Shown: piece after piece, positions 1 through 64,000 of the stretch
How positions within the stretch are numbered: position 1 is the first letter of the stretch
Layout of the letters: every line of letters begins with the position of its first letter
From: Patescibacteria group bacterium
Lineage (GTDB): Bacteria; Patescibacteriota; Microgenomatia; JAMCZE01
DNA: 64,000 nt
Assembly (NCBI GenBank): GCA_023380635.1
Contig: JAMCRP010000002.1
Coordinates: 42,458 to 106,457, forward strand
Direction of reading: 5' to 3'
Made by a program: the position numbers and the translations under genes
Notes under the pieces: model-generated
Database searches by the model: none
What the model saw: the letters and a program-made list of their open reading frames with translations, nothing else
What the model was told of the DNA's origin: nothing

Positions 1-2
1 TC

Positions 3-1166
3 TACTTCTATCTTTTGTCTGTCTTGGGAATTGCCGGGCTGGCAGTCATACTTTGGTTGACGGTTAAAATATTAATCATCACCAAAAATCATTTGTTGAC
101 CACTGATTCTCCTGTTGAGAAGGGGATCCTAGCCAGTCTGCTAATCAGCTTAATTCTTTTTGCCTTCTTTCCGGCACCGGCCGTATTAATCGTCAATTTT
201 TTTGCCGTTTTGGGGCTGTTGGCAGCCAAAATCGGTCAAAAACAAGAGTTAACTCTGGCAGCCGGCCCGGCCAAATTTGCTCCGGCGGCAGTGGCCATAA
301 TTGTGGTTATCTTTACCGGTTGGCACTTGAGCCGGTTTGTTTTGGCGGATTACTACTTTGCTCAGAGTCTGGCGGCGGCGGCGAAGAATCAAGGGACTCA
401 GACATATAACGACCAGATTAAGGCCATAAATTTAAACCCGGCCAACGATATTTATCATTTGTCTTATTCCCAAACTAATCTAGCCTTGGCGGACAGCTTG
501 GCGGGACAGCCAAATTTAACGGATCAGCAAAAGCAGGCTGTCGTTCAGTTGGTCCAGCAGTCGATCCGGGAGGGGAGAGCGGCGGTTACCCTGGCGCCTA
601 ACCGGGCAGCTAACTGGGAAAACCTGGCAGCTATTTACCAGGGGATAATTAATTTTGCTCAGGGAGCGGACCAGTGGAGTTTAACCAGTCTGAACCAGGC
701 TATTGCCCTAGACCCAACTAATCCGCGCATCCGGTTAGATCTGGGGGGACTCTATTTTGCCGGCAAAGACTACGCGACGGCAGCTCAGGTTTTCAATCAG
801 GCTATCAGTTTGAAATCGGATTTAGCCAATGCTCACTACAACCTGGCTGAGTCTCTTAAAAGTTTAAACCTGAAAGACCAGGCGCTTAAAGAACTGCAAC
901 TAACCGCCGGGCTGGTTTGTTCCGCCGGTCAGAAATCGGGGGCCAATACTGATTGCGACAAGGTTAACCAGGAAATTTCTGATCTTAATGCTGATCTGGC
1001 CAAAAATACGGCGACGCCGTCAGCCACCACCACACAGGGAGCTGCGCTGAATCCTGCGGCTCAACCTAAGCTAGCGACCCAATCGGCTCAGGATAAAAAT
1101 CTCCAGAATACCAAAATTACGCCCCCGGTGAAAATTGCTACCCCGTCAGGCAATATCCAGCCATAG
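3..1166 (+). CDS. TPR-repeat membrane protein, 5'-partial (reading frame open to the window edge)
   Basis: The ORF frame has no stop back to position 3 (the listed start at 15 is TTG). The N-terminal half has several hydrophobic helices and the C-terminal half has TPR-like repeats (e.g. AHYNLAESLKSLNLKDQALKEL). Possibly the tail of a Wzy/O-antigen-ligase-like protein. Confidence 0.55.
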   Translation, partial: YFYLLSVLGIAGLAVILWLTVKILIITKNHLLTTDSPVEKGILASLLISLILFAFFPAPAVLIVNFFAVLGLLAAKIGQKQELTLAAGPAKFAPAAVAIIVVIFTGWHLSRFVLADYYFAQSLAAAAKNQGTQTYNDQIKAINLNPANDIYHLSYSQTNLALADSLAGQPNLTDQQKQAVVQLVQQSIREGRAAVTLAPNRAANWENLAAIYQGIINFAQGADQWSLTSLNQAIALDPTNPRIRLDLGGLYFAGKDYATAAQVFNQAISLKSDLANAHYNLAESLKSLNLKDQALKELQLTAGLVCSAGQKSGANTDCDKVNQEISDLNADLAKNTATPSATTTQGAALNPAAQPKLATQSAQDKNLQNTKITPPVKIATPSGNIQP

Positions 1167-1189
1167 TAAACAGCAATTCAGGTTCCACA

Positions 1190-1224
1190 AAAAAGAGACC
1201 TGTGTTTCAAGGTCTCCTTTTTTA
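1190..1224. terminator. bidirectional rho-independent terminator hairpin between convergent genes
   Basis: aaaaagagacc-tgtgtttca-aggtctcctttttt: an 8-bp GC-containing stem with an A-run upstream and a T-run downstream. It sits between the stop of the TPR gene (1166) and the stop of the minus-strand zinc-ribbon gene (1237). Confidence 0.7.
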
Positions 1225-1236
1225 CGAAGGCCCGTT

Positions 1237-1566
1237 TTATTGGGCTTTCATCTGCTTAAAGCAATTGTTGCAGTAAATCGGTTTAACGGGTTCGCCGTTT
1301 TCGTTCAGTCTTGGCTGAAACGGAACCTGGCAATCCTGTCCGCAGTTGCTGCATTTTGCGGCGTACATCTGGCGCGGGCCAGCGTTGTAACCACCGCGGA
1401 AATTGCCGCCGCCCATCTGGGCTTTCTTGGCGGCGCGGCAGGCCGGGCAACGCACAGGGGCGTTAGCAAAGCCTTTTTCGGCGTAAAACTTCTGTTCAGA
1501 AGCTGTCCACACGAAAGAATTGCCGCAGTCGCGACAGGTTAGGGTTTGATCTTGGAAATTATCCAT
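1237..1566 (-). CDS. tandem zinc-ribbon (CxxC...CxxC) domain protein
   Basis: Two CxxC...CxxC units (CRDCGNSF...CPACR and CSNCGQDC...CNNCF) with FxW/EQKFY-type motifs typical of small duplicated zinc-ribbon proteins. Confidence 0.6.
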   Translation of the reverse strand: MDNFQDQTLTCRDCGNSFVWTASEQKFYAEKGFANAPVRCPACRAAKKAQMGGGNFRGGYNAGPRQMYAAKCSNCGQDCQVPFQPRLNENGEPVKPIYCNNCFKQMKAQ

Positions 1567-1593
1567 TTAGAGTTTCACCACCTTCCGTTGTTG

Positions 1594-1627
1594 ATTCCAG
1601 TGGTCTCAATCGCGCCTCCACTGGAAT
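1594..1627. promoter_or_regulatory. inverted repeat in the divergent leuS / zinc-ribbon promoter region (operator candidate)
   Basis: attccagtgg(1594-1603) ... ccactggaat(1618-1627) form perfect 10-bp arms with a 14-bp spacer; the flanks extend the palindrome (gaattcc). Confidence 0.35.
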
Positions 1628-1694
1628 TCCAGGAATAGGTCGAAAACGAGGACTGGTAGGTTAATTATGGCATAGAATATAATAGAATGCAAAC

Positions 1695-4319
1695 ATGACT
1701 AAATACGACCCGGCAAAAATTGAAGGGAAATGGCGGGAAGAGTGGGAAAAGACAGGTTTGTATCAGGCAATTGATTTTGATAAAAAGCCCAAATACTACG
1801 CTTTAACCGAATTTCCGTATCCTTCCGGCGAGGGCTTGCACATGGGCCATGTCTTTAGTTATGGCACCCCGGATATCTTTGCCCGCAAGAAGCGGATGGA
1901 AAGGTTTAATGTTCTTTTTCCGATCGGTTGGGATGCCTTTGGATTACCGACGGAAAACTACGCTGTCAAAACCGGGATTCAGCCGGTAGTCGTCACCAAA
2001 AATAACACTGATCGCTTCCGAGAGCAGATGAAATCGCTGGGTCTGTCCTTTGATTGGAGCCGGGAAATTAACACTACCGACCCCAACTATTATAAATGGA
2101 CCCAGTGGATTTTTACTCAGCTGTTTAAAAACGGTCTGGCCTACAAAAGCGAGACGCCGGTGGGGTGGTGCCCGTCATGCAAGATTATTCTGGCCAACGA
2201 GGAAATCGTTAACGGCAAGTGCGAGCGCTGCGGAACTGTTGCTCAGCAGCGAAAGCAGAGTCAATGGGTCCTGCGCATCACCTCCTACGCGGACAGGCTG
2301 GACAAGGAACTGGATCTGGTGGATTACCCGGACATGGTCAAAGCTTCCCAGCGCAACTGGATCGGGAGAAAAGAAGGTGCCAAGATAAGCTTTAAGATAC
2401 AAGATACAAGAAACAAGACACACGAGATAATGATCTTCACCACGCGGCCGGACACCATCTATGGCGCGACTTTTATTGTCTTGGCCCCCGAGCATCCTTT
2501 GGCCATTGAGCTCGCGAAAACCGATCAGAAGATCGCAGACTATATCAAAACGGTTAATCGGGAAGAAGTTAGTCTGGTAAAAACAGGGGTAGAAACAGAA
2601 CTAAAAGCCGTTAATCCGGCCAGCGATAAAGAAATTCCCGTTTGGGTTTCGGACTATGTTTTGGCCGAAGCGGGCACCGGAGCGATCATGGGAGTGCCGG
2701 CTCATGACGAGCGGGACTACGAGTTTGCCGGGAAATTTAATTTACCGATAATCAGGGTTGTAACTGGTCCGGATGGAAGTAACGCTCCAATTAACCAAGT
2801 GTCTGAGGTTTTCACGGGAACCGGGGAGATGATTAATTCAGATGATTATAACGGGCTGGAATCTCCTGTCGCTTTTGAGAAAATTGTGGAAGACTTAAAA
2901 AAGCGCGGTCTGGCGACATTTTCAACCACTTATCATTTGCGTGACTGGATTTTTTCCCGGCAGCATTACTGGGGAGAACCTATCCCCATGGTTTATTGCG
3001 AGAAATGCGCCAAGGGAGGAATTTCCTGGTGGGACACAAAGGAAGGTAAGGCCTTTAAGCCTCTGTTTAACCCTCTCGAGCCGGAGCATTTTGATAGCAG
3101 GGGGGTGCTGGTTAATTTGGCCGGCTGGTTCCCGGTCCCGGAGTCCAAACTGCCGGTGACGCTTCCGGAAGTGGAATACTATCAGCCCACGGATACCGGC
3201 GAATCTCCTCTGGCAAAGATCAAGAATTGGGTTGAAGTAGCTTGCCCTGAGTGTGGAGGACCTGCACGAAGGGAGACGGACACCATGCCCAACTGGGCCG
3301 GTTCCAGCTGGTATTATTTGCGCTTTTCCGACCCGACTGCTAAGACGGAATTGGCTGATCCGAAGAAGCTGAATTATTGGCAGCCGGTCGATGTTTATTT
3401 TGGTGGAGCAGAGCACAATACCTTACACTTGCTGTATTCCCGGTTCTGGCACAAATTTCTTAATGACCTAGGGAGAGTTCCGGGAAAAGAACCCTACAAA
3501 GCTCGCCGCCAGCATGGGCTTATCCTGGCCGAGGATGGAACGAAGATGAGTAAATCCAAAGGAAATGTGATCAATCCCGATCAAATGGTTTCAAAGTATG
3601 GCGCAGATGCGGTGCGCACCTTTCTGTCTTTTGTCGGACCCTACGACCAAACCTTGCCCTGGAGCACGGCCGGGGTCGAAGGTGTCCGGCGCTTCCTGAA
3701 TAGGGTCTGGACCATCTATCAAAACGACCAAAAGATTGCTAATTCGAGCTCACCGGAACTTATTGCCAAACTTAACTGGGCGATTAAGCGGACAGGCGAG
3801 GGGATTGATAACCTGAAGCAGAATACGGGAGTAGCGGCCTTGATGGAGTTTCTTAATCTTTGGGAAAAGACAGGAGCTTTAAGCCGAGAGGACGCCGGGA
3901 AATTCCTGCGGCTCCTGGCTCCTTTCGCTCCGTTTTTGGCGGAAGAGCTCTGGCAAAGATATGTTGCGGGTCCTGTCCCGCTTTATCCCTCCCGCCAGTG
4001 CTCGCCCGAAGAGCTGCGCGCTGTCGGGAGCCCTTCCAAGCGTGCCACCCGCATAAAGAAAATAAAATCTATACATCTCGAGCCTTGGCCTGAGGTCGAA
4101 GAAGGCGGCCTAGAGGAAAAAGAAGCGACGATCGCCATCTCAATTAACGGCAAAACCCGGGCAACTTTGCAAATTAGCGCTCCACAGGCTCAAGCGTTAG
4201 ATGAAGCACGGGTTGTCGCCATGGCCAAATCGGTCGAAAAGATCGCAGAATACCTAAAAGGTAAGAGCATTAAGAGGACCGTGTATGTCCCCGGCAAAAT
4301 TTTAAACTTCGTCGTCTAA
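1695..4319 (+). CDS. leuS: leucyl-tRNA synthetase
   Basis: Class I HIGH motif (HMGH) and KMSKS are present, with collinear LeuS architecture and an editing-domain region. Residues ~757-795 (YVAGPVPLYPSRQCSPEELRAVGSPSKRATRIKKIK) are an extra segment between the conserved EELWQR and SIHLEPWPEV blocks. Confidence 0.95.
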   Translation: MTKYDPAKIEGKWREEWEKTGLYQAIDFDKKPKYYALTEFPYPSGEGLHMGHVFSYGTPDIFARKKRMERFNVLFPIGWDAFGLPTENYAVKTGIQPVVVTKNNTDRFREQMKSLGLSFDWSREINTTDPNYYKWTQWIFTQLFKNGLAYKSETPVGWCPSCKIILANEEIVNGKCERCGTVAQQRKQSQWVLRITSYADRLDKELDLVDYPDMVKASQRNWIGRKEGAKISFKIQDTRNKTHEIMIFTTRPDTIYGATFIVLAPEHPLAIELAKTDQKIADYIKTVNREEVSLVKTGVETELKAVNPASDKEIPVWVSDYVLAEAGTGAIMGVPAHDERDYEFAGKFNLPIIRVVTGPDGSNAPINQVSEVFTGTGEMINSDDYNGLESPVAFEKIVEDLKKRGLATFSTTYHLRDWIFSRQHYWGEPIPMVYCEKCAKGGISWWDTKEGKAFKPLFNPLEPEHFDSRGVLVNLAGWFPVPESKLPVTLPEVEYYQPTDTGESPLAKIKNWVEVACPECGGPARRETDTMPNWAGSSWYYLRFSDPTAKTELADPKKLNYWQPVDVYFGGAEHNTLHLLYSRFWHKFLNDLGRVPGKEPYKARRQHGLILAEDGTKMSKSKGNVINPDQMVSKYGADAVRTFLSFVGPYDQTLPWSTAGVEGVRRFLNRVWTIYQNDQKIANSSSPELIAKLNWAIKRTGEGIDNLKQNTGVAALMEFLNLWEKTGALSREDAGKFLRLLAPFAPFLAEELWQRYVAGPVPLYPSRQCSPEELRAVGSPSKRATRIKKIKSIHLEPWPEVEEGGLEEKEATIAISINGKTRATLQISAPQAQALDEARVVAMAKSVEKIAEYLKGKSIKRTVYVPGKILNFVV

Positions 4320-4705
4320 AGTCGGAGTTACCTCGGAGTAATTACTATCACCAAAAGCGTCTGAGCAGGAATAATCACATTTAGCGACGCCAGGCAGGAA
4401 TAGAGATCCGCGAAAAGAGGTCCCGAGAAGCCTGAGCAAAACCAATCAAAATGCATCAATAGTTAGCTTCACGGATGGTTTCACAAAATAGAGCGGAGTA
4501 GGCAGGGAATTTTTCACGGATAGCGGGATAGAACATGGGGCATAGTACTATTATGGTGCGCCGAATGGTGCGAAAACCCAAGCAATTAACGCAAAGTAAT
4601 CGAGCGTATTTCCGCAAGATTACTGATGGCGAAAACAGGGCGAATAACCCTATCCAACCAGAACAATACCGATCAACGAAAGATTTTTAGGTCGGAGAGA
4701 TAAAA

Positions 4706-5962
4706 GTGTGCTACATTAGTCTTATGACCCGTTTTTATTTCCTGCTTTTGGGTCTTCTCCTTTTGCGGCTGGGTCTGTTCTTTACAGTTACGAGGTCACA
4801 GCAGACTTTACCGGTAGGAACCAAAGTCAGGCTTATAGGAATGCTGGAAGCCGAGCCGAAGGTGTCGGGGAGCCAGGCTAAGTATAGTCTCGGTGGTTAC
4901 ACAATCTTGACAGCGAAGGAGCCGGAAGTGCATTTCGGCGACCAGGTTGAACTTATCGGCAAAGTTGGCAACCAGGGCAGACTTTATTATCCGGAGGTCA
5001 AAATAGTTACTCCCGGCGCGACCGGTTTTTGGTGGAAGATAGCCGCTCAGATCCGTTCAAAAGTCATCAGAATATATCAACAAACCATGCCAAAAGCGGA
5101 AGCAGACCTGTTATCCGGCATTGTCCTGGGCAGTCAGTCACTGGACCGCAGCTTTAAGGCCAAACTGGCTCTGGTCGGGTTAACCCATGTGGTTGCTGCC
5201 TCAGGAATGAATGTCAGCTTCTTTTCGGTTGCCGTTTCCGGCCTGCTAAGCGGGATTTGTCCGGGAAAGAAGCTTAAGTTTCTACTTTCAGAGGTCTTTA
5301 TTCTTTTTTATACCACAATGACCGGGTTTGAACCGCCGATAGTGCGCGCGGCGCTTATGGCCGCCTTTTCTCATGTTCAGATTTTGACCGGGCGGAGTTC
5401 GAGCTCATTTGCCGGTTTGGGCGTAGCCGCCTTTCTAATGTTATGGGCCAGCCCGGATCTGGTTGTCAATCCGAGTTTTTTGCTCTCATTTTCCGCCATG
5501 ACGGGCCAGATTTGCCTTAGCAGCCTCAGGCTCAACCTGCCAAAAATTGCCGCTTCAATTACATCTGTAATTCTCCAGAGTTTAGCGGCCCTGGTGGCTA
5601 CTTTCCCTATAGTTTTAATCTTTTTTGCCAATTTTTCACTGATCGCTCTTTTCACAAACGCCGTGGTGCTTTGGACAATTGAGCCGCTAATGGTCCTCGG
5701 AACTGCCATTGCCACGCTCGGAATTTTTTTCATGCCGATTTCACAAGCGTTAGGCGTGCCTGCCCAGGGTCTGCTGGATTTTTTCCTTTGGGTCGTCAAC
5801 ACTTTCGGTCAGTCAGACCTGACCCAGCGGCTGCAGATAAGTTACACCTTCCAAGATAATCTCTCCGCCTTCTTCTTTGCCGCTGGATATTATACTTTAC
5901 TCGTAGGGGGTATTTGGTTCTGGCGCCAGAGAAGGGTACTCACTATAATAAAAATGAAATGA
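4706..5962 (+). CDS. comEC: ComEC/Rec2-like DNA-internalisation channel protein (competence domain only; no C-terminal metallo-beta-lactamase domain)
   Basis: Polytopic membrane protein with the ComEC competence-domain signature LLSGIVLGSQSLDRSFKAKLALVGLTHVVAASGMNVSF. The stop TGA (5960-5962) overlaps the argS start. Confidence 0.6.
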   Translation: MCYISLMTRFYFLLLGLLLLRLGLFFTVTRSQQTLPVGTKVRLIGMLEAEPKVSGSQAKYSLGGYTILTAKEPEVHFGDQVELIGKVGNQGRLYYPEVKIVTPGATGFWWKIAAQIRSKVIRIYQQTMPKAEADLLSGIVLGSQSLDRSFKAKLALVGLTHVVAASGMNVSFFSVAVSGLLSGICPGKKLKFLLSEVFILFYTTMTGFEPPIVRAALMAAFSHVQILTGRSSSSFAGLGVAAFLMLWASPDLVVNPSFLLSFSAMTGQICLSSLRLNLPKIAASITSVILQSLAALVATFPIVLIFFANFSLIALFTNAVVLWTIEPLMVLGTAIATLGIFFMPISQALGVPAQGLLDFFLWVVNTFGQSDLTQRLQISYTFQDNLSAFFFAAGYYTLLVGGIWFWRQRRVLTIIKMK

Positions 5963-7650
5963 TTACTCTCGACATAAGAAAAAAGATCCTTCAAGCTGCT
6001 AAGCAAGCATTTCCCCAAACAGAGATTAATGAGGAAGATATTAATCTCGAACATCCGGGACTGGATGAACATGGGGACTACAGCACCAATATTGCCCTGA
6101 GGCTGGGTAAGCAAGTCGGCATGAAACCGGTGGAAGTGGCAAAAAGAATTGTCCAGACCTTGTCAGACGCTGACAGGCTCTGGCAGAAAGTGGAGATTGC
6201 CGGGCCGGGATTTATTAACTTCACTCTATCTACCGCTACTCTTGTCGATCAAATGGAACAAGCGCTAAAGGGCGGCGAGCGCTACGGGAGTTCAGAGCAT
6301 GGGCAGGGGCTAACCATGGTAATAGACTATTCCGCTCCTAACATTGCCAAGCGGTTTGGGATCGGCCATCTGCGCTCTACAATCATTGGCCATGCCCTCT
6401 ATAACCTCTACCAATTCCAGGGCTACAAAACCATCGGCGACAACCATCTGGGCGACTGGGGGACACAGTTTGGCAAGATTTTATACATGATTGAAACGGA
6501 GAAGCCGAAAGAGCTAACAGTGGATAAACTAGAAGAACTGTATGTTAAGTTCCATCAACTAGCGGAAGCTGATCCGAAGCTGGAAGAAAAAGGGCGCGAG
6601 TGGTTTAAAAAGTTGGAAGATGGAGAGCCGAAGGCCAGAGAGTTATGGAAAAAATGCGTCGAAGTTTCCATGGCGGAATTTAACCGGATTTATGCTCTGC
6701 TCGGCGTCAAAATTGACTATGCCTACGGCGAAAGCTTTTACGAAAAAGAGATGCCGGGAGTCATTGCTGACGCCAAGGCTAAAGGATTGGCCAAACAAAG
6801 CGACGGGGCTACTATAATCGAAATTCCCGGACTGAAGGCGCCGTTGCTTCTGGTGAAAAGCGACGGAACCACTACCTACGCTACCAGAGACCTGGCGACC
6901 CTAAAATTCCGCAAAGAGACCTGGAACCCGGACCTAGTGATTTATGAAGTTGGGGCCGAGCAGGCGCTCCATTTTCAGCAGGTCTTTGTCGCGGCAAAAA
7001 TGTTGGGCTACCTTAAACCCGGTGAAGAGCTGAGGCACACCAAACACGGCTTGTACCGGTTGCCTTCCGGAAAATTTAGTACCCGCAAAGGCAACACTCC
7101 CAAGCTCGAAGAAATTTTAGACGAAGCGATCGACCGGGCGAAAAAACTGGGCAGCCAGGATCAAAAAACGGCCGAAGCCGTCGGTATCGGAGCAATAAAG
7201 TATTTTGACCTGATGCATAGTGTCCAAAGTGATATTATTTTTGATTGGGAAAAAATGTTTAATCTGCAAGGCGACTCGGGGCCATACCTTCAATACTCCT
7301 ACGCACGGGCAAGAAGCGTGCTGCGCAAAGCCGGACTACAGACTACGGACTACCGACTACAGAAAAATAATAAAACTGTAGACAGTAGTCAGTGGTCAGT
7401 AGTCAATGAAGAGCTGGCTGTTTTGCGCTACCTTTATCGTTTTCCCGAGGTGGTGGAGGCGGCGGCGCGAAGCTACAGTCCGAACCTGGTGGCCGGGTAT
7501 CTGTTTGAACTGGCCAAGCGCTACAATAATTTTTACAACAGCCAACCAATAATTGGTAATGACTTCAGGCTAGCCTTGACCGCGGCCACCGCCATTGTCC
7601 TCAAAAACGGCCTGAATTTATTGGGGATCGAGGTGCTTGACAAAATGTAA
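5959..7650 (+). CDS. argS: arginyl-tRNA synthetase
   Basis: DYSAPNIAKRFGIGHLRSTIIGHALYNLY (class I HIGH region of ArgS), with an anticodon-binding C-terminus. The proposed start ATG at 5959 (MITLDIRKK) forms an ATGA overlap with the comEC stop; the longest ORF starts at 5914. It contains an extra low-complexity segment (RLQKNNKTVDSSQWSVVN) encoded by an imperfect inverted repeat. Confidence 0.93.
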   Translation: MITLDIRKKILQAAKQAFPQTEINEEDINLEHPGLDEHGDYSTNIALRLGKQVGMKPVEVAKRIVQTLSDADRLWQKVEIAGPGFINFTLSTATLVDQMEQALKGGERYGSSEHGQGLTMVIDYSAPNIAKRFGIGHLRSTIIGHALYNLYQFQGYKTIGDNHLGDWGTQFGKILYMIETEKPKELTVDKLEELYVKFHQLAEADPKLEEKGREWFKKLEDGEPKARELWKKCVEVSMAEFNRIYALLGVKIDYAYGESFYEKEMPGVIADAKAKGLAKQSDGATIIEIPGLKAPLLLVKSDGTTTYATRDLATLKFRKETWNPDLVIYEVGAEQALHFQQVFVAAKMLGYLKPGEELRHTKHGLYRLPSGKFSTRKGNTPKLEEILDEAIDRAKKLGSQDQKTAEAVGIGAIKYFDLMHSVQSDIIFDWEKMFNLQGDSGPYLQYSYARARSVLRKAGLQTTDYRLQKNNKTVDSSQWSVVNEELAVLRYLYRFPEVVEAAARSYSPNLVAGYLFELAKRYNNFYNSQPIIGNDFRLALTAATAIVLKNGLNLLGIEVLDKM

Positions 7651-7675
7651 ATATAAGCCCTAATATTTAAGGCGT

Positions 7676-8002
7676 ATGAATGAACCAAAGGCTGATTCCA
7701 ACTTGAAACCCGGTGAACATCCCTTGCCTGACCTTAAAGCGGAATATCTGAGGATGACCAGAAAACAGACCGGGAGTGAGCCTTGGACGGAGGATGATGC
7801 CAAGTATCTTAATAATTTGAGAGCGGCGATGGAAACACCAACGGCCACTAGTCTTACCCCCCAAGAGCAGAGTGCGCTGAACCGACAAGGGGGAGCTTCC
7901 TTGGACAAGAATGTGGTCTGGAGTAAGGAAGATTTAGCGGCTGCGGGCCGGGCACACGATAAGCTAAACCAAGAGAAAAAAATAAGCCTCAAAGCTTCTT
8001 AG
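7676..8002 (+). CDS. hypothetical protein
   Basis: 108-aa ORF in a gene-dense co-directional context; charged, no recognisable motif. Confidence 0.4.
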   Translation: MNEPKADSNLKPGEHPLPDLKAEYLRMTRKQTGSEPWTEDDAKYLNNLRAAMETPTATSLTPQEQSALNRQGGASLDKNVVWSKEDLAAAGRAHDKLNQEKKISLKAS

Positions 8003-8040
8003 TCTTGACATACGAGCCTATAGTCTGCTAAGATACTGGT

Positions 8041-8346
8041 ATGAATTCTTTCAAAAATCACGAACTAATTCGTCTCTATCCTGACGCAATTTCAGTCCGG
8101 AAGGTTTCCGGTTTAAAAATGTTTTTTCGGGAACACCGGGAAGCAATTGGAAATACGGCGTTGGCAGGTTGCTTAATCTTAGGCTTCCTGGCCGGAGAAG
8201 GAATGTTGCATGTGAGTGTCGAAAACAACGCCCTTTTAACCGGTTTTCCGGAACTTAAGACACTGGCGCCGATTGTTCTTGGCTTAATGGCAGGAGCATT
8301 TACCGGCGGATCGATCCGTCAGGCTATTATTAAAAAAGATTCTTAA
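8041..8346 (+). CDS. hypothetical small membrane protein
   Basis: 101 aa with two hydrophobic helices (LAGCLILGFLAGEG, LAPIVLGLMAGAFTGG). Confidence 0.4.
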   Translation: MNSFKNHELIRLYPDAISVRKVSGLKMFFREHREAIGNTALAGCLILGFLAGEGMLHVSVENNALLTGFPELKTLAPIVLGLMAGAFTGGSIRQAIIKKDS

Positions 8347-8415
8347 AAGTAATAACTGCGTAACAACTTCGTTATCAGGATTGTAATTCTCATAAATGGC
8401 CGTTAAAATGGCGGC

Positions 8416-9675
8416 ATGTACTCCAAAACGGTACTTCCGACGGGACTTCGCTTAGTCTCTATTCCCATGCCCGCGGTCAAAACGGCCACGGCTTTAATTA
8501 TGGTCGAAGCCGGGAGCCGCTACGAAACGGCCCGAATCAACGGCATTTCCCATTTTCTGGAACACATGATTTTTAAGGGGACGAAAAACCGGCCCAACTC
8601 TTTGGCTATTAGCTCTCTGATTGACGGCATCGGCGGTTCGTTTAATGCTTTCACTTCCAAGGAATACACCGGTTTTTATGTGAAGGCGGAAAGCGCCCAT
8701 CTGCCGCTGGTTCTTGATGTCCTGTCAGATATGCTCCTGAACTCTTTATATAATCCTGAAGAACTGAACCGGGAACGGGGTGTCATTATTGAAGAAATAA
8801 ACATGTACGAAGACCAGCCCCAGGCTCGGGTCGGGGAATATTTTGAGGAGTTGCTTTATGACAACCATCCGCTGGCCCGCCAGGTGGTCGGAACCAAGGA
8901 AGTTATCGAAAAAGTGAGCCGGCAAGACATGGTGGATTATGTCAAAAAGATGTACCACAGCAAGGCGATTGTTGTGGGACTGGCAGGAGATATTGCTTCA
9001 AGTTCCAAACTGGCAGAGAAGTACTTTGACAATGTCCCGAAAGGAAATGAGAACGAATACCTGGCCGTGGAAGAAAACCAGACGAAGCCGGGCAGTCTAG
9101 TACATTACAAAAAAACTGACCAGGCGCATATGTGCGTGGGAGTGCGCGCATACGACATGAACCACCCGGACCGGTATGTGGTCGAAGTGCTGGCGACAAT
9201 TTTAGGCGGAAACATGAGCAGCCGAATGTTTATTGAAGTCCGGGAAAAACGAGGTTTGGCCTATTATGTCCACACGGATAACGAAGAATTTCATGATGCC
9301 GGGTACCTTATGACCCAGGCGGGAATCAGATTAAACAATGTCGACGAGGCGGTAAAAGTGATACTGGAGCAATATGGGAAGATCAGGGACATTAAAGTTA
9401 AAGAAGAAGAATTAAAAAGGGCGAAAGACTACGCGAAAGGCAAAATGGCTCTGGCTTTGGAGGATTCCTTCCGGGTGGCCAGCTTCTATACTTCCCAGGA
9501 ACTCCTGCGCAAGGAAATTGAAACGCCGGAAGAGGTTTTAAAAAAGATCGAAGCGGTGACGGCAGAAGACATTCAAAGGGTCGCAAAAGATATCTTTGTG
9601 AATCAAAAACTGAACCTGGCTATAATTGGACCTTTTGAAGACTCCAAACGCTTCGATTTGCTCTTGAAACTCTAA
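8416..9675 (+). CDS. M16-family (pitrilysin/insulinase-like) zinc peptidase
   Basis: Inverted zinc-binding motif HFLEHMIFKGT (HxxEH) near the N-terminus; ~420-aa two-domain M16 layout. Confidence 0.85.
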   Translation: MYSKTVLPTGLRLVSIPMPAVKTATALIMVEAGSRYETARINGISHFLEHMIFKGTKNRPNSLAISSLIDGIGGSFNAFTSKEYTGFYVKAESAHLPLVLDVLSDMLLNSLYNPEELNRERGVIIEEINMYEDQPQARVGEYFEELLYDNHPLARQVVGTKEVIEKVSRQDMVDYVKKMYHSKAIVVGLAGDIASSSKLAEKYFDNVPKGNENEYLAVEENQTKPGSLVHYKKTDQAHMCVGVRAYDMNHPDRYVVEVLATILGGNMSSRMFIEVREKRGLAYYVHTDNEEFHDAGYLMTQAGIRLNNVDEAVKVILEQYGKIRDIKVKEEELKRAKDYAKGKMALALEDSFRVASFYTSQELLRKEIETPEEVLKKIEAVTAEDIQRVAKDIFVNQKLNLAIIGPFEDSKRFDLLLKL

Positions 9676-9677
9676 CT

Positions 9678-9717
9678 TAAGTATCTTAAGATACTTAAGT
9701 TACTTAAGATTCGTAAG
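9678..9717. repeat. tandem 9-bp 'nnnCTTAAG' array (4 units) immediately upstream of ndk
   Basis: tatcttaag atacttaag ttacttaag attcgtaag; period 9; ends 1 bp before the ndk ATG. Confidence 0.8.
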
Positions 9718-10299
9718 ATGGAACGGACTGTAGTTCTTGTCAAACCTGATGGCGTCAAGCGTGGCCTCGTGGGGGAAATTGTGGGCCGCTTCGAGAAAGT
9801 CGGCCTCAAAATCGTGGCGATGAAAATGGTGTGGGTGGATGAGGAATTAGCTGGTAAACATTATCCCACCAGCCGGGCCGATTGGGTTAAAAAGGTCGGT
9901 GACAGGACTTTGGGTTCCTATAAAGAATACGGCCAGGACGCCAACGAGTTGTTGGGGACTATGGATCCGGTAGAAGTGGGGAAATTGGTTTGTAAGTGGT
10001 TGGTGGGATTTTTGACCGGCGGCCCGGTCGTGGCCATGGTTTTGGAAGGCCCGCACGCAGTGGAAATAGTTCGCAAAATGGTTGGACATACGTATCCGCT
10101 TAAAGCAAATCCTGGGACAATCCGCGGGGATTTAATGATCGACAGTCCGGCGGTTTCCAACACTAAAAAACGTGCCATCCAAAATCTGGTTCATGCATCC
10201 GGAAGCCCGGAAGAAGCGAAGTTTGAAATGGAACTGTGGTTCCATAAAAACGAGATTCACGACTACAAACGCGTTGATGAAGAATTAATGTTTGGCTAA
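9718..10299 (+). CDS. ndk: nucleoside diphosphate kinase (long form with a ~45-aa insertion)
   Basis: MERTVVLVKPDGVKRGLVGEIVGRFEKVGLKIVAMKM and the later NxxHASGS-type region; 193 aa versus ~140 aa in a typical Ndk. Confidence 0.9.
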   Translation: MERTVVLVKPDGVKRGLVGEIVGRFEKVGLKIVAMKMVWVDEELAGKHYPTSRADWVKKVGDRTLGSYKEYGQDANELLGTMDPVEVGKLVCKWLVGFLTGGPVVAMVLEGPHAVEIVRKMVGHTYPLKANPGTIRGDLMIDSPAVSNTKKRAIQNLVHASGSPEEAKFEMELWFHKNEIHDYKRVDEELMFG

Positions 10300-10305
10300 C
10301 TTTTG

Positions 10306-10377
10306 TCGGGGTGCCGAGAATTGGACTCGGTGCCTCTCGGTCCCGAACCGAGCGTTCTACCGATGAACTACACCCCG
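10306..10377 (-). tRNA. tRNA-Pro (anticodon CGG), CCA not encoded, atypical T-loop (TCCAATT)
   Basis: Hand fold of the minus strand: perfect 7-bp acceptor stem (cggggtg/caccccg), U8, 4-bp D-stem gttc/gaac with a GG-containing D-loop, 5-bp anticodon stem ctcgg/ccgag, loop ttCGGga (U33, G37), 5-bp T-stem ccgag/ctcgg with G53-C61. The T-loop has C at position 55 instead of the usual T/psi. Confidence 0.6.
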
Positions 10378-10395
10378 TGAGGACTAATTTTAGCA

Positions 10396-10446
10396 CAAAA
10401 CTTGCTTAAGAGTCTTAAGTGCCTTAAGATACTTAAGGAGCTTAGG
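10396..10446. repeat. tandem 9-bp 'nnnCTTAAG' array (5 units) upstream of an avd-like gene
   Basis: ttgcttaag agtcttaag tgccttaag atacttaag gagcttagg; period 9. Confidence 0.8.
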
Positions 10447-10454
10447 TTCGATTT

Positions 10455-11027
10455 ATGGTCTCCAAACTGCCGCCACACAAGTATCTTCTTTCTTACCGTT
10501 ACACAGAATTGACTCATGACGGGACAGTGCAGTTCACGGCAAGGTTTTTAAGCGATATTATCCATCGGCGGACGCGCGAACAGATGGACCAGGCAGCCCG
10601 TTCCGGTAAACAAAATATTGTTGAGGGTTTTGGGCGCGACCTGACTTCGAAAAAAAGCGAGATTACCTTGCTTGATGTTGCCCGGATGTCACTTGAGGAG
10701 CTGACAACTGATTATGAAGATTTTCTAAGACAGAGAAACTTGGCCATTTGGCCAAAAAATGACCCGCGGATAATGAGATTTCGGGAGCTTGGTTTTCGTC
10801 TAAGCAACGAGATAAATTTGGATAAATCAGGCACTTTTAAAGAGAAACTGGCTTTACCTGCTGATTCTGAAGTAGCTGCTAATTTAATGCTAACCTTGTG
10901 CCACCAAGCTTCTTATTTGCTTTTTCGTCAGATCAAGGCGGTGGAAAACCGGCTGATTCAGGAAGGGGGTTATTCGGAAAACCTGTATCGCCGGCGCGAA
11001 GAATTTCGTAGAAATAACCTTAAGTGA
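10455..11027 (+). CDS. four-helix-bundle protein (23S rRNA IVS protein / DGR Avd-like family), long form
   Basis: AARSGKQNIVEGFGRDLTSKKSEITLLDVARMSLEEL matches the family core (R-S-x-SI-x-NI-x-EG-x-GR ... FL-x-IA-x-GS-x-EL). Paralogous to 37211..37813. Confidence 0.7.
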   Translation: MVSKLPPHKYLLSYRYTELTHDGTVQFTARFLSDIIHRRTREQMDQAARSGKQNIVEGFGRDLTSKKSEITLLDVARMSLEELTTDYEDFLRQRNLAIWPKNDPRIMRFRELGFRLSNEINLDKSGTFKEKLALPADSEVAANLMLTLCHQASYLLFRQIKAVENRLIQEGGYSENLYRRREEFRRNNLK

Positions 11028-11084
11028 TAAAATGAGCGTAGCGAATTTTACTAACCGAACGAAAGTGAGGTGTTTAAAATTCAC

Positions 11085-11110
11085 TTAAGGAACTTAAGGC
11101 ACTTAAGTTG
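11085..11110. repeat. tandem 9-bp 'nnnCTTAAG' array (3 units) upstream of tRNA-Arg
   Basis: tcacttaag gaacttaag gcacttaag; ends 6 bp before the tRNA. Confidence 0.75.
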
Positions 11111-11115
11111 GATTT

Positions 11116-11191
11116 GCCCCCATAGCTCAAATGGAAAGAGCAATCCCGTCCTAAGGGAAAGATCTCCGTTCAATTCGGAGTGGGGGTACCA
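11116..11191 (+). tRNA. tRNA-Arg (anticodon CCT), CCA encoded
   Basis: Acceptor gccccca/tgggggt (G1-U72 wobble), D-stem gctc/gagc with loop aaatggaaa, anticodon stem tccc/ggga with loop gtCCTaa, T-stem ctccg/cggag with canonical T-loop ttcaatt, discriminator A plus CCA. Confidence 0.85.
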
Positions 11192-11869
11192 ATGAAAGCA
11201 GAAGTCTTCAAGGTTTTTGTCCTTCGCTGGATCGGAAATTTTCTGGTCCTCTCGGCAGTGGCGGCGGTGGTGCTCACTTTTGCTCCGGCGGTTCAGGCGG
11301 AAATTACTTACCGCGTCAACGTCGCCAGGAATGTTCATTATGTGGTGGCCGGAGATCTACCCCCGGCAAAGTTTGAAACGACCTCTACAAACCTTCTGGC
11401 AAAGTCAGAGACAATTTTAGAAATTAATCCGCTGTCAACAGAGTTTGGAATTGTGATTCCCAAAATCGGGGCCAATGCCAAGGTCATCCCGAATGTCGAT
11501 CCGGGAAACGAAACTGAATACTTGGCCGCCCTAAAAGAGGGTGTGGCCCACGCTGCCGGCACTGTCTTTCCTGGCCAGGTCGGCAACTCTTATCTTTTTG
11601 CCCATTCGGTCGGCAATTTCTGGGAAGTGTCCCGCTGGAACGCAGTGTTTTATTTATTAAAGGAACTGGAGCCGGGTGACGAAGTGGATTTGTTTTACAA
11701 AAATGTCCGTTATGTGTATGTTGTGTATGACAAAAAGGTGGTTGAGCCCGATGATACGCAATATCTTACGACCCAGGCTAACTTTCCGATGCTAACTCTT
11801 CAAACCTGCTGGCCGCCGGGGACAACTCTCAAAAGACTCCTGGTTTTTGGGAGACTGAAGAATATTTAA
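11192..11869 (+). CDS. sortase (transpeptidase) with N-terminal membrane anchor
   Basis: Catalytic LFAHS (His) and TLQTC (sortase TLxTC Cys motif) plus a downstream Arg. The start at 11192 (MKAEVFKV) lies just past the tRNA 3' end; the listed ORF start at 11180 overlaps the tRNA. Confidence 0.8.
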   Translation: MKAEVFKVFVLRWIGNFLVLSAVAAVVLTFAPAVQAEITYRVNVARNVHYVVAGDLPPAKFETTSTNLLAKSETILEINPLSTEFGIVIPKIGANAKVIPNVDPGNETEYLAALKEGVAHAAGTVFPGQVGNSYLFAHSVGNFWEVSRWNAVFYLLKELEPGDEVDLFYKNVRYVYVVYDKKVVEPDDTQYLTTQANFPMLTLQTCWPPGTTLKRLLVFGRLKNI

Positions 11870-11970
11870 GTTACGATAGTAACAATAGTTACGTTAGAGA
11901 AGAAGTTACGAAAGAAATTGTCTTAAAACTTATTGTCACTAATGTAACTGTTGTAACTTTGAGTTTGCCT

Positions 11971-13185
11971 TTATCGCAGATTAACAGTATAAAGATTCTG
12001 CGCCTGGGAATCTGTAGAGCCTAAATTCGTGAGGATAACCACCTTGCTCCAATTGGGCCAGACAAAGACGCTGGCCGGGCTAAAAGTGCCGTTAAACAGA
12101 ACAGCTTTGTTGGTGCCGTCGTATTCCATAACCGAAATCTGATTATTGTCGACTTCTAAAAGATGACGGCTGGAAGGAAACCAGCTAATCGGAGGGATTC
12201 CGGCAGGAACGGGGATTAAATAATTTCTATCTTCTTTCAGATCATATACATATGTGTTTCCCGGCTGGAGATTGCGGGTTTCGGGCGTCGGATCTGTCCC
12301 GGGTAAGTAAGTTAGCAGGTAAGCGGGCAAGTGAGCGGAAGCAGTGGCGGTGTACAAAATTTTAGTTTCGTCGGGGCTGAATTCCAAGGTGGCGGCACTG
12401 GTGGCCAATGTTGCCCGCAAGTTTTCCGGGAGCTTGGCCAGTTGGGCGGCATAACGCGCGGCAGTCAGAGCTTTCCAGCTGTCAAACAGGCTGGTTAACT
12501 GATTACTGGTTTCAGGAGTGGGATTGTCGTTTAACCTATCCGTATCCAGCAAGTAGGCAGCTGACGGAGTGGCCAAACTGCCGTAATAAGCCAAAACCTG
12601 CTTGCTGTCTGCCGACCAGGCAAAATTGGCGTCAGAGAGCGAAAGAGCCGGGGAGTTTATGAAAACCTGGCGGAAATCACCGCCGCCGGGAATAGGGGCC
12701 GGCAGAGTGCGGCTGGTGTCCATGACCCAAACACCATTACCGTCTCCGCCGTTAAGCCGGGCTGAAGCCGAAGCCACGCCGTAAACGATTTTAGTTTGGT
12801 CCGGCGAGACGACCGGATTAAGACTTCCGGTAAAAGTCAGCGGGCGCAAATCAGCCAGAGCCGGAAAGAGAAAGGCGTTGGTTTTAAACACTTCTTCTTT
12901 TTTAATTTCGACCTGTTTTTCCCAGGGACTGAAGCCGTCTTTTTGGATGCGGACCAGGTATTTACCGGGAGCGAGATTAATGGTGTTATTGGTGGCGGTT
13001 TCCAGTTTCCCGTTGATTAGGACTTCCGCGCCGTCGGGATCGGAAGTGGCCACGAGAATTCCAGTGGGAAGCAGGGTGCGGTTGGCAAAATCCGGCCGGT
13101 ACCCGCGGGCCAGAGCCACGGCAACTGCCAACCCGGCTAAAATAAAGAAAAAGGCCGTCAGAACAGCCAGTGTCGCCTTATTCAT
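11971..13185 (-). CDS. exported PEGA-domain / TolB-like beta-propeller protein
   Basis: N-terminal signal anchor; PEGA-like segment (GAEVLINGK...PGKYLVRIQKDGFSPWEKQVEIK); repeated SPD-x-TKI-xY motifs typical of TolB-type propeller blades. Confidence 0.55.
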   Translation of the reverse strand: MNKATLAVLTAFFFILAGLAVAVALARGYRPDFANRTLLPTGILVATSDPDGAEVLINGKLETATNNTINLAPGKYLVRIQKDGFSPWEKQVEIKKEEVFKTNAFLFPALADLRPLTFTGSLNPVVSPDQTKIVYGVASASARLNGGDGNGVWVMDTSRTLPAPIPGGGDFRQVFINSPALSLSDANFAWSADSKQVLAYYGSLATPSAAYLLDTDRLNDNPTPETSNQLTSLFDSWKALTAARYAAQLAKLPENLRATLATSAATLEFSPDETKILYTATASAHLPAYLLTYLPGTDPTPETRNLQPGNTYVYDLKEDRNYLIPVPAGIPPISWFPSSRHLLEVDNNQISVMEYDGTNKAVLFNGTFSPASVFVWPNWSKVVILTNLGSTDSQAQNLYTVNLR

Positions 13186-13236
13186 GGTATCCTGATTTTA
13201 TCACAGTTGCTATAATGTTCCTAATCGACCCTCTCA

Positions 13237-13345
13237 ATTTGAAATTTACAATTTACAATTTGAAATAAATATCAAATTTGAATTTTTTGAATTTGAAGAA
13301 TTGAAATTTCATTGAAAATTTCAAAGTTCAAATTTCAAATTTTGT
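13237..13345. repeat. A/T-rich 8-bp periodic 'AATTT(G/C)AA' array immediately upstream of mreB
   Basis: caatttgaaatttacaatttacaatttgaaat...gaatttgaagaattgaaatttcattgaaaatttcaaagttcaaatttcaaatttt. Confidence 0.8.
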
Positions 13346-13347
13346 GT

Positions 13348-14481
13348 ATGTTTGGTAAGCGCCTTGGTATCGATCTCGGCACCGCTAACTCTCTGGTTTA
13401 TGTCGTGGACCAGGGAGTTGTGGTTAATGAGCCGACGGTGGTGGCCGTGGCCGTTGACGACGGCAAAGTGCTGGCGGTTGGCAACGAAGCCAAGCAGATG
13501 ATGGGCCGAACCCCAGGAAATATCCGGGCGTCCCGGCCGATGCGCGACGGCGTCATTGCCGATTATATTGTTACCGAGGCAATGCTGCGCTATTTTCTCG
13601 ATCGGGTCTGCGGTTCGACGCGCTTTTTTAAGCCGGAAGTCATGATTTGCGTTCCGGCGGGGGTTACCCAGGTGGAGCGGCGGGCGGTGCTCGACGCGAC
13701 TTTAAGCGCCGGGGCCAAGGTGGCTTATTTAATTGACGAACCGCTGGCAGCGGCCATCGGCGCCAAAATTCCTATTGCCAACCCGAACGGGAACATGATC
13801 GTCGATATTGGCGGGGGCAGCACGGAAGCGGCGGTAATTTCCCTGGGTGGGGTGGTGGTTCACAAAAGTGCTCGGGTGGCCGGAAACAAAATTGACGAGG
13901 CGATTGCCAACTTCATTAAAAAAAAATATAACCTCTTAATCGGGGACACGACAGCGGAGGATATCAAGATTCAGATCGGGACAGCTGTGCCGCTTGGGAA
14001 GTCTCAGTCATCAGTTCTCGGTGGTCGGTTTTCGGAATCTGGTTCGTCAGTTAACCAGTTTTCAGTCCACAAAACTGAAAACAGAAAGACTGAAAAACCG
14101 GAAACTGAAGACAGACAACTGAAAACCGATAGCCGGACCATGGAAGTCCGGGGCCGGGACGCCGCGAGCGGCCTTCCAAGGATCATTGAATTCACTTCTG
14201 ATGAGGTAGTTGAGGCCGTCACACCAATACTTTCGCAAATTGTCACTGCTGTGAAGGGAGTGCTAGAGGAAACGCCCCCGGAATTGGCTTCAGACATAAT
14301 CGATAGGGGAATCGTGCTCAGCGGAGGTACTTCACTCCTTCGAAATTTGGATAAACTGATGACCCATACTATTGGTGTTCCGGTTCATACAGCCGATGAC
14401 CCTCTGTTTTGTGTGGTTAAGGGGTGCGGCATCGCCATGGAGAACATCGATTTATACAAACGGAGCATTAGCAAGAGGTAA
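13348..14481 (+). CDS. mreB: rod-shape-determining protein MreB (actin-like ATPase) with a low-complexity insertion
   Basis: GIDLGTANSLVYV, GVIADY and IDIGGGSTE actin-fold motifs. The listed ORF starts at 13312 inside the A/T repeat; the MreB-like start MFGKRLGIDLG is at 13348. A ~45-aa insertion (SQSSVLGGRFSESGSSVNQFSVHKTENRKTEKPETEDRQLKTDSRT) is encoded by an imperfect palindrome at ~14000-14140. Confidence 0.9.
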   Translation: MFGKRLGIDLGTANSLVYVVDQGVVVNEPTVVAVAVDDGKVLAVGNEAKQMMGRTPGNIRASRPMRDGVIADYIVTEAMLRYFLDRVCGSTRFFKPEVMICVPAGVTQVERRAVLDATLSAGAKVAYLIDEPLAAAIGAKIPIANPNGNMIVDIGGGSTEAAVISLGGVVVHKSARVAGNKIDEAIANFIKKKYNLLIGDTTAEDIKIQIGTAVPLGKSQSSVLGGRFSESGSSVNQFSVHKTENRKTEKPETEDRQLKTDSRTMEVRGRDAASGLPRIIEFTSDEVVEAVTPILSQIVTAVKGVLEETPPELASDIIDRGIVLSGGTSLLRNLDKLMTHTIGVPVHTADDPLFCVVKGCGIAMENIDLYKRSISKR

Positions 14482-14554
14482 CCCATAAGAATCTTCAGTC
14501 GCATTAGAAATTCTAGTTCTATAAACGGCATATTCACGCACGACAAAATGTACT

Positions 14555-14592
14555 CATTTTTGAAAATTTCGAATTTCAAATTTCAAATTGCG
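14555..14592. repeat. A/T-rich 8-bp periodic 'AATTT(G/C)AA' array downstream of mreB
   Basis: gaaaatttcgaatttcaaatttcaaattgcg. Confidence 0.7.
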
Positions 14593-15551
14593 ACTGGCCG
14601 ATAGCCGCGTGGTGGGGGAATGCGGGAAAATTTACCGGAAACTAGATCAAAATGTAGCAAGGGCAAAATTGAAAAAAACGCTTTTTGACCAGAAACCGGT
14701 AATAATTCCCAAAAATCTTCTAAACCCTATAATCTTTTGAAAAATTAAACGCTCTTTTTTGGCTTTTGAAACACCCGGTGGCAGATCTTCCGGCCGGTTT
14801 TGTTTCCTGTCTTTGGCAAAAATCGGAAAACAAAATGAAACAGTGGCAGGGAAGTGTCACAAACATTTAAGAACTGGCGAGAGTCAAGGCCGGTAAAGTA
14901 ACCTTCAAAGACAAAATGTCGAAATCCCTACATTGCCGTCGGTAATGACGGCTTTTCGAAATTAATTTCTCTCTTGCCGAGCCGAAGTTTCGAACGACGG
15001 CCGGCGGGCCACGGTTTTAGACTTCCAATAATTTGGAACCAAGCTTTAAAGCAAGGGGAAGACCTTATAGGACTATCGGTCTATTGTACAGGCGAAATAG
15101 AATTGTCTGTTTGGTGGCTAAAAAACTGCCGGAAAAGGGTTCCAGGTTAAAAGCGGTGACCAAAAAACAACTGAGATAGCCTTAAGATACTCTGATGCAC
15201 TACCATATATTAATATGTGGTCTGTTGCTTTGTCATCCGGCTTAAGGAATTTTTAACTCCAAACTCCAAAAAGACCTGGAACATGATATTTGAAATTTCC
15301 GATTTCCAGGGAATATGGGAGTTCTTTAATTTTTCACGGCTTTTCAGGACCAAGGTTTTTTGCCCGGAAACCCGGGAAAATTTTTCACTGAAGTCAATTG
15401 CTTCTTGACAGTAATCATTATTGTATGACTATACTTAATTAGGTCCCCGGAAGTCCCGGGAAGTCATCGAAAAGCTTGGCCTGAGAAGCTAAAAGCCATA
15501 AACGACGAAAAATTAATCTCTGTCTCAGAACTGATCGTTAAAGCCCGGTTA

Positions 15552-18500
15552 ATGGGTTTTGATTTTGGTTTCGGCAAGCCGGAACATGTTCTTCAATATT
15601 TTGGCAAGCTCGGTCTAATTCCCAAAACTGTCCGGATGCGCGTCGAGGGGATTAAGGGCCACACTGTCGGCTGCTACCCGGTCAGCACTCTGGACACCTT
15701 ACTGAAAATTCAAAAACTACGCCGCGAAGGGCGGTCTATGGCCCAGGTTCGAACCGAGATCACCGGAGAGCCGAATCCGCCAACTTTTGATCAGGAACAG
15801 CTTCAGTTGCCAAGCACGGAACTTGTCAGACGAGCTCAAGCCGCCGGTTTTGATTTTGGTCCGGGTAAGCCGGTTCATGTTCTCCAGTATTACAGCAAGC
15901 TTGGTCTCTTACCTAAAACGGTCAGACTCCGTCTAAACGGTATCAAAGGACATACAGTAGGCTGCTATCCGGCGGAAGCAGTAGAGACCCTGCTAAAAAT
16001 CCAGAAACTGCGCCGGGAAGGAGTGGCGGTTAAGGATATCGCCCAAACGCTGGGCAACGAAGGGATTAAGCCGGCAGCCCGGCGGGAGGAAGCCGAAACT
16101 TTGGAAATTCTCCGGGTCGCGGCCCAAGCCCCGGTCCGCTATCAAGCCGAAACCGAAGCCGGCAGGCTGGCCGGATATTTCCAACCCCCACCGCCAGAGA
16201 GACAAGAAACAAGATACAAGATACAAGAAACAAAGAAAACACAAGATGCAAAAGAAACAAAAGAGAAGAGAAGCTGGAAAAGCTTTGCTTACACTCTTCC
16301 GGCAGTTTTAGCTACTATCCTTCTGCTGTTAACTACCGGCCTGAATATATATATTACTTCCTATCAGAAGAAAGTGGCTTCTGACCGGAATTTGCAGGCG
16401 GTCTTGGCCGAAAGCAGCAGCCAAAACTTTTTAGACATCCGGGCGGATACCGATGTTTCCGGAAGACTGACCGTGTGGGGGAAAGATGTCTTAACAGAAG
16501 CGACTTTAGCTTCTTCTTCCCCCTACCTTAGCAACTTAAACCAAAGCCTCAGCACGACGGCCACTCCTACTTTTGCCAACCTTACCTTAACCGCCGGCAA
16601 GATTGTCCTGGAAGACAAAACGCAAACTTTAAAAAACAAATCGCTTTCGGGATCGGATAACACTTTTTCTAATATTCCCAACTCCGCTTTGGCTAACTCC
16701 AAAGTCACCGTGACGGCCGGCACCAACCTGACCGGGGGCGGGGATGTCGTCTTAGGTGACAGCACCACGATTGGTTTGAAGGACAACATTGCCTTAACGA
16801 CAGCGACTTTTTCTGGTCTACTGGGAGTGGGCGGGGACGCTTCTCTTTCAGCCGGATTGTACTTTTCCCTTGCCAGCCCAGTCATTGCCACGACAGACAT
16901 GCAATCCTTAACCTTAGGTAACAGCAATACCGGCAATATCCAGTTCTTTAACGCCTCAAACTATATTAATTCCGCCGGCAATTTAACTTTAGCTAATTCT
17001 TTGACGGTTAACACCACCACCAACTACACCGGCCTGGTTTTGCCAAACGGGGCCGGAATTAATTATGTCTTAACCACCGATGCTTTAGGCCATTCTTCCT
17101 GGACCAACCCCAACGGCCCGGGGACTTCCTTTAGCGGCTGGACCCTAACCGGCAACACCATTTACCCCAACGAAACCGCTTACGATCTGCTTTTAGGCAG
17201 CAGTAATGTTGTGGATGATGTGGCCAAATTCACCAACCTGGGCAGCACCCTGTTTAAGCCTTCAAATATTGCCAACCTAGCTAGCGGGGGAGATATCGGC
17301 ACGGCCGCAACCACGGTGGACATTTACACCACTTTTAATTTAAACCAGACAACATCCGGGCAAACAATCACTTTGCCCAACCCCACTAACACTACGGCCG
17401 GCCGCTTAGTCTATTTAGCCAACACCGGAACCACGCCTTTTAATTTCTTAAACAGTACGGTTTTAACCGGAACGACCACTCAAGCCATATGGAACGGGAC
17501 GGCCTGGACACTGGCTGGCTCCATGGCTGGTCTTCCGGCCGGAACTGTTGATAATTCAACGATGTATTGGGATAACGCCACTTCCCGGTGGCTGGAAAAC
17601 TCGAAACTTCTTTCCAACCCCTTGGGCACCATGCCGGTGGCTTCCGTAGCCGGAACCACTTCTTTTGCCGGGCTGGTAGTCGACAACACCATTGGGGACC
17701 TGTTTACGGCCAGTTCTTCAGGGAAGTCCCGCTTTACGATCACTCAAAACGGGAATGTCGGCGTGGGGATGGTTACTCCGACCGCTTTGTGGCAGGTTTT
17801 TGGCAATTCGACTGTCCAGGTGGCCAGTGTCTCGGCTTCTACCGGGAACGCGGCTCTTCTGGTTGACAACACCATTGGCGACCTCTTTACCGCGTCTTCT
17901 TCCGGAATGTCCCGGTTTGTGATTACGCAAAGCGGCAATGTCGGCATCGGAACGACGAATCCGGGCAATTTATTAGAAGTTGACGCAAACAGTAGCAATT
18001 ATGGCATAACCGTCAATGCGAATAATAGCGCGTTATCTCAAGCTGGGCTGAGACTTATTGCCGGTAACGGAAGTACTTCCCGGGCTGCTCGTTTGGATTT
18101 TCTTAACGTTCCGGCAAGCACATCCGTGCCACGGTGGACTTTTATTAATGACTATGACCAAAACGGTACAAATGACTTTAGATTTGTGAATAGTGATGGT
18201 TCAACGTCGGTCTTAACTTTATTGCAGGGCGGCAACGTCGGCATCGGGACGACGGGACCGGCGGCAACTTTGCAAGTTAACGCACCATATACTACCGCAG
18301 CACCACTGACGTGGGGCGCAACCGCTGGTCAAATTTTCAGAAATGAAAATTCGGAACTGGCCGTGGGACTGCTCAACAGTTCTCCATACCCGCTGTATTT
18401 ACAAGGTCGTACCAATACCAGTACTGCTCGTGACATTGTCATGAATCCAAGTGGTGGCAGCGTCGGCATCGGGACGACGGGGCCAAATTCGAAACTGACG

Positions 18501-20261
18501 GTAAACAACACAGGTTCTTATACAAATTTATCCTCGGCTTTCTCTGTTTGGGGCGGATCGACTACCTATACTATCGGCTCCTATTCCTATCCTGCCGAGA
18601 TACAGACAACTAGTAATAATCTTGGCCGCCTGCAATTTGCCGGCTACCGGAAATACAACCCGTATTATGACTGGGGAGGAACCGGGTTCAGAATTCAATA
18701 TGCTGTAGATAATTCGTTTACTGACGGTTCTTTGGCTTATCTATATTTAGGCACGGCGAATAATTACGCTGGACAGATATCCTTTGGAGTAGGCGGAGCG
18801 GATCGGGTAACGATAGACAACAGCGGCAATGTTTCTCTCAACACGGGAAATATTAACATGATTTCCGGAAATTCTAATACGACCATTATGGCCGACGGCA
18901 GCAATTATCTTTACCACACTTTTGCGGCAGGTAACGGGACCACGGGCGGTTATTATTTTTGTACCACCAACAATATAAGTCTCTGCCAAACCACTGGAAA
19001 CAACAACCGGGTTGCCTTCATAGATTCAATAGGAGACTTCTTTATCCGGAAAACTCTGACTCAGAATTGGGGCAGCGATTTGGCTGAAGGCGTTAAGGTA
19101 AACGACCCGGTTATTAATGAAGGCGATCTTTTGGTATTGCCGGTTACTCCAGCGAGTCCGGCCGGCCAGTTTGTGGCTACCAGAACGACCCGGGCCTACC
19201 AGGGTAATATCGCGGGCGTGGTTTCAACCAAACCGGGGATATACATGAATTCCCCAATACTGCCGGGCGATAAAGAGCCTAGTATGCCGGATATTCGGCC
19301 CCTGGCGCTATCCGGCCGGGTGCCGGTAAAAGTTTCCACCATAAACGGGCCGGTAACTGCCGGCGATTTGGTCACATCCTCAGAACTTGCCGGGATCGGT
19401 ATGAAAGCCAGCGTTCCCGGAGTGGTTGTGGGAAGAGCCTTACAGAGTCTGGATGTTTCCGCCTGCCAGCCGGTAGCTTCAGCTGCTGACATTGTCTGGC
19501 CTTCCGGAGATGACGGGAGCGATACTTTCAAGCGGCCTTGTTTCGAACTGCCGGACGGAACATATATCGGCAAAGTCATGGTGCTTGTTAACCTTGGTTG
19601 GCAGGATCCAACAAACGCTCAGCAAACGGAAATTGCTTCCCAGTCAGTTGATATTGCCACCATATCCGCGACTTTAGCTTCCTGGAATGATCTTTTGGGC
19701 ACCCCGTCAGCAACTTTGGCGGATTCGGTGGCCCACCTGGACGGTTTATCCCAGGATATTTCCTCTCTTATGGCCGATAACCTCCAGATTAAGTCCGATA
19801 TCCAGCTTCTTAAAGACCAGATGGCTTCGGTTTCGGCTAATCTTGCCCAGGTCCAAAGCCAAACGGCGTCTAATTCTGCCCAGTTGGCTTTGGGGTTAGG
19901 GGGTAACTTAACCATTACTTCGGATTTGGAAGTCTCGACTGTCAGTGCTTCCTTTGCCAACTTTTCTGATACCTTAAAAGTGGTCGGCAAGACCGAACTA
20001 GCTGAGACCAACATTGGAGGGAGTTTGACTGTCGGGCTATTAAGGTTTGACGATTTGAAAGCGGAGATCTCTTCCTTAACCGGAACGGTCACCGTTAACA
20101 GTAATTTGCAGGTGGCCGGAGATGCCACCGTGTCGGGAACGCTGCAGTCGGATAAGGTTAAAACTGGGGGGATTACCATCAAAGATAAGGTGACCGGCGA
20201 GCCATACTGCGTTACCGTCGAAAACGGAGTATTATTGAATACTAAAGGAGAATGTCAGTAA
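15552..20261 (+). CDS. giant membrane-anchored fibre-like protein (1569 aa): tandem divergent MerR-type HTH modules, single TM helix, large extracellular region with tail-fibre-like repeats
   Basis: The N-terminus has two copies of GFDFG-x-GKP-x-HVLQY(Y/F)-x-KLGL(L/I)PKTVR-x-R-x-GIKGHTVGCYP ... LLKIQKLRREG, matching MerR TLRYYE-GLL ... recognition-helix/wing layout. Then KKRSWKS, a TM helix (FAYTLPAVLATILLLLTTGLNIYITSY), and a S/T/N/G-rich region with four GNVGIGTT(N/G)P motifs. The N-terminal (~180 aa) and C-terminal (~210 aa) modules are shared with the 4697-aa paralogue. The first HTH helix appears to be encoded upstream of this ATG (see findings). Confidence 0.8.
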   Translation: MGFDFGFGKPEHVLQYFGKLGLIPKTVRMRVEGIKGHTVGCYPVSTLDTLLKIQKLRREGRSMAQVRTEITGEPNPPTFDQEQLQLPSTELVRRAQAAGFDFGPGKPVHVLQYYSKLGLLPKTVRLRLNGIKGHTVGCYPAEAVETLLKIQKLRREGVAVKDIAQTLGNEGIKPAARREEAETLEILRVAAQAPVRYQAETEAGRLAGYFQPPPPERQETRYKIQETKKTQDAKETKEKRSWKSFAYTLPAVLATILLLLTTGLNIYITSYQKKVASDRNLQAVLAESSSQNFLDIRADTDVSGRLTVWGKDVLTEATLASSSPYLSNLNQSLSTTATPTFANLTLTAGKIVLEDKTQTLKNKSLSGSDNTFSNIPNSALANSKVTVTAGTNLTGGGDVVLGDSTTIGLKDNIALTTATFSGLLGVGGDASLSAGLYFSLASPVIATTDMQSLTLGNSNTGNIQFFNASNYINSAGNLTLANSLTVNTTTNYTGLVLPNGAGINYVLTTDALGHSSWTNPNGPGTSFSGWTLTGNTIYPNETAYDLLLGSSNVVDDVAKFTNLGSTLFKPSNIANLASGGDIGTAATTVDIYTTFNLNQTTSGQTITLPNPTNTTAGRLVYLANTGTTPFNFLNSTVLTGTTTQAIWNGTAWTLAGSMAGLPAGTVDNSTMYWDNATSRWLENSKLLSNPLGTMPVASVAGTTSFAGLVVDNTIGDLFTASSSGKSRFTITQNGNVGVGMVTPTALWQVFGNSTVQVASVSASTGNAALLVDNTIGDLFTASSSGMSRFVITQSGNVGIGTTNPGNLLEVDANSSNYGITVNANNSALSQAGLRLIAGNGSTSRAARLDFLNVPASTSVPRWTFINDYDQNGTNDFRFVNSDGSTSVLTLLQGGNVGIGTTGPAATLQVNAPYTTAAPLTWGATAGQIFRNENSELAVGLLNSSPYPLYLQGRTNTSTARDIVMNPSGGSVGIGTTGPNSKLTVNNTGSYTNLSSAFSVWGGSTTYTIGSYSYPAEIQTTSNNLGRLQFAGYRKYNPYYDWGGTGFRIQYAVDNSFTDGSLAYLYLGTANNYAGQISFGVGGADRVTIDNSGNVSLNTGNINMISGNSNTTIMADGSNYLYHTFAAGNGTTGGYYFCTTNNISLCQTTGNNNRVAFIDSIGDFFIRKTLTQNWGSDLAEGVKVNDPVINEGDLLVLPVTPASPAGQFVATRTTRAYQGNIAGVVSTKPGIYMNSPILPGDKEPSMPDIRPLALSGRVPVKVSTINGPVTAGDLVTSSELAGIGMKASVPGVVVGRALQSLDVSACQPVASAADIVWPSGDDGSDTFKRPCFELPDGTYIGKVMVLVNLGWQDPTNAQQTEIASQSVDIATISATLASWNDLLGTPSATLADSVAHLDGLSQDISSLMADNLQIKSDIQLLKDQMASVSANLAQVQSQTASNSAQLALGLGGNLTITSDLEVSTVSASFANFSDTLKVVGKTELAETNIGGSLTVGLLRFDDLKAEISSLTGTVTVNSNLQVAGDATVSGTLQSDKVKTGGITIKDKVTGEPYCVTVENGVLLNTKGECQ
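16270..16790. repeat. 521-bp block 100% identical to 21964..22484 (shared TM plus proximal ectodomain module of the two giant genes)
   Basis: Direct base-by-base comparison of the two regions (constant offset 5694) shows no mismatch from gaagctggaaaag to ggacaacatt. Confidence 0.9.
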
Positions 20262-20300
20262 AATTTTCAATTTGAAATTTAAAATTTGAAATTAGGTTTG
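20262..20300. repeat. A/T-rich 8-bp periodic 'AATTT(G/C)AA' array between the giant gene 1 stop and the tagA-like start
   Basis: aaattttcaatttgaaatttaaaatttgaaattaggtttgaatt. Confidence 0.75.
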
Positions 20301-20302
20301 AA

Positions 20303-21097
20303 TTGTCTCTAATGAGAAAAGTTGTCTTGGGCGTTAATATTGATGATATTTCGAAAGAAGAAGCCCTTAGTCTGGTCAGTAGTTGGTTAACTGGTAAACT
20401 AGAGACTAGTAAACCAGCGACCAGCAAACTGGTGTTCACTCCCGGGCCGGAGTTTTTAGTAACGGCGGACAAAGACGCGGAATTTAAAAAAGTTTTAAAC
20501 TCTTCAGACTTGAATCTTCCGGACGGTTTTGGGTTAAAACTTTTGGGTGGCGTGGAGCATACCATTGCCGGGGTCGACTTTGTCAGAGTTCTTTGCCAAC
20601 TGGCAGCTAAAAACGGCTGGACTGTCGGCCTGCTGGGCGGACAAACCGGCATTGCCCGGCTGGCGGCTAAAAATTTGCAAAAAAGCTATCCCGGGTTAAA
20701 AGTTACTTTCGCTTTTGACGGGCCCGCAGCTGACAAAATCCTGACACATTCCGACACATTGCCATATAGTGATATTCTGTTTGTAGCCTTTGGACACCCT
20801 GCTCAAGAAAAATTTCTCGCAGAGCAGAAAGCGTCAAGCGTAAAGCGTAAAGAAGGAAGACTTGACGCTAAACGCTTTCCGCTAAACGCCATCCCGTTCC
20901 GCATCGGTATAGGTGTCGGCGGCAGCTTTGATTTTATTTCCGGGACTGTGCCCGAACCGCCGGTTATGTTAAAGAGATTAGGACTAAAATGGTTAGGCCG
21001 GCTTCTGAGCAGGCCGGCTTATATGGCCCCTAAAGTTTTCCGGGCCATTGTTTCTTACCCCCTTTTGATATTGAATTCCCGTCTCTGTAGCCGTTAA
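20303..21097 (+). CDS. WecB/TagA/CpsF-family glycosyltransferase (N-acetylmannosaminyltransferase-like)
   Basis: GVNIDDISKEEALSLV...TPGPEF...DLNLPDGFGLKLLGG...RVLGVDFV...GWTVGLLGGQTGIA...YPGLKV: collinear with the WecB/TagA fold family. Carries an extra SSVKRKEGRLDAKRFPLNAIPFR segment. Confidence 0.7.
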   Translation: MSLMRKVVLGVNIDDISKEEALSLVSSWLTGKLETSKPATSKLVFTPGPEFLVTADKDAEFKKVLNSSDLNLPDGFGLKLLGGVEHTIAGVDFVRVLCQLAAKNGWTVGLLGGQTGIARLAAKNLQKSYPGLKVTFAFDGPAADKILTHSDTLPYSDILFVAFGHPAQEKFLAEQKASSVKRKEGRLDAKRFPLNAIPFRIGIGVGGSFDFISGTVPEPPVMLKRLGLKWLGRLLSRPAYMAPKVFRAIVSYPLLILNSRLCSR

Positions 21098-21227
21098 AAG
21101 TAAAAAGCCTCAGTTTTTTTGGATAGAGCTTTAATGCTTGATGCCTTTGGTTTAGCACTCAAAAAGTGAGAGTGATAGATGGTGTTTTCAGGCTCGAAAA
21201 AATCTATACATTCACCTCATTTTCCCC

Positions 21228-24200
21228 TTGACAAATCTGTTCAAATCTCCGCATACTGATTATGCTGTGAAAAAAAGCACTGACGCCGGACTTTTAAAAA
21301 TTGGTGACGCTGCAAAGTTTCTTAATGTTTCTATCCAGACTCTTCGTCGTTGGGATGAGAGCGGAAAACTGAAACCGGTGGTGACTCCTGGAGGAACAAG
21401 ATTCTACGAAAAACAGGCCTTAAAAAATATCCGGGTCGGAAACGGAGTAAGGGAAACAGATGGTACGGGAGAAATGAAGTCGGAGCAGCAAGTAACAAAA
21501 AAGACGGGGAAATTCAGTAAGCGAGGACTGGTGAAGATTGGGACGGCAGCAAAACTACTGGGGATTTCAATTCCTACCTTGCGACGCTGGGACGAGATGG
21601 GCAAACTCCGGGCTGTGGTCAGCCCTGGCGGGACGCGTCTGTATTCTAAAGATTCCCTGGCGGCAATCAACCCGGCTTTATCCGAATATAAAATTCTCAA
21701 GAGCGAGGAACCCGAGATTAAACCAGCCAAACAATTTATTAAGGAAGTCGTATCTGAGGTTCTCCACCAGCAAAAGGCGGTTTTGCAGCTGCCGCCACCG
21801 GTTAATCCCATTCAAACTATCTCAGAGTGGAGCCAAGAGCCGGTACACTATCGGGCAGAAACGGAAGCAGGGAGAATAGCCGGATACTTCCAAAAACCGC
21901 CCCCGGAAGATACAAGAAACAAGATACAAGAAACAAGAGAAACACCGAATACAAGAAAGAAGCGAAGCTGGAAAAGCTTTGCTTACACTCTTCCGGCAGT
22001 TTTAGCTACTATCCTTCTGCTGTTAACTACCGGCCTGAATATATATATTACTTCCTATCAGAAGAAAGTGGCTTCTGACCGGAATTTGCAGGCGGTCTTG
22101 GCCGAAAGCAGCAGCCAAAACTTTTTAGACATCCGGGCGGATACCGATGTTTCCGGAAGACTGACCGTGTGGGGGAAAGATGTCTTAACAGAAGCGACTT
22201 TAGCTTCTTCTTCCCCCTACCTTAGCAACTTAAACCAAAGCCTCAGCACGACGGCCACTCCTACTTTTGCCAACCTTACCTTAACCGCCGGCAAGATTGT
22301 CCTGGAAGACAAAACGCAAACTTTAAAAAACAAATCGCTTTCGGGATCGGATAACACTTTTTCTAATATTCCCAACTCCGCTTTGGCTAACTCCAAAGTC
22401 ACCGTGACGGCCGGCACCAACCTGACCGGGGGCGGGGATGTCGTCTTAGGTGACAGCACCACGATTGGTTTGAAGGACAACATTAGCGTTACTTCGGTCA
22501 CCAGTTCCGCTCTAACAGTTAATGGAGACGCGGCTATTACCGGAAATTTGAATGTGGGCGGAGGCTTGCAATTTTCTAGCCTGGCGGTGACGGGGACAAG
22601 CGGAACAGCTCCGGTGGCTTCCATTTCCGGTAAAACGTCCTTTGCCGCCGTGGTGGTGGATAATTCCGGCTCAGGTGACTTGTTCACCGCTTCCACTGCC
22701 GGCCAGCCCCGCTTTACGGTTAATTCCAACGGCGACCTTTTACCCGGCATAACCAGTCATCAAAGTATCGGTTCTCCCACTCAGGTCTGGGACACCATCT
22801 ATGCCAATAATCTTTCCGGCACAAACTGGTCAGGAAACATCATCGGTACTCAATATGGCGGCACGGGTCAAGATTGGCACCTGACGGCTCAGGGCAATGT
22901 GCCTTATTTTTCAGCTTCCGGAACCATGAACACCCTGGCGCCCGGCACCAACCATCAGGTTTTTGTGACCCAGGGGGTTGGCGCCAATCCCAAATGGGAA
23001 GACCTGGTCAATTTGTTGACGCCGGGGACGGACATCACTCTGGGGGGAACTAATGTGGTCACTATTAATGACGCTTCCACTTTACAATCGGTTACCGGTC
23101 GGGGGGCGGCAACAACTAATCCCATCACTTTGAATTTAACCGGAGGTAATGCCTATTTTGGTTCCGGTAATGCTTCAGCCCTGGTCGATCTAAGTTCTAC
23201 CTCCAAGGGGTTCTTGACGCCACGCATGACTCAGGCCCAACGGGATGCAATTAGCACTCCGGCACCGGGGTTGCTAATCTATAATACTGATACAAACCAA
23301 TTCAATGTGTATAACAGTTCTACTTGGGGGGCTATTGCTGGAGCGGGGGCGGCGTACTGGGGAGATAATATCGGCGCGTTATATCCGCTATACCTCAACA
23401 GTGATTTATTAATCGGATCTGACGCCACGGCTTCCGCTTTAATCCGGCTTGAGGGCACCACGGGCTATATAACGGCTAACCGGATCAACGGCAACAAAAT
23501 CGCGACCGGATCAGGGAATGTGGCGGTTTCGGCGACTTTGCCTTTGGCCGTCGATACCAACGGCAACATGACTTTGGCCTATACCTCAAACCTGAAAGTG
23601 ACCTCAAGCCAACTGGATACGGCGCAAAACATTGGCCCGAGCGCCTCGCCGCAATTCGTCAGTCTGACGCTCGGGTCAGGAACTACCGGCACTCTCCAAA
23701 CAGCAGCGCTGACTGGCAGTCGCACTTGGACATTGCCAGACAACACCGGAGAAATATGCACGACCTATGGCAATTGTATCGGGGGCGTCGGGGGATCCGT
23801 TGGCGGTTCCGGTACCAATACCAAAATTGCCATGTTCACTCCTGACGGAACCCATATCGGCGATTCCCACATTACCGACACCGGAACTCAGATCCAGTTT
23901 TTTAATACTAGCAATTACATTGATTCCAGCGGCAATTTCTATTTAAACGGTTCATTATTTGCCTCCGGTAACGAGGCGGGTTTTTGGCAGCGGCAGAGTG
24001 GAGTGTTAGCTCCTAAGAATATCACCGATTCTTTGATAATTGGTGGTAACGCGACTGGATCCGGACAGCTACAGGTTTATGGTTTGAACTCGCAAATGCC
24101 GGTGGCGTCAATTTCCGCCCAGACACCCTGGGCAGCCCTGGTCGTGGATAATGCGACCGGTGACCTTTTCACAGCCAGTTCATCAGGAATGACCCGTTTC

Positions 24201-27200
24201 ACGGTTGGTAATACCGGTAATTTGACGGCCGGGACCTATAACACTGCCACTATCACCGGGGGGTCGCTCTCGGCCACGGCCGTAAATGGCGTGGCCACGG
24301 CCAACATTTTAACCACCGGCACCACTTTTGCCGGGGATGTTGGCGGCAGTTACAACAATTTGGCTATCGGGACGGGGAAGGTAACTAACCCCATGCTTTC
24401 CGGGCCGGTGGACACAACCCACGGAGGAACGGGCAATGACTGGCATCTGACGGCTCAGGGCAATGTGCCTTATTTCTCCGCGGCCGGAACGATGGGTCTC
24501 CTGGCGCCCGGGACAGCGTCGCAGGTTTTAACTACCGGTGGGGGCGGCGCGGATCCAGCTTGGACTAACATGGCCAGTTTGGTTACCGGAGCTGGTAACA
24601 TCACTGTCACAGGAACACAAACTCTATCAATTAACACGGTTAACAACCCCACTTTTAGCACTTCGGTCACGACACCGCTTTTGACAAACTCCGGTAATTT
24701 ATTAATTAACCCTACCGGTAATGTTGGGATCGGAACCACCAGCCCGGCGGCTTTGCTTTCGGTGGGGACAAATTCTGATTTACGGGTAAACGGCACCGGG
24801 GACATTGTCGCCCGGACTTACAACGGCAATATTATTGCCACCGGTTCCGGGACTTTAACTTTGGGATCCGCCTCGTTAAACATTGGTACCGGCGGAACAT
24901 TGAATACGGGCGCTTACGCCGATATTTCTTTGTACGCGCCCTTGGCCAGCCCGACTTTTACCGGCACCGTGACGATTCCCACTTCATTTGTTTTGGGCGC
25001 CACGACGGTCACCACGACCGGGACCCAACTGAACTACTTAAACGCTGCCACGGGAACCACGGGAAACACCAACTCCAACCTGGTTTTTTCCAACGGGCCG
25101 ACCTTAACTTCGCCGGCCTTTTCTACCATCGTCAATGTCGGCACTTTAACCCTGCCAACTACTTCTGATACGCTGGTTGGCCGGGCCACGACCGATACTT
25201 TTACCAACAAAACTTTTGACACGGCCGGGACCGGGAATATCCTGAGGATTAACGGCACCCAAGTCTCCGCCGTCACCGGCACGGGTTCCGTGGTTTTAGC
25301 TTCGGCGCCCACCATTAGCAACCCGATTATTACCAATATTAACCCCGGAGCCGATTTCACTTTAACCCAAAACAGCGTGACTCCTTTTATTTCCTATAAT
25401 TCCGGGGCGTTGGCCAACACTTTGGTCTTAAGCGCCGGCAGTGTGGGCATCGGGGTAACGAATCCGGGGGCTAAATTGGATGTGGCCGGCGCCGCTTCGA
25501 TTTCCGGCATTCTTACCTTAAACAACGGAGTGACCACCCAAATTAACGCTACCAATGACCGCAGTCTCGATTTGGGTTTTGCCAACACCGGCCGGGTCAA
25601 CTTTTTAACCACGAGCAGCTATATTGATGCTAACGGCAATTTTTCAACCAACGGCCAAATCCAGGTGGGAAGTTTTGCCAGTGCCCCGACGGCCCTCGGA
25701 GCCGGGAGCATGTATTACAACTCCACCGAAAACCGTCTTTACGCTTATAACGGCACGAACTGGAGCCCGCTGGGGGAGCAAAGCACGGTGGTGGTCACCA
25801 ATAATTCCGGCACCACTTTAAATCCAAAAGACCTGGTCATTTTTGACTCTTCGGCAAACAATGCGGTCACGACAACCACGACTGCCTACAAAAAGGGTGT
25901 GGTTTATGGTGTGGTGGTTGATGCCTCATGCGCCAGCGGGGCGACCAACTGTAAAGTCCAGATTTCCGGCAAGGTAGATGTCTCGGTCACAAATTCTAAC
26001 GCCGCCAAGGGGGATTATGTTTTCACCTCGACAACCGCGGCCAAAGGCGTCACTTCGGCCAAACTTTTTGACGGGTTGATCGGGATTGTGACCGATAACA
26101 CCAATGCCGGATCAGGCTATGTGACGATCATTTTCCAGCCGCAGGCCCAGGTGTTGGCCGGAGTGGTGATGGACAAAATCAGCAGACATAATGACTATAA
26201 AATTTATTCCAATATCTACACTCCCATCAATGAGGGTTCGGTTTTTAGTCCCAATTTAACCGCCCGGGGAATTTCTTTTGACAACTTTTTAGACCAGACC
26301 AAGGTTGATGCTGCTTTAACAACGGTCGGATCAACCATGTCTGCCCAGATCCAGTCACCAACAGCCCAGACCAGTGCGCCGTTTAGAATGGGGCTAACGG
26401 GCGGGCAAACCTACAATACCACTAACACCGATAACGCCGGTAACGCCTATTTAGGCTCCAACACGGTCAACAAAGTCTTTTATTACGACCGGACCCGCGA
26501 TTCCATCCCGCAAGTTCAAGTAGAGTTAGGAATTGACCCGAACTGGTACAACGGTGTCACTTTGTCCGTCGCTTCTACTTCAGCCCAATTCTCGCAAGCG
26601 GATACGATCACTAAACCCAATCCCAATCTTTCCACGGCTTACAACGGAAGTTTGGTCAAGGTTTCCGGAACCTATCCGACCCAGGCGGCGACCAGAACCA
26701 TCTATTTGACGATTACCTCGCCGACGCAATTCACCTGGTCCGACGGCGCCGTCGGCGCTAACAATGTCTCCATTAATCCCGGTGTTTCTCAGGCTTTGGG
26801 CACGACGGGTGTTTCCGTGACTTTCACCAATGTTAAATATAACCCCGGTGATGTCTTCCGGATTGCCTCCTGGGTCGTCGAGCCGGCCTCATCAACCCGC
26901 GGTTCCAAAGCCCAGTTCCCGGAAAGAAGCTATGTGATCGGGACAGCTTCCTCTGTCGATATTATTGACGCGGATACGAATAAACTTTGGATGCGCTTTA
27001 CCATAAATGCGACATCCTGGGCCGTCACTACCATGCTTATTGACGCTTCGTCAAGCGTGACTGCCCTGAATGGAACAATCTATTCTTCCCAAGGAGCCAG
27101 CGGTCTTTTGAAAATAGTTTTTGACCGAGATACCGGTTTTGGTTTTACAACCGACTGGACCAATTACGGCGGAACATTTAGAGGCGGTATCGCCCAGAGA

Positions 27201-30200
27201 AACACCCAGAATGGTTACGCTCAAAATGTCCCTCTAAACATTGTCAATAACACTGTTAACGATATCTCTGCCGCCGTCATTCCCAACCAGCCGACCCAAA
27301 CCGTGACGACAAGCGGGTGGGGATATATGTACCTTAATGCTGCGGGCTCGAATTACGAAGTCGTAAATCTTCCGTATAAATTTAACGATATACCGAAAGT
27401 GGTTATATCCGCATCAGCCGAACGGGCCACAGCACCAACTAATTACGGTGATTGTTCGTGGGGTATATCAACCAACTTTGTTGCCAACACCTATTCGGCT
27501 ACCACCAGTAACTTCGGGGCAACAATAGCTACTCCGGGCAGCGGAACCACCACCGGCTATATTTGTTACACCTGGACCGCCACCGGCGTTGTTTCCCCGA
27601 GACAATATGTGGCGGTGGGAACTAATCAAGGCGTTACCGTGATTAATGAGACGGATCAAAGTGGTGTGAACTATAGTACAGTAAGTTCTGGGGACCATAA
27701 TGTAGGAAGTGTTTTCTTAACCTCTAATGACAACCTTTACTTTAGTTATCCCTGGTCTTACCCAACAGACGTAAAAGTTGCTGTCCAATATGGCGTTGCG
27801 GGGGTTACTTCAAATGTCGCCTGGGACAGTTGGAGCGGAAATTATGCGTCAATTGGAAATAGCTGGAGCAATAAAGGTCCAACGCCATTACAGAGCTCAA
27901 CAAACTATCAGATTTTCGTTACTTCTGGAACTTCAACCATTGATGGAAAGAGCAATACAATTTATGTATCCGGTTCCAATGGTTTGACGGTTATCCAAGA
28001 AAAACAAGCCGGACGTTTTGGTACTGCTGAATCCTATGTTCCGTCAGATGAAAATAATGGCTCTGTTAAATACTACACCAAAGACTACATTTCCGAAGAA
28101 ATGGTCGGGGACATTCGGGGCATGTGGCCGCTTAATGGAACGCTTTCTGATGCTTCAGTTAAAGGCAATACGCTAACAGATGGTGGCATAGCTTTTGGAA
28201 CTGGTGTTCGGGGCCAAGGAGCGGTCATTTCCGGATTGAGCTTTCTTTACTGCACGGATGCCAGTTGCGGCGGGACGAGTAAGTTGGATTCTGGAGGTAC
28301 TGCCTGGAGTTTTGGAGCCTGGTTTAAGACTACTTCGACAGGAGGGACAATTATTTCTAAATATAACGGCGGAGTTAGCGGCGCATATTTTTTAGCAGTT
28401 GACGGTAGCGGAAAACTCTCCGGAGATATCGAACAAAGTCCATATACTTTCACCGGAAACAAAATTGTGAATGACGGTAATTGGCATTTTGGTGTCGTGA
28501 CATACGACGGAGTGTCGGCAAAGATTTACGCTGATGGTCAACTTGACAGTTTGGTCGCCATGACAGGAAACATTCCTGACACTACTGCTAACTTTGCGAT
28601 TGGCGCTCGATATACCGGCGGCAGCGTTTCTAACATTTTACTCGGTTCTATTGATGAACCCTTTGTTTCCGCTACAGCTTTAACGGCCAACCAGATTAAA
28701 CACATGTACGAAGTCGGCGCCCGGGCGCTTCAATCACATAGTGCTTCTTTGGGTGGCGGGGCGGCAGACGCTAATCAAAAGCTAGGGACAAATGTGGCTT
28801 CCGTGTCAGCCGCAGCGGTTGATTACAACAACCAGTTTATGTATGTTGGGGCTAATGACTCGACCAATGGCGGCGTTTCTAAAATTGATTTAAACAGCGA
28901 CACAAATATCCGGACTATCCAAACCGCCAACACTCCGGTCGGCGGCACGGTCTTGCCGGCCAAAACCGTCTCTTCTCTTGCTGCCGGGTACAATTTGGAA
29001 GTTGTGGGCACGGGAACCGGGGCTATCGGCATGGCTCCGGATGACAACGCCAACAACCTGAGTGGGACTCTTTACAGCAAAACTTTAACGACTCCGGAAA
29101 GTTTCTCCCAAGCCTATATCTGGAGCCAACAGGTGACGGACGCGGCCGACGCAGCCAACACGGTCACCGTCTGGGCATCTAATGACGGCGGGTCAAACTA
29201 TTACCAATGCAACCAAACGAATACAGATTCTACCCAGACGCCAACGGAATATGAGTATTTTTGCCAGTTTAATGCCGTTGGAAGTTCTTTAAAGATTAAG
29301 GAGGTTTTTGCCAGGGGTTCGACGAAAACGAACACTTATGTCACCAGGTATGGCGTGGCTTGGATTGATAGTAGTAACGCTATCGGGTCTAATCCTTTGG
29401 GTAACGGAATGTATACCAATAACGCGACCGTGGCGGACAGTTCGTACCTTGAGGTGGCCCACAACCAAAACACCGCCGACGCCGTGGCTAATGCCTGGAT
29501 TTCTTCGGAGTCAAAGTGGAAACAGTTGGATGCCACCTATAAACCGGTCGCCGCTTATGACGGACTTTCCGGCGTCTTAAGTGAGTACCATGATCTAGCC
29601 GCAAACTACAAAACCGGGGATTTAGTTTCCACCCCTTCGGGAATACTTTTTGATACTTTTAAGGACATTACCAAAACCGCTTCGGCCGCCAGCACCTTGT
29701 CTTTGGATTTTGGCAAAAACCGGGTAGGCCTAATGGGCGGACAAACTTTTAACACCACCAATACCGACTCTGACGGCAACGCATTGTTGGGCTCCAACAC
29801 GGTTAACAAGGTTTTCTATTATGACCGGATAAACAAAGATTCCTCGCCCCAAGTGCAGGTGGAACTGGGCGTTGATCCGAACTGGTATAACGGGGTAACC
29901 TTGTCAGTTGCCACCACCTCTGCCCAGATGAGCCAGTCGGAAACAACTGTTCCTGCCGGCAAGAATCCCAACCTTTCAACCACCTATAACGGCTCTCTGG
30001 TTAAAGTCACCGGGACTTACGCTACGACAGCCGCGGCCAGGCCAATTTGGATTACGATTTCTGACAACTCTTCGTTTGTTTGGACAGACTATAACGGCAA
30101 CGGCGGGACAGCCAGCCTTCAGCAGGGTGTCACGCAGGCTTTGGGATCAACCGGCGTTTCCGTGACCTTCACGGGGACAAAATATAACATCGGCGATGTC

Positions 30201-33200
30201 TTTAAGATTGCCTCCTGGTTCGTCGAAAAACCTTCCGCCACCAGAGGCTCAAAACAGCAATTCCCAGAGAGAAGTTATGTCGTTGCTACCGCCGCCTCAG
30301 TAGACATTATTGACGCCGATACCAACAAGTTATGGATGAGATTTACTGGGGCAGACGGCAATATTATCCATTTCCCAACAGGATTTACATATAATGTCCC
30401 ATCTGTCACAGCGCTTAACGGAACTTTGTATGCAGGCATACAACGGACGAATGGAGCTTGGGGTAACTTAACTAGTGTCTACTTCTCACGGGATTCTTCT
30501 TCTGGAATAACTAGCGGCAGTACTTTCCCCTATCCTGGCGTGATTTCTCAGAGAAACAGCGCACTCGGATATCCGCTAGCCTTGAGCACTGTAACCATAG
30601 CCAACAGTTACGTTAACGATGTCTCCGCCGCGGTCATTCCCAACCAGCCGACCCAGACGGTAACTGTGAGCGGGTGGGGGTATATCCAAGGAAACGGGTC
30701 CACGCCTTATGTATCCGAAACAGTCAATTTCCCTTATAAATTCAACAATCTTCCCGTTGTAAATATTAATTTTTCCGGAGGCACCAGCACTACCGCTCCG
30801 ACAAAATTATCGGATTGTGCTGCAAACTGGCGAGTCGAAGCACATGCTGAAAGTATAGGAAATAATAGCTTTACGGCTAAGACAGCACTCACGGAAACCG
30901 GCGACGGCAATACCAGCGCTACCGGTTATTACTGTTACACCTGGACCGCGACAGGGCAAGTTTCGCCGAGACAATATGTAGGGGTAGCAACTAACGGCGG
31001 AGCGACTTTAATTAACGAGACGGACCAAAGTGCGGTTAATTACGGCGACACGGCTCAGTTTAGCCGGATCGCCTTAACCTCCAAGAGCCATATGTATATT
31101 GCCAGAGATAGTAATGTGGGAGAAATAAGAGTCTTTAATAATGCCGCCGGATTGGGGGCTGGTTTTAGCTCAGATATGCTGCTTTTTCCCACAAGTAGTT
31201 GCACAAACCAGCCTTGTTATTTGGCTGAAGCCGCCGGCGGTAATGGTCATGGTCCAACCAGCTTGTTTGTTACTGACGGAACTTCAACGGTAAATGGGAG
31301 TGCCGATACAGTTTATGTCGGTACTGCTGTTGGACTCTCGGTATTTCAATTAAATAATACGAACGCTAATTTAGGTGACGGCCAGGGGGAAATCCAAAGT
31401 TCTTCAGTAAAATATTACACCAAAGACTACATTTCCGAAGAAATGGTCGGGGACATTCGGGGCATGTGGCCGTTTAATGGCAGCGGGGCCATAACTCAAA
31501 ACAGCACAACCTTTACTGATGCCTCAGTAAAGGCCGATCCTTTGGTTTCTAAAGGCACCGGGGCGGCATACGCCAGCGGTGTTCGGGGGACTGGTGTTTC
31601 GCTTAACGGCACTAATGATTATTTCTGCCCGAATGGAGGCAGCGGATCGACCTGTACGGATGTTTCTTCTTTAAAGATTACCGGAAACAGCATATCCGTC
31701 GGAGCCTGGATGAAATCCTCGGCAACTTGCTCTGTCTTTCAGGATGTCATAAGCAAGGAAGATAATACTACTGGAAATTCCTGGCGGATTACAATGGACA
31801 GTGGTAACCACGCAAGATTTGATACTACCTTTGCGCCGGTATATGGTGTGGCCGCAACGGGAACAACAAATATTTGTGACGGCAAGTGGCATTACCTTGT
31901 GGGAGTCTATAACAATGGTGACACACAAAAAATCTATGTTGACGGCAGACTGGAAGGGACCGGGGCCGCACAATCAGCGACAGTCAGAGATGTGACGGCT
32001 CCGGTAGCAGTTGGTGCTGAATTTAATAACGGTACGCCAGGGAATTATTTTAAGGGGACAATCGACGAACCGTTTGTGACAGCCACGACTCTTTCGGCCA
32101 ACCAGATTAAGCATATGTATGAAGTCGGCGCCCGGGCGCTTCAGAGCCATTCCGCCTCTTTAGGCGGCGGGGCGGCGGACAAAAACCAGCAACTGGCCGG
32201 AGCTGCCGGTAACCCCACAAATTTAGTCAAAGCAGTAGGGGTGGATTACAACAACCAATACATGTATGTTTCCAACTCCGAAGCCGGGCTTAACCAAAAC
32301 AACGGCGGAGTTTCCAAGATCGATCTTAATTCTGATACCAATGTTTACACTTATAAAAACGGTTCCACCCCGGCCCAGTTGGATAGTGAGATATCCTCTC
32401 TGGCAGTTGGTTACAACCTTGAAGCCATGTCTTCGACAGCTTCCGGCGTCCTCAACCCCGGTATTGACGCTTTTGCCAGTGCTACTTCCGGTTCCTTCTT
32501 CTCAAATACTTATGTTTTACCAAAGCCCATTGCCTCGGCCGTCATCTGGACCAGCGCTTACAAAGACACTGCCGATTCCGGTTCGACGCAGACGATTAAA
32601 GCCAGTGTTGACGGCGGGAGTACATACGCCACCTGTAATTTGCTTAGTACTGACTACAATCCGGCCACCCCTGAACGGGCCTATGGTTGCGAATTTGCCG
32701 CTTCCGGTCAAAACTTGAAAGTCGAGTTTGATTTAGCCCGAACCAGCGTCAAGTCCAACAATTATGTTTCACAATACGGGATTACCTGGCTGGGACAAAA
32801 CGGGTTCAGAGTGGAACAGACCAATAACAACACAGTCAGACTGTATAACTATTCCGGCGAATCGGCTAATGTCCGGTTGGATGTCATTACCGGCGGCCTG
32901 GGGAGAAATGCCGGGACGATTTCTCTGGCCCCCAGCGCGGCAGATGTTGATGCCCAGAATAATTCCAATTCCCTGTGGATAAACAAAACGGGGGCGGGAG
33001 GGAATTTATTAAAACTTCAGGTCAGCGGGGCTGACAAACTCACCTTGGATGCTAACGGCCTGATGACCTTGACTGGGAACTTTGTTCCGGGAGCGGACAA
33101 CACCTATGATTTGGGCGCCTCGTCATCAGCCAGGTTTAGAAACTTGTATCTTGGACCCGGCTCGCTTCATATTCAGTCAAAATCCACAGACACGGGTTAC

Positions 33201-35321
33201 CCGGCGCTGGGGCTGGATTATGCCCTAGGCATTAACCCTGCCGGGAGCTTGGTGACCAGTCTGAACGGGACCTCGAACGCCTTGATGGCTATTACCCAGG
33301 ATGGTAAAGTCGGCATCGGGACAACTGCGCCCACGGCTCTTCTTCAGGTTTTTGGTAACGGCACCACTCAGGTGGCCAGTGTCTCGGCTTCTACCGGGAA
33401 AGCGGCTCTTTTGGTTGACAACACCGTTGGCGACCTCTTTACCGCGTCTTCTTCCGGAATGTCCCGGTTTGTGATTACGCAAAGCGGCAACGTCGGCATC
33501 GGGACAACGGGGCCAGGAGATAAACTCCATGTCGCAGGGGGCAATATTATAATTGAAGGATCTGGAGCTGGTGCAAGTCCTCGTGGTATTAAAACCCGTT
33601 ACACATCAAGTGACTCTTATTCTGGTAGTTTAGGTTGGAATGGTCTACAGCTTGGCAATAATGGACCAAATTATATTGTCGCTGGTAATTCAGCAACAGG
33701 TGGAAGTCTGAATTTCATTGTAAATAATTCTAATAGCTTGGGGACTGGAACAGATTATGGGACTGCTAATGGAACAAATGCAATGACAATATTAAGCAGT
33801 GGTAATGTCGGCATCGGGACAACGGGGCCAAATAAATTACTTGATGTATATAAATCTCAAAGCAGTGTCACCGACGAGTCGCAAGCGGCAGCGGCTTTCG
33901 GTGTCACTACGACGGGAGGTATCTATGGATATATCACTCCTAATCAGACTGGAAAAACAGTCACATTCGCTGGAGTTCGAGGCGGTCAGGCTAACGACGT
34001 ATCGCTGCTCTTTAACCCAGCTGGCGGCAACGTCGGCATCGGGACGACGGGACCTTTGGGCAAGTTAGATGTCGGCAACCAAATGTATGTTCAGTCAAAC
34101 GGAACCATCGAGAGTCCAGGCAGCAAGAACACGACTAACGGAATGATTGAAACATACTATAATGCTGGTGACAGATATGGTTTAGGTCAACTTTCCAATG
34201 GAGTAACAGCTTTGTACACATCCGATGCTTACAGCCCCAGCTCAATACAGTTTGGAAGAATAGACAGCAGCAACAATTTCATCTCTCTGATGGATATTAC
34301 CCATGGTGGCAATGTCGGCATCGGGACGACGAGTCCGGGCTATCTTTTAACCGTTAACTCCAGCACCCCAGGCTGCAACGGGTGTACCGCCTGGACAAAC
34401 TACTCTGATATCCGCCTAAAGGAAAACATTGCTTCCGTCTCCGGGGGAATTTTAGACAAAATTTTGCAACTAAACCCGGTGACTTTTAACTACAACGACA
34501 CCTACTATACCCAAACGGGTTATTCCCGCCCTGATGGCCAAACACCAACTTACACTGGCTTTATTGCCCAGCAGTTGCAAACGATTTTTCCGGAAATGGT
34601 TTCCACCTCCAGTAATGGTTATCTTGACACCAACCTTTCCAACTTGCAGATCTATCTGGTTAAAGGTATGCAGGAACAACAGGGAGAAATTGCTTCCCAG
34701 TCAGCCCAAATTGCCACCATGTCGGCCACACTTTCGGCCTGGAACGACCTTCTGGGGACCCCCTCAGCCTCTTTAGCCGAGTCTGTCGCCCGCCTAGACG
34801 GGTTATCAGCCGATATTTCCTCTTTAATGGCCGATAACCTCCAGATTAAATCCGATATCCAGCTTCTTAAAGAGCAAATGGCCACAGTTTCGGCTAACTT
34901 GGCTCAGGTTTCTTCCCAAACCGCTTCCAATTCCGCTTCTCTGGCTTCCTTAAGTCCCTTAAGTAACTTAAGCATCTTAAGTGATCTGGAAGTCTCGACG
35001 GTTTCGGCTTCCTTTGCCAACTTTTCTGACACTCTCAAGGTCGTGGGCAAGACCCAGCTGGCTGATACTAACATCGGGGGCAGCTTGACCGTGGGGTTGC
35101 TGCACTTTGACGATTTGAAAGCGGAGATATCCAGCTTAACCGGCACGGTTACCATTAACAGCAATTTGCAGGTGGCCGGAGACGCCACGGTGTCGGGAAC
35201 GCTCAAAACCGCCACGGCAGAAACTGACGGAATCAGTCTTAAAGATGAGGTGACGGGGGATTACTATTGTATTCGGATGCACAGTGGCGAGATTGCCAAA
35301 ACCCCCGGGAAATGCCAGTAG
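21228..35321 (+). CDS. giant membrane-anchored fibre-like protein (4697 aa): 2x MerR-type HTH, single TM, tail-fibre-like repeats, 2x ConA/LamG-like lectin domains, C-terminal peptidase-S74 intramolecular-chaperone domain
   Basis: Two N-terminal copies of LLKIGDAAKFLNVSIQTLRRWDESGKLKPVVTPGGTRFYEKQAL (MerR/HTH_17 pattern IGExAKxxGVSxxTLRxYExxGLLxPxRxxxGYRxY). TM helix identical to giant gene 1. Seven GNVGIGTT(S/G)P-type motifs. LamG/ConA-like jelly-roll domains at ~28.12-28.73 kb and ~31.46-32.15 kb (AWSFGAWFKTT...NWHFGVVTYDG...KIYADGQL). S74 domain at ~34.40-34.69 kb (SDIRLKENI...LNPVTFNYN...TGFIAQQLQTIFPEMV...YLDTNLSNLQIYLVKGMQEQQ). The start is ambiguous: TTG at 21228 or GTG at 21267. Confidence 0.85.
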   Translation: MTNLFKSPHTDYAVKKSTDAGLLKIGDAAKFLNVSIQTLRRWDESGKLKPVVTPGGTRFYEKQALKNIRVGNGVRETDGTGEMKSEQQVTKKTGKFSKRGLVKIGTAAKLLGISIPTLRRWDEMGKLRAVVSPGGTRLYSKDSLAAINPALSEYKILKSEEPEIKPAKQFIKEVVSEVLHQQKAVLQLPPPVNPIQTISEWSQEPVHYRAETEAGRIAGYFQKPPPEDTRNKIQETRETPNTRKKRSWKSFAYTLPAVLATILLLLTTGLNIYITSYQKKVASDRNLQAVLAESSSQNFLDIRADTDVSGRLTVWGKDVLTEATLASSSPYLSNLNQSLSTTATPTFANLTLTAGKIVLEDKTQTLKNKSLSGSDNTFSNIPNSALANSKVTVTAGTNLTGGGDVVLGDSTTIGLKDNISVTSVTSSALTVNGDAAITGNLNVGGGLQFSSLAVTGTSGTAPVASISGKTSFAAVVVDNSGSGDLFTASTAGQPRFTVNSNGDLLPGITSHQSIGSPTQVWDTIYANNLSGTNWSGNIIGTQYGGTGQDWHLTAQGNVPYFSASGTMNTLAPGTNHQVFVTQGVGANPKWEDLVNLLTPGTDITLGGTNVVTINDASTLQSVTGRGAATTNPITLNLTGGNAYFGSGNASALVDLSSTSKGFLTPRMTQAQRDAISTPAPGLLIYNTDTNQFNVYNSSTWGAIAGAGAAYWGDNIGALYPLYLNSDLLIGSDATASALIRLEGTTGYITANRINGNKIATGSGNVAVSATLPLAVDTNGNMTLAYTSNLKVTSSQLDTAQNIGPSASPQFVSLTLGSGTTGTLQTAALTGSRTWTLPDNTGEICTTYGNCIGGVGGSVGGSGTNTKIAMFTPDGTHIGDSHITDTGTQIQFFNTSNYIDSSGNFYLNGSLFASGNEAGFWQRQSGVLAPKNITDSLIIGGNATGSGQLQVYGLNSQMPVASISAQTPWAALVVDNATGDLFTASSSGMTRFTVGNTGNLTAGTYNTATITGGSLSATAVNGVATANILTTGTTFAGDVGGSYNNLAIGTGKVTNPMLSGPVDTTHGGTGNDWHLTAQGNVPYFSAAGTMGLLAPGTASQVLTTGGGGADPAWTNMASLVTGAGNITVTGTQTLSINTVNNPTFSTSVTTPLLTNSGNLLINPTGNVGIGTTSPAALLSVGTNSDLRVNGTGDIVARTYNGNIIATGSGTLTLGSASLNIGTGGTLNTGAYADISLYAPLASPTFTGTVTIPTSFVLGATTVTTTGTQLNYLNAATGTTGNTNSNLVFSNGPTLTSPAFSTIVNVGTLTLPTTSDTLVGRATTDTFTNKTFDTAGTGNILRINGTQVSAVTGTGSVVLASAPTISNPIITNINPGADFTLTQNSVTPFISYNSGALANTLVLSAGSVGIGVTNPGAKLDVAGAASISGILTLNNGVTTQINATNDRSLDLGFANTGRVNFLTTSSYIDANGNFSTNGQIQVGSFASAPTALGAGSMYYNSTENRLYAYNGTNWSPLGEQSTVVVTNNSGTTLNPKDLVIFDSSANNAVTTTTTAYKKGVVYGVVVDASCASGATNCKVQISGKVDVSVTNSNAAKGDYVFTSTTAAKGVTSAKLFDGLIGIVTDNTNAGSGYVTIIFQPQAQVLAGVVMDKISRHNDYKIYSNIYTPINEGSVFSPNLTARGISFDNFLDQTKVDAALTTVGSTMSAQIQSPTAQTSAPFRMGLTGGQTYNTTNTDNAGNAYLGSNTVNKVFYYDRTRDSIPQVQVELGIDPNWYNGVTLSVASTSAQFSQADTITKPNPNLSTAYNGSLVKVSGTYPTQAATRTIYLTITSPTQFTWSDGAVGANNVSINPGVSQALGTTGVSVTFTNVKYNPGDVFRIASWVVEPASSTRGSKAQFPERSYVIGTASSVDIIDADTNKLWMRFTINATSWAVTTMLIDASSSVTALNGTIYSSQGASGLLKIVFDRDTGFGFTTDWTNYGGTFRGGIAQRNTQNGYAQNVPLNIVNNTVNDISAAVIPNQPTQTVTTSGWGYMYLNAAGSNYEVVNLPYKFNDIPKVVISASAERATAPTNYGDCSWGISTNFVANTYSATTSNFGATIATPGSGTTTGYICYTWTATGVVSPRQYVAVGTNQGVTVINETDQSGVNYSTVSSGDHNVGSVFLTSNDNLYFSYPWSYPTDVKVAVQYGVAGVTSNVAWDSWSGNYASIGNSWSNKGPTPLQSSTNYQIFVTSGTSTIDGKSNTIYVSGSNGLTVIQEKQAGRFGTAESYVPSDENNGSVKYYTKDYISEEMVGDIRGMWPLNGTLSDASVKGNTLTDGGIAFGTGVRGQGAVISGLSFLYCTDASCGGTSKLDSGGTAWSFGAWFKTTSTGGTIISKYNGGVSGAYFLAVDGSGKLSGDIEQSPYTFTGNKIVNDGNWHFGVVTYDGVSAKIYADGQLDSLVAMTGNIPDTTANFAIGARYTGGSVSNILLGSIDEPFVSATALTANQIKHMYEVGARALQSHSASLGGGAADANQKLGTNVASVSAAAVDYNNQFMYVGANDSTNGGVSKIDLNSDTNIRTIQTANTPVGGTVLPAKTVSSLAAGYNLEVVGTGTGAIGMAPDDNANNLSGTLYSKTLTTPESFSQAYIWSQQVTDAADAANTVTVWASNDGGSNYYQCNQTNTDSTQTPTEYEYFCQFNAVGSSLKIKEVFARGSTKTNTYVTRYGVAWIDSSNAIGSNPLGNGMYTNNATVADSSYLEVAHNQNTADAVANAWISSESKWKQLDATYKPVAAYDGLSGVLSEYHDLAANYKTGDLVSTPSGILFDTFKDITKTASAASTLSLDFGKNRVGLMGGQTFNTTNTDSDGNALLGSNTVNKVFYYDRINKDSSPQVQVELGVDPNWYNGVTLSVATTSAQMSQSETTVPAGKNPNLSTTYNGSLVKVTGTYATTAAARPIWITISDNSSFVWTDYNGNGGTASLQQGVTQALGSTGVSVTFTGTKYNIGDVFKIASWFVEKPSATRGSKQQFPERSYVVATAASVDIIDADTNKLWMRFTGADGNIIHFPTGFTYNVPSVTALNGTLYAGIQRTNGAWGNLTSVYFSRDSSSGITSGSTFPYPGVISQRNSALGYPLALSTVTIANSYVNDVSAAVIPNQPTQTVTVSGWGYIQGNGSTPYVSETVNFPYKFNNLPVVNINFSGGTSTTAPTKLSDCAANWRVEAHAESIGNNSFTAKTALTETGDGNTSATGYYCYTWTATGQVSPRQYVGVATNGGATLINETDQSAVNYGDTAQFSRIALTSKSHMYIARDSNVGEIRVFNNAAGLGAGFSSDMLLFPTSSCTNQPCYLAEAAGGNGHGPTSLFVTDGTSTVNGSADTVYVGTAVGLSVFQLNNTNANLGDGQGEIQSSSVKYYTKDYISEEMVGDIRGMWPFNGSGAITQNSTTFTDASVKADPLVSKGTGAAYASGVRGTGVSLNGTNDYFCPNGGSGSTCTDVSSLKITGNSISVGAWMKSSATCSVFQDVISKEDNTTGNSWRITMDSGNHARFDTTFAPVYGVAATGTTNICDGKWHYLVGVYNNGDTQKIYVDGRLEGTGAAQSATVRDVTAPVAVGAEFNNGTPGNYFKGTIDEPFVTATTLSANQIKHMYEVGARALQSHSASLGGGAADKNQQLAGAAGNPTNLVKAVGVDYNNQYMYVSNSEAGLNQNNGGVSKIDLNSDTNVYTYKNGSTPAQLDSEISSLAVGYNLEAMSSTASGVLNPGIDAFASATSGSFFSNTYVLPKPIASAVIWTSAYKDTADSGSTQTIKASVDGGSTYATCNLLSTDYNPATPERAYGCEFAASGQNLKVEFDLARTSVKSNNYVSQYGITWLGQNGFRVEQTNNNTVRLYNYSGESANVRLDVITGGLGRNAGTISLAPSAADVDAQNNSNSLWINKTGAGGNLLKLQVSGADKLTLDANGLMTLTGNFVPGADNTYDLGASSSARFRNLYLGPGSLHIQSKSTDTGYPALGLDYALGINPAGSLVTSLNGTSNALMAITQDGKVGIGTTAPTALLQVFGNGTTQVASVSASTGKAALLVDNTVGDLFTASSSGMSRFVITQSGNVGIGTTGPGDKLHVAGGNIIIEGSGAGASPRGIKTRYTSSDSYSGSLGWNGLQLGNNGPNYIVAGNSATGGSLNFIVNNSNSLGTGTDYGTANGTNAMTILSSGNVGIGTTGPNKLLDVYKSQSSVTDESQAAAAFGVTTTGGIYGYITPNQTGKTVTFAGVRGGQANDVSLLFNPAGGNVGIGTTGPLGKLDVGNQMYVQSNGTIESPGSKNTTNGMIETYYNAGDRYGLGQLSNGVTALYTSDAYSPSSIQFGRIDSSNNFISLMDITHGGNVGIGTTSPGYLLTVNSSTPGCNGCTAWTNYSDIRLKENIASVSGGILDKILQLNPVTFNYNDTYYTQTGYSRPDGQTPTYTGFIAQQLQTIFPEMVSTSSNGYLDTNLSNLQIYLVKGMQEQQGEIASQSAQIATMSATLSAWNDLLGTPSASLAESVARLDGLSADISSLMADNLQIKSDIQLLKEQMATVSANLAQVSSQTASNSASLASLSPLSNLSILSDLEVSTVSASFANFSDTLKVVGKTQLADTNIGGSLTVGLLHFDDLKAEISSLTGTVTINSNLQVAGDATVSGTLKTATAETDGISLKDEVTGDYYCIRMHSGEIAKTPGKCQ
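26270..32790. repeat. diverged internal tandem duplication (~3.1-3.4 kb unit x2) within giant gene 2
   Basis: Copy A ~26270-29390 and copy B ~29640-32790 are collinear at protein level (G(I/L)(S/L)FD-x-F-x-D-x-TK ... NTVNKVFYYDR ... QVQVELG(I/V)DPNWYNGVTLSVA ... SSVKYYTKDYISEEMVGDIRGMWP ... HMYEVGARALQSHSASLGGGAAD ... VDYNNQ-x-MYV ... GGVSKIDLNSDTN). There is a 56-nt exact DNA match at 28075-28130 versus 31417-31472. Confidence 0.85.
34938..34985. repeat. in-frame tandem 9-bp 'nnnCTTAAG' array inside giant gene 2
   Basis: tcccttaag taacttaag catcttaag tgatctgga encoding SLSPLSNLSILSDLE; the same unit family as the intergenic arrays at 9.7, 10.4, 11.1 and 38.8 kb. Confidence 0.7.
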
Positions 35322-35365
35322 AATTTGAAATTTGAAATTTACAATTTGAACTGAATTTGCAATTT
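35322..35365. repeat. A/T-rich 8-bp periodic 'AATTT(G/C)AA' array between the giant gene 2 stop and an avd-like gene
   Basis: gaatttgaaatttgaaatttacaatttgaactgaatttgcaatttaaatg. Confidence 0.75.
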
Positions 35366-35367
35366 AA

Positions 35368-35733
35368 ATGCCTCAATTTAAAAATAACTATGATTTAGAA
35401 GAGAGGACGGTTCGGTTCTCCGAGAGTCTTGTAGATTTTCTGAAGGCGTGTCCAAAAACAGTAATTACTATTCCTTTAATTGATCAAGGACTGCGAGCGG
35501 GAACCAGTATTGGGGCTAACTATCGGGAAGCAAACGGAGCTTCTTCTAAAAAGGATTTTAAAAACAAAATATTTATTTGTAAAAAGGAGGCAAAAGAGAC
35601 AATCTATTGGTTAAGATTGTTAGGCAGAGTGCTAGGTGATGGTAATCTGAAACAAAAGTGCAGAAACTTATACCAAGAAGCCAGCGAATATGTCTTAATT
35701 TTCGGAAAAATTGCCAGTAGTTGTAGAGAATAG
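35368..35733 (+). CDS. four-helix-bundle protein (Avd-like / 23S rRNA IVS protein family), canonical short form
   Basis: LRAGTSIGANYREANGASSKKDFKNKIFICKKEAKETIYWLRLL is the textbook family signature (R-x-G-x-SI-x-AN-x-x-EA ... KDF ... KEA-x-ET-x-YWL-x-LL). Confidence 0.8.
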   Translation: MPQFKNNYDLEERTVRFSESLVDFLKACPKTVITIPLIDQGLRAGTSIGANYREANGASSKKDFKNKIFICKKEAKETIYWLRLLGRVLGDGNLKQKCRNLYQEASEYVLIFGKIASSCRE

Positions 35734-35754
35734 TTTAAAAACTTAAAATTGATT

Positions 35755-35800
35755 AAGTGAATATTAATTTCAAATTTTAAATTGTAAATTTCAAATTGGA
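35755..35800. repeat. A/T-rich 8-bp periodic 'AATTT(G/C)AA' array upstream of the GalT-like gene
   Basis: attaatttcaaattttaaattgtaaatttcaaattgg. Confidence 0.75.
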
Positions 35801-35802
35801 GT

Positions 35803-36672
35803 ATGGCCAAATTTGTTCCCGATATTAAAACCAACCGCTGGGTGGTGATTGCCCCGGCCAGAATTTCCCGGCCGCATGACAACACTCCGTTTGCCGTCCA
35901 GGCGCCTCAGGCGCCGGTCTGTCCCTTTTGCCCGGGGCAGGAAAGTCTGAACAAAGAACTATTTAGAGTCGGCGATCCTTGGAAAGTCCGGGTCATTGCT
36001 AATAAGTATCCGATAACCGATTATCACGAGGTCATTATCCATTCTCCGGATCATACTCACGACCTGGATACTTTGCCCATCAACCAGGTGGAGTTAATCC
36101 TAACCACCTACCGGCAGCGTTATAACTTCCATAAAAATTCGGAGCATGACGGCCAGGTGATGATTTTTAATAATCATGACATTCACGCCGGGGCGAGTCT
36201 CGCGCACCCACATTCCCAAATTGTGGTTGTTCCCAAGCAAATTAACCTGGATACCGTTCAGAAGGAGCCGGTCCAAAATGAAGTGGTCAGAACAAACTTT
36301 TTTGTGGCTTATTGTCCGGATTTTTCCCAGTGGCCCTACGAAATTTGGATTGCGCCATTAATCGAAGGCAAAAATTACGGCGAAATTTCCGACGAGGAAA
36401 TCAAGGATCTGGCGCCATTAATGCAAAAGCTTATCGGGTTTATTAATAATAAATTCAAAGAAGAGGTTAAGCTTCACCAGCCGATGGAAAAGTCGGACGA
36501 AACGGGGGAGACGCCTTACAATTATTATATTTACCACGGCCAGGACTGGTATCTGCGTATTATTCCCAGACTGGTTCACCGGGCGGGATTTGAGTTGGGA
36601 ACAGGGCTCTCTGTAAATATAATTGACCCGAGTGTTGCGGCGCGGGAGTACCGAGAGGGAATTGCGTCCTGA
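35803..36672 (+). CDS. GalT-like HIT-superfamily nucleotidyltransferase (galactose-1-phosphate uridylyltransferase-like)
   Basis: N-terminal zinc knuckle CPFCPG and His-x-His motif AHPHSQIVVVP (GalT HPH-type active site); ~290-aa two-half HIT-like layout. Confidence 0.6.
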   Translation: MAKFVPDIKTNRWVVIAPARISRPHDNTPFAVQAPQAPVCPFCPGQESLNKELFRVGDPWKVRVIANKYPITDYHEVIIHSPDHTHDLDTLPINQVELILTTYRQRYNFHKNSEHDGQVMIFNNHDIHAGASLAHPHSQIVVVPKQINLDTVQKEPVQNEVVRTNFFVAYCPDFSQWPYEIWIAPLIEGKNYGEISDEEIKDLAPLMQKLIGFINNKFKEEVKLHQPMEKSDETGETPYNYYIYHGQDWYLRIIPRLVHRAGFELGTGLSVNIIDPSVAAREYREGIAS

Positions 36673-36828
36673 TTGCGAGCGAATGAAATGAGCATGGCAA
36701 TCTCATAAGATTGGGGCACTACAGATTGTCAGTACAGCATTGATAGCAGTAAATGTTACTCGGATTTAAGAGGCCTCTTATTCTATGAGATCGCCACACT
36801 CTTCGGGCTCGCGATAACGAAGTAGCTA

Positions 36829-36858
36829 TTGACAAGCCGTGTACACCTTTGATATAAC
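36829..36858 (+). promoter_or_regulatory. sigma-70-type promoter for the excisionase-like HTH gene
   Basis: TTGACA(36829-36834), an 18-nt spacer, then an extended -10 TGaTATAAC(36850-36858), about 24 nt upstream of the ATG at 36882. Confidence 0.55.
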
Positions 36859-36881
36859 CGGACACAGTAAATCATATTCTC

Positions 36882-37088
36882 ATGCCTGGGCTTAATCAAA
36901 ATATCTCAATCGAAAACTTACCCGATCTTCTGACCGTCAAAGAAGTCGCCCAACTTCTTCGCGTTTCTGTCCTTACCATCAAACGCTGGGGCAAAAGAGG
37001 AAAATTGCCCGCCATCCGCATTAATTCAAGAGGGGACAGACGATATAAGAAAGAGGCGGTTTTGTGGCTATTGGGAATGGGTAAATAA
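36882..37088 (+). CDS. excisionase/MerR-superfamily HTH (HTH_17-type) DNA-binding protein
   Basis: LLTVKEVAQLLRVSVLTIKRWGKRGKLPAIRINSRGDRRYKKEAV is the same HTH type as the N-terminal modules of giant gene 2. Confidence 0.7.
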   Translation: MPGLNQNISIENLPDLLTVKEVAQLLRVSVLTIKRWGKRGKLPAIRINSRGDRRYKKEAVLWLLGMGK

Positions 37089-37191
37089 TCCAACTCTTCA
37101 CGCAAGCTCTTTCTTGCGATCCTCCTTCACTTTGCTCAGTCCGGGTCTAAAAAAGGAGGCGGTTCTTTGGTTGCTCGGTATGGGTAAGTAA
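37047..37191. repeat. duplicated gene 3' end: the last 13 codons plus stop of the HTH gene recur ~65 bp downstream with synonymous changes only
   Basis: aag aaa gag gcg gtt ttg tgg cta ttg gga atg ggt aaa taa (37047-37088) versus aaa aag gag gcg gtt ctt tgg ttg ctc ggt atg ggt aag taa (~37150-37191). Both translate to KKEAVLWLLGMGK*. The spacer carries the hairpin cgcaag-ctcttt-cttgcg (37101-37118). Confidence 0.8.
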
Positions 37192-37210
37192 AACCTGCTA
37201 CTATAAATTA

Positions 37211-37813
37211 GTGGCAAAAGCTGGTTTCGAATATCTTCTTGCCTACAAAATCACGGTGCCGATCTACGATTACACTGTGGCTTTCTGCAATTGTTACCCG
37301 CCGTTAGCTCCTAATCATCCTAATTTCTCCAATTTTTCCTATCCTCGTCTCTCTTCAACCCGAACCTATGACCAAATGATTCAGTCGGCACGGTCGGGGA
37401 TGACTAATTTGGCTGAAGGTCATCAGCAGCAAAGCCTTGAAGGCTATATTAAACTTTCAGGAGTTAACAGAGCCTCATTAGAAGAACTTTTAAAAGATTA
37501 TTTAGCTTTTGCCAGACAGAACCATCTAGAGGTCTGGCCAAAAGAGAGATCAAGAAGAGAAATTCGAGAAATTGGAGAAATATGGGGAATCTTAACAAGA
37601 ACTTCGACACTGCCGGACAACCCAAATTTTCCGCCGCTTCCAAACGACCCAACCAAAGCGGCGAATTTTATGATTACTCTGATTAATCAAGCCAATTACC
37701 TGCAGGATCGTTTGAATCTTGCTTTAGAAGACAAATTTGTTAAGGAAGGCGGTTTTCGGGAGAATCTTTTCAAAAAACGGATGGCTTACCGCAATAAAAA
37801 AAGTCCCGCTTAA
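37211..37813 (+). CDS. four-helix-bundle protein (Avd-like family), long form; paralogue of 10455..11027
   Basis: MIQSARSGMTNLAEGHQQQSLEGYIKLSGVNRASLEELLKDYLAF and C-terminal EGGFRENLFKKRMAYRNKK; collinear with the 10455 gene (EGGYSENLYRRREEFRRN). Confidence 0.7.
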   Translation: MAKAGFEYLLAYKITVPIYDYTVAFCNCYPPLAPNHPNFSNFSYPRLSSTRTYDQMIQSARSGMTNLAEGHQQQSLEGYIKLSGVNRASLEELLKDYLAFARQNHLEVWPKERSRREIREIGEIWGILTRTSTLPDNPNFPPLPNDPTKAANFMITLINQANYLQDRLNLALEDKFVKEGGFRENLFKKRMAYRNKKSPA

Positions 37814-37826
37814 GCGGGACTTTCTC
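37795..37826. terminator. bidirectional rho-independent terminator between the convergent avd-like gene and rplL; the loop contains the TAA stop of the avd-like gene
   Basis: aaaaaaagtcccgc-ttaa-gcgggactttctc: a perfect 9-bp stem (aagtcccgc/gcgggactt) flanked by A- and T-runs. Confidence 0.75.
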
Positions 37827-37853
37827 TAATTACTCTTATTGCTCTAATTGCTC

Positions 37854-38237
37854 TTATTTCAATTCTGCAGTGGCTCCGGCAGCCTCCAGTTTTTTCTTAG
37901 CTTCTTCTGCAGTGGCTTTGTTCACTCCTTCGACGACATTCTTGGGAGCGGATTCCACCAAAGTCTTCGCTTCAGCCAGGCCCAGGGTCGGGACGACTTC
38001 GCGAACGGCTTTAATGACGGAAATCTTGTTGGCACCGGCGTTAGTCAGAACAACATTGAAAGTTGTCTGTTCCTCAGCGGGACCCGCCTCCGCTGAAGCT
38101 CCGGCGGGCGAAGCCGCTACTGAAACCGCGGCAGCGCTCACACCAAACTTTTCCTCGAGAGCTTTGACGAGCTCAGCCACCTCGAGAACAGTCATTTTTT
38201 CGACTTCGTCAACGATTTTTTGAGTTTTATCAGACAT
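37854..38237 (-). CDS. rplL: 50S ribosomal protein L7/L12
   Basis: [33 protein letters not shown]...Ala-rich hinge...[31 protein letters not shown]...ELK. Confidence 0.95.
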
Positions 38238-38239
38238 TT

Positions 38240-38320
38240 ATAGTCACCTCCAGGAAAATTTGAAATTTACAATTTTAAATTTGAAAATTCAATTCAAATT
38301 TCGAATTTCAAATTGAGAAT
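38240..38320. repeat. A/T-rich 8-bp periodic 'AATTT(G/C)AA' array between rplJ and rplL (upstream of rplL)
   Basis: ggaaaatttgaaatttacaattttaaatttgaaaattcaattcaaatttcgaatttcaaattgagaatt. Confidence 0.8.
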
Positions 38321-38784
38321 TATTTTTTAACTTGTGTCAGTAAGTATGCTAGTTTCTGAGTATTCGCGTTAAGAGTAAACATGAGCTGGGCGATTAAGCC
38401 TTCTTTTGACGGCAAACTGGCGATCCGGGTAGTTTCAGCCGCGTCATATTCAGTCCCGCCCAAAACGCTCATTTTGACCGCCGGTTTGGAATTAGTTTTA
38501 ATAAATTTGACCAATTCCCGAAGCGGAGCAAATTCGTCTTCATAAGCTAACAGGACAGCAGTCGGGCCGACGCTGGTGACTGGTTTCTGGTTTCTGGTAG
38601 AGGCAATGTTTAGCAGGCTGTTTTTGACCACAACATATTCCGCGCCGGCTTTTTTGACGCTTTTGTGCAGGTCTTCCATCTGTTTGTGGGTGAGACCCTG
38701 ATAGTCGGTTAAAACCAGGCCCTTGGCTTTTTTGAGCTTTTCTTCCAGTTTTCCGACGGTTTCGATGTTTTTAGCTTTAGGCAT
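38320..38784 (-). CDS. rplJ: 50S ribosomal protein L10 (short form)
   Basis: N-terminal KxxxxVxxLxExLxKAxGxVLTDYQGLT...MxxLRxxVKKAGAEYxVVKNSL pattern; position between rplA and rplL. Confidence 0.9.
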   Translation of the reverse strand: MPKAKNIETVGKLEEKLKKAKGLVLTDYQGLTHKQMEDLHKSVKKAGAEYVVVKNSLLNIASTRNQKPVTSVGPTAVLLAYEDEFAPLRELVKFIKTNSKPAVKMSVLGGTEYDAAETTRIASLPSKEGLIAQLMFTLNANTQKLAYLLTQVKK

Positions 38785-38810
38785 TAAAAAACTCGGTCAA
38801 AGACCGAGCG

Positions 38811-38850
38811 AAACTTAAGTAACTTAAAATTCTTAAGAAACTTATGATGC
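38811..38850. repeat. tandem 9-bp 'nnnCTTAAG' array in the rplJ leader region
   Basis: aaacttaag taacttaaa attcttaag aaacttatg; ~30 bp upstream of the rplJ start on the minus strand. Confidence 0.75.
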
Positions 38851-38931
38851 TCCTGGGTGGGTCTTAGCTTTGTGCCCACTGTCTTTGGAACTGATACTAT
38901 TATATAGGTTCTGCCTCCGGTTCGTCAATAA

Positions 38932-39759
38932 CTAAACGGCCACTTTCACTGCCGGACCCATGGTGGGTTTGACGAAGGCGGTTTTAATTTTGTCTTTGCC
39001 GACGGCTTTAGTCAGGGCGGCAAAGTTGTCCTCGAGCTTTTTGGGTTCGAAAGAGACCTTACCGATAATCGTATGGATAATCGGGAAGTCAGCTTCGGTT
39101 TTCCAGTTAATCTGGCCCTTGGACAAAGTTTCCACTAATTTTTCCGGATTTTCGCCTATCGTGCCGGTTTTGGGGTTGGGCATCAAACCTTTTGGTCCCA
39201 GGATCTTGGCCACTCGGGCCAATTTGGGCATCATGCTCGGATGGGCCACCAAAATATCAAAATCGATCGAACCGCCCTTAGATAAATTCTCGATTAGGGC
39301 GTCATCAGCAACTTTTACTTTGATTTGTTTGCCGGTGCCGTGGGGCAAAGCCACCATCCCGCGCAGGCCCTTTTCGGTGACATTAAGATGCAATTCTACT
39401 GTGCCGTCGAACTTCGAATAAGAAGTTTTCTTGACTAAATCGAGAGCCTCTTTAAGAGAGTAAACCTTTTTCTTGTCAACTAAACCCCGAACTTCGAGAT
39501 ATTTTTTACCTCGGATATTCTTGACGGCGGAAAGCGGATTTTTTTGATCTTGATGTTTTAATGTCTTGATCTCTTGATCTGATTTTTCTGCTTTCAAGGG
39601 TTCCTGGTCAAGAGTTCTGTCTTCTGTCTTCAAAACATCCTTTTTAGGAACTTTGGCAGCTTTCTCGGCTTTTTTTTGAGCGCGTTTGGCTTCCGCCTTT
39701 TTGCGGGCGGCTTCTTCAGCTTCAATATCTCCCATGATGGCGGTTTTTACTTTACCCAT
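38932..39759 (-). CDS. rplA: 50S ribosomal protein L1 with a ~65-aa Lys/Ala/Glu-rich N-terminal extension
   Basis: GKKYLEVRGLVDKKKVYSLKEALDLVKKTSYSKFDGTVELHLNV aligns with the canonical L1 N-terminus. It is preceded by MGKVKTAIMGDIEAEEAARKKAEAKRAQKKAEKAAKVPKK... with no alternative in-frame ATG before the L1 core. Confidence 0.9.
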   Translation of the reverse strand: MGKVKTAIMGDIEAEEAARKKAEAKRAQKKAEKAAKVPKKDVLKTEDRTLDQEPLKAEKSDQEIKTLKHQDQKNPLSAVKNIRGKKYLEVRGLVDKKKVYSLKEALDLVKKTSYSKFDGTVELHLNVTEKGLRGMVALPHGTGKQIKVKVADDALIENLSKGGSIDFDILVAHPSMMPKLARVAKILGPKGLMPNPKTGTIGENPEKLVETLSKGQINWKTEADFPIIHTIIGKVSFEPKKLEDNFAALTKAVGKDKIKTAFVKPTMGPAVKVAV

Positions 39760-39760
39760 A

Positions 39761-40195
39761 TTATTCGTTTTTAATACCCATACTGCGGGCGGTGCCTTGG
39801 ACTATTTTAGTGGCGGCATCGACATCGGTGGTATTCAAATCTTCCAGTTTGGTTTCCGCGATTTTACGGGCCTGGGCGGCAGTTAGGGTTCCGGCAGACT
39901 CTCTTCCGGCAAAGCCTGCGCCATGCTCGAGTTTGAGCTCTTTCTTGATAAGTTCTGAAACGGGGGGAAGCTTGGTGATAAATGAGAAAGTTCTATCCTC
40001 AAAAACCGTGATAACAGCAGGAATAACCTGGCCTTTCTTGTCCGCGGTTTTTTCATTGTAGGCCCGGACAAAGTCCATAATCGGCAGACCGTGCTGACCA
40101 AGAGCGGGACCAACCGGCGGAGCAGGAGTTGCTTCGCCCGCGGGAAGATTTAACTTAATAACGGTTTTAATCTTTTTAGCCATACGCTTTTTCAA
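39761..40195 (-). CDS. rplK: 50S ribosomal protein L11
   Basis: MAKKIKTVIKLNLPAGEATPAPPVGPALGQHGLPIMDFVRAYN (the L11 PPVGPALG motif). Confidence 0.95.
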   Translation of the reverse strand: MKKRMAKKIKTVIKLNLPAGEATPAPPVGPALGQHGLPIMDFVRAYNEKTADKKGQVIPAVITVFEDRTFSFITKLPPVSELIKKELKLEHGAGFAGRESAGTLTAAQARKIAETKLEDLNTTDVDAATKIVQGTARSMGIKNE

Positions 40196-40274
40196 GCTCC
40201 CACCCAGCCAAATGCTGCTTGGTAAGTTAATTTTATCTGATATCGGTAAGAAAGTAAAGTCGCAGTAGTCGAGT

Positions 40275-40556
40275 CTACTCCTGAGATTTGGCGGGTCCGG
40301 AGTAAAGTGACGGCATCGGGGCCTTTAGGCTATTAGCATCGGGCCGGCGCTCCGGTACGACTTGCTGACCGAAAAAGTTCAACCGGCCTTTTGTGGGGGC
40401 ACGCAGATTGGTCAGGGTTTCCTGGCTAATTTCATCATCGGGGGAAGCCGGGATGGGCTTGGGATCACCGGTCGGAACGGCAGGAAGCTGGTTATTCCTA
40501 ACCATGACCGGAATTATTAATCCGAAAATATCAGCAAATTCTTTGGTCTTGGCCAT
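40275..40556 (-). CDS. hypothetical protein between nusG and rplK
   Basis: 93-aa ORF in-operon on the correct strand; no recognisable motif. Confidence 0.3.
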   Translation of the reverse strand: MAKTKEFADIFGLIIPVMVRNNQLPAVPTGDPKPIPASPDDEISQETLTNLRAPTKGRLNFFGQQVVPERRPDANSLKAPMPSLYSGPAKSQE

Positions 40557-40636
40557 ACTCTTTAAAGCTTCCGGCTAGGCCCGGTAGATTTCGGGTAAAA
40601 TGGTAGATGAACTATACTAATTTTCATTAAAATCTT

Positions 40637-40861
40637 CTATTCGCAAGTCGATCTGGCCTGAGAATGCCTGGCACTATCGACACCTTCCCAAGGGTAGGGT
40701 CCGTGGTTATTAGATCTTTTTGTGACCCAATGCCTGGTCTCTCTTGGCTTATCCCGGCGTATTTGAATTTCCAGTCTGACCTCATCTTCGTCGCTTAGCG
40801 GTTCAAGACCTTCTAATAACTGATCAATACCGGCATCATGAGTAATTTCTGATTTGGTCAT
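40637..40861 (-). CDS. possible small ORF (74 aa from internal ATG) downstream of nusG
   Basis: The listed 163-aa ORF overlaps nusG in another frame; only the part beyond the nusG stop, starting at MTKSEITHDAGIDQLLEG, could be real. It may instead be the L11 mRNA leader. Confidence 0.2.
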   Translation of the reverse strand: MTKSEITHDAGIDQLLEGLEPLSDEDEVRLEIQIRRDKPRETRHWVTKRSNNHGPYPWEGVDSARHSQARSTCE

Positions 40862-40865
40862 ATTT

Positions 40866-41423
40866 TTAAAGCTTGCTAACCTGGAGGAAATCGAGCTCAA
40901 CCGGAGTTTCCCGGCCAAAGATGCTGACCAGGACTTTGATCTTGCCGCGGGCTTCATCAACAGATTCCACACTGCCCAGGAAGTCGGCAAACGGCCCGTC
41001 AACAATCTTGACAGCTTCACCGACAGAGATACTGGTCTTGAACTTTGGCGCGGCCAGCTGCGAGAATTTGGTAATGGCGTCAACTTCTTTGGGAGATAGA
41101 GGGGTCGGACGGTTGCCGATACCCACAAAAGAAGTAACTCCGGGAGTAGTGCGAACGATTAACCACGAGTCGTCGTCTAAAATCATTCTCACCAAAATAT
41201 ACCCCGGAAATATTTTCTCTTTTATTTCTTCTTTCTTGCCTCTTTTGACGGTGACAGTATCCCGGGTGGGAACGAGGACATCAAATACCCGGTTGGCGAT
41301 GTTCATCGCCTCCGAGCGCTGTTTAATCGCCGCGGCCACTTTGTTCTCATGGCCGGAGTAGGTATGCAGAACATACCACTTGGCGTTTTCCGGAACATTT
41401 TGCTGAGTTGTTTGATCGTCCAT
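40866..41423 (-). CDS. nusG: transcription termination/antitermination factor NusG
   Basis: NGN domain (KWYVLHTYSGHENKV) and C-terminal KOW (VGEAVKIVDGPFADFLGSVESVD...KVLVSIFGRETPVELDF). Confidence 0.9.
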   Translation of the reverse strand: MDDQTTQQNVPENAKWYVLHTYSGHENKVAAAIKQRSEAMNIANRVFDVLVPTRDTVTVKRGKKEEIKEKIFPGYILVRMILDDDSWLIVRTTPGVTSFVGIGNRPTPLSPKEVDAITKFSQLAAPKFKTSISVGEAVKIVDGPFADFLGSVESVDEARGKIKVLVSIFGRETPVELDFLQVSKL

Positions 41424-41437
41424 GTGATAAATCTAAT

Positions 41438-41656
41438 TTACTGTTTTAATAAAAGTTCTATCAGTCTGGTAAAAACATAATCCAAACCCCCAAGATACAC
41501 GCCGACTATTATAGAGACCCCAATAACGACCCCTGTCAGTCTGACCACTTCCGGTCGAGTTGGCCAAGCTACTTTGGCTAGTTCCGAGCGGACTTCTTTA
41601 ATAAAGACGACCGGATTTTTGCCAAAGTCCGGAGCCGTGATCGTAAAGTCTTTCAT
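41438..41656 (-). CDS. secE: preprotein translocase subunit SecE
   Basis: 72 aa with FIKEVRSELAKVAWPTRPEVVRLTGVVIGVSIIVGVYLGGLD (the SecE KVxWP motif plus a single TM); located directly upstream of nusG. Confidence 0.85.
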   Translation of the reverse strand: MKDFTITAPDFGKNPVVFIKEVRSELAKVAWPTRPEVVRLTGVVIGVSIIVGVYLGGLDYVFTRLIELLLKQ

Positions 41657-41860
41657 GAAACTAGCTTAGCACAAAAAAGACATTGTAACTACAAAAAAAC
41701 AGTCTTCGCCGGACTGTCAAGGGGATTGTAGCAAACTTATCTATTCTTTGTAAAGGGGAAGCTTCAGCCTTATCTGCGGCTGGAGCAGCTTGATCCTTCA
41801 CAGGTCGGAAGTTCTGACTGCAGACTTAGGGGTTACAAGGCTATTTTTTAAAGAAAGGGT

Positions 41861-41892
41861 CGTTCTTATAAAGAATCGTTCTTGTAAAGAAT
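41861..41892. promoter_or_regulatory. tandem 16-bp near-palindromic repeat in the divergent secE / 41976-gene promoter region (operator candidate)
   Basis: cgttcttataaagaat cgttcttgtaaagaat; each unit contains the palindrome ttcttNtaaagaa. Confidence 0.4.
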
Positions 41893-41975
41893 TATTCTTT
41901 TTGTCCTTTGGTGTTTTTAGGTTTTTTGGGGCCGGACCAGCCCTTGCAATTGGCGCGGCTAATTTATTACACTGA

Positions 41976-43241
41976 ATGTGTATGCCCTTCGGGAAGAAGA
42001 AGCTTTTGGTGGTATTTCTGGAGAAAGATAATCTCAAACTCCTGTCTTATGAAGTTGGTGGGTTGAAGTCGGCGGCGACGCGGTTGTTTGCCGGCCAGAT
42101 TACCTTTTCTCCGGAAGTGCTAAGGGATGGGTTTATTGCTGATGCCGCCAAATTTTCCGGGCAAGTGAAGATGGCGTTTGCCCAGAAAGACCAGCTTCGC
42201 GACGCGGCAGAGGTTTTGCTTTTTGTCAGTCCGGACAAAGTTTTTACCAAGACCTTGCCGGCAGCCGATTCCGTTGACATTTTTATTCACGGCCTGCCAT
42301 ATTTTAAGGAAGAACTGGTTATCAACACGGAAGAGTCCAAGGTAAAAGGGAAGGGCGACAGAGTTACCTACACGGCTTTTGAGAAGAAGCTGGTAGAGGA
42401 TTTAGAGCGTCCGTTTCAGGAGCTGGGTAAAAAAATAATCGGGGTCAAAAGCCCGGCTAACGCTCTGGTAGAAAAGTTTCCTCAGGCGGGAAAATACCTC
42501 TTTTTAATTCCTCAGGAACGCGAAATAGTGATGGTGGCGGCGGAAAATGGAGAGATTTTGGATTTAGCGGTGGTCAAAAACGATGTTTTTGTGGCCCGGC
42601 TGGAAGAGTTCCGGGCGAATCATGATCTGGGAAACGCTCCAACCTATTCTGTTGGGGTCTTCCCATCGCACTTCAATTTGCAGACCGTTAATTTGGCCCA
42701 AACCGACATTTATGATCTCATTGTTAACTCATCTTCAACCACAAAAGCGGGTTTCGAGCTGCCGCTATTTTTAAATCGTCTGAACCCCCGTTATCTTTTC
42801 CTGATAGGAGCGGCAACTGTGGGTATTCTTTTAGTATTATTAATAGTCAAAAATCTCCACCGCCTGCCGGGTTTAGGCAGACCGGCCAAAACAGAAATTA
42901 CCTCGCCCGTGGCACCAACTCCACCCCCGCCGCCCGCGCCGGAGCCAAAGCCGGCTGATTATCCTGTGGAGATACTAAACGGAACCCTCATCACCGGCGA
43001 GGCCGGGAAGTTAGCAGACAAGCTTAAAGCTGAAGGCTTTGATATTACCGACACGAAAAATGCTACCTCGGCCGGGTTTGCGGCAACGCGCCTGCGGGCG
43101 ACCAAAGAGGTGCCGGATAAGATTTTGACCGAACTTAAAACAACTCTTCTGGAGACTTATGAATCTGTCACTGACGAGCTTCTGGCCACCCCTTCCGGTA
43201 AAGCTGACATCCAAATAATTATCGGGAAAAAGAAAACATAA
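41976..43241 (+). CDS. membrane protein with a C-terminal LytR_C (LytR/CpsA/Psr C-terminal) domain and a Pro-rich linker
   Basis: TM at ~aa 270-290, then PTPPPPPAPEPKP, then YPVEILNGTLITGEAGKLADKLKAEGFDITDTKNAT...ADIQIIIGKK (LytR_C-like pattern V-x-V-LNGTG-x-GLA ... GF). Confidence 0.5.
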   Translation: MCMPFGKKKLLVVFLEKDNLKLLSYEVGGLKSAATRLFAGQITFSPEVLRDGFIADAAKFSGQVKMAFAQKDQLRDAAEVLLFVSPDKVFTKTLPAADSVDIFIHGLPYFKEELVINTEESKVKGKGDRVTYTAFEKKLVEDLERPFQELGKKIIGVKSPANALVEKFPQAGKYLFLIPQEREIVMVAAENGEILDLAVVKNDVFVARLEEFRANHDLGNAPTYSVGVFPSHFNLQTVNLAQTDIYDLIVNSSSTTKAGFELPLFLNRLNPRYLFLIGAATVGILLVLLIVKNLHRLPGLGRPAKTEITSPVAPTPPPPPAPEPKPADYPVEILNGTLITGEAGKLADKLKAEGFDITDTKNATSAGFAATRLRATKEVPDKILTELKTTLLETYESVTDELLATPSGKADIQIIIGKKKT

Positions 43242-43305
43242 ACTAATTGCTAAATTGTTTCATTGTTACATTGTTAAATTATTAGCAATGTAGCCATGTA
43301 GCAAT

Positions 43306-44586
43306 ATGACAATGGAGGGATTGGCTAATAAAAAAATCTTAGCGGCAATAGCTATCAGCCTTATTTTGGTTGCGGGTTTGGTGGCGGGGGTTGTTCTGGT
43401 GAAGCGTCAGCAGGATATCCGGTCCAAAGCGGCGTCGGCCGGTTGTACTAATGCCCGCTGGCCGGCTGACCCGAATACTGCCTGTGGTAAAAGCACTCAG
43501 CAACCAGCCCAAAGTGCCACCGGAGTTTCCTTAACTCCGGACTTTGCTTGGGGTTATGGCGGCTATCGTCCTGAAGATAATGGGCAGTGTACCACGGATT
43601 TTGGTTGTTCCCACCAAAATTACGGCGTTTCTGTTTACCTATTTGAAGGTAACCAGGCGACGACAGCTTTTGCCCGGGCCGACAGTATGAATGTTCCCAT
43701 ACTGCCAACTTCAATGAGTTTTAGCAAGTTCAAAAAGTGCGACGGTTCGCCGTCTTGTCATACTGACGGCCAACCGGCTATCACCGCTTTAAAGGCCAAT
43801 ACCGTTTATACCTGGCGAGTAACGCCTTATTATGAAGATGCAAACGGACAATTAATTGTCCATGCGGAACAGACTTATAATTACAACTTTACTACCGGAG
43901 CTCCCCAACCGCCAAATTGCGTCAGTTTAACTACCACGGCTGATCTGACTAATTTGCAGGTTGGCAGTCAGTACACTTTCTCGCTGACAGCCAGCGGGAC
44001 AGTGACGGACGTTTCTTTGAGTGCTTATACCGGCAGCTGTCCTAGTTCGCCGCCGGAAATTGACAAGCAGTCAGCCAGTGCCGGAACTTATTCCTTAAAG
44101 TGGACGCCGACGGCGGCCGGAACGTACACCGTTTTTGGCCGGGTCTGGAATGACAGCCAGGTCGAATGCCGCGCCGACTGTGTTGACGGGCCGCCACGGA
44201 TTCTTTGTGATGGCGCATCTGCCTGCAAACTGACGGCGACGGTTAAAACTCCTCCGGTCCCGCCGGCAGTGACCGCCGCTTGCCAAAATGTCCAGGCTGA
44301 TAAGGATTTATCTACCCTCAAAGTCGGTGACACAGTTACTTTTACCGGTCGGGGAACGCTTACTAACAATCAGACAGCTGGCAGCGCCATTGACAAAATT
44401 AAATTTATTGTCCTTAAGGACGGAACGGAAGTTTTAAACACTGATGTAAATACGACTCAGGAAACAGGTGCTAATGATGTCGTTCAGACTTGGAAAGCGA
44501 GCCAAGCCTACACGATTACTGCTGCCGGAACTTACTCAGTTCGCATCAAAGTCCATTGGAATACACAAGATATTTGGCTCGAATAA
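43306..44586 (+). CDS. exported/membrane-anchored hypothetical protein (Ig/Fn3-like beta-rich, Cys-containing)
   Basis: N-terminal signal anchor (ILAAIAISLILVAGLVAGVVLV); T/S/G-rich beta-strand-like repeats; paired cysteines. Confidence 0.45.
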   Translation: MTMEGLANKKILAAIAISLILVAGLVAGVVLVKRQQDIRSKAASAGCTNARWPADPNTACGKSTQQPAQSATGVSLTPDFAWGYGGYRPEDNGQCTTDFGCSHQNYGVSVYLFEGNQATTAFARADSMNVPILPTSMSFSKFKKCDGSPSCHTDGQPAITALKANTVYTWRVTPYYEDANGQLIVHAEQTYNYNFTTGAPQPPNCVSLTTTADLTNLQVGSQYTFSLTASGTVTDVSLSAYTGSCPSSPPEIDKQSASAGTYSLKWTPTAAGTYTVFGRVWNDSQVECRADCVDGPPRILCDGASACKLTATVKTPPVPPAVTAACQNVQADKDLSTLKVGDTVTFTGRGTLTNNQTAGSAIDKIKFIVLKDGTEVLNTDVNTTQETGANDVVQTWKASQAYTITAAGTYSVRIKVHWNTQDIWLE

Positions 44587-44598
44587 GACTTTGTCTTA

Positions 44599-45618
44599 AT
44601 GAACAATAAAGTTTCGTTTATCGCCGGAATTTTGATAACCGCTATTATTGCGGTCGGAGCGGTCCTGGCTATTACGATTGCTATTCGGACTAATACCACA
44701 GCCCCGGTTGCCCCAACTGTGCCACAGGCGAAACCCAAAGCAGCCGAGCCGACGACCCCCACAACAACCAGTGCCTGCAGCCTAAGTTTTACGGTCGCCG
44801 CTCTGCCGGTCACGCCGCTAAGTTGTGACTCGATTACGCTTAGCCCCAACGATTTAATAGCGACAGCAGCGGCTGCCAAGACCTTAACAGTTACCGGTAC
44901 CGGGAGTGGAACACTGACATATAGCTGGAGCGTGACCAGCAGCGGGACGAATGTGGGAACTCTTTCCTCGCCAACCAGCCAGACAACTACCTGGACGGCT
45001 CCGGCTACCCTTTCTGCTGACCAAACCTGGACGATTTCGGCGGGGGTAGGAGACAGCTCCGGCAAAGTCGCTGGCGGAGATAAATGTGTCGTAACTTTGA
45101 CTTATACAGCCCAGCCGAAACCGAGTCCGACCTGCAACACCTCCTGCACGAATTCTGCTGATTGTCCCAATGATCTGGCCTGTGTGGATGGTCGGTGCCG
45201 CAATGCCGCCTGTACCAACCAGTCAGATTGCCAATGCCCACCACCGCTTAAGACCTGTAACCAGTCCTGCGTTAAGACGGAGGAGTGCGGTAATGGCCTG
45301 ATCTGCGCCGGGGGAAATTGCCGTAATTCCGCTTGTATTACTGAGCCGAGTTGCTCCTGTCCGGCGCCAGCACCTGCCCCGACACCGGCGCCCGCGCCAG
45401 CACCTGCCCCAGTAGTGGTCGCAATGCATAAAACTTGCCAGAATAATGCCTGTGTCACTGTAAACGGAGCGGGAAGGAATACCTGCACTTCGGATGTCAG
45501 CTGTCAGCCGAAAGCTGCCCCACCGCCGATTCCTAAATCCGGTGTGGAACTGCCGACAATCGCGGCGATTGTGGGAGGAATAGGCTTGATTCTGCTGGGG
45601 TTGTTGGCCATCTTTTAA
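44599..45618 (+). CDS. secreted Cys-rich repeat protein with a C-terminal TM anchor
   Basis: Signal anchor; a four-fold C-x(3)-C-x(n)-C-x-DG-x-C-R-N-(A/S)-AC module (CNTSCTNSADCPNDLACVDGRCRNAAC ... CNQSCVKTEECGNGLICAGGNCRNSAC); (AP)n linker; C-terminal hydrophobic tail GVELPTIAAIVGGIGLILLGLLAIF. Confidence 0.5.
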   Translation: MNNKVSFIAGILITAIIAVGAVLAITIAIRTNTTAPVAPTVPQAKPKAAEPTTPTTTSACSLSFTVAALPVTPLSCDSITLSPNDLIATAAAAKTLTVTGTGSGTLTYSWSVTSSGTNVGTLSSPTSQTTTWTAPATLSADQTWTISAGVGDSSGKVAGGDKCVVTLTYTAQPKPSPTCNTSCTNSADCPNDLACVDGRCRNAACTNQSDCQCPPPLKTCNQSCVKTEECGNGLICAGGNCRNSACITEPSCSCPAPAPAPTPAPAPAPAPVVVAMHKTCQNNACVTVNGAGRNTCTSDVSCQPKAAPPPIPKSGVELPTIAAIVGGIGLILLGLLAIF

Positions 45619-46241
45619 CTTTCTTTTGATAAAGCTTCCTGGTAGTTTTTTTCTGCCTGGGCCCAGTTGACCAGATACCACCAATTCTTCACATAATCCG
45701 TTCGCTTGTTCTGGTACTTCAGATAATATGCGTGTTCCCAGACATCCAGGCCGATAATGGGTGTGTGTCCGAGGGTAAGCGGCGAGTCCTGATTAGCGGT
45801 TTCGGTAATCATGATTCCTTCCGCAGTATTTACCAGCCAAGCGTAACCGGAACCAAAGTGTGAAGTAGCGACCTTGCTAAACCGTTCCTGGAAAGCGGTA
45901 AAACTGTCAAAGACTTTATCGATAGCGGCCGCTAATTTTCCGGTTGGCAGCGGCAGGACATCTTCATGGTTGGGAGCCATCACTTCCCAATATAATTCGT
46001 GATTAACCACGCCCCCGGCATTATTACGGATTTTGGTTTTAATGTCCGCCGGAATGTCTTCCAAATTTATTAATAAATCTTCAGGACTTTGGGCTTCCAG
46101 ATCAGGATAACTCGCCACGGCCTCGTTCAGGTTTTTAACATAAGTTGCCTGATGGCCGTCATGGTGGATCCGCACGGTTTTTTCGTCAATGTAGGGTTCC
46201 AGTGCGGCAAAATCATATGGCAGCGGTTTTAAGATATACAT
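45615..46241 (-). CDS. Fe/Mn-family superoxide dismutase
   Basis: LPYDFAALEPYIDEKTVRIHHDGHQATYV and C-terminal DVWEHAYYLKYQNKR (metal ligands). Confidence 0.92.
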   Translation of the reverse strand: MYILKPLPYDFAALEPYIDEKTVRIHHDGHQATYVKNLNEAVASYPDLEAQSPEDLLINLEDIPADIKTKIRNNAGGVVNHELYWEVMAPNHEDVLPLPTGKLAAAIDKVFDSFTAFQERFSKVATSHFGSGYAWLVNTAEGIMITETANQDSPLTLGHTPIIGLDVWEHAYYLKYQNKRTDYVKNWWYLVNWAQAEKNYQEALSKES

Positions 46242-46247
46242 ATTAAT

Positions 46248-46700
46248 TTACCCCCGCGGGTACTCCGGGGAATAGAGTCCGACCAGTTCAGCCCGGGCAA
46301 TGACGGCATTTTTTATCGCTTCTTCGAGTTCGTCGCGGTCGGCGCCCGGTTCCAGAGTTAAAAGTTTATTTAACGCGGACAACATGAAACGATAATGATG
46401 AACGCCTTCCGGCGGGCAAGGGGGGATATATCCGGTTTTTCGGGCGGAATTGGTGCCGGCTACCGCTTCGGCCGGAGTAGTTCCTTCAGGAATTTCCGTG
46501 ATCGTGGGGTTAATATTCCAGAGCAGCCAGTGGTCAAAAGTGCCGTTAGGCGCGTCAGGGTCGTCAACAATCAGGACCAGACTTTGGGCTTCGGCCGGGA
46601 CATCGGAAATTTCCAAGGGAGGATTAATACCGTCACCGTCGCAGGTGTAGATGGGGGGAATTGCTTCCTGGTTAGCAAAAGCCGGAGAGCTTATTTGCAT
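46248..46700 (-). CDS. PEBP-family protein (YbhB/YbcL-like)
   Basis: IPPIYTCDGDGINPPLEI...LVLIVDDPDAPNGTFDHWLLWNI...PPCPPEGVHHYRFMLSAL. Confidence 0.85.
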   Translation of the reverse strand: MQISSPAFANQEAIPPIYTCDGDGINPPLEISDVPAEAQSLVLIVDDPDAPNGTFDHWLLWNINPTITEIPEGTTPAEAVAGTNSARKTGYIPPCPPEGVHHYRFMLSALNKLLTLEPGADRDELEEAIKNAVIARAELVGLYSPEYPRG

Positions 46701-46755
46701 ATTCTTACGATTTTATCTTTAAATTGTAAAAACATAAACGGAGAATGGTTAAGAT

Positions 46756-47220
46756 ATGGATTTAGTTTTGGCCGCAATTCTGGCCGCTGCGATTATTTTT
46801 TCCGCCTGGAAAGGAGGAACTCCGTTGCAGAAATTTTTTGAAGCGCCGCTGACAGACATTGCCAATAATCAAAGTCCTACGCTTCCCGGCGGGGCGCCGC
46901 TGGCTAATCCCTGGATTTATCCCGGAGCCACGCAAATTGATAATTCTAGCGGAGTAGTGACTTACGAAACTACCGACGAACCTTCCGCCGTAACTTCGTG
47001 GTACCAGGACCAGATTGCCAGAGGGGGGATGACCGTCACCTCGTACATTGTTACTAACACCAATGACAATGTGATCAACCGCCTGGTTGGCGCCAGTGCG
47101 GATGGCAGTGAAATTGAAGTGGAAATTGTCCGCCTGGCGGGAAGCAGTTACACGACGATTAGCCTTGGTGGAAGCGGAAACAGTACTACTATTCCGGGGC
47201 AAAATGCCCAGTCTATTTAA
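46756..47220 (+). CDS. hypothetical exported protein
   Basis: N-terminal TM/signal (LVLAAILAAAIIFSAW); 154 aa. Confidence 0.4.
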   Translation: MDLVLAAILAAAIIFSAWKGGTPLQKFFEAPLTDIANNQSPTLPGGAPLANPWIYPGATQIDNSSGVVTYETTDEPSAVTSWYQDQIARGGMTVTSYIVTNTNDNVINRLVGASADGSEIEVEIVRLAGSSYTTISLGGSGNSTTIPGQNAQSI

Positions 47221-47229
47221 CCACCCGTT

Positions 47230-47781
47230 ATGATGCGCAAATTAATAATCGTGGCAGCAGTCCTCGGACTATTAGTAATAGCCGGGGGTAAATGGCTTAG
47301 CAGCCGCGCCAAACAAACTACGGTCGCCGATGCCACCAGCGTTACCGCTCAAGCCTCCGATGCTCCACTAAAATCAACCGAGATTAACCGGGAGTTTAGT
47401 TTTCCCATGCTGGATGCCAGCGGAAACGAAATTACCAAATTAAGCTATACGATCCAGTCGGCAGAGTTGCGAAATAATATTATCCTGCGCGGCCAGGAAG
47501 CGACAGCGGCTCCGGGCAAGGTGTTCTTAATTTTTAATTTGAAACTGCGCAATGGCTCTCCGGCCGGCGTGCAGCTTAACACGGCCGACTATTTGCGCTT
47601 AAATGTGAACGACAGTTCTGACTGGGTAGCTGCCGAAATTACCAACGATCCGGTAACGGTGCCGGCGATTTCCACTAAATTCACCCGGGTCGGTTTTCCC
47701 ATCAGTACTTCCGATAAAGATTACAAATTACAGGCTGGGGAAATAAAGGGCAGCAAAACCGTTATTCCCGTGAACTTCTAA
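47230..47781 (+). CDS. hypothetical exported protein (DUF4352-like beta-sandwich suspected)
   Basis: Signal anchor; GKVFLIFNLKLRNGSPAGVQLNTADYLRLNV resembles a DUF4352-type core. Inference only. Confidence 0.4.
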   Translation: MMRKLIIVAAVLGLLVIAGGKWLSSRAKQTTVADATSVTAQASDAPLKSTEINREFSFPMLDASGNEITKLSYTIQSAELRNNIILRGQEATAAPGKVFLIFNLKLRNGSPAGVQLNTADYLRLNVNDSSDWVAAEITNDPVTVPAISTKFTRVGFPISTSDKDYKLQAGEIKGSKTVIPVNF

Positions 47782-47921
47782 ATATAAATTCCCGTTCCTT
47801 CTTACATCTTCTTACTTTCCTTTCAACCGGTTCTCGTCAGAATCAGTTACTATCGGCCTCGAAGTGTCCTCGGTAGTTTAAGGCTACCGATTGCATTCTC
47901 AAAAAGGGAGGGGGTGAAATA

Positions 47922-49181
47922 ATGATTAAAGCAAAAATAGGAGCTATCCTCGCTTCAGGAGCCCTGCTTCTTTCCACTGCTATGCCAGCTTTTGCTCAGG
48001 GAACAACCAATCTAACGGTCTCTGATAATGGGGCTGACACGAACAATGTTATCAACAGTGATGTTACCAAGACCAATACTGTCGTGCAAAATAATACCGC
48101 GACAGTGACTAACGCGGTAACAGTAACCGGCGATACCGGCGGCAATGATGCCAACAAAAACACCGGCGGGTCCGTTTCCATTCAAACCGGAGACGCGACT
48201 TCCCGGGTTACCTTGAGCACTAAAGCCAATGTGAATGTGGCGACAACGCCGGATTGTAACGGATGCAGCGGGACTCTTAACGGATCAATTTCCGGAAATG
48301 GAGCAGACTCATATAACCATATTAATGCCAGTCAGACGACCACCAATTCGGTCTTCCAGAATAATCTGGCGGATATTACTAATGCCGTGACCACGGATTT
48401 GACGACCGGTGACAACCGGGCGAATGAAAATACCGGAGGAACTAGCGGCAAAGATGTGGCCATTATGACCGGCAATGCCGGATCAGAAGTAACCGTCAAT
48501 AACCGGGCTAATGCCAATCTGGCTAATCTCGGCGGCGGAACCGGGGCGGGCGGCAGTTCGACGACCAATTTGACGATTAGTCAAAACGGCGCGGACAGCA
48601 ACAGCACGATTAACCGTTCCAACATGCGGACAGACACGATTACCCAGAGCAATCTGGCGGATATTTCTAACGCCTTGACCCTTAGTGGCGGTACCGGCGG
48701 AAACCGGGCTGACGAAAATACCAATGACAGTGTTTTTGTCGGAACCGGAGACACGGCAGCTATCGCTACGGTCATGAACCGAGCCAATTTCAACGCGGCG
48801 ACGACCGATTGTGGCTGTCTTCTGACGGACAACAAAACAATTTCCGGAAATGGGGCAGACTCGTATAACCAGGTGAACCAAAGCCTTGCTGACAGTTTAA
48901 TGCTGTTTCAGGGCAGTGGTGACGAGCATCAAGCCGGCAACGGGGCCATGTTTAGTAATGCACTAACTATTGATCCTGTCACCGGGACAAACCACACTAA
49001 CGAGAATACCGGCACGACCGGGGCTAACGGAGTGGCGGTTTTAACCGGTAATTCCGGCAGTTTGGCGACGATTAACAATACGACCGGCGCCAATGTTTTC
49101 GGAAGTCTGACTCTACCCAACGGAACCGACCTGGGTCTTTCCTTTGACATGGGCGGTCTCTTTGGTTTTTTAGGGGTCTAA
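47922..49181 (+). CDS. secreted repeat protein (4x ~95-aa N/T/G-rich repeats)
   Basis: Signal peptide (ASGALLLSTAMPAFAQG). Repeats of the form SxNGADxNxxINxSxxxTxxVxQxNxAxxTNAxTxxxxTGxNxAxxNTGG...xTGxA. RBS agggaggggg upstream. Confidence 0.6.
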   Translation: MIKAKIGAILASGALLLSTAMPAFAQGTTNLTVSDNGADTNNVINSDVTKTNTVVQNNTATVTNAVTVTGDTGGNDANKNTGGSVSIQTGDATSRVTLSTKANVNVATTPDCNGCSGTLNGSISGNGADSYNHINASQTTTNSVFQNNLADITNAVTTDLTTGDNRANENTGGTSGKDVAIMTGNAGSEVTVNNRANANLANLGGGTGAGGSSTTNLTISQNGADSNSTINRSNMRTDTITQSNLADISNALTLSGGTGGNRADENTNDSVFVGTGDTAAIATVMNRANFNAATTDCGCLLTDNKTISGNGADSYNQVNQSLADSLMLFQGSGDEHQAGNGAMFSNALTIDPVTGTNHTNENTGTTGANGVAVLTGNSGSLATINNTTGANVFGSLTLPNGTDLGLSFDMGGLFGFLGV

Positions 49182-49242
49182 GTTTTTCCGGGTAGGTCTC
49201 CCGGTGTGCGGCACTTCCGCCGGGAGCCTGCCAGAAATAAAA

Positions 49243-51444
49243 ATGATTAAATTTTCAATTAAAAAGAAAATAGCCGTCATCTTTTTAGCAATACTTTTAT
49301 TAGTACCGAGCAGTTATCCGGTATTGGCTGAAGAGACCAGTCCGGCGGCTCCGACAGCACCGAGTGCTCCTTCAGCTCCAACCGCGCCGTCTGAACCAAG
49401 TGCCCCGTCTGCACCGTCAACGCCCAGCGCACCCACTGCTCCGTCAACGCCCGAATCTCCGGCAGCAACAACGCCGGCTCCGGCCACAGATACCGTTTCT
49501 GCTAATCCCTCACCAGCCGCCGATCCGGCGCCGGCGACGCCAACTCAGCCACCGGCAACAACAACCCCGGTCCCGACTACCACGGCTGCCTCTACTGATC
49601 CGGCTCCAACAGCGAATACTACAAGTTCCGGAAGTCAGATTGCCACCGGCGGGACAGGTGAAACCAATTTAACAACCGCGCCGGCAACCACAACCGTAAC
49701 CGGAGTAGTTGACGGAAATACAAATTTAGCAAATCCCTCGTCCGGTAACTCGGCAACAGGAAGCGCAGACGATCCGGCAAACACGAATAACGGAGCGGGG
49801 TCCAATAACACCGCCAACGATACCAGTACTGCAACTAATAATGCTACCCAAACAAATACGGCGGCGGTTGATAATACCGTGACCGCCGCTTCAGTGACCG
49901 GGAACAATATCGCTTCCAAAAATACCGGCGGCGATACCAACTTAACCACCGGTGACGCCAATGTTTCCGGAACTCTTTTAACCACTGTCAACACGAATGC
50001 GGCCGGGGCGACAGTGGCGACTTTTAATGTGGCGGACAATCACACCGGGGATATTATTCTTGATCCCGGCAATGCCAGTGTTGTCAGTAACGGCAGTAAC
50101 CAAAGTAGCCTCAGTAACCAAAGTAACGGCGGCGGCTCGACAAATACCGTGGGGGCAGCTTCTACTGACACGGCAAATACTTTCCAAAACAATGTCGCCA
50201 CAGTCGGCGGCAGTTTAATTCTCACCGCCAATTCCGGTACCAACCAGGCGAATCTCAACACTGACGGGAATACCGGCGTAACAACGGGCAATGCCAATGT
50301 CGCCGGCAATGTTTTAAATTTCGTGAACAACAACATTGCGGGGAATGTTCTTTATAATGTCGTTAATATTTACGGCAAGTTAACCGGCGATATTATTTTG
50401 CCCGCATTGGCAGGCAGCAGTAACAACAGTGACCAAAGTAACCTCAGTAACCAAAGTAACGGCGATGGTTCGACAAATTCGGCAACAACCTCGGCAGAAA
50501 CTTCTGACGCGACTTTCCAAAATAATTCCGCAGACATTACCAATAATTTAGTATTAACCGCCACGACCGGCAGCAACAATAATAACCTCAATACCGGGGG
50601 CGACACGGCGGTTAAAAGCGGCACAGCGTCTGTCGATGCCAAAACGGTGACGGTGGCCAACACTAATGTGTCGGCCGGACAAACTGTTTGGCTGGTCCTG
50701 GTAAATGAAGCCGGCAAATGGGTGGGGCATATTTTGGGGATGGATCCGGGAACCAATGTCGCTGCTTCTTCAGGAACCACGGTAACCAATTCCGGAAACG
50801 GAGCAGACAGCATCAATGTGACCAACAGCAGTAACACCAGTAACAATTTAGTTGAACAAACCAACCTGTCAAAAGTGGTAAACAATCTTTTATTGTCGGC
50901 CAATACCGGCGGTAACCAGGCTAATAAAAACACCGGAGGAAACTCCACGATTTCCACGGGAAATGCCCAAATTATTGCCAATGTGGTGAATTTTGTGAAT
51001 GACAATATTGCCGGCGACGCCCGGCTGGTAGTCACTGTCGTGAATGTCTTTGGCAGCTGGTTCGGGGACTTTGTGACGCCGGGACAAACCAAAGAAAAAC
51101 CGACCGATCCGCCGGCGCCCGCGGAAAACAACCAGGAACAAATTACCGCTCAAAATACAGAAAGCCAAAACCAGCAGCCGCAAACAACCACGACGGTTAC
51201 TCAGACAGAAGAGAGTGTCACCCAGTTCGTCCATTCAGTCTTTTCTTCGCAGAACTTTCAGTCGGTCGCCGGAGCTAACACGGCGGAGCAGTCGGGACCA
51301 AATCTGGTAGCGGCGGCGCACGCTCTGTCTCTGCCGGCCAACTCCACCGCCCGGCGGATGGTAACAATTAATCTGGCTTATCTTCTGGGGTTAATTCCGC
51401 TAATTCTTGCAGGATTATGGCTAAAGCGCTATGCTCGAAAATAA
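49243..51444 (+). CDS. secreted repeat surface protein with a P/S/T/A linker and a C-terminal hydrophobic anchor plus basic tail
   Basis: Signal peptide MIKFSIKKKIAVIFLAILLLVPSSYPVLA (the longest ORF starts at 49204); (PSAPxAPS)n linker; the same N-x-A-x-I-x-N ... NTGG ... TGNA repeat family as 47922; C-terminal SLPANSTARRMVTINLAYLLGLIPLILAGLWLKRYARK. Confidence 0.6.
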   Translation: MIKFSIKKKIAVIFLAILLLVPSSYPVLAEETSPAAPTAPSAPSAPTAPSEPSAPSAPSTPSAPTAPSTPESPAATTPAPATDTVSANPSPAADPAPATPTQPPATTTPVPTTTAASTDPAPTANTTSSGSQIATGGTGETNLTTAPATTTVTGVVDGNTNLANPSSGNSATGSADDPANTNNGAGSNNTANDTSTATNNATQTNTAAVDNTVTAASVTGNNIASKNTGGDTNLTTGDANVSGTLLTTVNTNAAGATVATFNVADNHTGDIILDPGNASVVSNGSNQSSLSNQSNGGGSTNTVGAASTDTANTFQNNVATVGGSLILTANSGTNQANLNTDGNTGVTTGNANVAGNVLNFVNNNIAGNVLYNVVNIYGKLTGDIILPALAGSSNNSDQSNLSNQSNGDGSTNSATTSAETSDATFQNNSADITNNLVLTATTGSNNNNLNTGGDTAVKSGTASVDAKTVTVANTNVSAGQTVWLVLVNEAGKWVGHILGMDPGTNVAASSGTTVTNSGNGADSINVTNSSNTSNNLVEQTNLSKVVNNLLLSANTGGNQANKNTGGNSTISTGNAQIIANVVNFVNDNIAGDARLVVTVVNVFGSWFGDFVTPGQTKEKPTDPPAPAENNQEQITAQNTESQNQQPQTTTTVTQTEESVTQFVHSVFSSQNFQSVAGANTAEQSGPNLVAAAHALSLPANSTARRMVTINLAYLLGLIPLILAGLWLKRYARK

Positions 51445-52025
51445 TTATTCTCCTCCTCTTAATCGTTGGGTCTGGCCCTGGTTTCGCGCTGGCGGAATCT
51501 AATTCTGATATTTCCGGCAATGGGACCGGCACCACTAACGACATTTCTTCGGCGGTGACTTCGCAAACAACAGTGGTTCAGGCGTCGCCGGTAACTAAAA
51601 TTGAAAATATAATAAGTTTGGGCGCGGATACCGGCGGAAACAAGGCCAGCAAAAATATCGGTGAGGTTTCGATTGAAACGGGGAGTATTACGCAGGAAGT
51701 AAAAATTGAAAATAAAGCCAACGCCAATGTTACTGTTACTCCGCCCTGTCCGCCGTCTCCACCTCCGCCCGGACCACCGCCTCCTGGTCCGCCTCAGCCC
51801 CCAATCCTCCCTTCCGGAGGAGGGGAAAATAATAACAATACCAGTAGCAACACGACAGTAACGGAAACCAGCAGTTCCGGCAATAATACCGGTTCGTCTC
51901 CAAATAGCCCTGAAGTTCTTGGAGCCAGTACCGGGGAAATTTTGCCGGCAACCGGAAACAACTGGTACCCTGCGGTAGTTTTGCTATGGTTCGTTTTAAT
52001 CTCACTTGGCTTGGCAATTCGCTGA
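51417..52025 (+). CDS. LPXTG-type (LPATG) cell-wall-sorting-signal surface protein
   Basis: Signal peptide; the same repeat family; C-terminal EILPATG + NNWYPAVVLLWFVLISLGLAI + R is a canonical sortase sorting signal. Confidence 0.7.
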   Translation: MAKALCSKIIILLLLIVGSGPGFALAESNSDISGNGTGTTNDISSAVTSQTTVVQASPVTKIENIISLGADTGGNKASKNIGEVSIETGSITQEVKIENKANANVTVTPPCPPSPPPPGPPPPGPPQPPILPSGGGENNNNTSSNTTVTETSSSGNNTGSSPNSPEVLGASTGEILPATGNNWYPAVVLLWFVLISLGLAIR

Positions 52026-52534
52026 TTGCCCTGGGTCTGGCAGGGATAATTTTCACTTTTTATCCGCTGTTTGCTGTTTATTTCGCCAAACCGCCTCCGG
52101 TTCCCGCTGCCGACTCGGGAATTTATTTAAGTATTCCTAAAATTAATGCGGTTGCCCCGATAGTTTTAGGAGTTAATTCTCAGAATCCCGCGGCTTATCA
52201 AAAAGCTCTAGAACACGGGGTAGCTCAAGCGGCAGGAACTGCTCTTCCGGGTCAGCCGGGGACAATATATATATTTGCCCACTCTTCAGATCTACCTTGG
52301 CGTTTGACCCGCTACAACGCCGTATTTTTGCGCCTGGGAGAACTGACTAACGGGGATAAAATCACCATTACGGATAACGGTGTCGTATACAAGTACACTG
52401 TCTTTGATAAAAAAGTCGTCTGGCCAAACCAGGGACAATACTTACATCAGACTGCGAGTCAGCTTATTCTTCAGACTTGTACACCTCCCGGCACGGCCCT
52501 GGAGCGCCTTCTCATCTTCGCTCGGCCTGATTAA
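51986..52534 (+). CDS. sortase, adjacent to and overlapping its LPATG substrate gene
   Basis: N-terminal TM; IFAHS (His) and LILQTC (TLxTC) motifs; paralogue of 11192..11869. Confidence 0.8.
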   Translation: MVRFNLTWLGNSLIALGLAGIIFTFYPLFAVYFAKPPPVPAADSGIYLSIPKINAVAPIVLGVNSQNPAAYQKALEHGVAQAAGTALPGQPGTIYIFAHSSDLPWRLTRYNAVFLRLGELTNGDKITITDNGVVYKYTVFDKKVVWPNQGQYLHQTASQLILQTCTPPGTALERLLIFARPD

Positions 52535-52966
52535 TTAAGAAGTTTTTTCTGCGATCTTACTGATCTGTCCGGCCGTAAAGTTAAATTGAAAAAGGACATG
52601 GGGATAGATGTTAACTATTGACCGATAAAGACTGGCAGGAGAAGTAAAATCCAGATTTTTGGAAAGCAGCTGGGTGTCAATTTCCACATTTTGGGAAGCC
52701 TGGCAGATTTGGTCAGTCCCGTTTGGAGCCGTCTGGCAATTTTGATTAAAAATGCCTGACGGATTATCGACCGGAGCGATTGTCATATTAACCATGGCAT
52801 TATTAAACGAGATATTTTTGATATACCCGGAAGCAACCGGCGGGATCGGCGCGGGAATTATGGCTCTGGCAGGTTCAAGAGATAACCAGCCGAACGCTGC
52901 CAGGATACCGGCAATTATTAAAACAATAAAAATTCCCAGCAAGACAAAGGTGAAGTTCTTCAGCAT
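52535..52966 (-). CDS. hypothetical membrane-anchored protein
   Basis: N-terminal TM (FVLLGIFIVLIIAGILAAFGWL); 143 aa. Confidence 0.4.
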   Translation of the reverse strand: MLKNFTFVLLGIFIVLIIAGILAAFGWLSLEPARAIIPAPIPPVASGYIKNISFNNAMVNMTIAPVDNPSGIFNQNCQTAPNGTDQICQASQNVEIDTQLLSKNLDFTSPASLYRSIVNIYPHVLFQFNFTAGQISKIAEKTS

Positions 52967-53079
52967 AGTTCCATACTATTCTCGAAAAATTAAATTTCTG
53001 AAAGAGCATGACCGAGCCTTGCCCCTTTCTTACAAAATTTTAGCCCCTTTTTTGTGCCTGAGCATTACCTTTAGACCCA

Positions 53080-53412
53080 ATGCTTGATATACCAGATAGG
53101 CAAAATATTACGGTTGACCATCAGGAGATTGCCGCTTGGGCGCAAAAGTTTAACGGCCGGCCGCAGCGAATCGGAGAAAATGGTTACAGTTCCATCCGCA
53201 TCGATTTTCCTGGTCACGGTGATGACACTTTTTTCAGTTCCGATAAACGCCCCGTGAACATCAGTTGGGACGAATTTTTCCGGATATTTGAAGAACAGCA
53301 CTTGGCTTTTATTCACGAAGACAAGGATGTTTTCGACCCCAGTCTGGCTTATCACTTCATTAAACGGGAAAACGCTTTCGAGGAAGAAACTATCGATCAC
53401 ATCTTCGGCTGA
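53080..53412 (+). CDS. hypothetical protein (ambiguous; a fully overlapping minus-strand ORF 53071..53400 exists)
   Basis: Charged, soluble-looking sequence (ISWDEFFRIFEEQHLAFIHEDKD). The antisense ORF has a GTGA overlap with the upstream phosphoesterase gene, so strand assignment is unresolved. Confidence 0.3.
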   Translation: MLDIPDRQNITVDHQEIAAWAQKFNGRPQRIGENGYSSIRIDFPGHGDDTFFSSDKRPVNISWDEFFRIFEEQHLAFIHEDKDVFDPSLAYHFIKRENAFEEETIDHIFG

Positions 53413-54122
53413 TTTTTAACCTCATACAGATAAAACGACTTCGGCGGCGACAGGTGACGCAGAACATCCAAGGCGACATTATGAACAGGAACCCCTTTTG
53501 GGGTTTTTCCCTGAAACTTTCCGTGGTGGGAATGACCGTGGAAGACGATGGTCGCGCCTAAATTATCAATGGGTTCGACTAACCGTGAGGAGCCTAAAAA
53601 TGGATAAACTTCCAACGATTCGCCTTCAATCGTCTCGGTGATCGGAGCATAGTGCAGCAGGACTATTTTTATTTTGGTCTCCAGATGGGATAGAGCCCGC
53701 TCCAGTTTTAGAGTCTCACCGATATCATCCGTGGCAAAAACTTTTATCGCCGGTTCCCCCCAGGGCGGCAGGTGGTGGGGGGCAAAGCCCCCGCCAAAGC
53801 CCTTGGCCCCGGCAAAACCCACACCGTCTTTAACGACCCAGTCGCCATCAAGAACCTGGACCCGTTCGCTTTCAATAATTTTTGTGACTTCCTCGATTTG
53901 GTCGCTCTCGAAGTCATGATTGCCTAGAACAGCCAGGACGGGGATGGAACAGTCTTTAAGCTGAGCTGCCAGGACTTTAGCCTCCGAAGGCTCGCCATGG
54001 TCGGTCAGGTCGCCGCCTAAAAGAAGAATATCCGCTTTTCCGGACACTTCCTTAAAAATTTCCCGGCAACTGTCGGGCTCGGATATTTTGGTGTGCAAAT
54101 CGGCAAGAGCAGCAATAATCAA
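53397..54122 (-). CDS. calcineurin-like metallophosphoesterase
   Basis: LLLGGDLTDHG, VLGNHD and a GHSHH-type motif in canonical order. Confidence 0.8.
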   Translation of the reverse strand: MIIAALADLHTKISEPDSCREIFKEVSGKADILLLGGDLTDHGEPSEAKVLAAQLKDCSIPVLAVLGNHDFESDQIEEVTKIIESERVQVLDGDWVVKDGVGFAGAKGFGGGFAPHHLPPWGEPAIKVFATDDIGETLKLERALSHLETKIKIVLLHYAPITETIEGESLEVYPFLGSSRLVEPIDNLGATIVFHGHSHHGKFQGKTPKGVPVHNVALDVLRHLSPPKSFYLYEVKNQPKM

Positions 54123-54222
54123 TTTGAAATTTGAACTTTGAAATTTGAAATCAATTTTAAAATTTAAAATTAATCAATTTCAAATTCAATTCAAATTTAG
54201 AATTTCAAATTAAAAATTAGTG
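54110..54222. repeat. A/T-rich 8-bp periodic 'AATTT(G/C)AA' array (largest copy), upstream of the phosphoesterase gene
   Basis: aatcaatttgaaatttgaactttgaaatttgaaatcaattttaaaatttaaaattaatcaatttcaaattcaattcaaatttagaatttcaaattaaaaatt. Confidence 0.8.
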
Positions 54223-54939
54223 TGTGATGTCTTTATATCCCCATTTTTCGATATCAATGCGGTAATCTGTTGTCGAGATAATAGACCCCCGGGTCACTCT
54301 ATTTTGCGGGGGATTGGTCCCAAACTGTTGTTCCAATCGGCTGGCCAGTTCCTTCATAACCCACTCCGGTACCAGATTGCGTTCGGAAGGGTAGATATAG
54401 CGAAACAAGATAAGGTGGATAAGCAAGATTTCCCAATTGCGTTCCAGAGTGCTCAAAAGATATTTCCAGTCAATATTTTTACTCTGTTTTAAGATTAAGT
54501 GGGCAATATCCGGACCTTCAAATTTCTCCCGTTCCACCCGGTAAATTCGGCTAATAATTAAATCGGATACCGATGGAACCCGTAAATCAAGGCCCAGGAT
54601 TTTGGCCGGTTGGGACCATTGAAACCAGCCGTCATTGACCTGCCAGGTGCCCTGAATGGAGCCGAAAACCAAATCGGCGATATTTTTGCGGCTGGTTTTG
54701 CCAAAAATTTTAGCCAGCCAACGGACATCCCAAACAGTAGTGGGAAATTTCCGGTCAGTAAATATTTTCAGAATTTTTGGGGAATCACTGGCTTTACAAA
54801 AGATGTCGATGTCTTTTGTCGGCCGCTCGATGCCGGTATAGTGCCGGACAGCAAAAGTCCCGCCGATCAGAAACGGGATGTCGGTTTTAGTCAGGATTTT
54901 CAGGACCTGCCGATAAAACCTTTCTGGTCCTTCGGCCAT
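54217..54939 (-). CDS. putative nucleotidyltransferase-fold protein
   Basis: IGGTFAVRHYTGIERPTKDIDIF (a GG/GS...D-x-D-like minimal NTase motif). Weak assignment. Confidence 0.35.
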   Translation of the reverse strand: MAEGPERFYRQVLKILTKTDIPFLIGGTFAVRHYTGIERPTKDIDIFCKASDSPKILKIFTDRKFPTTVWDVRWLAKIFGKTSRKNIADLVFGSIQGTWQVNDGWFQWSQPAKILGLDLRVPSVSDLIISRIYRVEREKFEGPDIAHLILKQSKNIDWKYLLSTLERNWEILLIHLILFRYIYPSERNLVPEWVMKELASRLEQQFGTNPPQNRVTRGSIISTTDYRIDIEKWGYKDITH

Positions 54940-54951
54940 GGGTGGAGTCTA

Positions 54952-55836
54952 CTACTTCGAAGCTTGAGTGCGAGTAAAATTCTGGTAATAATAATCTAAT
55001 ATAATCTGGGCGTTACTGATCCGGGCGCAAGTCTTTTGCAGCGCCTGATCGTCCTCAGGAGTCGGAGTAATGGTTTTGCTTTGAAAAGCATACATTAATG
55101 CCTGCGGGTCGCTCACATGGTCCATATTCAGGGCGTGTCCCAGTTCGTGAGCCAGAGTATGAATCAGTTCGTCCTTGGAATTAACATAATAAATAGAAAT
55201 AGTCTGGTTTTGGCCGTCAAACAGGCCCGATTCGGGTTTCTGAGCGATCACGGCATTAAAGGTATTCACGGTATTATTTAGTTGGTCGACCTGAAAGTTA
55301 TAATTATTGATGGAGATTTTTAAGCTGGCGGCTTCGGTCCGCAGGCTGTTTTCTTCAGTTTTCAGGGCTTGCTGACGGGAAATCAGACTGTCATAAACAT
55401 CTTTCGGAGCGCCCCCTTTGGCGTTCCAACTATCAATTTCGCTGTTTAGAGCCGCCACGCGGGCGGCAAAGTCATTCAGCTTGGCCTGAAACTGAGCTAC
55501 TTTGGAGTCTAAGGCTGTCCGGTCCGTATTGGTACCGCTTTCCATGTTTTGCACTTGAGAAGACAACTGCTGGCGCTCGTCATAAACAAAATTAATGATT
55601 AATTTCGCCTGTGGGTCTTCTTTTAAAACCGGCTTGCCCCAAGCCTGGTTCCAGATATCGGCTGCCTGAGTAATATCAGCCTCGGCAGCAGAGCTGGTTA
55701 GATTAAACCGGGGGTCAATAACGCCTAATTTATAGTCCACCGGGTGATCGCAGGGGTAATAATAGCTGTTATTCAAACACCAGATCACTCCCAACCCACT
55801 CAGCAGAGTTAAGACTAATATCCCCAAAGTTTTCAT
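54952..55836 (-). CDS. secreted zinc metalloprotease (metzincin-like HExxHxxNxxH) with a coiled-coil insertion
   Basis: Signal peptide; HELGHALNMDH; Met-turn-like ALMYAF downstream; central Q/N/S-rich coiled-coil segment. Confidence 0.6.
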   Translation of the reverse strand: MKTLGILVLTLLSGLGVIWCLNNSYYYPCDHPVDYKLGVIDPRFNLTSSAAEADITQAADIWNQAWGKPVLKEDPQAKLIINFVYDERQQLSSQVQNMESGTNTDRTALDSKVAQFQAKLNDFAARVAALNSEIDSWNAKGGAPKDVYDSLISRQQALKTEENSLRTEAASLKISINNYNFQVDQLNNTVNTFNAVIAQKPESGLFDGQNQTISIYYVNSKDELIHTLAHELGHALNMDHVSDPQALMYAFQSKTITPTPEDDQALQKTCARISNAQIILDYYYQNFTRTQASK

Positions 55837-56014
55837 GGCTATCTATATTCAAGCACTCTGCCGGCCGGGTAGCAAGATCAGATAATTTGATCCTCTTCCA
55901 TAAATGGCAACGAACAAGTAATATTTAGGCCGTAACGATTAAAAACCGGATGAACTGGAATTTCGCCGACTTTGGACACTAATTGGATTTTAATTTTTTG
56001 AGTTAGGGGGGATA

Positions 56015-57085
56015 ATGGTAACGGTGAAAAGAAAGCTACTTCTTTTTCTGGTTATCGGCTTGGCAGTGATTGCGGGAATAGTTGAATGGCGCTTTGTGGT
56101 TCGAAGCAAGCCGATCTTGCTCTCAGATAACATTTCGCAAGTGACTAGCGGAACAATCCGGGGTTACAGCTATTGGGTTTTTAACCAGGGGGATTTTCCC
56201 TGCGGGAAGCAGGGCGATCACCAGTTTATGGTGATTCAAAAAGGAGCAGCGAGGAACAATCGCAATCTTCTGGTGCGTTTTACCGGCGGTTTTGCCGGTT
56301 TTTTCTACCCCAATGGCCAAGGTAACAAGAATTATTTTCCTGATTCGGGGTTGGAATCTTTGCTTTCGGCGGATTCCTATTTTAAAGAGCCATCACTGGC
56401 CGGTTTGGACCGGCTCGTTGTTGATACTTCCGGCTGGAGGCTGGTGGCGCCCAGTTATTGCTCCCATGATTTTTACTTAGGGACAGGTCAATATAACAGC
56501 GAAGATGGTTTCGCCCGTTGGGGAAAAAGCGCGGACGAACAAGCTTTAACTTTTGTCGAAAAGAATTTTCCCACCGATAAGATCGTTACCTACGGCACTT
56601 CCGCCGGCGCCATGGGCGCGTATATCGAAGGAATTTCTCACAATAATGTCGTTGGTATTGTTATGGATTCTTTTGCCGGAGATTTAAGTTCCGTTGCTAC
56701 CGCTTGCGAAAAGGGGATTCAACCTTACCTTTCCTCCTGGCCCTGTACCTGTAATGGCCAAACCTGTGTCCGGACCCTGGCCTCCCGAATCGGGTTTAAT
56801 CTGGGCGATGAGCCTTACCGGGCGGTTTCGGCGGGTCAGATAAAAGTTCCCCTATACCTGATATGGGATCAAAACGATTATATCTATAATTCCCACACCG
56901 ATTTGCAGTTTAATCCGCTGGCCCAGGCTATAAAAAAAGCTAATCCCGGCGGCAAATCGGAAGCGGTGGAAATTTGTGTCGATAATCCCCAAACCGGGCA
57001 AAAATGCGGGATGCATTCGCCGACTCTGGCGGACAACCCCGCCACGAGGCAGGTTTATGACTGGGTTTTGTCGGTGACTAAGTAA
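56015..57085 (+). CDS. secreted alpha/beta-hydrolase-fold esterase (GxSxG)
   Basis: Signal anchor; nucleophile elbow YGTSAGAMGAY; pectin-acetylesterase/notum-like layout suspected. Confidence 0.45.
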   Translation: MVTVKRKLLLFLVIGLAVIAGIVEWRFVVRSKPILLSDNISQVTSGTIRGYSYWVFNQGDFPCGKQGDHQFMVIQKGAARNNRNLLVRFTGGFAGFFYPNGQGNKNYFPDSGLESLLSADSYFKEPSLAGLDRLVVDTSGWRLVAPSYCSHDFYLGTGQYNSEDGFARWGKSADEQALTFVEKNFPTDKIVTYGTSAGAMGAYIEGISHNNVVGIVMDSFAGDLSSVATACEKGIQPYLSSWPCTCNGQTCVRTLASRIGFNLGDEPYRAVSAGQIKVPLYLIWDQNDYIYNSHTDLQFNPLAQAIKKANPGGKSEAVEICVDNPQTGQKCGMHSPTLADNPATRQVYDWVLSVTK

Positions 57086-57800
57086 GCCTGGTCACGGCGA
57101 AGATGAGGGCGGCGCCGAGGATTGTTAATAAAATAGTCTTGTACGATGAGCGTTCACTGTGGGCTTCAGGCAAAATTTCGGCGGCGCCGATGTAAAGCAG
57201 GAATCCGGCAAAAAAGCCAAGATATAAGAGTAAAATATTCGGCGGCAGGGTAAAAAACTTGGTAGCTAAAGCCCCCAGAACCGGAGCCAGCGCGTCTAAA
57301 AATAATAACCTTAAAGCCCGGCCGCGGGAATTTTTGTGGACCAAGACTAACGATACCGTATTCAAGCCGTCGGAAAAGTCGTGGGCAATAACAGCCAGAG
57401 AAACTAATATTCCGATGGCAACGGAGACCTGAAAGCCCAGCCCGATGCCCACACCGTCAAGGAACGAGTGTCCGGATAGCGCCAGAGCTGAAAGAATTCC
57501 CACCGTCGGGTGTTTATGATGGCCATATATTTCTTCCTGTTCGTGATGAATAAGAAGGACCTTTTCGGTGATATGAAAGATGAGAAACCCCGCGACCAGG
57601 GCTAGCATGGGAAAAATGGCATCAGTTTGTAAAGCGGAAGTCAGGCGGATAATTTCCGGAAAAATGTCAAAAGTCACGACACCCAATAACACTCCGGCGG
57701 TAAAGCCAAGAATCAGATGCAATTTGTCCTGATGCCGTAAACCAAACAGGCCGCCGCAAAAGGTGGAGACAAAAGTCAGGAGGGCAATAAAAACTACCAT
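57078..57800 (-). CDS. ZIP-family metal (Zn/Fe) transporter
   Basis: His-rich loop (HHEQEEIYGHHKHP) and conserved HDFSDG / GLALSGHSFLDGVGIG motifs. Confidence 0.8.
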   Translation of the reverse strand: MVVFIALLTFVSTFCGGLFGLRHQDKLHLILGFTAGVLLGVVTFDIFPEIIRLTSALQTDAIFPMLALVAGFLIFHITEKVLLIHHEQEEIYGHHKHPTVGILSALALSGHSFLDGVGIGLGFQVSVAIGILVSLAVIAHDFSDGLNTVSLVLVHKNSRGRALRLLFLDALAPVLGALATKFFTLPPNILLLYLGFFAGFLLYIGAAEILPEAHSERSSYKTILLTILGAALIFAVTRLT

Positions 57801-57878
57801 AAATCAGCAAAAGTATATCATACAGGCCTCTTATCTTCCGTTCACTTTATTCTAACCTCTTCGAACTAGAGGTAAGAC

Positions 57879-58568
57879 ATGTTTGAGGATCGTCAGGATG
57901 CCGGACAGAAACTGGCCAAAAAACTCGCGGAATTAGATTTAAAAGACCCACTGATCATTGCTTTGCCGCGCGGCGGCGTGCCGGTGGGGTTCGAGGTGGC
58001 TAAACAGATGAGAGCGCCCCTCGAGGTCCTAATCGTGCGTAAGTTGGGGGTGCCGGGCAATCCGGAGTTTGGTTTTGGGGCGCTGGCGTCAGACGGCACT
58101 CTCATAGTTGACCAAAATATCATCGACCAGCTGGACTTAACCGGCGAAGAGATTAAATTTGTCTTGAGTCGAGAGATGGCTGAACTGGCTCGGCGCCAAA
58201 AGCTTTACCAATTGCCGGACCATTCTCCGGCTGTAGCCGGGCGGGAAGTCGTTTTGGTGGATGACGGTCTGGCGACCGGGGTTTCGATGCGGGCGGCCGT
58301 CCAGGCGGTTTTAAAGCAAAATCCTCAAAAACTGGTGGTAGCGATCCCGGTGTGCAGTCTCGACGCAACAACCGGGATTCGTAGCCAATTGCGGCCTCAG
58401 GATGAAATAATTTGCCTGGCGACGCCGCTGGACTTTTCGGCCGTCGGGATGTGGTATCAGCATTTTCCACAGACGACCGACGAAGAAGTCATTAATTTAT
58501 TAAATTTGGCGCGAAAAAGGCTTGAGGGAGGCAGGAAATATGGACATCCGGGTAAAGCGGGTTTATGA
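57879..58568 (+). CDS. phosphoribosyltransferase-domain protein
   Basis: IIALPRGGVPVGFEVA...VVLVDDGLATGVSMRAA (PRPP-binding motif). Confidence 0.7.
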   Translation: MFEDRQDAGQKLAKKLAELDLKDPLIIALPRGGVPVGFEVAKQMRAPLEVLIVRKLGVPGNPEFGFGALASDGTLIVDQNIIDQLDLTGEEIKFVLSREMAELARRQKLYQLPDHSPAVAGREVVLVDDGLATGVSMRAAVQAVLKQNPQKLVVAIPVCSLDATTGIRSQLRPQDEIICLATPLDFSAVGMWYQHFPQTTDEEVINLLNLARKRLEGGRKYGHPGKAGL

Positions 58569-58878
58569 ACCGCCGGAAGAAAGCGACGGAAGGCGGATCC
58601 TTGTGGATCGTTTATGGCCCAGAGGCTTGACTAAACAAAAAGCCAAAGTCGATTTATGGCTTAAGGATCTGGGGCCAAGCACACCGCTTCGGCAATGGTT
58701 TAATCACGAGCCGGCCAAATGGGATGAGTTTCAAAAACGCTACCGGGAGGAGCTAAAGGGCAAAAAGGATCTTTTAAACCGGATTCCCAGAGACGAAAAG
58801 GTAACTTTGATATACGGCGCCAGAGACAAATTGCATAATGAAGCTTTGGTCCTCAAGAACTTCTTGACAAAACATTAG
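58540..58878 (+). CDS. DUF488 (YeaO-like) family protein
   Basis: MDIRVKRVYEPPEESDGRRILVDRLWPRGLTK...WLKDLGPSTPLRQWFNHEPAKWDEF. Confidence 0.7.
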   Translation: MDIRVKRVYEPPEESDGRRILVDRLWPRGLTKQKAKVDLWLKDLGPSTPLRQWFNHEPAKWDEFQKRYREELKGKKDLLNRIPRDEKVTLIYGARDKLHNEALVLKNFLTKH

Positions 58879-58897
58879 TATCTGCTAATATATATTT

Positions 58898-59164
58898 ATG
58901 AAATCATCCGTTTTGTCCGCTCTGACAAATCCGGTCAGGCTGAAACTGATTAGTTGCCTTTCCAAGGGTTCAAAGAATGTGACCGAATTAATTGGTAATT
59001 GCGGCCTTTCTCAATCAGCAGTCTCCCAGCATCTGGAAAAGCTGCGGGGGGCGGGTTTGGTAAAAACCAGGCGGGACGGAAAAGAGATTTACTACCAATT
59101 AACCAGTAAAAAGACGGCTAAGGTTAGTTATTTACTCCAGAAATATTTAACGGAGGCCAGATGA
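58898..59164 (+). CDS. ArsR/SmtB-family transcriptional regulator
   Basis: LTNPVRLKLISCLSKGSKNVTELIGNCGLSQSAVSQHLEKLRGAGLV. Confidence 0.8.
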   Translation: MKSSVLSALTNPVRLKLISCLSKGSKNVTELIGNCGLSQSAVSQHLEKLRGAGLVKTRRDGKEIYYQLTSKKTAKVSYLLQKYLTEAR

Positions 59165-59406
59165 AAATAAAGCTCTATTCCACCCATACCTGTCCGTATT
59201 GCATGTTGGAAAAAGCGTGGCTGGAAGCCAACAAAGTTACTTTTGAAGTCGTCTATGTGGACACAAACCAGCAGGAGGCGATAGATATGGTCCAAAAAAC
59301 CGGCCAAATGGGAGTGCCGGTGACGGAAATCCAGCTTGAGGGTAAAGAACCGGAGTATGTTGTCGGTTTCGATCAGGCAAGACTAAGTTCCGTTTTGAGG
59401 GTATAA
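59161..59406 (+). CDS. glutaredoxin-like protein (NrdH/thioredoxin-fold, CPYC)
   Basis: MKIKLYSTHTCPYCMLEKAWLEANKVTFEVVYVD. Confidence 0.8.
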   Translation: MKIKLYSTHTCPYCMLEKAWLEANKVTFEVVYVDTNQQEAIDMVQKTGQMGVPVTEIQLEGKEPEYVVGFDQARLSSVLRV

Positions 59407-59448
59407 TATTTGCGCTTTAGATACCGTTAACCTGAGAACCAATCACGA

Positions 59449-59964
59449 GTGAAGATTAGCTGGTTAGATCCTCTTATCTTTCTCTTTGCCGCCATCGGCG
59501 GTTTTTTTCTTATTCCCCGGCATGTCTTTTTTGAAAACTTCGCGGTTCTGGCTTGGATATATCTTCCCTTTTTTGCCCTGACGATTACCTGTCTGGCCAG
59601 AAACCTTCTTGCTAGAGCCAGGGCAGCAAGAAATGCCGGCAGTTCTTTTTTGGGGATAGTTTCTACGGCGGTAGGGATTACCGCATTGCAAGCCTGTGGC
59701 TTGGGAATGCCGGCCTGCGGGTCAGCTTTGGGAGTCTTTTTTGGCTTGGCACTTGTTCCTGGTTTTGTGGCAGCTTTTGTCCGGGACTACGCCCCGCTGC
59801 TGATTTTTATCTCCATCATTTTTCAGGCAATCGCCCTATACAGTCTTGGCTGCTTTAACCGCTTCGCTCACCTGCATCCAGAAAATCGCCCAGAGCCAGA
59901 CGCCAAGAATATAAACCAGCGGTATAGGGGCCGGCATAAACCAGCCGGTAAAAGCCAGGAGTGA
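59449..59964 (+). CDS. hypothetical Cys-containing membrane protein (GTG start) in the ArsR-NrdH operon
   Basis: 4-5 TM helices; CGLGMPACG motif. Its 3' end overlaps the convergent ATPase gene by ~129 nt, so the end is uncertain. Confidence 0.35.
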   Translation: MKISWLDPLIFLFAAIGGFFLIPRHVFFENFAVLAWIYLPFFALTITCLARNLLARARAARNAGSSFLGIVSTAVGITALQACGLGMPACGSALGVFFGLALVPGFVAAFVRDYAPLLIFISIIFQAIALYSLGCFNRFAHLHPENRPEPDAKNINQRYRGRHKPAGKSQE

Positions 59965-62175
59965 AGCCACCAGCTGGGTAAGAGTGGTGGCAATAATAAC
60001 TTCATTGCTCGGTAAAAATTTCCACCAGCGCTGCTTCGTATGCGCCACATAAATCAGGAGGTGTCCGGAAACCGTCAGTTTAAGAAAATAAATTGTCTGG
60101 ACTACGGGCAGGGAAATGTGAAAAACTCCGACTAACAGGAAAAATAAAATCAGACTGTTAGCCACTCCAACCAGTCCGTATAACGAACTTAAGATAAACC
60201 GTTTCCTGATATTCAGTTTGGCCGGGCTGGTAGTGTTTTCTACCCGGTCATAGGCCAGAGAAATAATCGGAATATCATTTAACAAAGCAATAAGAATTAT
60301 CTGCAAAGGAGTCAGAGGATAGGATTTATAAATTAATCCGAGAATTACAATAGTGACAATCAGGCGAAAGCTTTCGGACAGGCGGTAGACGGAATAGGAA
60401 TAAAGCCGCGAGAAAATTTTCCGGCTTTCAATAATGGCGTCCTTAATAACGGAAATGCCGTTAGAGAGAAGGACAATGTCCGCGGCTTCCTTTAGAGCAA
60501 TGACAGCGTTCTCGACGGCAAAGCCGACATTGGCTGCTTTGACGGCCGGCAAATCGTTAACCCCGTCGCCGTTAGTGGCCACGACGAAATATTTTTTAGC
60601 ATCCTGAACCAGTCTGAGTTTATCTTCAGGGTAAATCTCGGCAAAGGCCTGAACGCTTCTGTAAAAATTAATATCCAACCCCTGCCAGTTCGTCTTCTCC
60701 AGATCGCTTCGGGTGATAATTTTGTTTCCCGGGATGGCCAGTTTTTTGGCAATTTCGCCGGCAATAACCCGGTTGTCGCCGGTGACCATCGCTACTTCAA
60801 TCTGTTCACTGGTGAGGAATTGAATAACATCGGAAGCCTCCGGCCGGAGCTCATCGGATAAGGCTAAAAGGCCGACCAAGGTCATCTCTTTTTCTTCCTT
60901 TCCGGTCGCGACAGCCAGACTTCGGTAGCCTTCCTGCCCCAAATCGGCAATGTCCTTTTCGACTTTATTTTTTTGCGTTGGCGACAAGGCGCAAAGATCA
61001 AGAATAACCTGCGAAGCTCCGGCCGTGACATAGATTTTTCCCTCGCCGTCTTTAACCTGAGCCGTCGTTCTTTTTTTGACCGAATCGCCGGGAACGAAAC
61101 TGTAAACCGTGTAGTCAACGGGTAAAGCGGCCAGCTCACCGGCCTTGCTGATAATCGCTTGACTGATTAAATTCCGGCTATCCTGATAGGAAGCCAGGTA
61201 GGCATCGGCAATAACATTTTTGTCGGTGTAGTAATTGTAGGGAATTATCCGGTCAATAACAATTTTATTTTCAGTCAGCGTCCCGGTCTTATCCGTCAGC
61301 AGTAAATTAACATTGGCTAAATCTTCCAGGGCGCTAAGCCTGCGGACCACGACCTGTTTTTTAGAAAGATCGAGAACTCCAAGAGCAATAATTAAGGTCA
61401 TAACGGTTGGCAAACTGACGGGGATCCCGGCGATAATCAGGCTAAGATCTAAGGTCAGAAGATCAATAACGGGCGCATGCTGGAGAATAAAGAAGACGCT
61501 TAAAACAGCTACGCCAATAAGGCTGAGGGCGGAAAGAAATTTAGAGATGCGGATAATATCCGTTTCCAGAAAACTTTTGCCTTTTTGGGTTTCAACGGAA
61601 AAAATCACTTTGCCGAATTTAGTGTTTTTGCCGGTGGCAGTAATTTTTAAGGTGGCAATGCCGGTAGCAATAAATGAGCCGGAATAAAGAGCGTCGTTCA
61701 GGTTCTTGTCATTGGGCAAAGATTCGCCGGTTAAGGCCGATTCGTTTACGGAGACATTTTTGTTATCAATTAAGAGGCCGTCGGCGGGAACGATTTCGCC
61801 GGCAGTCAATTGAATAATATCCTCAGGAACTAACTCCCGGGTATCAACATCTTGCCATTGTCCGTCGCGAAAAGTTCTAACCCGGCTTTTTAAATTTTCG
61901 TTGAGCTTGGCGATGGCGTTGTCTGCCTTGGCTTCCTGCCAGGCGGAGACGCCGATATTTAACAGGAGCAGGGTCAGAATAAAATAACCGTCAAAAGTTT
62001 TAGCGCTGACAAAGGATAAGCCCGAAGCCAGAAGAAGCATGAGAGAAATGGGGGAGAAGAATTGTTTAAAGATTTTTACGAATAACGGGGTCTTTTTCTC
62101 GGGAATTTCGTTGGGGCCGGTCTCCCGTAGACTTTGGGTTGCCTGGACGGAAGTCAAACCGGAAAAACTTTCCAT
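59836..62175 (-). CDS. P-type cation-transporting ATPase (type II/III-like)
   Basis: DKTGTLT phosphorylation site, TGDN, GDGVNDLPAVKAANVGFAV (GDGxNDxPAL), and an N-terminal GLT...EA...R...GPNE... actuator-region pattern. Confidence 0.9.
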   Translation of the reverse strand: MESFSGLTSVQATQSLRETGPNEIPEKKTPLFVKIFKQFFSPISLMLLLASGLSFVSAKTFDGYFILTLLLLNIGVSAWQEAKADNAIAKLNENLKSRVRTFRDGQWQDVDTRELVPEDIIQLTAGEIVPADGLLIDNKNVSVNESALTGESLPNDKNLNDALYSGSFIATGIATLKITATGKNTKFGKVIFSVETQKGKSFLETDIIRISKFLSALSLIGVAVLSVFFILQHAPVIDLLTLDLSLIIAGIPVSLPTVMTLIIALGVLDLSKKQVVVRRLSALEDLANVNLLLTDKTGTLTENKIVIDRIIPYNYYTDKNVIADAYLASYQDSRNLISQAIISKAGELAALPVDYTVYSFVPGDSVKKRTTAQVKDGEGKIYVTAGASQVILDLCALSPTQKNKVEKDIADLGQEGYRSLAVATGKEEKEMTLVGLLALSDELRPEASDVIQFLTSEQIEVAMVTGDNRVIAGEIAKKLAIPGNKIITRSDLEKTNWQGLDINFYRSVQAFAEIYPEDKLRLVQDAKKYFVVATNGDGVNDLPAVKAANVGFAVENAVIALKEAADIVLLSNGISVIKDAIIESRKIFSRLYSYSVYRLSESFRLIVTIVILGLIYKSYPLTPLQIILIALLNDIPIISLAYDRVENTTSPAKLNIRKRFILSSLYGLVGVANSLILFFLLVGVFHISLPVVQTIYFLKLTVSGHLLIYVAHTKQRWWKFLPSNEVIIATTLTQLVASLLAFTGWFMPAPIPLVYILGVWLWAIFWMQVSEAVKAAKTV

Positions 62176-62438
62176 GAAAACATTTTAGACGCTGTGGCGG
62201 AAGTTGCCAAGTTTTTTGCAGAGCTAAGAACGGGCCGGATTTTTCTTCTCCCGTTTTCTTTTGGCGGCCGCGATAGCCTCAAGAATTTGCCGTTCAGTTA
62301 AAGTTTCTGACATTAGGGATATTCTAACCGAATAGTTTACCCGAATGTGCTTCAATTAACAGTCCTCAATTTTTACGCTTAAAATCCCGCTTTCTTTACG
62401 AATGTAACCCGCAAGTTATGTGATATATTAGTTAACAA

Positions 62439-62909
62439 GTGATTAATCTGCTGATTGTTTTTACTGCCCAATATGCTTTTCTGGTTAGTGTTTTGGTTTT
62501 GTTGATTTTTCTGGTAAAAACAAGTGGTCAAACTAGAAAAAGATTAATAATTTTGGCGCTAATGTCATTTATTTTTTCCTATCTTTTGGCTAAAATTTCA
62601 GCAATGTTCATTTACGATCCCCGCCCATTTGTGACTTCGCATGTCCAACCGCTATTTCCTCACACTCCCGATAATGGTTTCCCTTCAGATCATACCCTTT
62701 TAACCACAGCCATTGCCGCCGTGATTTTTGCTTTTAACAAGAGGTTGGGGGCATTTCTTTTTGCCTTGGCTCTGGTTATTGGTTTGGCTCGGATTTTGGC
62801 TCATGTCCACCAACCATTGGATATTATTAGCTCGGTTCTTATTGCTGTTGGGATGACCTTAGTTTCAAACCGATTATTAGACCGGCTGATGAAAGCGCCA
62901 AAGCAGTAA
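62439..62909 (+). CDS. PAP2-family lipid phosphatase (undecaprenyl-diphosphatase-like)
   Basis: PSDHT and SR...H...D (ARILAHVHQPLD) phosphatase motifs; polytopic membrane protein. Confidence 0.7.
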   Translation: MINLLIVFTAQYAFLVSVLVLLIFLVKTSGQTRKRLIILALMSFIFSYLLAKISAMFIYDPRPFVTSHVQPLFPHTPDNGFPSDHTLLTTAIAAVIFAFNKRLGAFLFALALVIGLARILAHVHQPLDIISSVLIAVGMTLVSNRLLDRLMKAPKQ

Positions 62910-63339
62910 TAACTGGTCCAATGGAAGGAATTGGCAGCAGGAAAAATACATCTTTATCTAAAAGATTTCTGGGCCAGCCTGCCAAAAACCAAAGGGCGGC
63001 GTAATAAAAAATGTCCCAGAAAGAAAAAGCAATCAGGAAATTTCCCAGCCGTTCCCGAAATGTTTTTCCGCTAAGGTAAGCGAGGGAAATTAAGACTATT
63101 AAGGTAGATATTTCCCGGTAAATCTCCGCTGCCGCGATGTTAAAATCGGGAATAATTGTGACCTGTGACCGAACAAAAGCAACAAACCCTAGGTTTAAAA
63201 CGGTGGTAAACTGCGGCCAGGGAGTGTTAAAACCATAATGAAGCAGTTGACGCAGATAGTAAACTACCGCGGCTTCATCAATGGCAAAACCCAGGGAAAA
63301 TAAGAAGATAAAAAATAATTTTTTGCCAGATAATCGCAT
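62839..63339 (-). CDS. hypothetical polytopic membrane protein
   Basis: 166 aa with 4-5 TM helices; convergent ~70-nt overlap with the PAP2 gene. Confidence 0.35.
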   Translation of the reverse strand: MRLSGKKLFFIFLFSLGFAIDEAAVVYYLRQLLHYGFNTPWPQFTTVLNLGFVAFVRSQVTIIPDFNIAAAEIYREISTLIVLISLAYLSGKTFRERLGNFLIAFSFWDIFYYAALWFLAGWPRNLLDKDVFFLLPIPSIGPVITALALSSAGLIIGLKLRSSQQQ

Positions 63340-63362
63340 CTAACATATAATAACTCGAAATG

Positions 63363-64000
63363 GATTTAAAGAAAATTCTGACAACTCAACTAGCCCGTAA
63401 AGTTCCCGAGATTATTGCCCTGTTTTGGATAATTAAACTTTTAACAACAGCTCTGGGGGAATCGGTTTCTGATTATTTAGTCCACACGATTAATCCGGTT
63501 ATTGCCGTGTTATTAGGAGCGGTGGGGTTGGCTGTGGCTATTGTTCTTCAGTTCTGGGCAAAAAAGTATATTGCCGGGATTTATTGGCTGGCTGTGGTGA
63601 TGGTTGCTATTTTTGGAACCATGGCGGCGGATGTGGTCCATATTGTTTTGGGTGTGCCGTATTTAATCTCCACCATCTTTTTTTCCATCTGTCTAGTTAT
63701 CATTTTCAATATTTGGTACAAGACTGAGCATAGCTTATCCATCCACACCATTAATAACCCGGGCAGGGAAGTGTTTTATTGGACAACAGTCATGATTACT
63801 TTTGCCTTGGGAACTGCTGCCGGAGACATGACAGCGATTACGTTGGGTTGGGGCTATCTGGCATCCGGGATACTCTTTATAATACTTTTTCTTATGCCGC
63901 TATTCGCCAGAAAATTCTTTAAGGCCAACGAAACCTTGACTTTTTGGCTGGCTTACATCGTCACCCGGCCGTTGGGCGCCTCTTTTGCCGACTATTTTGG
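63363..64000 (+). CDS. hypothetical polytopic membrane protein, 3'-partial (runs off the window)
   Basis: ATG at 63363 (MDLKKILTTQLARKVPEI...) with an open frame to the window end and multiple TM helices. Confidence 0.45.

Follow-up and report, generated by a model that had tools for sequence, protein, structure and literature searches.

[quoted passage not shown] The arrays contain 12-24% GC versus 48% GC in the window, and with at most one mismatch AATTTSAAATTT matched 57 times in the window, compared with 2.8 ± 2.2 times in dinucleotide shuffles. The only two matches outside the seven sites overlap at 15286-15298 in non-coding DNA upstream of giant gene 1; this minor eighth occurrence, one two-unit match (TATTTGAAATTT), may be due to chance. 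Similarly, 13 of the 14 chains found with an AATT-chain detector lay in the seven sites, versus 0.78 chains in locally shuffled sequence. All seven sites are intergenic, and at five of them the array fills the whole spacer from stop to start codon. All the arrays listed in the first-pass annotation are present, far above chance, and it was right that they form a dispersed, non-random intergenic family abutting start codons. However, the 8-bp period that it proposed is replaced by one of 7 bp (AATTTGA), which TRF reported at all seven sites and which gave the autocorrelation peak at each of them. Its suggestion of strongly bent A-tract DNA is doubtful, because by reasoning a 7-bp unit does not keep phase with the 10.5-bp repeat of the helix. 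Short tandem arrays of unrelated sequence (CTTAAGNNN, GTTAC/GTAAC and ATTGTTAC) are present in other spacers of the window.

Each site consists of one or two arms of ~30-50 bp. Rather than forming plain direct repeats, left arms read (AATTTGA)n and right arms their reverse complement, (TCAAATT)n. In alignment A1, which starts from the outer ends, the ten arms are in register and give the consensus AATTTGA AATTTGA AATTTNA AATTTGA, reading from the outer end inward, with heterogeneous units inside single arms. Sites 4 and 5 surround the IVP gene (35368-35733, plus strand, 121 aa, four-helix bundle), with the left arm (35322-35364) lying between the giant gene 2 stop (35321) and the ATG at 35368, and the right arm (35755-35797) ending 5 nt short of the ATG of the GalT-like gene (35803). 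These arms form a 43-nt inverted repeat that is 81% complementary (95% in a core of 22 nt), and the whole cassette is wedged between two co-directional host genes, giant gene 2 and the GalT-like gene. Sites 1, 6 and 7 are palindromes without an ORF. Site 1 (13236-13342; left arm ~13236-13278, right arm ~13299-13342) is a 43-nt inverted repeat (I1; 72% complementary) that lies downstream of the conserved promoter box of mreB (TGcTATAAT, 13208-13216) and ahead of the mreB ATG (13348). Site 6 (38256-38321; arms 38257-38285 and 38293-38321; 29 nt, 76% complementary) lies in the spacer of rplJ and rplL, both on the minus strand, with the rplL Shine-Dalgarno sequence outside the element. Site 7 (54114-54218; arms 54121-54161 and 54178-54218; 41 nt, 80% complementary) occupies the spacer of two minus-strand genes, and the phosphoesterase TTG start (54122) falls within its outermost unit. 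The remaining sites are single arms. Site 2 (14559-14590, ~75 nt past the mreB stop) is a right-type arm (TCAAATT) that, once reverse-complemented, falls into register with the left arms, and an inverted-repeat search found no inverted partner for it. Site 3 (20262-20294, period 7), of the left-arm (AATTTGA) type, occupies the spacer between the giant gene 1 stop (20261) and the tagA start. The earlier description of arrays flanking both giant genes is therefore only loosely true, since giant gene 2 has no 5′ array, site 2 is ~960 nt upstream of giant gene 1, and site 4, next to giant gene 2, pairs with site 5 around the small gene. Along with the unit length, that description missed the inverted-arm design and its tie to this gene.

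The assignment of the bracketed gene was based on matches to PF05635 (E=9e-14), TIGR02436 (E=1e-18) and five chains of PDB 2RLD (E=6e-13), and ~4,855 homologues were found. The previous 'avd-like' label was appropriate in that IVP and the Avd protein of diversity-generating retroelements (DGRs) are homologous four-helix-bundle proteins (PMC10053308). However, the setting differs from that of a DGR Avd, the neighbours here being a giant gene and the GalT-like gene; there was no Pfam reverse-transcriptase match in the ten mid-size ORFs tested and no TR/VR-type direct repeat around the IVP gene. Avd binds nucleic acid.

The same design was found at IVP genes elsewhere. In 88 IVP loci from Patescibacteria, Cyanobacteria, Verrucomicrobiota, Bacteroidota, Spirochaetota and Chloroflexota, the best period was 7 in 73 of 88 left and 74 of 88 right flanks, compared with 18 of 168 controls. 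Among 80 genome loci with IVP homologues, an AATT-period array was present on the left in 62, on the right in 58 and on both sides in 53. The flanking inverted-repeat score had a median of 42.5 for IVP genes versus 17 for 438 other genes, and scores of at least 40 were reached by 58% of IVP genes versus 3% of the others (Mann-Whitney p=2e-31). The unit differs by genome (AATTTTC, AATGACG, AATTCGT, AGGTCGG and others) while the design is constant; the AATGACG version occurs in Verrucomicrobiota and a Pirellulales MAG, and cultured Nostoc, Anabaena, Planktothrix, Treponema, Bernardetia and Chlorohelix carry the design with the units AATTCGT, GTAAAAA, AGGTCGG, AATCCCC, CTCTCCG and GATTAGT. The IVP gene is co-directional with both neighbours in 56 of the 80 loci, the spacers, with medians of 55 and 66 nt, being mostly taken up by arms, and other CPR loci contain ORF-less palindromes built to the same plan. 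Metagenomic matches to the arm consensus enclosed an IVP gene in only 1 of 88 cases and had a partner arm in few.

We place a probability of roughly 45% on the complete reading of these data, mechanism included, as an IVS-like selfish cassette with ORF-less derivatives. The full element would comprise a left arm, the IVP gene and, as right arm, the left arm's reverse complement, whereas sites 1, 6 and 7, in which the arms are joined without an ORF, may be miniature derivatives that lost it. Such a cassette would reside in transcribed spacers with the arms as its paired ends, so that one transcript could fold into an A-U duplex of 22-40 bp enclosing the ORF, or into a hairpin. This duplex would resemble the type of substrate cut by RNase III in the rRNA-borne IVSs of the same gene family, and cutting would free the IVP message and part the host cistrons without polar damage. 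The IVS of Coxiella is 428 nt long and carries an S23p ORF, with a 28-bp terminal inverted-repeat stem that is cut by RNase III (PMC4990558), CPR rRNA insertions also hold 23S_rRNA_IVP ORFs (PMC11270868), and rRNA IVSs with such ORFs are regarded as selfish and horizontally spread (PMC4990558, PMC11270868). Like the rRNA IVSs of Coxiella burnetii, Leptospira and CPR, the present cassette has a PF05635 ORF of ~360 nt within terminal inverted repeats, probably lies inside a host transcription unit and totals ~430-480 nt. Unlike them, it is located between protein-coding genes instead of in rRNA helix 45, 25 or 9; the tandem 7-bp repeats that make up its arms may be a further difference, and RNase III cutting, shown for rRNA IVSs, would extend to it by analogy. 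The 64-kb window contains no RNase III gene, which is uninformative.

RNA folding was in part consistent with pairing of the arms. The cassette arms at sites 4 and 5 are paired with each other in the MFE fold as well as in the centroid fold, and site 7 has a folding energy of -25.1 kcal/mol (z=-3.5) that 0 of 200 shuffles equalled; at sites 1 and 6 the hairpins did not outperform shuffled sequence (z=-0.7 and -0.6), and the single arms at sites 2 and 3, like most metagenomic matches to the arm consensus, have no pairing partner. Among arm mismatches G:U (71-78) was no commoner than A:C (76-89), and in the best-matched cassettes the difference (31 G:U versus 21 A:C) was not significant, so the mismatches bear no mark of selection for RNA pairing on the sense strand. 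Complementarity seems to be kept at the DNA level, by copying or homogenisation, and not through selection on RNA pairs; the mechanism would be either protein binding or pairing of the arms and cutting by RNase III.

Comparison with relatives indicates that the arrays are insertions, because orthologous spacers lack them: in L004 the spacer upstream of mreB is just 38 nt and array-free, and the rplJ-rplL spacers of relatives (49 nt and 125 nt) contain no array. The syntenic locus of L004 is also without both giant genes and the IVP cassette, and this relative has a similar A/T repeat array directly downstream of mreB (13760-13808). Since no target-site duplication, transposase or near-identical copies were seen, mobility is unproven. 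The elements resemble REP/BIME with RAYT and MITEs such as the Neisseria Correia elements in being short, palindromic and intergenic, and REP/RAYT in having a gene flanked by inverted copies, but the bracketed gene here is no transposase, the arms are tandem heptamers rather than unique sequence, and the cassette shows no target-site duplication. Correia transcripts are said to be cut by RNase III, and Correia elements to carry outward promoters.

The window arrays are best read as the CPR version of STRR-type heptamer repeats. Known heptanucleotide repeats include the cyanobacterial STRR, TAACTGA of Beggiatoaceae, Cyanobacteria and Bacteroidetes, GGGAATC of Xanthomonas, and TTTTGAA/TTCAAAA of Nostoc PCC 7120, whose unit TTTTGAA nearly equals the CPR unit. 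Like the arrays described here, they are intergenic 7-bp units placed head to tail, in ~3-16 copies that often end a few nt from a start codon lacking a Shine-Dalgarno sequence, and inverted pairs are frequent in Xanthomonas (PMC4679880, PMC4692102, bioRxiv 10.1101/2022.06.06.494920). They differ from the arms here, which have a fixed four units, a defined outer end and an inverted partner. Our literature search found no report of heptamer repeats in Patescibacteria, and term searches of PMC4679880, PMC4692102 and bioRxiv 10.1101/2022.06.06.494920 turned up no link between heptamer repeats and four-helix-bundle genes.

One alternative, which is unlikely, is that the arrays are cis sites, in DNA or in the 5′ part of the mRNA, for a trans-acting protein that tunes how the adjacent gene is transcribed or translated. 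This protein would be the IVP pentamer, with the bracketing explained by autoregulation and the inversion by symmetric binding instead of RNA pairing. The arrays abut the starts of mreB (5 nt), GalT (5 nt), the phosphoesterase gene (0 nt) and IVP (3 nt), a gene start lies 0-22 nt past the outer end of the arm in 22 of 81 metagenome matches, single arrays are common, and the RNA wobble signature is absent. The strict 7-nt period, whatever the unit sequence, also suggests a structural reader. Furthermore, the TAACTGA heptamers of Beggiatoaceae end mostly a few nt from start codons and a binding regulator has been proposed (PMC4679880), deletion of TTTTGAA/TTCAAAA in Nostoc alters recO/recF expression and a binding protein was postulated (bioRxiv 10.1101/2022.06.06.494920), and PF05635 is homologous to Avd (PMC10053308). 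However, IVPs 64-66% identical to the query sit between AATTTTC or AATTTTA arms, not AATTTGA arms, and two L030 cassettes 2 kb apart differ in unit, which makes it difficult to argue that IVP recognises a specific sequence; IVP binding to the arrays is itself putative. A strand-specific leader role cannot fit both the arm upstream of IVP and that upstream of the next gene, as they are oppositely oriented. The earlier idea that adjacent MerR-type HTH proteins bind the arrays is disfavoured by L004, where the HTH ORF is conserved without AATTTGA arrays, while protein binding in general and recombination are still live options.

It is quite unlikely that the arrays arose by (nearly) neutral slippage, as heptameric microsatellites expanding in A/T-rich spacers of a repair-poor genome, inverted by quasi-palindrome template switching, with IVP genes inserting into or surviving in such spacers. 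The heterogeneous units inside an arm, the array-free orthologous spacers of relatives, the unrelated tandem arrays in other window spacers and a mismatch spectrum without RNA-type selection are consistent with slippage, and work cited in PMC4692102 is summarised there as finding heptamers over-represented among bacterial SSRs and suggesting polymerase slippage. Heptamer arrays also occur in 17% of the non-IVP spacers of the loci, so that IVP genes may simply favour array-rich spacers. Nevertheless, enrichment beside IVP is strong and crosses phyla (period-7 arrays in 64 of 118 adjacent spacers versus 34 of 197 others; odds ratio 5.7, p=1e-11), the ten arms have one four-unit consensus and a defined outer boundary in common, unit variants are mirrored between arms over 35-65 nt (arms 89-100% complementary in L065, L072, L077 and L087), and an array downstream of mreB is kept in a relative whose L10 is 72% identical.

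The first-pass proposal of promoter or UP-element arrays is very unlikely. Under this reading the arrays would supply -35/-10-like hexamers (TTGAAA, TTTACA, TACAAT, TCAAAT) close upstream of start codons, Shine-Dalgarno sites being scarce in this genome and leaderless transcription seeming probable. A Shine-Dalgarno-like motif was present at just 11 of 47 gene starts, -10-like boxes were seen by eye (unscored) 6-12 nt ahead of many ATGs, TCAAAT precedes the starts of mreB, GalT and the phosphoesterase gene by 6-7 nt and that of the Shine-Dalgarno-bearing rplL by 20 nt, and ~9-10 of 12 promoter-like matches fell inside arrays (e.g. minus-strand 54183-54154, TTGAAA-18-TAAAAT). However, sigma-70-like matches were not clearly above shuffles (10 versus 8.1, 12 versus 5.5 ± 2.7 and 2 versus 2.7), the conserved extended -10 box of mreB is outside the array, and the orthologous mreB (L004) and rplJ-rplL spacers are array-free. 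In every pair one arm points the wrong way, the variable unit base alters the hexamers between genomes and co-varies between arms, and GC-rich units elsewhere (AATGACG, AGGTCGG, CTCTCCG) cannot be sigma-70 A/T promoter elements.

It is highly improbable that the arms are DNA recombination sites, as an inverton flipped by a recombinase or as homology patches moving giant-gene or IVP cassettes: although the geometry is inverton-like (inverted repeats of 40-60 bp around a segment of ~400 bp), some IVP genes adjoin XisH/XisI, TnsA or integrase genes, single arms lie at both ends of the giant gene 1 region, and the absence of both giant genes and the cassette from the L004 locus favours the earlier notion that arrays delimit giant-gene cassettes, the co-directional bias of IVP (56/80) is unexpected for a freely flipping segment, no recombinase adjoins the cassettes in the window, the giant gene 1 arms are in R...L order where insertion into a palindrome expects L...R, and site 4 belongs to the small-gene cassette.

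Beyond the IVS-like cassette reading of this locus, we conclude that IVP genes of different phyla share the inverted period-7 design as a conserved feature, with the unit sequence free to vary, and that the long-unexplained heptamer repeats of bacteria are thereby tied to a specific gene family.

Direct reading of each place confirmed that A/T-rich repeat DNA is present at seven intergenic sites in the window (site 1, 13237-13345; site 2, 14555-14592; site 3, 20262-20300; site 4, 35322-35365; site 5, 35755-35800; site 6, 38240-38320; site 7, 54110-54222), as the first-pass annotation had reported, with a GC content of 12-24% compared with 48% for the window. Allowing at most one mismatch, AATTTSAAATTT was matched 57 times, compared with 2.8 ± 2.2 times in dinucleotide shuffles, and the only matches outside the seven sites were two overlapping ones at 15286-15298. 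Likewise, a detector of AATT cores spaced 6-9 nt apart found 14 chains, 13 of them within the seven sites, compared with 0.78 in locally shuffled sequence. The unit proved shorter than the 8 bp originally proposed: Tandem Repeats Finder gave a period of 7 at every site, with AATTTGA or AAATTTC as the unit, and the autocorrelation peak was 7 for all seven sites; the 8-mer AATTT(G/C)AA had resulted from counting the base common to neighboring units. A 7-bp unit repeated head to tail in at least three copies, dispersed, intergenic and often by start codons, is the pattern of heptanucleotide tandem repeats of the STRR type.

The sites are not simple direct arrays but contain inverted blocks. Sites 1, 6 and 7 are imperfect palindromes, in each of which an (AATTTGA)n block, a gap of 7-20 nt and a (TCAAATT)n block follow one another, giving arms of 29-43 nt with 72-80% complementarity. 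Sites 4 and 5 form a pair of inverted arms, 43 nt at 81% complementarity and 390 nt apart, with a core of 22 nt at 95%; sites 3 and 2 are lone arms of the left and right type, respectively. When the right arms were reverse-complemented, ten arms aligned in register from their outer ends (alignment A1), giving the consensus AATTTGAAATTTGAAATTTNAAATTTGAAAT. Terminal inverted repeats like those of MITEs are present, and reading of the sequence flanking sites 1, 4/5, 6 and 7 found no direct repeat common to both sides as a target-site duplication. With gathering or E≤1 thresholds, Rfam matched none of the arrays.

The ORF between sites 4 and 5 (35368-35733, 121 aa) matches PF05635, '23S rRNA intervening-sequence protein' (E = 9e-14), TIGR02436, 'four helix bundle protein' (E = 1e-18), and PDB 2RLD. 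It is the gene previously called avd-like, an apt name given that the PF05635 family is homologous to Avd of diversity-generating retroelements (DGRs) (PMC10053308); we refer to it as the IVP gene, and to the gene with its two arms as the cassette. A second, divergent four-helix-bundle gene (37211-37813, 200 aa; TIGR02436 and TIGR04258, 'four helix bundle suffix') adjoins rplL without flanking AATTTGA arrays, and L004, a syntenic relative of the window, has a 199-aa gene at this position. PADLOC matched neither of the two window proteins.

Searching genome contigs with the IVP protein yielded 80 loci encoding proteins 43-66% identical, most from many Patescibacteria (CPR) lineages and a few from Verrucomicrobiota and one Pirellulales MAG; a scan of viral contigs by this method found no relatives. 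In most loci, alignment of the upstream flank with the reverse-complemented downstream flank gave z>6. Reading of the flanks showed that tandem A/T heptamers span the distance from the stop codon of the upstream gene to the IVP ATG, and that a complementary array spans that from the IVP stop codon to the next ATG. Arrays were found on the left in 62 of the 80 loci, on the right in 58 and on both sides in 53. The median inverted-repeat score was 42.5 at IVP genes compared with 17 at 438 other genes in the same loci, and scores of at least 40 were reached by 58% of IVP genes compared with 3% of the others (p = 2e-31). Similarly, period-7 arrays occurred in 64 of 118 spacers beside IVP genes and in 34 of 197 other spacers (odds ratio 5.7, p = 1e-11), and across all loci 7 was the best period in 73 of 88 left flanks and 74 of 88 right flanks, compared with 18 of 168 control segments. 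Long ORFs lie on both sides in 77 of the 80 related loci, 56 of 80 IVP genes are co-directional with both neighbors, and the median spacers beside them (55 and 66 nt) are near the arm length.

The sequence of the unit varies by genome (AATTTGA, AATTTTC, AATTTTG, AATTTTA or AATTTTT) and co-varies between the two arms; the dominant unit was equal in the left and right arms in 20 of 47 comparisons, a noisy measure since arms mix related units. The AATTTGA/TTCAAAT unit is retained beside the closest IVP relatives: in one locus (L096, IVP 81% identical) the right arm is nearly identical to that of site 1, and in another (L095, 78% identical) a full palindrome lies on either side of the gene. Arms composed of AATGACG/AATGACT heptamers are seen in the GC-rich Verrucomicrobiota and the Pirellulales MAG. 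In a tblastn search of plasmids, most of the IVP genes found were from Nostocales, and seven of the eight plasmid-search regions inspected carried inverted heptamer arrays with still other units: AATTCGT in Nostoc flagelliforme, as a perfect 35-nt inverted repeat; GTAAAAA in Anabaena, between cas2 and cas1; AGGTCGG in N. punctiforme; AATCCCC/AATCGTA in Planktothrix, between DrmD and PglX; GGAAAGN/CTCTCCG in Treponema; a long run of GATTAGT in Bernardetia; and GAAGGAT in Chlorohelix. It is thus well supported that all seven sites belong, as arms, to a heptamer-repeat element of which the IVP gene cassette is the complete form.

Several armed IVP genes from the plasmid search (loci L088, L090, L091, L092 and L089) are wedged in defence or mobility operons of cultured bacteria. 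Besides the Anabaena cas2/cas1 and Planktothrix DrmD/PglX cases, the IVP gene is placed at csx2/cas1 in Pseudanabaena, at a helicase/N6-methylase in Chlorohelix and beside TnsA and XisH/XisI in Nostoc punctiforme, and such placements may explain reported 'CRISPR-associated' IVP hits.

Arrays also occur without the gene. Palindromes built like sites 1, 6 and 7 were found in three other CPR loci (L034, L045 and L030), the last of which has two cassettes with different units, 2 kb apart. A 29-nt arm consensus matched at least 120 metagenome contigs. Among the 88 matches listed (80 loci), only one had an IVP gene inside and few had a partner arm, as scored by a conservative classifier that undercounts palindromes visible by eye; most were lone (AATTTGA)4 arrays, and in 22 of 81 a gene start lay outside the arm, 0-22 nt from its outer end. 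Together with the flank counts, these results indicate that IVP genes are nearly always flanked by arrays, yet most arrays are not beside an IVP gene. Six metagenomic elements (L099, L105, L108, L112, L127 and L133) of ∼180 nt are ORF-less; their arms are of the AATTTGA type, with an ATCAATTTGAAAT motif further in and a small GC hairpin at the center (e.g., AAAACGACGTCGGTTTT). They resemble structured miniature elements and had no match in Rfam. In three other metagenomic loci (L118, L128 and L134), lone (AATTTGA)4 arrays seen by eye lie just after an opposite-strand ATG preceded by a Shine-Dalgarno (SD) motif, where they would be the first codons, read as MKFQISNF... or MKFQISNFKFQI... and followed by a hydrophobic stretch. 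If translated, such arrays may serve as a signal-peptide n-region or as a frameshift-prone contingency tract.

In relatives of the window (L001-L006; L10 79% and 72% identical), neither the rplJ-rplL spacer nor the region upstream of mreB contains AATTTGA arrays. The gene order in L004 is rplJ, rplL, the 199-aa gene, GalT, tagA, mreB and PEGA, and the window's giant genes and IVP cassette are therefore missing there. The mreB-PEGA spacer is 162 nt in the window compared with 38 nt in L004, and the extra DNA is the 107-nt palindrome of site 1, an insertion that separates the mreB start codon from a conserved extended -10 box (TGcTATAAT at 13208-13216 in the window; TGCTACAAT in L004, within 14818-14856). 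Just downstream of mreB, L004 has a related A/T repeat array (13760-13808), an old counterpart of site 2. We read the arrays as insertions, specific to this lineage, into spacers and 5′ leaders rather than as native promoter arrays. The two giant genes (15552-20261 and 21228-35321, encoding 1,569 and 4,697 aa) are missing from the GalT-tagA-mreB block of L004 (11927-14818) and are therefore also lineage-specific insertions. Ahead of giant gene 1 are ∼960 nt lacking a long ORF (14600-15551), the first part of which is homologous to the mreB-tagA spacer of L004. In a relative without arrays (L001/L002, 3489-4142), a Y1 (IS200/IS605 or RAYT-type) transposase gene lies close to the cluster of ribosomal protein genes.

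An integron attC reading was dropped, as there is no integrase or R′/R″ core and each gene has two arms rather than one site. The Avd homology would fit a diversity-generating retroelement, a reading we rejected because no reverse transcriptase family matched among the ten mid-size window ORFs tested and no direct repeat of at least 40 nt joins a giant gene to a template as a TR/VR pair. Binding by the HTH proteins encoded nearby, proposed in the first-pass annotation, found no support, as the small HTH (excisionase/MerR-like) ORF at 36885-37090 is kept in L004 (11720-11925), which is without AATTTGA arrays. The last 42 nt of this ORF are duplicated 103 nt downstream (37047-37191, 76% identity).

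The arrays were also proposed to be UP-element-like promoters. Some promoter-like matches fall in arrays and the terminal-unit TCAAAT lies 6-7 nt before three start codons, but several of the matches are on the wrong strand, and sigma-70-like matches were not clearly enriched over expectation (10 vs 8.1, 12 vs 5.5 ± 2.7, and 2 vs 2.7). Moreover, the arrays are missing at orthologous genes, and the GC-rich units of other phyla make an A/T promoter role unlikely as the general function. The A/T-rich version may nevertheless have incidental outward promoter activity. SD-like motifs precede only ∼11 of 47 start codons in the window. Reading of the sequence ahead of the starts often places -10-like boxes 6-12 nt from the ATG, and many starts (e.g., 8041, 58898, 54952 and 62839) appear to have a TAnnnT-like box at this distance. 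The scarcity of SD-like motifs together with these boxes suggests that leaderless transcription is widespread in this Patescibacteria genome. Similarly, the -10 box in L004 lies only 6 nt before the mreB ATG, suggesting that this mRNA is leaderless.

REP/RAYT elements and MITEs share a palindromic, intergenic habit with the window elements, but they lack tandem-heptamer arms and are associated with another type of gene; the only ORF-bearing form here encodes a four-helix-bundle protein rather than a transposase. Among the closest known systems is the rRNA intervening sequence (IVS). In Coxiella and Leptospira, 23S rRNA IVSs carry an ORF of the IVP family between terminal inverted repeats, and the 428-nt Coxiella IVS, whose 28-bp stem RNase III cleaves, is considered a selfish element gained by horizontal transfer (PMC4990558). 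Insertions in CPR 16S and 23S genes also carry IVP ORFs (PMC11270868). The window cassette has the same ORF family and inverted repeats but not the rRNA location: Rfam found only two tRNAs in the window, and the cassette is flanked by protein-coding genes rather than an rRNA helix. As in an IVS, the cassette arms are predicted to close a stem, pairing in both MFE and centroid folds (z = −2.1), and the predicted hairpin at site 7 was significant (z = −3.5); those at sites 1 and 6 were not (z = −0.7 and −0.6). A motif search for an RNase III gene within the 64-kb window gave no match. At non-Watson-Crick arm positions, G:U was not commoner than A:C (71 vs 76 and 78 vs 89), with a non-significant 31 vs 21 in the best-matched cassettes. 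Because G:U is no commoner than A:C, it looks as if arm complementarity is maintained at the DNA level, or as if the arms are too young for RNA-type selection.

The window also contains repeats of other families. Tandem 9-bp units based on a CTTAAG palindrome (CTTAAGNNN) occur at 9676-9717, 10400-10444, 11083-11110, 34949-34981 and 38810-38850, and CTTAAGTATCTTAAGATACTTAAG of this family is a perfect palindrome. These arrays fill stop-to-start spacers; one stops 5 nt before tRNA-Arg (11116), one is upstream of rplJ and one lies within the ORF of giant gene 2. Among 87 sequences checked, they were found only in the window and one other locus (L008). Inverted GTTAC/GTAAC blocks lie between convergent genes at 11870-11970, and ATTGTTAC-type 8-bp units at 43242-43305 precede a gene at 43306. 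A hairpin resembling a terminator (GCTCGGTCTTTGACCGAGT, then TTTTTT; minus strand, 38791-38809) runs right up to the rplJ ATG, at the position expected for an L10 leader; Rfam found no L10 leader.

Heptamer repeats have been known since 1990. To our knowledge, neither an origin nor a binding partner has been found for them so far, and we know of no role for TIGR02436/PF05635 proteins outside DGRs, even though close homologues number thousands in CPR alone. TAACTGA repeats of Beggiatoaceae, also found in Cyanobacteria and Bacteroidetes, mostly end within a few nt of start codons (PMC4679880). Xanthomonas has 70-75 inverted pairs of GGGAATC, and Nostoc has GGGGAYT (PMC4692102). In Nostoc PCC 7120, TTTTGAA/TTCAAAA near start codons affect recF/recO expression, and a binding protein was postulated (bioRxiv 10.1101/2022.06.06.494920). 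The arrays in Patescibacteria would extend this host range of Cyanobacteria, Beggiatoaceae, Bacteroidetes and Xanthomonas. Term searches found no mention of four-helix-bundle or IVS proteins in these three papers, and a literature search by family name found no link between heptamers and IVP proteins, one that family descriptions in databases or other papers may still note. The association of IVP genes with inverted heptamer arrays across phyla appears not to have been described before.

One explanation for this coupling, to which we assign a probability of roughly one in four, is that IVP/Avd-like four-helix-bundle proteins and 7-nt tandem arrays form a single two-part system across bacterial phyla. 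In such a system, a pentameric IVP would read arrays of 7-nt period whatever their unit sequence, and may also propagate them, while its gene would travel as a cassette between inverted arrays. ORF-less arrays (STRR, TAACTGA, GGGAATC and CPR AATTTGA) would then be cis sites for IVP that influence how the adjoining genes are expressed or processed.

In most of the loci examined, which range from CPR to cultured Nostoc, the IVP gene has an inverted heptamer arm on either side, and this physical coupling merges the heptamer-repeat and IVP-family puzzles into a single question that can be tested in tractable organisms such as Nostoc, Anabaena and Planktothrix. The seven odd spacers of the window are explained as insertions of a single element family. 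IVS-type cassettes occur beyond rRNA genes, within ordinary operons that include CRISPR-cas and DISARM/BREX loci, where they matter for the annotation of those systems. If true, the two-part system would explain heptamer repeats and assign a function to a very large 'hypothetical' protein family.

What the first reader, a model, noticed from the sequence alone, without database searches (positions are those of the whole stretch)
15429..35321. Two giant type-II membrane proteins fuse cytoplasmic tandem MerR-type HTH DNA-binding domains to multi-kilo-residue tail-fibre-like ectodomains
Both giant ORFs (1569 and 4697 aa) begin with two tandem MerR-superfamily HTH modules. In the 4697-aa gene the module is LLKIGDAAKFLNVSIQTLRRWDESGKLKPVVTPGGTRFYEKQAL; the 1569-aa gene has the divergent GFDFG-x-GKP-x-HVLQYY-x-KLGLLPKTVR ... 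GHTVGCYP ... LLKIQKLRREG type. A basic stretch (KKRSWKS) follows, then one TM helix, then everything else (tail-fibre-like GNVGIGTT repeats, lectin folds, an S74 chaperone domain) is predicted outside the cell. A tandem HTH pair could act as an intramolecular dimer on a palindromic operator. Fusing a cytoplasmic DNA-binding domain to a 1300- or 4400-residue extracellular fibre through a single TM is a ToxR/CadC-like topology at a scale I have not seen described. It suggests surface-contact-coupled transcriptional signalling or membrane tethering of DNA in an organism that probably lives attached to a host (inference).
Basis: partly seen in the sequence, partly recalled or inferred. Interest (0 to 1): 0.9.

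Follow-up and report, generated by a model that had tools for sequence, protein, structure and literature searches.

The report
Membrane fibres with cytoplasmic DNA-binding tails
Two giant surface-fibre genes of an ultra-small (CPR/Patescibacteria) bacterium really do carry DNA-binding modules on the cytoplasmic side of a single membrane anchor, and a conserved repeat array in their own promoter suggests that the fibre controls its own gene from the membrane.

Summary
Both ORFs exist (1569 and 4697 aa). Each begins with two MerR-superfamily winged-HTH modules, followed by a disordered linker, one TM helix and a tail-fibre-like ectodomain. The large gene has an intact S74 Ser-Lys self-cleavage site.

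The fusion is neither an artefact nor a prophage gene. I found 98 relatives with 1, 2 or 8 HTH modules, one TM and ectodomains up to 5400 aa. They sit at a syntenic chromosomal locus (LeuRS/ArgRS/ComEC/sortase/PEGA/MreB/WecG) in deeply diverged Microgenomates-type genomes.

The HTH modules are the minimal BldC/Xis/IS607-TnpA type. They have no dimerisation helix and are modelled as independent beads, not a pseudo-dimer.

The new result is a conserved promoter upstream of the large gene and its orthologues: TTGACA-[AATCTATGC AAATCTATG]-TAnnnT. It carries 2-6 copies of a 10-bp repeat, and the motif fits BldC's AATTxxxxC site. A DNA-first metagenome scan with this motif returned HTH-TM-giant genes.

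My best reading is a trimeric adhesin-like fibre that acts as a membrane-tethered autoregulator. Contact sensing is untested.

This is a new variant of the known class of transmembrane transcription regulators.

The parts
15363..15462 (+). Promoter region of the small giant gene. It reads TTGACA (15405-15410), a 19-bp spacer, then TATACT (15430-15435). Tandem CCSGGAA pairs flank it at 15363-15378 and 15445-15462. There are no AAATCT repeats.
   Evidence: Read directly from the sequence. The paired CCSGGAA pattern occurs 3 times in the window against 0.17 expected, and two of those are here. This is a weak lead from one genome only. The upstream pair also forms a terminator-like hairpin.
15498..20261 (+). 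Small giant gene. It is called as 15552..20261 (1569 aa). The frame is open from 15429, and the probable start is the ATA codon at 15498.
   Evidence: The N-terminus of P0163 (MDQEKLISVKEV...) aligns with the upstream in-frame peptide.
15504..15761 (+). Small gene, divergent MerR_1-type HTH module 1 (GFDFG..GKP..HVLQYF..KGHTVGCYP..LLKIQKLRREG).
   Evidence: Pfam MerR_1, 43.4 bits in 2 stretches. The internal repeat matches at E = 1.5e-31.
15810..16055 (+). Small gene, divergent MerR_1-type HTH module 2.
   Evidence: Pfam MerR_1, residues 107-167.
16284..16364 (+). Small gene, single TM helix (FAYTLPAVLATILLLLTTGLNIYITSY), preceded by KEKRSWKS.
   Evidence: Hydropathy scan. The segment is identical to the TM of the large gene.
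16398..16481 (+). Small gene, conserved extracellular 'neck' motif (AVLAESSSQNFLDIRADTDVSGRLTVWG).
   Evidence: The family motif VLA[AE][ST]..FLEINADT.I.G.L was found in 41 of 98 relatives, at a median of 36 aa after the TM.
16124..16790 (+). Gene-conversion tract shared with the large gene (matches 21833-22484). It is 93% identical in DNA over 667 nt and covers the end of the linker, the TM, the neck and the first fibre repeats.
   Evidence: blastn; the repeat finder D1.
20303..21097 (+). WecG/TagA-family glycosyltransferase gene between the two giant genes. It is a syntenic neighbour in related genomes.
   Evidence: Pfam PF03808, 109 bits. Synteny in L001, L007 and L011.
21199..21257 (+). 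Promoter and candidate operator of the large gene. An upstream copy AAATCTATAC lies at 21199-21208. The -35 TTGACA is at 21228-21233. Direct repeats AAATCTGTTC and AAATCTCCGC (21233-21252) fill the 18-bp spacer. The -10 CATACT is at 21252-21257.
   Evidence: This is the only hit of AAATCT-N4-AAATCT in the 64-kb window. The same architecture occurs upstream of orthologues. The reciprocal metagenome scan supports the link.
21267..35321 (+). Large giant gene. The ORF is listed from TTG 21228 (4697 aa). The likely start is GTG 21267 (4684 aa).
21291..21422 (+). Large gene, HTH module 1 (LLKIGDAAKFLNVSIQTLRRWDESGKLKPVVTPGGTRFYEKQAL), of the BldC/Xis/HTH_17 type.
   Evidence: Pfam MerR, MerR_1 and HTH_17. 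AF2 pLDDT ~95. Foldseek match to BldC 6amk at rmsd 1.1 A and TM 0.79.
21528..21659 (+). Large gene, HTH module 2 (LVKIGTAAKLLGISIPTLRRWDEMGKLRAVVSPGGTRLYSKDSL).
21978..22058 (+). Large gene, single TM helix, preceded by RKKRSWKS.
   Evidence: Hydropathy scan. AF2 models a helix with pLDDT ~91.
22092..22175 (+). Large gene, conserved extracellular neck motif.
26391..32270 (+). Internal duplication of about 3.4 kb in the ectodomain (aa ~1722-2540 and ~2834-3681). Each copy ends in a Laminin_G_3/ConA-like lectin domain.
   Evidence: the repeat finder D10-D16 at 75-95% identity. Pfam Laminin_G_3, 110 bits in 2 stretches.
34404..34601 (+). Peptidase_S74 intramolecular-chaperone domain with the SDIRLK Ser-Lys autoproteolysis dyad (S4393, K4398).
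   Evidence: Pfam PF13884, 54 bits. The motif is present and is shared with P0014, P0042, P0051, P0091 and P0143.
34683..35318 (+). C-terminal coiled-coil plus beta module. It is 77% identical to the C-terminus of the small gene (19626-20258).

Best explanation
Both genes encode phage-tail-fibre-like surface fibres of a Microgenomates-type CPR bacterium. The fibres are probably trimeric. Each chain is anchored N-in/C-out by one TM helix. On the cytoplasmic side it carries two minimal MerR-type winged-HTH modules (BldC/Xis/IS607-TnpA type, with no dimerisation helix) on a long disordered tether.

For the 4697-aa gene and its orthologues, I propose that these modules bind head-to-tail to the 10-bp-period AAATCT(ATGC) repeats. 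Those repeats fill the 18-bp -35/-10 spacer of the gene's own promoter and extend into the leader. The fibre would then be a membrane-tethered autoregulator. A trimer displays 3-6 HTH modules, which matches the 2-6 operator copies. The most likely outcome is repression of further synthesis once enough fibres are inserted, and the locus would be held at the membrane as a side effect.

The 1569-aa paralogue shares the same anchor but has a different HTH type and a different promoter spacer, so it presumably reads a different site.

Shown: the architecture, the fold, family-level topology bias, synteny, and the link between the motif and genes of this HTH class.

Inferred: DNA binding by these modules, the sign of regulation, and trimerisation.
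For: - Architecture.
- Recurrence: 98 relatives combine HTH, one TM and a long C-terminal part, with copy numbers 1 (61 proteins), 2 (36) and 7-8 (1).
- Topology: flanking K+R is 2.89 vs 2.04 (Wilcoxon p = 2e-7). Pre-TM K+R is 16.4% against 3.9% post-TM.
- Fold: AF2 with an alignment gives two modules at pLDDT ~95, disordered linkers and a TM helix. The best PDB matches are BldC-DNA 6amk/6ama (TM 0.79, rmsd 1.1 A), RacA-DNA and Xis.
- Chromosomal origin: synteny with LeuRS, ArgRS, ComEC, sortase, PEGA, MreB and WecG in genomes whose LeuRS is only ~40% identical.
- Operator in the window: TTGACA-AATCT-N4-AAATCT-..-TAnnnT occurs once in the 64-kb window, at this gene.
- Operator position across loci: 33 of 61 motif sites in 1.2 Mb of loci lie in the 2.1% of sequence just upstream of genes of this HTH class (p = 5e-39).
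- De novo check: 8-mer enrichment gives AATCTATG in 12 of 16 upstream regions against 11 of 1008 background windows.
- Full pattern: 12 of 14 hits directly precede an HTH ORF.
- Reciprocal test: an exact-pattern scan of metagenomes returned 16 HTH-TM genes, several of them giant and cut by contig ends. With the consensus N4, 10 of 12 sites were followed by such a gene.
- Fit to BldC: BldC binds AATTxxxx(C) direct repeats head-to-tail and its Arg30 reads the G (PMC5859096). The R of TLRRW aligns with that Arg.
- Related precedent: IS607 TnpA, which has a related N-terminal HTH, coats multiple subterminal repeats (PMC6188088).
- S74 Ser-Lys dyad.
Against: - No binding experiment exists. The motif could be bound by another protein of the same HTH class, because 16 of 67 non-fibre HTH_17 genes also carry it upstream.
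- The window's own repeats (AAATCTGTTC, AAATCTCCGC) match only the AAATCT core of the consensus.
- 6 of the 15 giant-type loci counted show no site at <=1 mismatch. L001 carries the motif only in reverse orientation upstream of the -35, and L002 lacks it. Both of these have TLRNW instead of TLRRW.
- The sign of regulation is unknown.
- Trimerisation is inferred only from the S74 domain, and the small gene has no S74 domain.
- The evidence for an operator at the small gene is weak.
- Topology rests on the positive-inside rule and composition, not on a dedicated predictor or an experiment.
Confidence: 0.55

Rival explanations
1. Contact- or damage-coupled signalling of the ToxR/CadC or Notch/MYRF type. 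The state of the giant ectodomain (host binding, tension, shedding) changes what the cytoplasmic HTH modules do. This could work through regulated proteolysis that frees or destroys the tail, and the HTH modules would control a wider regulon than the fibre gene itself. This extends the best explanation and does not exclude it.
For: - The one-polypeptide layout of DNA-binding domain, TM and ectodomain defines transmembrane transcription regulators (PMC10269533).
- MYRF shows that a DNA-binding domain and an S74 domain can cooperate in a type-II membrane protein (PMC3742443).
- Motif sites also occur upstream of other genes of the same HTH class.
- CPR genomes are small and the lifestyle is thought to be host-attached (established knowledge).
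Against: - The S74 domain lies about 4100 residues beyond the TM, on the outside, so its self-cleavage cannot release the HTH tail.
- No sensor domain, protease site or partner gene was identified.
- In the 64-kb window the motif occurs only at the fibre gene's own promoter.
- A single TM helix joined to disordered linkers is a poor conduit for conformational signals.
Confidence: 0.2
2. A structural tether. The HTH tails mainly fasten the fibre base to the nucleoid, or fasten the chromosome to the attachment site, as RacA does in Bacillus sporulation. Alternatively they act as a folded cytoplasmic stopper that resists pulling. Transcription would not be the point.
For: - RacA-DNA is among the closest folds.
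- Copy number varies from 1 to 8, and trimerisation gives avidity.
- The recognition helix is nearly invariant across deep divergence.
- The nearest relatives (Xis, IS607 TnpA, BldC) are architectural, filament-forming DNA binders.
Against: - The conserved sites sit exactly in the -35/-10 spacer of the gene's own promoter, with a fixed 18-bp spacing. That is a regulatory position, not a centromere-like one.
- Only one site cluster was found in 64 kb.
Confidence: 0.15
3. The HTH modules no longer bind DNA. They would serve as a protein-interaction, folding or targeting handle for assembly or secretion of the giant fibre.
For: - The small gene's modules are highly divergent, and its first module lacks a canonical start codon.
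- AF2 models the modules as isolated beads.
Against: - Key DNA-contact features are conserved: invariant T, R and W of TLRRW and the wing GG.R.
- The Arg30 equivalent is retained.
- A co-conserved repeat array lies in the promoter.
Confidence: 0.07
4. Artefact or phage gene. The fusion would come from mis-assembly, a read-through ORF call, or a prophage tail-fibre gene lying next to an excisionase.
For: - PHROG hits to tail-fibre and excisionase families.
- The ectodomain is repetitive.
Against: - The same fusion occurs in 98 independent proteins from many samples.
- Orthologues sit at a syntenic housekeeping locus.
- No phage genes lie nearby.
- The viral-contig scan found HTH-only hits.
- The internal repeats are 75-78% identical, too diverged to cause assembly collapse.
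Confidence: 0.02

Closest known systems
BldC (Streptomyces), founding member of the minimal MerR-like wHTH family; PDB 6amk and 6ama
   Same: - It is the best structural match (TM 0.79, rmsd 1.1 A, 33% identity).
- It has no coiled-coil or effector domain.
- It binds direct repeats head-to-tail as multimers of variable length, with a per-protomer site AATTxxxx(C) that resembles AAATCTATGC (PMC5859096).
   Different: BldC is a free 68-aa cytoplasmic protein. Here the module is duplicated in cis, up to 8 times in P0015, and is covalently tied through a TM helix to an extracellular fibre of 1300-5000 aa.
Transmembrane transcription regulators (ToxR, TcpP, CadC; survey in PMC10269533)
   Same: - One polypeptide carries a cytoplasmic DNA-binding domain, a single TM and an extracytoplasmic part.
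- The DNA-binding domain has to reach DNA while membrane-bound.
- The survey lists MerR (386), MerR_1 (350) and HTH_17 (151) examples.
   Different: - ToxR-like proteins use an OmpR-type wHTH and a small periplasmic sensor domain.
- The survey shows no S74 domain or fibre ectodomain and no Patescibacteria.
- The ectodomain here is a giant structural fibre, 10-40 times larger.
MYRF / Ndt80-type membrane-bound transcription factor with an S74 (ICA) domain (PMC3742443)
   Same: It is a type-II membrane protein that combines an N-terminal DNA-binding domain with the phage tailspike intramolecular-chaperone (S74) domain, which drives trimerisation and self-cleavage.
   Different: - In MYRF the S74 domain lies between the DNA-binding domain and the TM on the cytoplasmic side, so cleavage frees the factor.
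- Here it lies about 4100 residues after the TM on the outside, so cleavage can only trim the fibre tip.
- The DNA-binding domain is Ndt80-type in MYRF and MerR-type here.
Phage tail fibres and tailspikes with a C-terminal S74 intramolecular chaperone (endosialidase type)
   Same: - S74 domain with a Ser-Lys dyad (SDIRLK).
- GNVGIGTT-type fibre repeats and lectin-like domains.
- Mosaic module exchange.
   Different: - These genes are chromosomal and syntenic with housekeeping genes.
- The fibre is anchored to a cell membrane by an N-terminal TM instead of to a virion baseplate.
- It carries a cytoplasmic DNA-binding tail.
RacA (Bacillus subtilis) and IS607-family TnpA N-terminal domains
   Same: - They are MerR-like wHTH modules used as architectural, multi-site DNA binders.
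- RacA anchors the chromosome to the cell pole (PDB 5i44).
- TnpA coats subterminal repeats (PMC6188088). IS607 transposases are among the nearest sequence relatives of this HTH.
   Different: - RacA reaches the membrane through DivIVA, has no TM helix, and binds GC-rich inverted repeats.
- TnpA is a soluble recombinase.

Membership tests
MerR superfamily HTH (Pfam MerR PF00376, MerR_1 PF13411, HTH_17 PF12728) | HMM match above the curated gathering score | tested here: met
   Large gene: MerR 89.5 bits (cutoff 28.2), MerR_1 60.4 and HTH_17 53.8, two stretches each. Small gene: MerR_1 43.4 bits (cutoff 21.6), two stretches.
MerR superfamily HTH (Pfam MerR PF00376, MerR_1 PF13411, HTH_17 PF12728) | Winged helix-turn-helix fold | tested here: met
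   AF2 with an alignment gives a strand-helix-helix-hairpin-helix pattern at pLDDT ~95 for both modules of the large gene. Foldseek hits BldC, MtaN, BmrR, CarH, RacA and Xis. The small gene's modules were not modelled.
Classical MerR-family regulators (MerR, CueR, BmrR) | A C-terminal antiparallel coiled-coil dimerisation helix and an effector-binding domain after the wHTH | tested here: not met
   After each HTH the model is disordered (pLDDT ~50) until the TM helix. No Pfam effector domain was found, and pTM is 0.33 with no inter-module packing.
Classical MerR-family regulators (MerR, CueR, BmrR) | A palindromic operator inside an over-long (19-20 bp) -35/-10 spacer | tested here: not met
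   For the large gene the motif does lie inside the spacer, but it is a direct repeat and the spacer is 18 bp. The small gene has a 19-bp spacer with no clear dyad.
BldC family (minimal MerR-like wHTH) | A wHTH alone that oligomerises head-to-tail on direct repeats of the type AATTxxxx(C) | tested here: inconclusive
   The fold match and the Arg30 equivalent are met. Direct repeats AAATCTATGC with a 10-bp period are present at the promoter. Binding itself cannot be tested here.
BldC family (minimal MerR-like wHTH) | A small free-standing cytoplasmic protein of about 60-70 aa | tested here: not met
   The modules are fused in tandem to a TM helix and a giant ectodomain.
Transmembrane transcription regulators (one-component, membrane-bound) | A DNA-binding domain and at least one TM region in one polypeptide, with the DNA-binding domain cytoplasmic | tested here: met
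   The HTH modules precede a single TM. Positive-inside and composition statistics across 98 relatives favour N-in. There is no experimental topology.
Transmembrane transcription regulators (one-component, membrane-bound) | Regulates target promoters while membrane-anchored | not testable with these tools
   There is only indirect support, from the conserved operator-like array in the gene's own promoter.
ToxR/CadC-like receptor family | An OmpR-type (Trans_reg_C) wHTH and a periplasmic sensor domain | tested here: not met
   There is no Trans_reg_C hit. The DNA-binding domain is MerR-type and the ectodomain is a fibre with lectin and S74 domains.
MYRF-type self-cleaving membrane-bound transcription factors | An S74/ICA domain between the DNA-binding domain and the TM, so that autoproteolysis releases the DNA-binding domain | tested here: not met
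   The S74 domain is at aa 4393-4458 and the TM at aa 251-277, so the S74 domain is extracellular and C-terminal.
Phage tail fibre or tailspike with an S74 intramolecular chaperone | An S74 domain with a catalytic Ser-Lys dyad (S-x4-K) | tested here: met
   SDIRLK at aa 4393-4398 of the large gene. The same motif occurs in P0014, P0042, P0051, P0091 and P0143. It is absent from the small gene.
Phage tail fibre or tailspike with an S74 intramolecular chaperone | Encoded in a phage or prophage structural module | tested here: not met
   The neighbours are LeuRS, ArgRS, ComEC, NDK, sortase, PEGA, MreB and WecG. This synteny is conserved in distant genomes. The viral-contig scan found no such fusion.

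The most novel reading that the evidence does not exclude
In Microgenomates-type CPR bacteria, the giant surface fibre serves as adhesin, sensor and transcription factor in one molecule. A trimeric, membrane-tethered BldC-like array sits on the promoter of its own gene. That would couple fibre number or integrity, and possibly host contact or mechanical load, directly to transcription. It would also pin the 14-kb gene to the membrane so that new fibres are translated and inserted next to old ones. This would be a minimal, Notch/MYRF-like but non-proteolytic signalling device in organisms that have very few classical signalling systems.
Probability: 0.2. Interest if true: 0.9.

Novelty: new variant of a known kind. 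Interest (0 to 1): 0.72.

Why it matters
CPR/Patescibacteria make up a large share of bacterial diversity. They are thought to live attached to hosts, and almost nothing is known about how they sense or regulate attachment.

This locus gives a conserved, lineage-wide candidate. It is a surface fibre whose cytoplasmic tail is a DNA-binding array, and a specific, testable operator (AAATCTATGC repeats in a TTGACA-N18-TAnnnT promoter) can be synthesised and assayed in vitro today, without culturing the organism.

It extends the class of transmembrane transcription regulators to giant, probably trimeric structural proteins. It adds a covalently tandem, membrane-tethered version of the BldC way of binding DNA. 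It also offers a bacterial counterpart to MYRF's pairing of a DNA-binding domain with a phage S74 domain.

In practice, such genes are currently annotated either as 'MerR family transcriptional regulator' or as 'tail fiber domain-containing protein'. Each label misses half of the protein.

Tried and rejected
- Single-sequence AF2 of the N-terminus gave pLDDT 47, with only the TM helix confident. I replaced it with a run on an alignment.
- The flanking AATTTSAAATT arrays are not the operator. There are 15 copies in the window against 0.12 expected, but they lie in many unrelated intergenic spacers, and the motif also occurs in L005.
- My first operator pattern used an N5 spacer and gave 0 hits, because I had miscounted. 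N4 is correct.
- The look-up of encoding contigs found nothing on record for P0014.
- Searches for the small gene's HTH type found only P0163 and P0014. A metagenome scan found none. Its start codon and operator therefore could not be tested by comparison.
- The window's own genome is not in the GTDB representative set. Alignment A1 was too diverse for the search for related loci.
- The 1-kb gap upstream of the small gene has no Rfam hit, no remnant of the GT4 gene that occupies this position in L001, and no similarity to other loci apart from the heptad motif.
- No LPXTG or other C-terminal sortase signal is visible in either giant protein, although a sortase gene lies next door (read).
- Literature searches for a prior description of MerR-TM-fibre proteins in CPR found none in the held library. 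Subscription journals are not covered.
- The prophage and mis-assembly readings are rejected.
Full report
**1. What is in the window**

The region holds two long ORFs on the + strand. One is 15552..20261 (1569 aa, ATG) and the other is 21228..35321 (4697 aa, TTG). A WecG/TagA glycosyltransferase gene (20303..21097) lies between them.

Pfam places two MerR-superfamily HTH modules at the N-terminus of each protein.
- Large gene: MerR PF00376 at 89.5 bits, MerR_1 at 60.4 and HTH_17 at 53.8, two stretches each.
- Small gene: MerR_1 at 43.4 bits, two stretches. All of these are above the curated cutoffs.

Each protein has exactly one strongly hydrophobic segment, FAYTLPAVLATILLLLTTGLNIYITSY, preceded by (K)KRSWKS.

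The rest of each protein is rich in S, T, N and G and poor in charged residues. The large gene has GNVGIGTT-type repeats, two Laminin_G_3 lectin-like domains inside a 3.4-kb internal duplication, PHROG tail-fibre hits, and a Peptidase_S74 domain at aa 4393-4458. The S74 catalytic Ser-x4-Lys dyad is intact (SDIRLK).

**2. Corrections to the gene models**

Position 15429 is only the first codon after a TGA. No ATG, GTG or TTG lies in frame before 15552. Even so, the upstream in-frame peptide (..NDEKLISVSELIVKARL-MGFDFG) is clearly helix 1 of the first module. It matches the second module of the same protein and the N-terminus of the only close relative of this HTH type, P0163 (MDQEKLISVKEVIKKARARGFDFG). 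The codon at the position of P0163's Met is ATA (15498). So either a non-canonical start is used or module 1 is truncated.

For the large gene, the 'TTG' at 21228 is the TTG of a conserved TTGACA -35 box (see section 6). The likely start is GTG 21267, which gives MKKSTDAGLLKIGD.., a typical N-terminus for this family.

The two genes share a 667-nt tract at 93% DNA identity that covers the end of the linker, the TM, the neck and the first fibre repeats. Their C-terminal ~210 aa are 77% identical. The relative P0014 (MCL4398029.1, Patescibacteria) is a mosaic: its N-terminus is like the small gene and its C-terminus is like the large gene. These are modular, recombining genes.

**3. The fusion is real, recurrent and chromosomal**

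An exhaustive HMMER search with residues 1-330 of the large protein found 1241 hits. I pooled its best 150 with the proteins returned by the homologue searches, 262 sequences in all. Of these, 98 have the same layout: 1 HTH (61 proteins), 2 HTH (36) or 7-8 HTH (P0015), then a linker of 11-284 aa (median 65), one TM, and at least 60 further residues. Twenty-three of them exceed 1000 aa, and the longest are 5421 and 5310 aa.

Many share an extracellular 'neck' motif, VLA[AE][ST]..FLEINADT.I.G.L, at a median of 36 aa after the TM.

Source names place them in Patescibacteria, Ca. Daviesbacteria and the Microgenomates group.

Gene neighbourhoods are conserved.
- In a 1.10-Mb Daviesbacteria contig the order is WecG, MreB, GT4, giant gene, PEGA, sortase, NDK .. 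ArgRS, ComEC.
- In another 1.18-Mb contig it is LeuRS, giant gene .. ComEA, ComEC, ArgRS.
- Six further genomes have LeuRS divergently upstream of the giant gene.

The window has the same set: ComEC 4706.., ArgRS, M16, NDK, sortase 11180.., PEGA, MreB, small giant gene, WecG, large giant gene.

LeuRS is only about 40% identical between these genomes, so the locus is old and vertically inherited. There are no phage genes nearby, and a viral-contig scan found only HTH-only proteins. The prophage and mis-assembly readings are rejected.

**4. Topology**

There is no N-terminal signal peptide, and about 250 folded or charged residues precede the only TM. Across the 98 relatives, K+R in the 15 residues flanking the TM averages 2.89 on the N side and 2.04 on the C side (Wilcoxon p = 2e-7). 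Pooled K+R is 16.4% before the TM and 3.9% after it. Together with the extracellular character of S74 and lectin domains, this supports an N-in/C-out (type II) topology. It is an inference from sequence, not an experiment.

**5. What kind of HTH**

With a 54-sequence alignment, AF2 models two confident modules (pLDDT ~95, strand-helix-helix-hairpin-helix). They are separated and followed by disordered linkers (pLDDT ~50), and then comes a confident TM helix. pTM is 0.33, so there is no fixed packing between the two modules.

Foldseek's best PDB matches are BldC-DNA complexes (6amk and 6ama; TM 0.79, rmsd 1.1 A over 45 residues, 33% identity). RacA-DNA, mycobacteriophage Xis and the DNA-binding domains of MtaN, BmrR and CarH follow. 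The Foldseek E-values are only about 1e-3, because a 45-residue domain sits inside a 278-residue query. Sequence search of the PDB agrees. IS607 transposase N-terminal domains are among the nearest sequence relatives.

So these are the minimal MerR-like modules that lack the coiled-coil and the effector domain of classical MerR regulators. The idea of an intramolecular dimer on a palindrome is not supported.

**6. A conserved promoter and operator array (new result)**

While comparing upstream regions, I found that the large gene's promoter is TTGACA (21228), then AATCTGTTCAAATCTCCG (18 bp), then CATACT (21252-21257). The spacer is filled by two direct AAATCT repeats with a 10-bp period, and a third copy (AAATCTATAC) lies at 21199. 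The pattern AAATCT-N4-AAATCT (<=1 mismatch) occurs once in the 64-kb window, at this spot.

The same architecture, with consensus TTGACA-AATCTATGC-AAATCTATG-TAnnnT, precedes orthologous giant genes in L004, L005, L007, L009-L012, L014-L016 and L023. It always has an 18-bp spacer, and usually 1-4 further copies of AAATCTATGC in either orientation extend to about +60.

Statistics:
- 33 of 61 sites in 1.2 Mb of fetched loci fall in the 2.1% of sequence within 300 bp upstream of genes of this HTH class (binomial p = 5e-39).
- An unbiased 8-mer screen of 16 upstream regions ranks TTGACAAA (14 of 16) and AATCTATG (12 of 16, against 11 of 1008 background windows) at the top.
- 12 of 14 hits of the full pattern directly precede an ORF that starts with the HTH.
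- In a DNA-first test, an exact scan of metagenome contigs for TTGACAAATCT-N4-AAATCT returned 120 sites. In a collection of that size I expect most of them to be chance matches, a rough estimate that I did not compute. Sixteen were followed by a KIG.A.K.LGVSIDTLRRWE.. ORF, almost all with a TM. Several were giant ORFs cut by the contig end (at least 4249, 2363 and 2270 aa). With the consensus spacer (ATGC or ATGT) the figure was 10 of 12.

Non-coding sequence conserved at this evolutionary depth implies a bound factor. The only feature common to the downstream genes is the HTH itself, since 16 of 67 non-fibre HTH_17 genes also carry the motif.

The motif also fits what is known for the closest fold. 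BldC protomers each read AATTxxxx(C) and stack head-to-tail on variable numbers of direct repeats, and Arg30 contacts the G (PMC5859096). AAATCTATGC has the same AT-tract, 4-bp gap and G:C layout, and the second R of TLRRW aligns with Arg30. IS607 TnpA likewise coats several subterminal repeats (PMC6188088).

The two orthologues with TLRNW instead of TLRRW (L001, L002) lack the spacer repeats. L001 has reverse-oriented copies further upstream.

The small gene has a different HTH type and a different promoter: TTGACA, a 19-bp spacer, then TATACT, flanked by tandem CCSGGAA pairs. That is what autoregulation by a different specificity would predict, but the evidence comes from one genome and is weak.

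**7. Most likely mechanism**

Shown:
- the domain order;
- the fold;
- recurrence and synteny;
- the family-level topology bias;
- the intact S74 dyad;
- the association between the promoter array and HTH genes.

Inferred:
- The S74 domain drives trimerisation, as it does in endosialidase tailspikes and in MYRF (PMC3742443). The mature fibre would then be a trimer held by three TM helices, with 3-6 HTH modules on flexible tethers in the cytoplasm.
- These modules occupy the 2-6 repeat copies at the gene's own promoter.
- Because the sites fill the spacer and run into the leader, the simplest outcome is negative autoregulation. That would act as a fibre-count homeostat and would incidentally tether the locus to the membrane.

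I put 0.55 on 'membrane-tethered autoregulator'. Within that, the sign of regulation is open.

Rivals are given with their tests in the structured fields:
- contact- or damage-coupled signalling to a wider regulon (0.2, not exclusive);
- a purely structural nucleoid tether or stopper (0.15);
- modules that do not bind DNA (0.07);
- an artefact or phage gene (0.02).

**8. Comparison with what is known**

Transmembrane transcription regulators are known to be widespread. A 2023 survey lists 50,302 of them, 56% single-pass, including 386 with MerR, 350 with MerR_1 and 151 with HTH_17 domains. It shows no S74 co-occurrence and no Patescibacteria (PMC10269533).

MYRF pairs a DNA-binding domain with an S74 domain in a type-II membrane protein. 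There the S74 domain lies on the cytoplasmic side, so cleavage frees the factor. Here it lies about 4100 residues beyond the TM on the outside.

The proteins here fail the defining features of classical MerR regulators, of ToxR/CadC, of MYRF and of phage-borne fibres. They combine features of each, and their DNA-binding module most resembles BldC.

NCBI annotates one orthologue as 'MerR family DNA-binding transcriptional regulator' and another relative as 'tail fiber domain-containing protein'. I found no paper describing the architecture or the operator in the held library, and that library lacks most subscription journals.

**9. Verdict**

- Observation: confirmed.
- Novelty: new variant of a known kind.
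- Interest: 0.72. The architecture is conserved across a CPR lineage and unusually large, and a concrete operator prediction can be tested in vitro without culturing the organism.

Noticed in passing
window 13236-13341, 14572-14589, 20269-20293, 35322-35339, 35766-35797, 38257-38314, 54121-54211; also L005 8927-9050: The palindromic 11-mer AATTTSAAATT, often as tandem 7-bp units (AAATTTG/C), occurs 15 times against 0.12 expected. All copies lie in intergenic spacers, usually just after stop codons or between divergent genes. It is a lineage-wide intergenic element, possibly terminator- or promoter-associated, and is not specific to the giant genes.
   Followed up: partly
window 36858-37088 (+): A stand-alone 76-codon ORF encodes an HTH_17/MerR-like module (..LLTVKEVAQLLRVSVLTIKRWGKRGKLPAIRINSRGDRRY..). 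It is related to the large gene's HTH (E = 4e-7) but has a different recognition helix and no AAATCT repeats upstream.
   Followed up: partly
window 14482-15551: A 1.07-kb stretch between MreB and the small giant gene has no convincing ORF, no Rfam match, and no similarity to the GT4 gene that fills this position in the Daviesbacteria relative.
   Followed up: partly
window 15363-15378 and 15445-15462: Tandem CCSGGAA pairs flank the small gene's TTGACA-N19-TATACT promoter. The paired pattern occurs 3 times in the window against 0.17 expected. They could be the operator for the divergent HTH type. The upstream pair also forms a terminator-like hairpin.
   Followed up: partly
window 26391-28847 vs 29727-32270: The large gene contains a 3.4-kb internal duplication at 75-78% identity. 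One 77-nt stretch (28062 and 31404) is kept at 95% identity and encodes SVKYYTKDYISEEMVGDIRGMWP. This hints at a conserved functional segment or at local gene conversion.
   Followed up: no
window 16134-16199 and 21843-21908: Both paralogues share a cytoplasmic juxtamembrane motif, V.Y.AETEAGR.AGYFQ.PPPE, followed by a K/E/T/Q-rich low-complexity run encoded by AGATACAAGAAAC-type repeats (16198-16271, 21908-21956). Its function is unknown and I did not see it in more distant relatives.
   Followed up: no
P0015 (623 aa, NCBI, 5-kb contig): This relative has eight tandem HTH modules, four alternating A-B pairs, before the single TM. It is the extreme case of copy-number expansion of the cytoplasmic DNA-binding array.
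   Followed up: partly
window 10455-11027, 35368-35733, 37211-37813: Three genes for '23S rRNA intervening sequence protein' (four-helix-bundle) family members lie within 27 kb, two of them just downstream of the large giant gene.
   Followed up: no
L005, L006, L010, L011, L014-L016, L023, L080 (GTDB genome contigs): Several MAGs titled 'uncultured Gammaproteobacteria bacterium' carry the HTH-TM-giant gene. L010, L015, L016, L023 and L080 also have the CPR-type LeuRS synteny, and L011 has WecG upstream. The record titles are probably wrong about taxonomy.
   Followed up: partly
window 11180-13185 and L001, L007: A sortase gene and a PEGA-domain gene are conserved neighbours of the giant gene, yet neither giant protein ends in an LPXTG-type sorting signal. 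The sortase substrate is unidentified. ComEC, and in L002 also ComEA, are syntenic as well.
   Followed up: partly

What the first reader, a model, noticed from the sequence alone, without database searches (positions are those of the whole stretch)
16270..22484. Mosaic identity between the two giant genes: a 521-bp 100% identical block plus conserved 3' modules points to ongoing gene conversion or cassette exchange
Block 16270-16790 (giant gene 1) equals 21964-22484 (giant gene 2) with no mismatch although the flanks differ. A second block (17817-17951 versus 33369-33503) is ~97% identical. The last ~640 bp of both genes (19620-20261 versus 34680-35321) are ~85% identical with islands of perfect identity. 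Mismatches in the 3' modules are not adenine-specific, so this is not a DGR TR/VR pair. Shared ends with unrelated middles suggest that conserved N- and C-terminal cassettes (membrane anchor, chaperone/coiled coil) are recombined onto variable fibre cores.
Basis: seen in the sequence. Interest (0 to 1): 0.6.

Follow-up and report, generated by a model that had tools for sequence, protein, structure and literature searches.

The report
Gene conversion among giant surface-fibre genes
Giant membrane-anchored, tail-fibre-like surface protein genes of an uncultured ultra-small (Patescibacteria/CPR) bacterium, two in the window and a third outside it, share patches of identical sequence on an otherwise ancient, saturated divergence; this is the usual signature of repeated gene conversion between paralogous surface-protein genes, here seen in a little-studied lineage.

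Summary
The core observation holds. Window 16270-16790 equals 21964-22484 base for base (521 bp, same codon phase). 17817-17951 versus 33369-33503 is 130/135 identical. The 3' modules are about 71-75% identical in DNA, not about 85%; synonymous sites there are saturated (dS about 1.4).

The block encodes the juxtamembrane segment, the only predicted transmembrane helix and the first ~150 extracellular residues. The two proteins have the layout MerR-type HTH head, TM helix, giant fibre, C-terminal module.

The source is an NCBI Patescibacteria MAG contig of 174,714 bp. It carries a third paralogue outside the window (MCL4398029.1, "g0"). g0 is amino-acid identical to gene 1 over 240 + 32 residues, covering the head, TM and block. 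It is identical to gene 2 over 291 residues around the Peptidase_S74 domain.

Independent k=31 contigs of run SRR10278331 stop exactly 30 nt inside the predicted repeat edges, so the repeats exist in the reads.

Best explanation: recurrent non-reciprocal recombination among three paralogues, with tracts of different ages and end points.

Caveats: "100%" may be inflated by de Bruijn bubble removal, and head-to-body pairings across the 521-720 bp repeats rest on the assembler. The mechanism is a known kind; the lineage and protein architecture are new.

The parts
15552..20261 (+). Giant gene 1 (1569 aa; MCL4398055.1): two degenerate MerR-like ('type A') head repeats, TM helix, fibre, 'GSDLAE' domain, C-terminal module
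   Evidence: ORF; Pfam MerR_1, E=1e-8 for the whole protein and 4e-11 for the head alone; accession and contig
15919..16269 (+). Part of the gene-1 head (second HTH repeat, linker, juxtamembrane) that is amino-acid identical to the third paralogue g0; gene 2 differs here (56% aa over the last 50 codons, dS~1.06)
   Evidence: g0/g1 exact aa block at g1 124-363; Logan contig L095 (= window 10349-15948) ends 30 nt after the g0/g1 mismatch at 15918; dS
16198..16271 (+). Purine-rich imperfect repeat (AAGAAACAAGATAC-like) at the 5' edge of block copy 1; the counterpart in gene 2 is 21908-21956 and differs by 6- and 9-nt indels
   Evidence: repeat family D9; alignment
16270..16790 (+). Identical block, copy 1 (juxtamembrane, TM and first ~150 extracellular residues, ending in the family-wide motif ...NSKVTVTAGTNLTGGGD...LKDNI)
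   Evidence: 521/521; 0 differences over ~129 synonymous sites; motif conservation
16281..16361 (+). The only predicted TM helix of gene 1 (aa 244-270); 8-9 K/R upstream vs 3 downstream, suggesting N-in/C-out
   Evidence: Kyte-Doolittle scan
17817..17951 (+). Second, older tract, copy 1 (repeat unit QVASVSASTG..DLFTASSSGMSRFVITQSGNVGIG)
   Evidence: 130/135 to 33369-33503; all other unit pairs <=67%
19071..19619 (+). Gene-1 'GSDLAE...GRVPVKVS' domain at the position where gene 2 has S74; relatives carry DYAE/DLAE at this place
   Evidence: motif position; relatives; Peptidase_G2 only sub-threshold in relatives and absent for g1
19620..20261 (+). C-terminal module of gene 1 (predicted helical stretch plus a conserved ~110-aa terminal domain with two Cys)
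   Evidence: 76% aa to gene 2 and dS~1.4; homologues P0006-P0009; Logan contig L094 starts at 20097, 30 nt before the g0/g1 divergence at 20127
20303..21097 (+). WecG/TagA-type glycosyltransferase gene between the two giant genes (MCL4398056.1)
   Evidence: Pfam PF03808, E=2.5e-31
21228..35321 (+). Giant gene 2 (4697 aa): two canonical MerR HTH ('type B') heads, TM helix, fibre with two Laminin_G_3 modules, Peptidase_S74, C-terminal module
   Evidence: ORF; Pfam
21964..22484 (+). Identical block, copy 2 (TM helix at 21975-22055)
   Evidence: Logan contig L094 (= window 20097-21993) ends exactly 30 nt into it
28074..28130 (+). 57-nt exact patch shared with 31416-31472, inside the ~1000-aa internal tandem duplication of gene 2 (26259-29177 / 29631-32603; 55% nt, third-position identity 37%)
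   Evidence: permuted maximum run 23 nt
33369..33503 (+). Second, older tract, copy 2
33834..34706 (+). Gene-2 segment (aa 4203-4493, including Peptidase_S74 at 34404-34601 with its SDIRLKEN Ser-Lys motif) that is amino-acid identical to paralogue g0
   Evidence: S74 Pfam 54.3 bits (cut-off 22); alignment to phage tail fibre 8jov and MYRF 7dc3
34680..35321 (+). C-terminal module of gene 2
   Evidence: three-way alignment with g0

Best explanation
The window comes from the chromosome of a Patescibacteria (Microgenomates/Daviesbacteria-like) bacterium. That chromosome carries at least three paralogous genes for giant surface fibres: g0 (outside the window), gene 1 and gene 2. Each protein has one or two cytoplasmic MerR-type HTH domains, a single TM helix and a very long phage-tail-fibre-like ectodomain. 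The ectodomain ends in an S74 domain or a 'DLAE' domain, followed by a conserved terminal module.

The paralogues are old. Their heads belong to two different types that are also separate in other genomes, and synonymous sites are saturated wherever the genes can be aligned.

On this old background lie patches of identity with different partners and different end points:
- g1=g2 over the 521-bp TM/stalk block.
- g0=g1 from the second head repeat into the block.
- g0=g2 over ~290 residues around S74.
- A 135-bp tract at 96% between g1 and g2.
- A 57-nt exact patch between the two internal duplicates of gene 2.

The most economical mechanism is repeated homologous, non-reciprocal recombination (gene conversion) between the paralogues. 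This homogenises the membrane-proximal and C-terminal modules while the receptor-facing cores stay different.

Crossovers between g0 and g1/g2 would delete essential genes such as leuS, argS and mreB if the repeats are direct, and would invert the interval if they are inverted; g0's orientation is unknown. A crossover between the two 521-bp direct, in-phase copies would give an in-frame g1-head/g2-body chimera and remove 5694 bp.

Shown: the identities, their edges, their phase, the paralogy and the read-level branch points. Inferred: the recombination mechanism, its recurrence, and any selective value.
For: - Exact 521-bp identity in the same phase, with 0 of ~129 synonymous sites changed. 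The adjacent 50 codons give dS~1.06, the C-terminal module dS~1.4, and the downstream sequence is unalignable.
- Permutation P<=2e-4.
- Ancient paralogy. Type A heads (g1, P0001, P0002, L006, L024, L034) follow mreB in L006, L034 and the window. Type B heads (g2 and ~35 relatives) usually follow the ATP-synthase operon.
- Family members in other genomes are only 32-57% identical to the block as a whole, so protein constraint cannot explain nucleotide identity.
- The third paralogue is on the same 174,714-bp contig and shows segment-wise perfect identity to g1 or to g2.
- The junction at 'LKDNI' is the same in all three genes although three different bodies follow it.
- The further tracts of 135 bp and 57 nt are clear outliers.
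- Logan k=31 contigs of SRR10278331 are 100% identical to the window. They end or start exactly k-1 = 30 nt inside the predicted repeat edges at 15919, 20126 and 21964.
- No reverse transcriptase, integrase or transposase was found among the window ORFs that were scanned.
Against: - No DNA of g0 could be obtained, so its identities are shown at the amino-acid level plus three 30-nt unitig ends.
- The 3' flank of the block is non-homologous between g1 and g2. The right end of the tract therefore cannot be shown to lie in pre-existing homology, and a segmental replacement by illegitimate recombination would look the same.
- The donor and recipient of the 521-bp tract could not be resolved.
- The assembly is most probably short-read. 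Bubble removal could have erased a few true differences, and the pairing of heads with bodies across the 521-720-bp exact repeats is the assembler's choice.
- No population or strain data exist. No close relative was found in JGI metagenomes, and only one run holds the organism.
Confidence: 0.7

Rival explanations
1. Assembly artefact. The identity, or the mosaic, is produced by the metagenome assembler. Either near-identical repeats were collapsed by bubble popping and then traversed twice, or variable fibre alleles of co-existing strains were stitched into one contig, or repeats were mis-resolved so that heads are joined to the wrong bodies.
For: The source is a MAG contig. The repeats (521 bp, and ~720 bp for g0/g1) probably exceed the read length of the run (not checked). 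Every alternative head-body pairing is in frame. Relatives' contigs often stop 0.5-3 kb after this block.
Against: An assembler cannot invent three different unique left and right contexts. Unitigs built independently from the reads carry the g2-specific upstream sequence running 30 nt into the block, and the mreB-g1 head running 30 nt into the g0/g1 repeat. Gene 1 follows mreB as type A genes do in L006 and L034. Unique housekeeping genes separate the three loci. Bubble popping could hide only a few SNPs, not the contrast with dS>1 in the flanks.
Confidence: 0.12
2. One-off domain shuffling. The TM/stalk cassette was recently copied from one gene into another by illegitimate recombination or segmental duplication, rather than by homology-driven conversion between segments that were already homologous. 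There is no ongoing process.
For: The 3' edge is abrupt and is followed by unalignable sequence. The 5' edge lies in a low-complexity purine repeat with indels.
Against: All family members already carry a homologous TM/stalk segment at this position, so homology was available. There are at least four further patches with different partners, lengths and ages, which argues for a recurrent process. Identity decays in steps upstream of the block, from 100% to ~85% to ~70%.
Confidence: 0.12
3. Selection on the nucleotide sequence itself. An embedded RNA, internal promoter or translation signal keeps the 521 bp identical without any exchange.
For: None directly. The block is the only long, perfectly conserved stretch between g1 and g2.
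Against: Homologous segments in other genomes are only 32-57% identical in protein. g0 carries an 18-residue divergent patch inside the block. The promoter and terminator scans show nothing beyond chance.
Confidence: 0.03
4. A diversity-generating retroelement or a site-specific cassette system (shufflon or invertase) acts on the fibres.
For: DGRs are common in CPR genomes (own knowledge), and two PF05635 four-helix-bundle genes lie nearby.
Against: The big block has no mismatches and the small block has no adenine-specific pattern. No reverse transcriptase or recombinase was found in the scanned window ORFs. The repeats are long, direct and coding.
Confidence: 0.02

Closest known systems
Helicobacter pylori babA/babB/babC adhesin paralogues (intragenomic gene conversion giving chimeric bab genes; PMC4552749)
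   Same: Three full-length paralogous surface-adhesin genes sit at separate loci of one chromosome. They have homologous 5' and 3' parts and divergent middles. Chimeras arise by intragenomic homologous recombination in the 5' and 3' regions, and a simple repeat sits near the 5' junction.
   Different: Bab proteins are ~700-aa outer-membrane beta-barrel adhesins of a Gram-negative pathogen, and switching has been observed in isolates and in animals. Here the proteins are 1.6-4.7 k-aa N-anchored fibres with cytoplasmic MerR heads in an uncultured CPR bacterium. Nothing has been observed over time. The g1/g2 3' modules are too diverged (75%) to act as anchors.
Giant1-5 extracellular protein gene cluster of Apilactobacillus kunkeei (PMC12863079)
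   Same: Consecutive genes for very large surface proteins in a small genome. They have a conserved N-terminal export signal and C-terminal segment with repetitive, variable cores. Diversification is attributed to many short intragenic recombination tracts.
   Different: That work infers recombination between strains from many genomes. Those proteins have Sec signal peptides and DUF5776 ends, with no HTH head, TM anchor or S74. Here the exchange is between paralogues within one genome.
Phage tail fibres and tailspikes with a C-terminal Peptidase_S74 intramolecular chaperone, and modular exchange of receptor-binding proteins
   Same: Gene 2 and g0 have a bona fide S74 domain with the Ser-Lys motif, preceded by GNVGIGTT-type fibre repeats. 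Conserved ends sit on variable cores.
   Different: These are chromosomal genes of a cell, flanked by housekeeping genes. The proteins are anchored in the membrane through an N-terminal TM helix and carry MerR heads. A ~200-aa module follows S74.
Silent-cassette antigenic variation (Neisseria pilE/pilS, Borrelia vlsE, Anaplasma msp2); own knowledge
   Same: Segmental, non-reciprocal gene conversion acts on surface proteins, with conserved stretches serving as homology anchors.
   Different: There is no expression site plus truncated silent copies: gene 1 and gene 2 are complete ORFs and g0 is a 1612-aa protein carrying head, TM and tail (its start lies inside an HTH repeat and may be miscalled). 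What is homogenised is the constant part, not the variable part.

Membership tests
Gene conversion / concerted evolution between intragenomic paralogues | The copies are paralogues in one genome | tested here: met
   g1 and g2 lie in one window. g0 (MCL4398029.1) and g1 (MCL4398055.1) are both on a 174,714-bp contig and their accession numbers belong to one series.
Gene conversion / concerted evolution between intragenomic paralogues | A tract of (near) identity that includes synonymous sites, embedded in much older divergence | tested here: met
   0 of ~129 synonymous sites differ in the block, against dS 1.06 and 1.4 in alignable flanks. Permutation P<=2e-4.
Gene conversion / concerted evolution between intragenomic paralogues | Different segments support different relationships (mosaic or incongruent history) | tested here: met
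   g0=g1 but not g2 in the head. g1=g2 but not g0 in an 18-residue patch. g0=g2 around S74, where g1 has a different domain.
Gene conversion / concerted evolution between intragenomic paralogues | Both tract ends lie in homologous sequence; the transfer is non-reciprocal and has an identifiable donor | tested here: inconclusive
   The 5' end lies in 70-85% identical sequence. The 3' end abuts unalignable sequence. Donor direction is unresolved.
Gene conversion / concerted evolution between intragenomic paralogues | Dependence on the homologous recombination machinery; events seen in populations | not testable with these tools
   No reads, no strains and no close relatives.
Diversity-generating retroelement (TR/VR) | Adenine-specific mismatches between template and variable repeat; reverse transcriptase nearby | tested here: not met
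   0 mismatches in 521 bp. The 5 mismatches in 135 bp are not A-specific. No RT in the scanned ORFs.
Silent-cassette antigenic variation system | One expressed locus plus truncated, promoterless donor cassettes | tested here: not met
   Gene 1 and gene 2 are complete ORFs with head, TM and tail; g0 is a 1612-aa protein with the same parts, though its start lies inside an HTH repeat.
Peptidase_S74 (intramolecular chaperone of tail fibres/endosialidase) | S74 domain with a catalytic Ser-Lys dyad at the C-terminal end of a fibre | tested here: met
   Gene 2: PF13884 at 54.3 bits against a cut-off of 22. The motif YSDIRLKEN aligns to 8jov and 7dc3. g0 has the identical segment. Gene 1 has no S74. 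Autocleavage itself cannot be tested.
MerR-family transcription regulators | N-terminal MerR-type HTH | tested here: met
   g2: PF00376 at 79.5 bits and PF13411 at 50.3 bits, each in two stretches. g1: PF13411 at 35.5-43.2 bits, matching profile positions 13-66 only, so the first helix is atypical.
MerR-family transcription regulators | Soluble dimer with a coiled-coil and a C-terminal effector-binding domain; binds operator DNA | tested here: not met
   The HTH is followed by a linker, a TM helix and a giant ectodomain. DNA binding cannot be tested. These proteins are therefore not filed as canonical MerR regulators.
Peptidase_G2 (IMC autoproteolytic domain) for the gene-1 'GSDLAE' region | Significant match to PF11962 | tested here: not met
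   No hit for g1. Relatives reach only 22.4 and 13 bits against a cut-off of 25. The resemblance is a lead from memory and from the motif only.

The most novel reading that the evidence does not exclude
The identical, in-phase TM/stalk cassette (and the identical S74 cassette shared by g0 and g2) may not be a passive by-product. It could be a maintained homology box that lets the cell swap cytoplasmic MerR heads and extracellular fibre bodies among three giant genes. That would be a recombinational host-attachment switching system in an episymbiotic CPR bacterium. It would sit on a previously undescribed architecture in which a DNA-binding head is tethered through the membrane to a phage-tail-fibre-like filament.
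Probability: 0.15. Interest if true: 0.7.

Novelty: new member of a known kind. Interest (0 to 1): 0.5.

Why it matters
CPR/Patescibacteria are thought to live attached to host cells, and their giant surface proteins are prime candidates for host recognition. So far, targeted diversification in these lineages has mainly been ascribed to DGRs (own knowledge).

This locus shows that ordinary homologous exchange between paralogues also shapes such genes. It keeps the membrane anchor and the folding and C-terminal modules uniform while the cores differ.

It also documents a small family of about 50-60 clusters at 50% identity. Its members are MerR-headed, membrane-anchored, tail-fibre-like proteins, and I found no description of them in the searchable literature.

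On the practical side, these repeats may be one reason why such genes fragment in short-read MAGs. Head-body pairings in such assemblies should not be trusted without long reads.

Tried and rejected
- Donor direction of the 521-bp tract. I compared the block with 5 type A and 34 type B homologues, in thirds and with bootstrap. The result is mixed: the first third leans to A, the middle third to B, and the last third ties. Unresolved.
- An NJ bootstrap tree timed out.
- I first argued that the sequence after the block co-segregates with head type, which would prove a patch and a correct assembly path. I withdrew this after seeing that g0 (type A head) has a body like that of type B proteins such as P0024.
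- Close strain variants. Exact look-ups of g1 and the 389-aa MreB ORF failed. A metagenome scan for near-identical blocks found none. The two sequence searches never returned g0, although it is in the collection, so the source assembly seems to be hidden from that tool.
- g0's DNA and contig could not be fetched. Look-ups of GalT and of the 121-aa ORF next to g2 also failed.
- The structure of the C-terminal region came out at pLDDT 41.5 and is unusable, so no fold search was run.
- Solved-structure search for the g1 tail returned only chance coiled-coil hits.
- Peptidase_G2 for the g1 'DLAE' domain was not supported. NCBIfam gave nothing.
- 'Islands of perfect identity' in the 3' module as micro-conversion between g1 and g2 are not significant.
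- Promoter and terminator scans found nothing above chance.
- Literature on MerR-tethered giant proteins in CPR: none found. Run SRR10278331 is not mentioned in the library.

Full report
**Observation.** The ORF list shows two long same-strand genes: gene 1 at 15552-20261 (1569 aa) and gene 2 at 21228-35321 (4697 aa). A WecG-type glycosyltransferase gene lies between them.

A base-by-base comparison at offset 5694 confirms that 16270-16790 and 21964-22484 are identical at all 521 positions. The drop is abrupt on the 3' side and stepwise on the 5' side. Both copies are in the same codon phase.

The third claim is overstated. The last ~640 bp align at 75% by BLASTN and at 71% nt / 76% aa in a codon alignment. 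The longest exact runs are 19-23 nt.

**Is it more than chance or protein constraint?** I computed Nei-Gojobori estimates on codon alignments.

| Segment | Codons | Result |
|---|---|---|
| 521-bp block | 174 | 0 differences over ~129 synonymous sites |
| Immediately upstream of the block | 50 | dS ~1.06 |
| Downstream of the block | - | 30% aa identity, effectively unalignable |
| C-terminal module | 219 | dS ~1.4, dN ~0.21 |

Permuting variable sites over 1506 aligned sites never gave an identical run longer than 73 nt, against 522 observed.

The small tract is also an outlier. Its repeat unit has five copies in the two genes, and only this pair is 96% identical; all other pairs are at most 67%.

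In the C-terminal module, identical and synonymous-different codons are only weakly clustered (runs test P=0.02; longest run not significant). That module is therefore an old shared domain under purifying selection, not a recent exchange.

**What the genes are.** The window is ordinary chromosome. It holds leuS, comEC, argS, an M16 peptidase, ndk, two tRNAs, sortases, mreB, nusG, rplA, sodA and a P-type ATPase. None of the ORFs I scanned matched a transposase, integrase or reverse transcriptase.

- Gene 2 has two canonical MerR/HTH_17 domains at its N-terminus, two Laminin_G_3 modules and a Peptidase_S74 domain near its end. The S74 domain carries the motif YSDIRLKEN and aligns to a phage tail fibre (8jov) and to the MYRF ICA domain (7dc3).
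- Gene 1 has two copies of a degenerate MerR_1-like domain ("type A": GFDFG..G.P...LQYY..LGLLP...GHTVGCYP) and no S74.
- Each protein has one hydrophobic segment, at aa 244-270 in gene 1 and 250-276 in gene 2. It lies inside the identical block, with 8-9 Lys/Arg before it and 3 after. The heads should therefore be cytoplasmic and the fibres outside.
- The block thus encodes the juxtamembrane segment, the TM anchor and the first ~150 extracellular residues. It ends in a motif conserved across the family, DxTQTLxNKxxSGSxNTxxNIPNSALxNSKVTVTAGTNLTGGGD...LKD.

**Relatives.** Sequence searches and scans of genome and metagenome collections found about 45 loci, all in Daviesbacteria, Microgenomates or Patescibacteria MAGs. 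Each has a single copy of the block, and identity to the block is 32-57% over most of its length.

An exhaustive profile search found 56 cluster representatives at E<1e-30. Their lengths reach 4057 aa.

Most relatives have the type B head and lie downstream of the ATP-synthase operon. The few type A genes follow mreB, as gene 1 does (L006, L034).

The two head types are therefore old, separate lineages. Identity between a type A and a type B gene in one genome cannot be a recent whole-gene duplication.

Seventeen of 31 genome loci end within 3 kb after the block. This fits assemblies breaking in these repetitive genes, but it proves nothing more.

**A third paralogue.** The profile search returned P0010 (1612 aa). 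Exact look-ups show that it is MCL4398029.1. It sits on a 174,714-bp contig of a "Patescibacteria group bacterium".

The window's own proteins are on a contig of that same length, with neighbouring accession numbers: leuS MCL4398044.1, mreB ..054.1, gene 1 ..055.1, the glycosyltransferase ..056.1 and GalT ..059.1. P0010 is therefore a third paralogue, "g0". By inference from the numbering, it lies about 14 genes upstream of the window start.

The exact amino-acid matches between the paralogues are as follows.

| Pair | Region | Identity |
|---|---|---|
| g0 vs gene 1 | g1 aa 124-363 (second head repeat, linker, TM, first 124 aa of the block) | identical, 240 aa |
| g0 vs genes 1 and 2 | next 18 residues (TIDGGSNTLTNISNSSLS vs SLSGSDNTFSNIPNSALA) | divergent |
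| g0 vs genes 1 and 2 | 32 residues up to LKDNI | identical |
| g0 | body after LKDNI | differs from gene 1; about 51% identical to the start of the gene-2 body |
| g0 vs gene 2 | g2 aa 4203-4493, including S74 | identical, 291 aa |
| g0 | terminal module | 82% to gene 2, 79% to gene 1 |

Three different bodies are thus joined to the same block at the same residue. Head and tail modules are shared in different pairwise combinations.

**Read-level check.** Two contigs from the Logan assembly of run SRR10278331 could be fetched through complete window proteins.

- L094 equals window 20097-21993 at 100%. It ends 30 nt into block copy 2 (21964+29). It starts 30 nt before position 20127, where the proteins of g0 and gene 1 diverge.
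- L095 equals window 10349-15948 at 100%. It ends 30 nt after position 15918, the single g0/gene 1 difference that precedes their 240-residue identity.

Ends at k-1 = 30 nt inside a repeat are what a k=31 graph produces at a branch point. So the reads themselves contain these sequences in more than one context, at the edges predicted from the proteins. g0 and gene 1 must also be identical in DNA over at least those stretches.

This does not validate the long-range path. The repeats probably exceed the read length (not checked), so which head is joined to which body depends on the MAG assembler. A de Bruijn assembler may also have removed a few true differences, so "100%" is an upper bound.

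**Further tracts.** Gene 2 contains an internal tandem duplication of about 1000 aa (26259-29177 and 29631-32603). The two copies are 55% identical in DNA, and third codon positions match at 37%. Even so, they share a 57-nt exact run (28074-28130 = 31416-31472); the permuted maximum is 23 nt.

With the 135-bp tract and the g0 patches, this makes at least five patches that differ in length, age and partner.

**Mechanism.** The simplest account is recurrent homologous, non-reciprocal recombination among the paralogues.

- If the repeats are direct, crossovers between g0 and genes 1/2 would delete leuS, argS, mreB and other genes; if they are inverted, a crossover would invert that interval. g0's orientation is unknown, so this is inference.
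- A crossover between the two 521-bp direct, in-phase copies would give an in-frame chimera of the gene-1 head and the gene-2 body. It would remove 5694 bp: the gene-1 body, the glycosyltransferase gene and the gene-2 head.
- The 5' edge of the block lies in a purine-rich imperfect repeat with small indels. The 3' edge coincides with the end of family-wide homology.
- Whether homogenisation of the anchor is selected or neutral cannot be decided here. A selective reason could be a common partner in the membrane or shared trimerisation.
- The gene 1/gene 2 tails, at 75% identity, cannot serve as efficient recombination anchors. The g0/gene 2 S74 segment could.

**Comparison with known systems.**

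- The closest analogue in logic is the H. pylori bab family: full-length paralogues, homologous ends, divergent middles and chimeras formed by intragenomic conversion (PMC4552749).
- The giant-gene cluster of A. kunkeei is another analogue. It has conserved ends and variable cores, with many short recombination tracts inferred between strains (PMC12863079).
- This is not a DGR, not a silent-cassette system and not a shufflon (see the membership table).
- I did not find the protein architecture (MerR head, TM helix, tail-fibre-like ectodomain with S74) described in the searchable literature. It resembles ToxR/CadC-type membrane-tethered regulators in topology, and MYRF in combining a DNA-binding domain with an S74 domain. 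However, S74 here sits at the far extracellular end, so its cleavage would not release the head. Those resemblances come from my own knowledge and were not tested.

**Verdict.** The interpretation of gene conversion and modular exchange is the best-supported one, and the third paralogue strengthens it. It remains an inference from a single short-read MAG. The mechanism belongs to a well-known kind; the host lineage and the protein family are the new elements.

Noticed in passing
outside the window (same 174,714-bp contig; protein MCL4398029.1 = P0010): A third giant paralogue (1612 aa). It has the gene-1 head and block and the gene-2 S74 tail, with a different core. By accession order it lies about 14 genes upstream of the window start.
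   Followed up: yes
window 13236-13341, 14568-14589, 20269-20290, 35329-35350, 35769-35797, 38257-38314, 54121-54211: Arrays of the heptamer AATTTGA/AATTTAC: 13 matches to a 22-mer against 0 expected. All are intergenic, often as inverted pairs, and two sit directly after the stop codons of the two giant genes. Their function is unknown (promoter, terminator or protein-binding arrays?).
   Followed up: partly
window 35368-35733 (also 10455-11027 and 37211-37813): Small genes that are or look like members of the '23S rRNA intervening sequence protein' family (PF05635). The two larger ORFs match below Pfam's cut-off; the 121-aa ORF was judged by eye only and is bracketed by inverted heptamer arrays, like a small cassette.
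   Followed up: no
window 26259-29177 and 29631-32603: Gene 2 contains an old internal tandem duplication of about 1000 aa (52% aa identity). Each copy carries a Laminin_G_3 module, and the two copies share a 57-nt exact patch (28074-28130 = 31416-31472).
   Followed up: yes
window 19920-20261 and 34980-35321; P0006-P0009: The last ~110 residues (LKVVGxTxLAxTNIGGSLTVGLLHFDDLKAEISSLTG...YC...G.CQ) form an autonomous conserved domain. It also occurs behind S74 in another protein and at the end of ~270-aa proteins with signal peptides. No Pfam family matches it.
   Followed up: partly
window 19071-19619; relatives P0020, P0022, P0031, P0032, P0037, P0039: Most family members carry a 'DYAE/DLAE ... 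GRVPLKVS' domain where gene 2 and g0 have S74. It matches Peptidase_G2 only below threshold in relatives and not at all for gene 1, so it may be a divergent autoproteolytic or chaperone domain.
   Followed up: partly
window 43306-52534: A cluster of unannotated, apparently secreted Thr/Asn/Gly-rich proteins that ends with a second sortase gene (51986-52534). It may be a sortase-dependent surface structure.
   Followed up: no
relatives P0015, P0019, P0023, P0025, P0032: Several homologues seem to be interrupted after 'LHVVGQCV' by Hint/intein-like inserts (...VAHNT). That suggests inteins inside giant fibre genes of related CPR genomes. This was judged by eye only.
   Followed up: no
tool behaviour: Proteins of the source assembly are in the collection but were never returned by the search for homologous proteins, and their NCBI contig was never returned by the look-up of encoding contigs. 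Only the 50% representative library and the Logan contigs exposed them. The absence of close hits in those tools is therefore not evidence of absence.
   Followed up: yes
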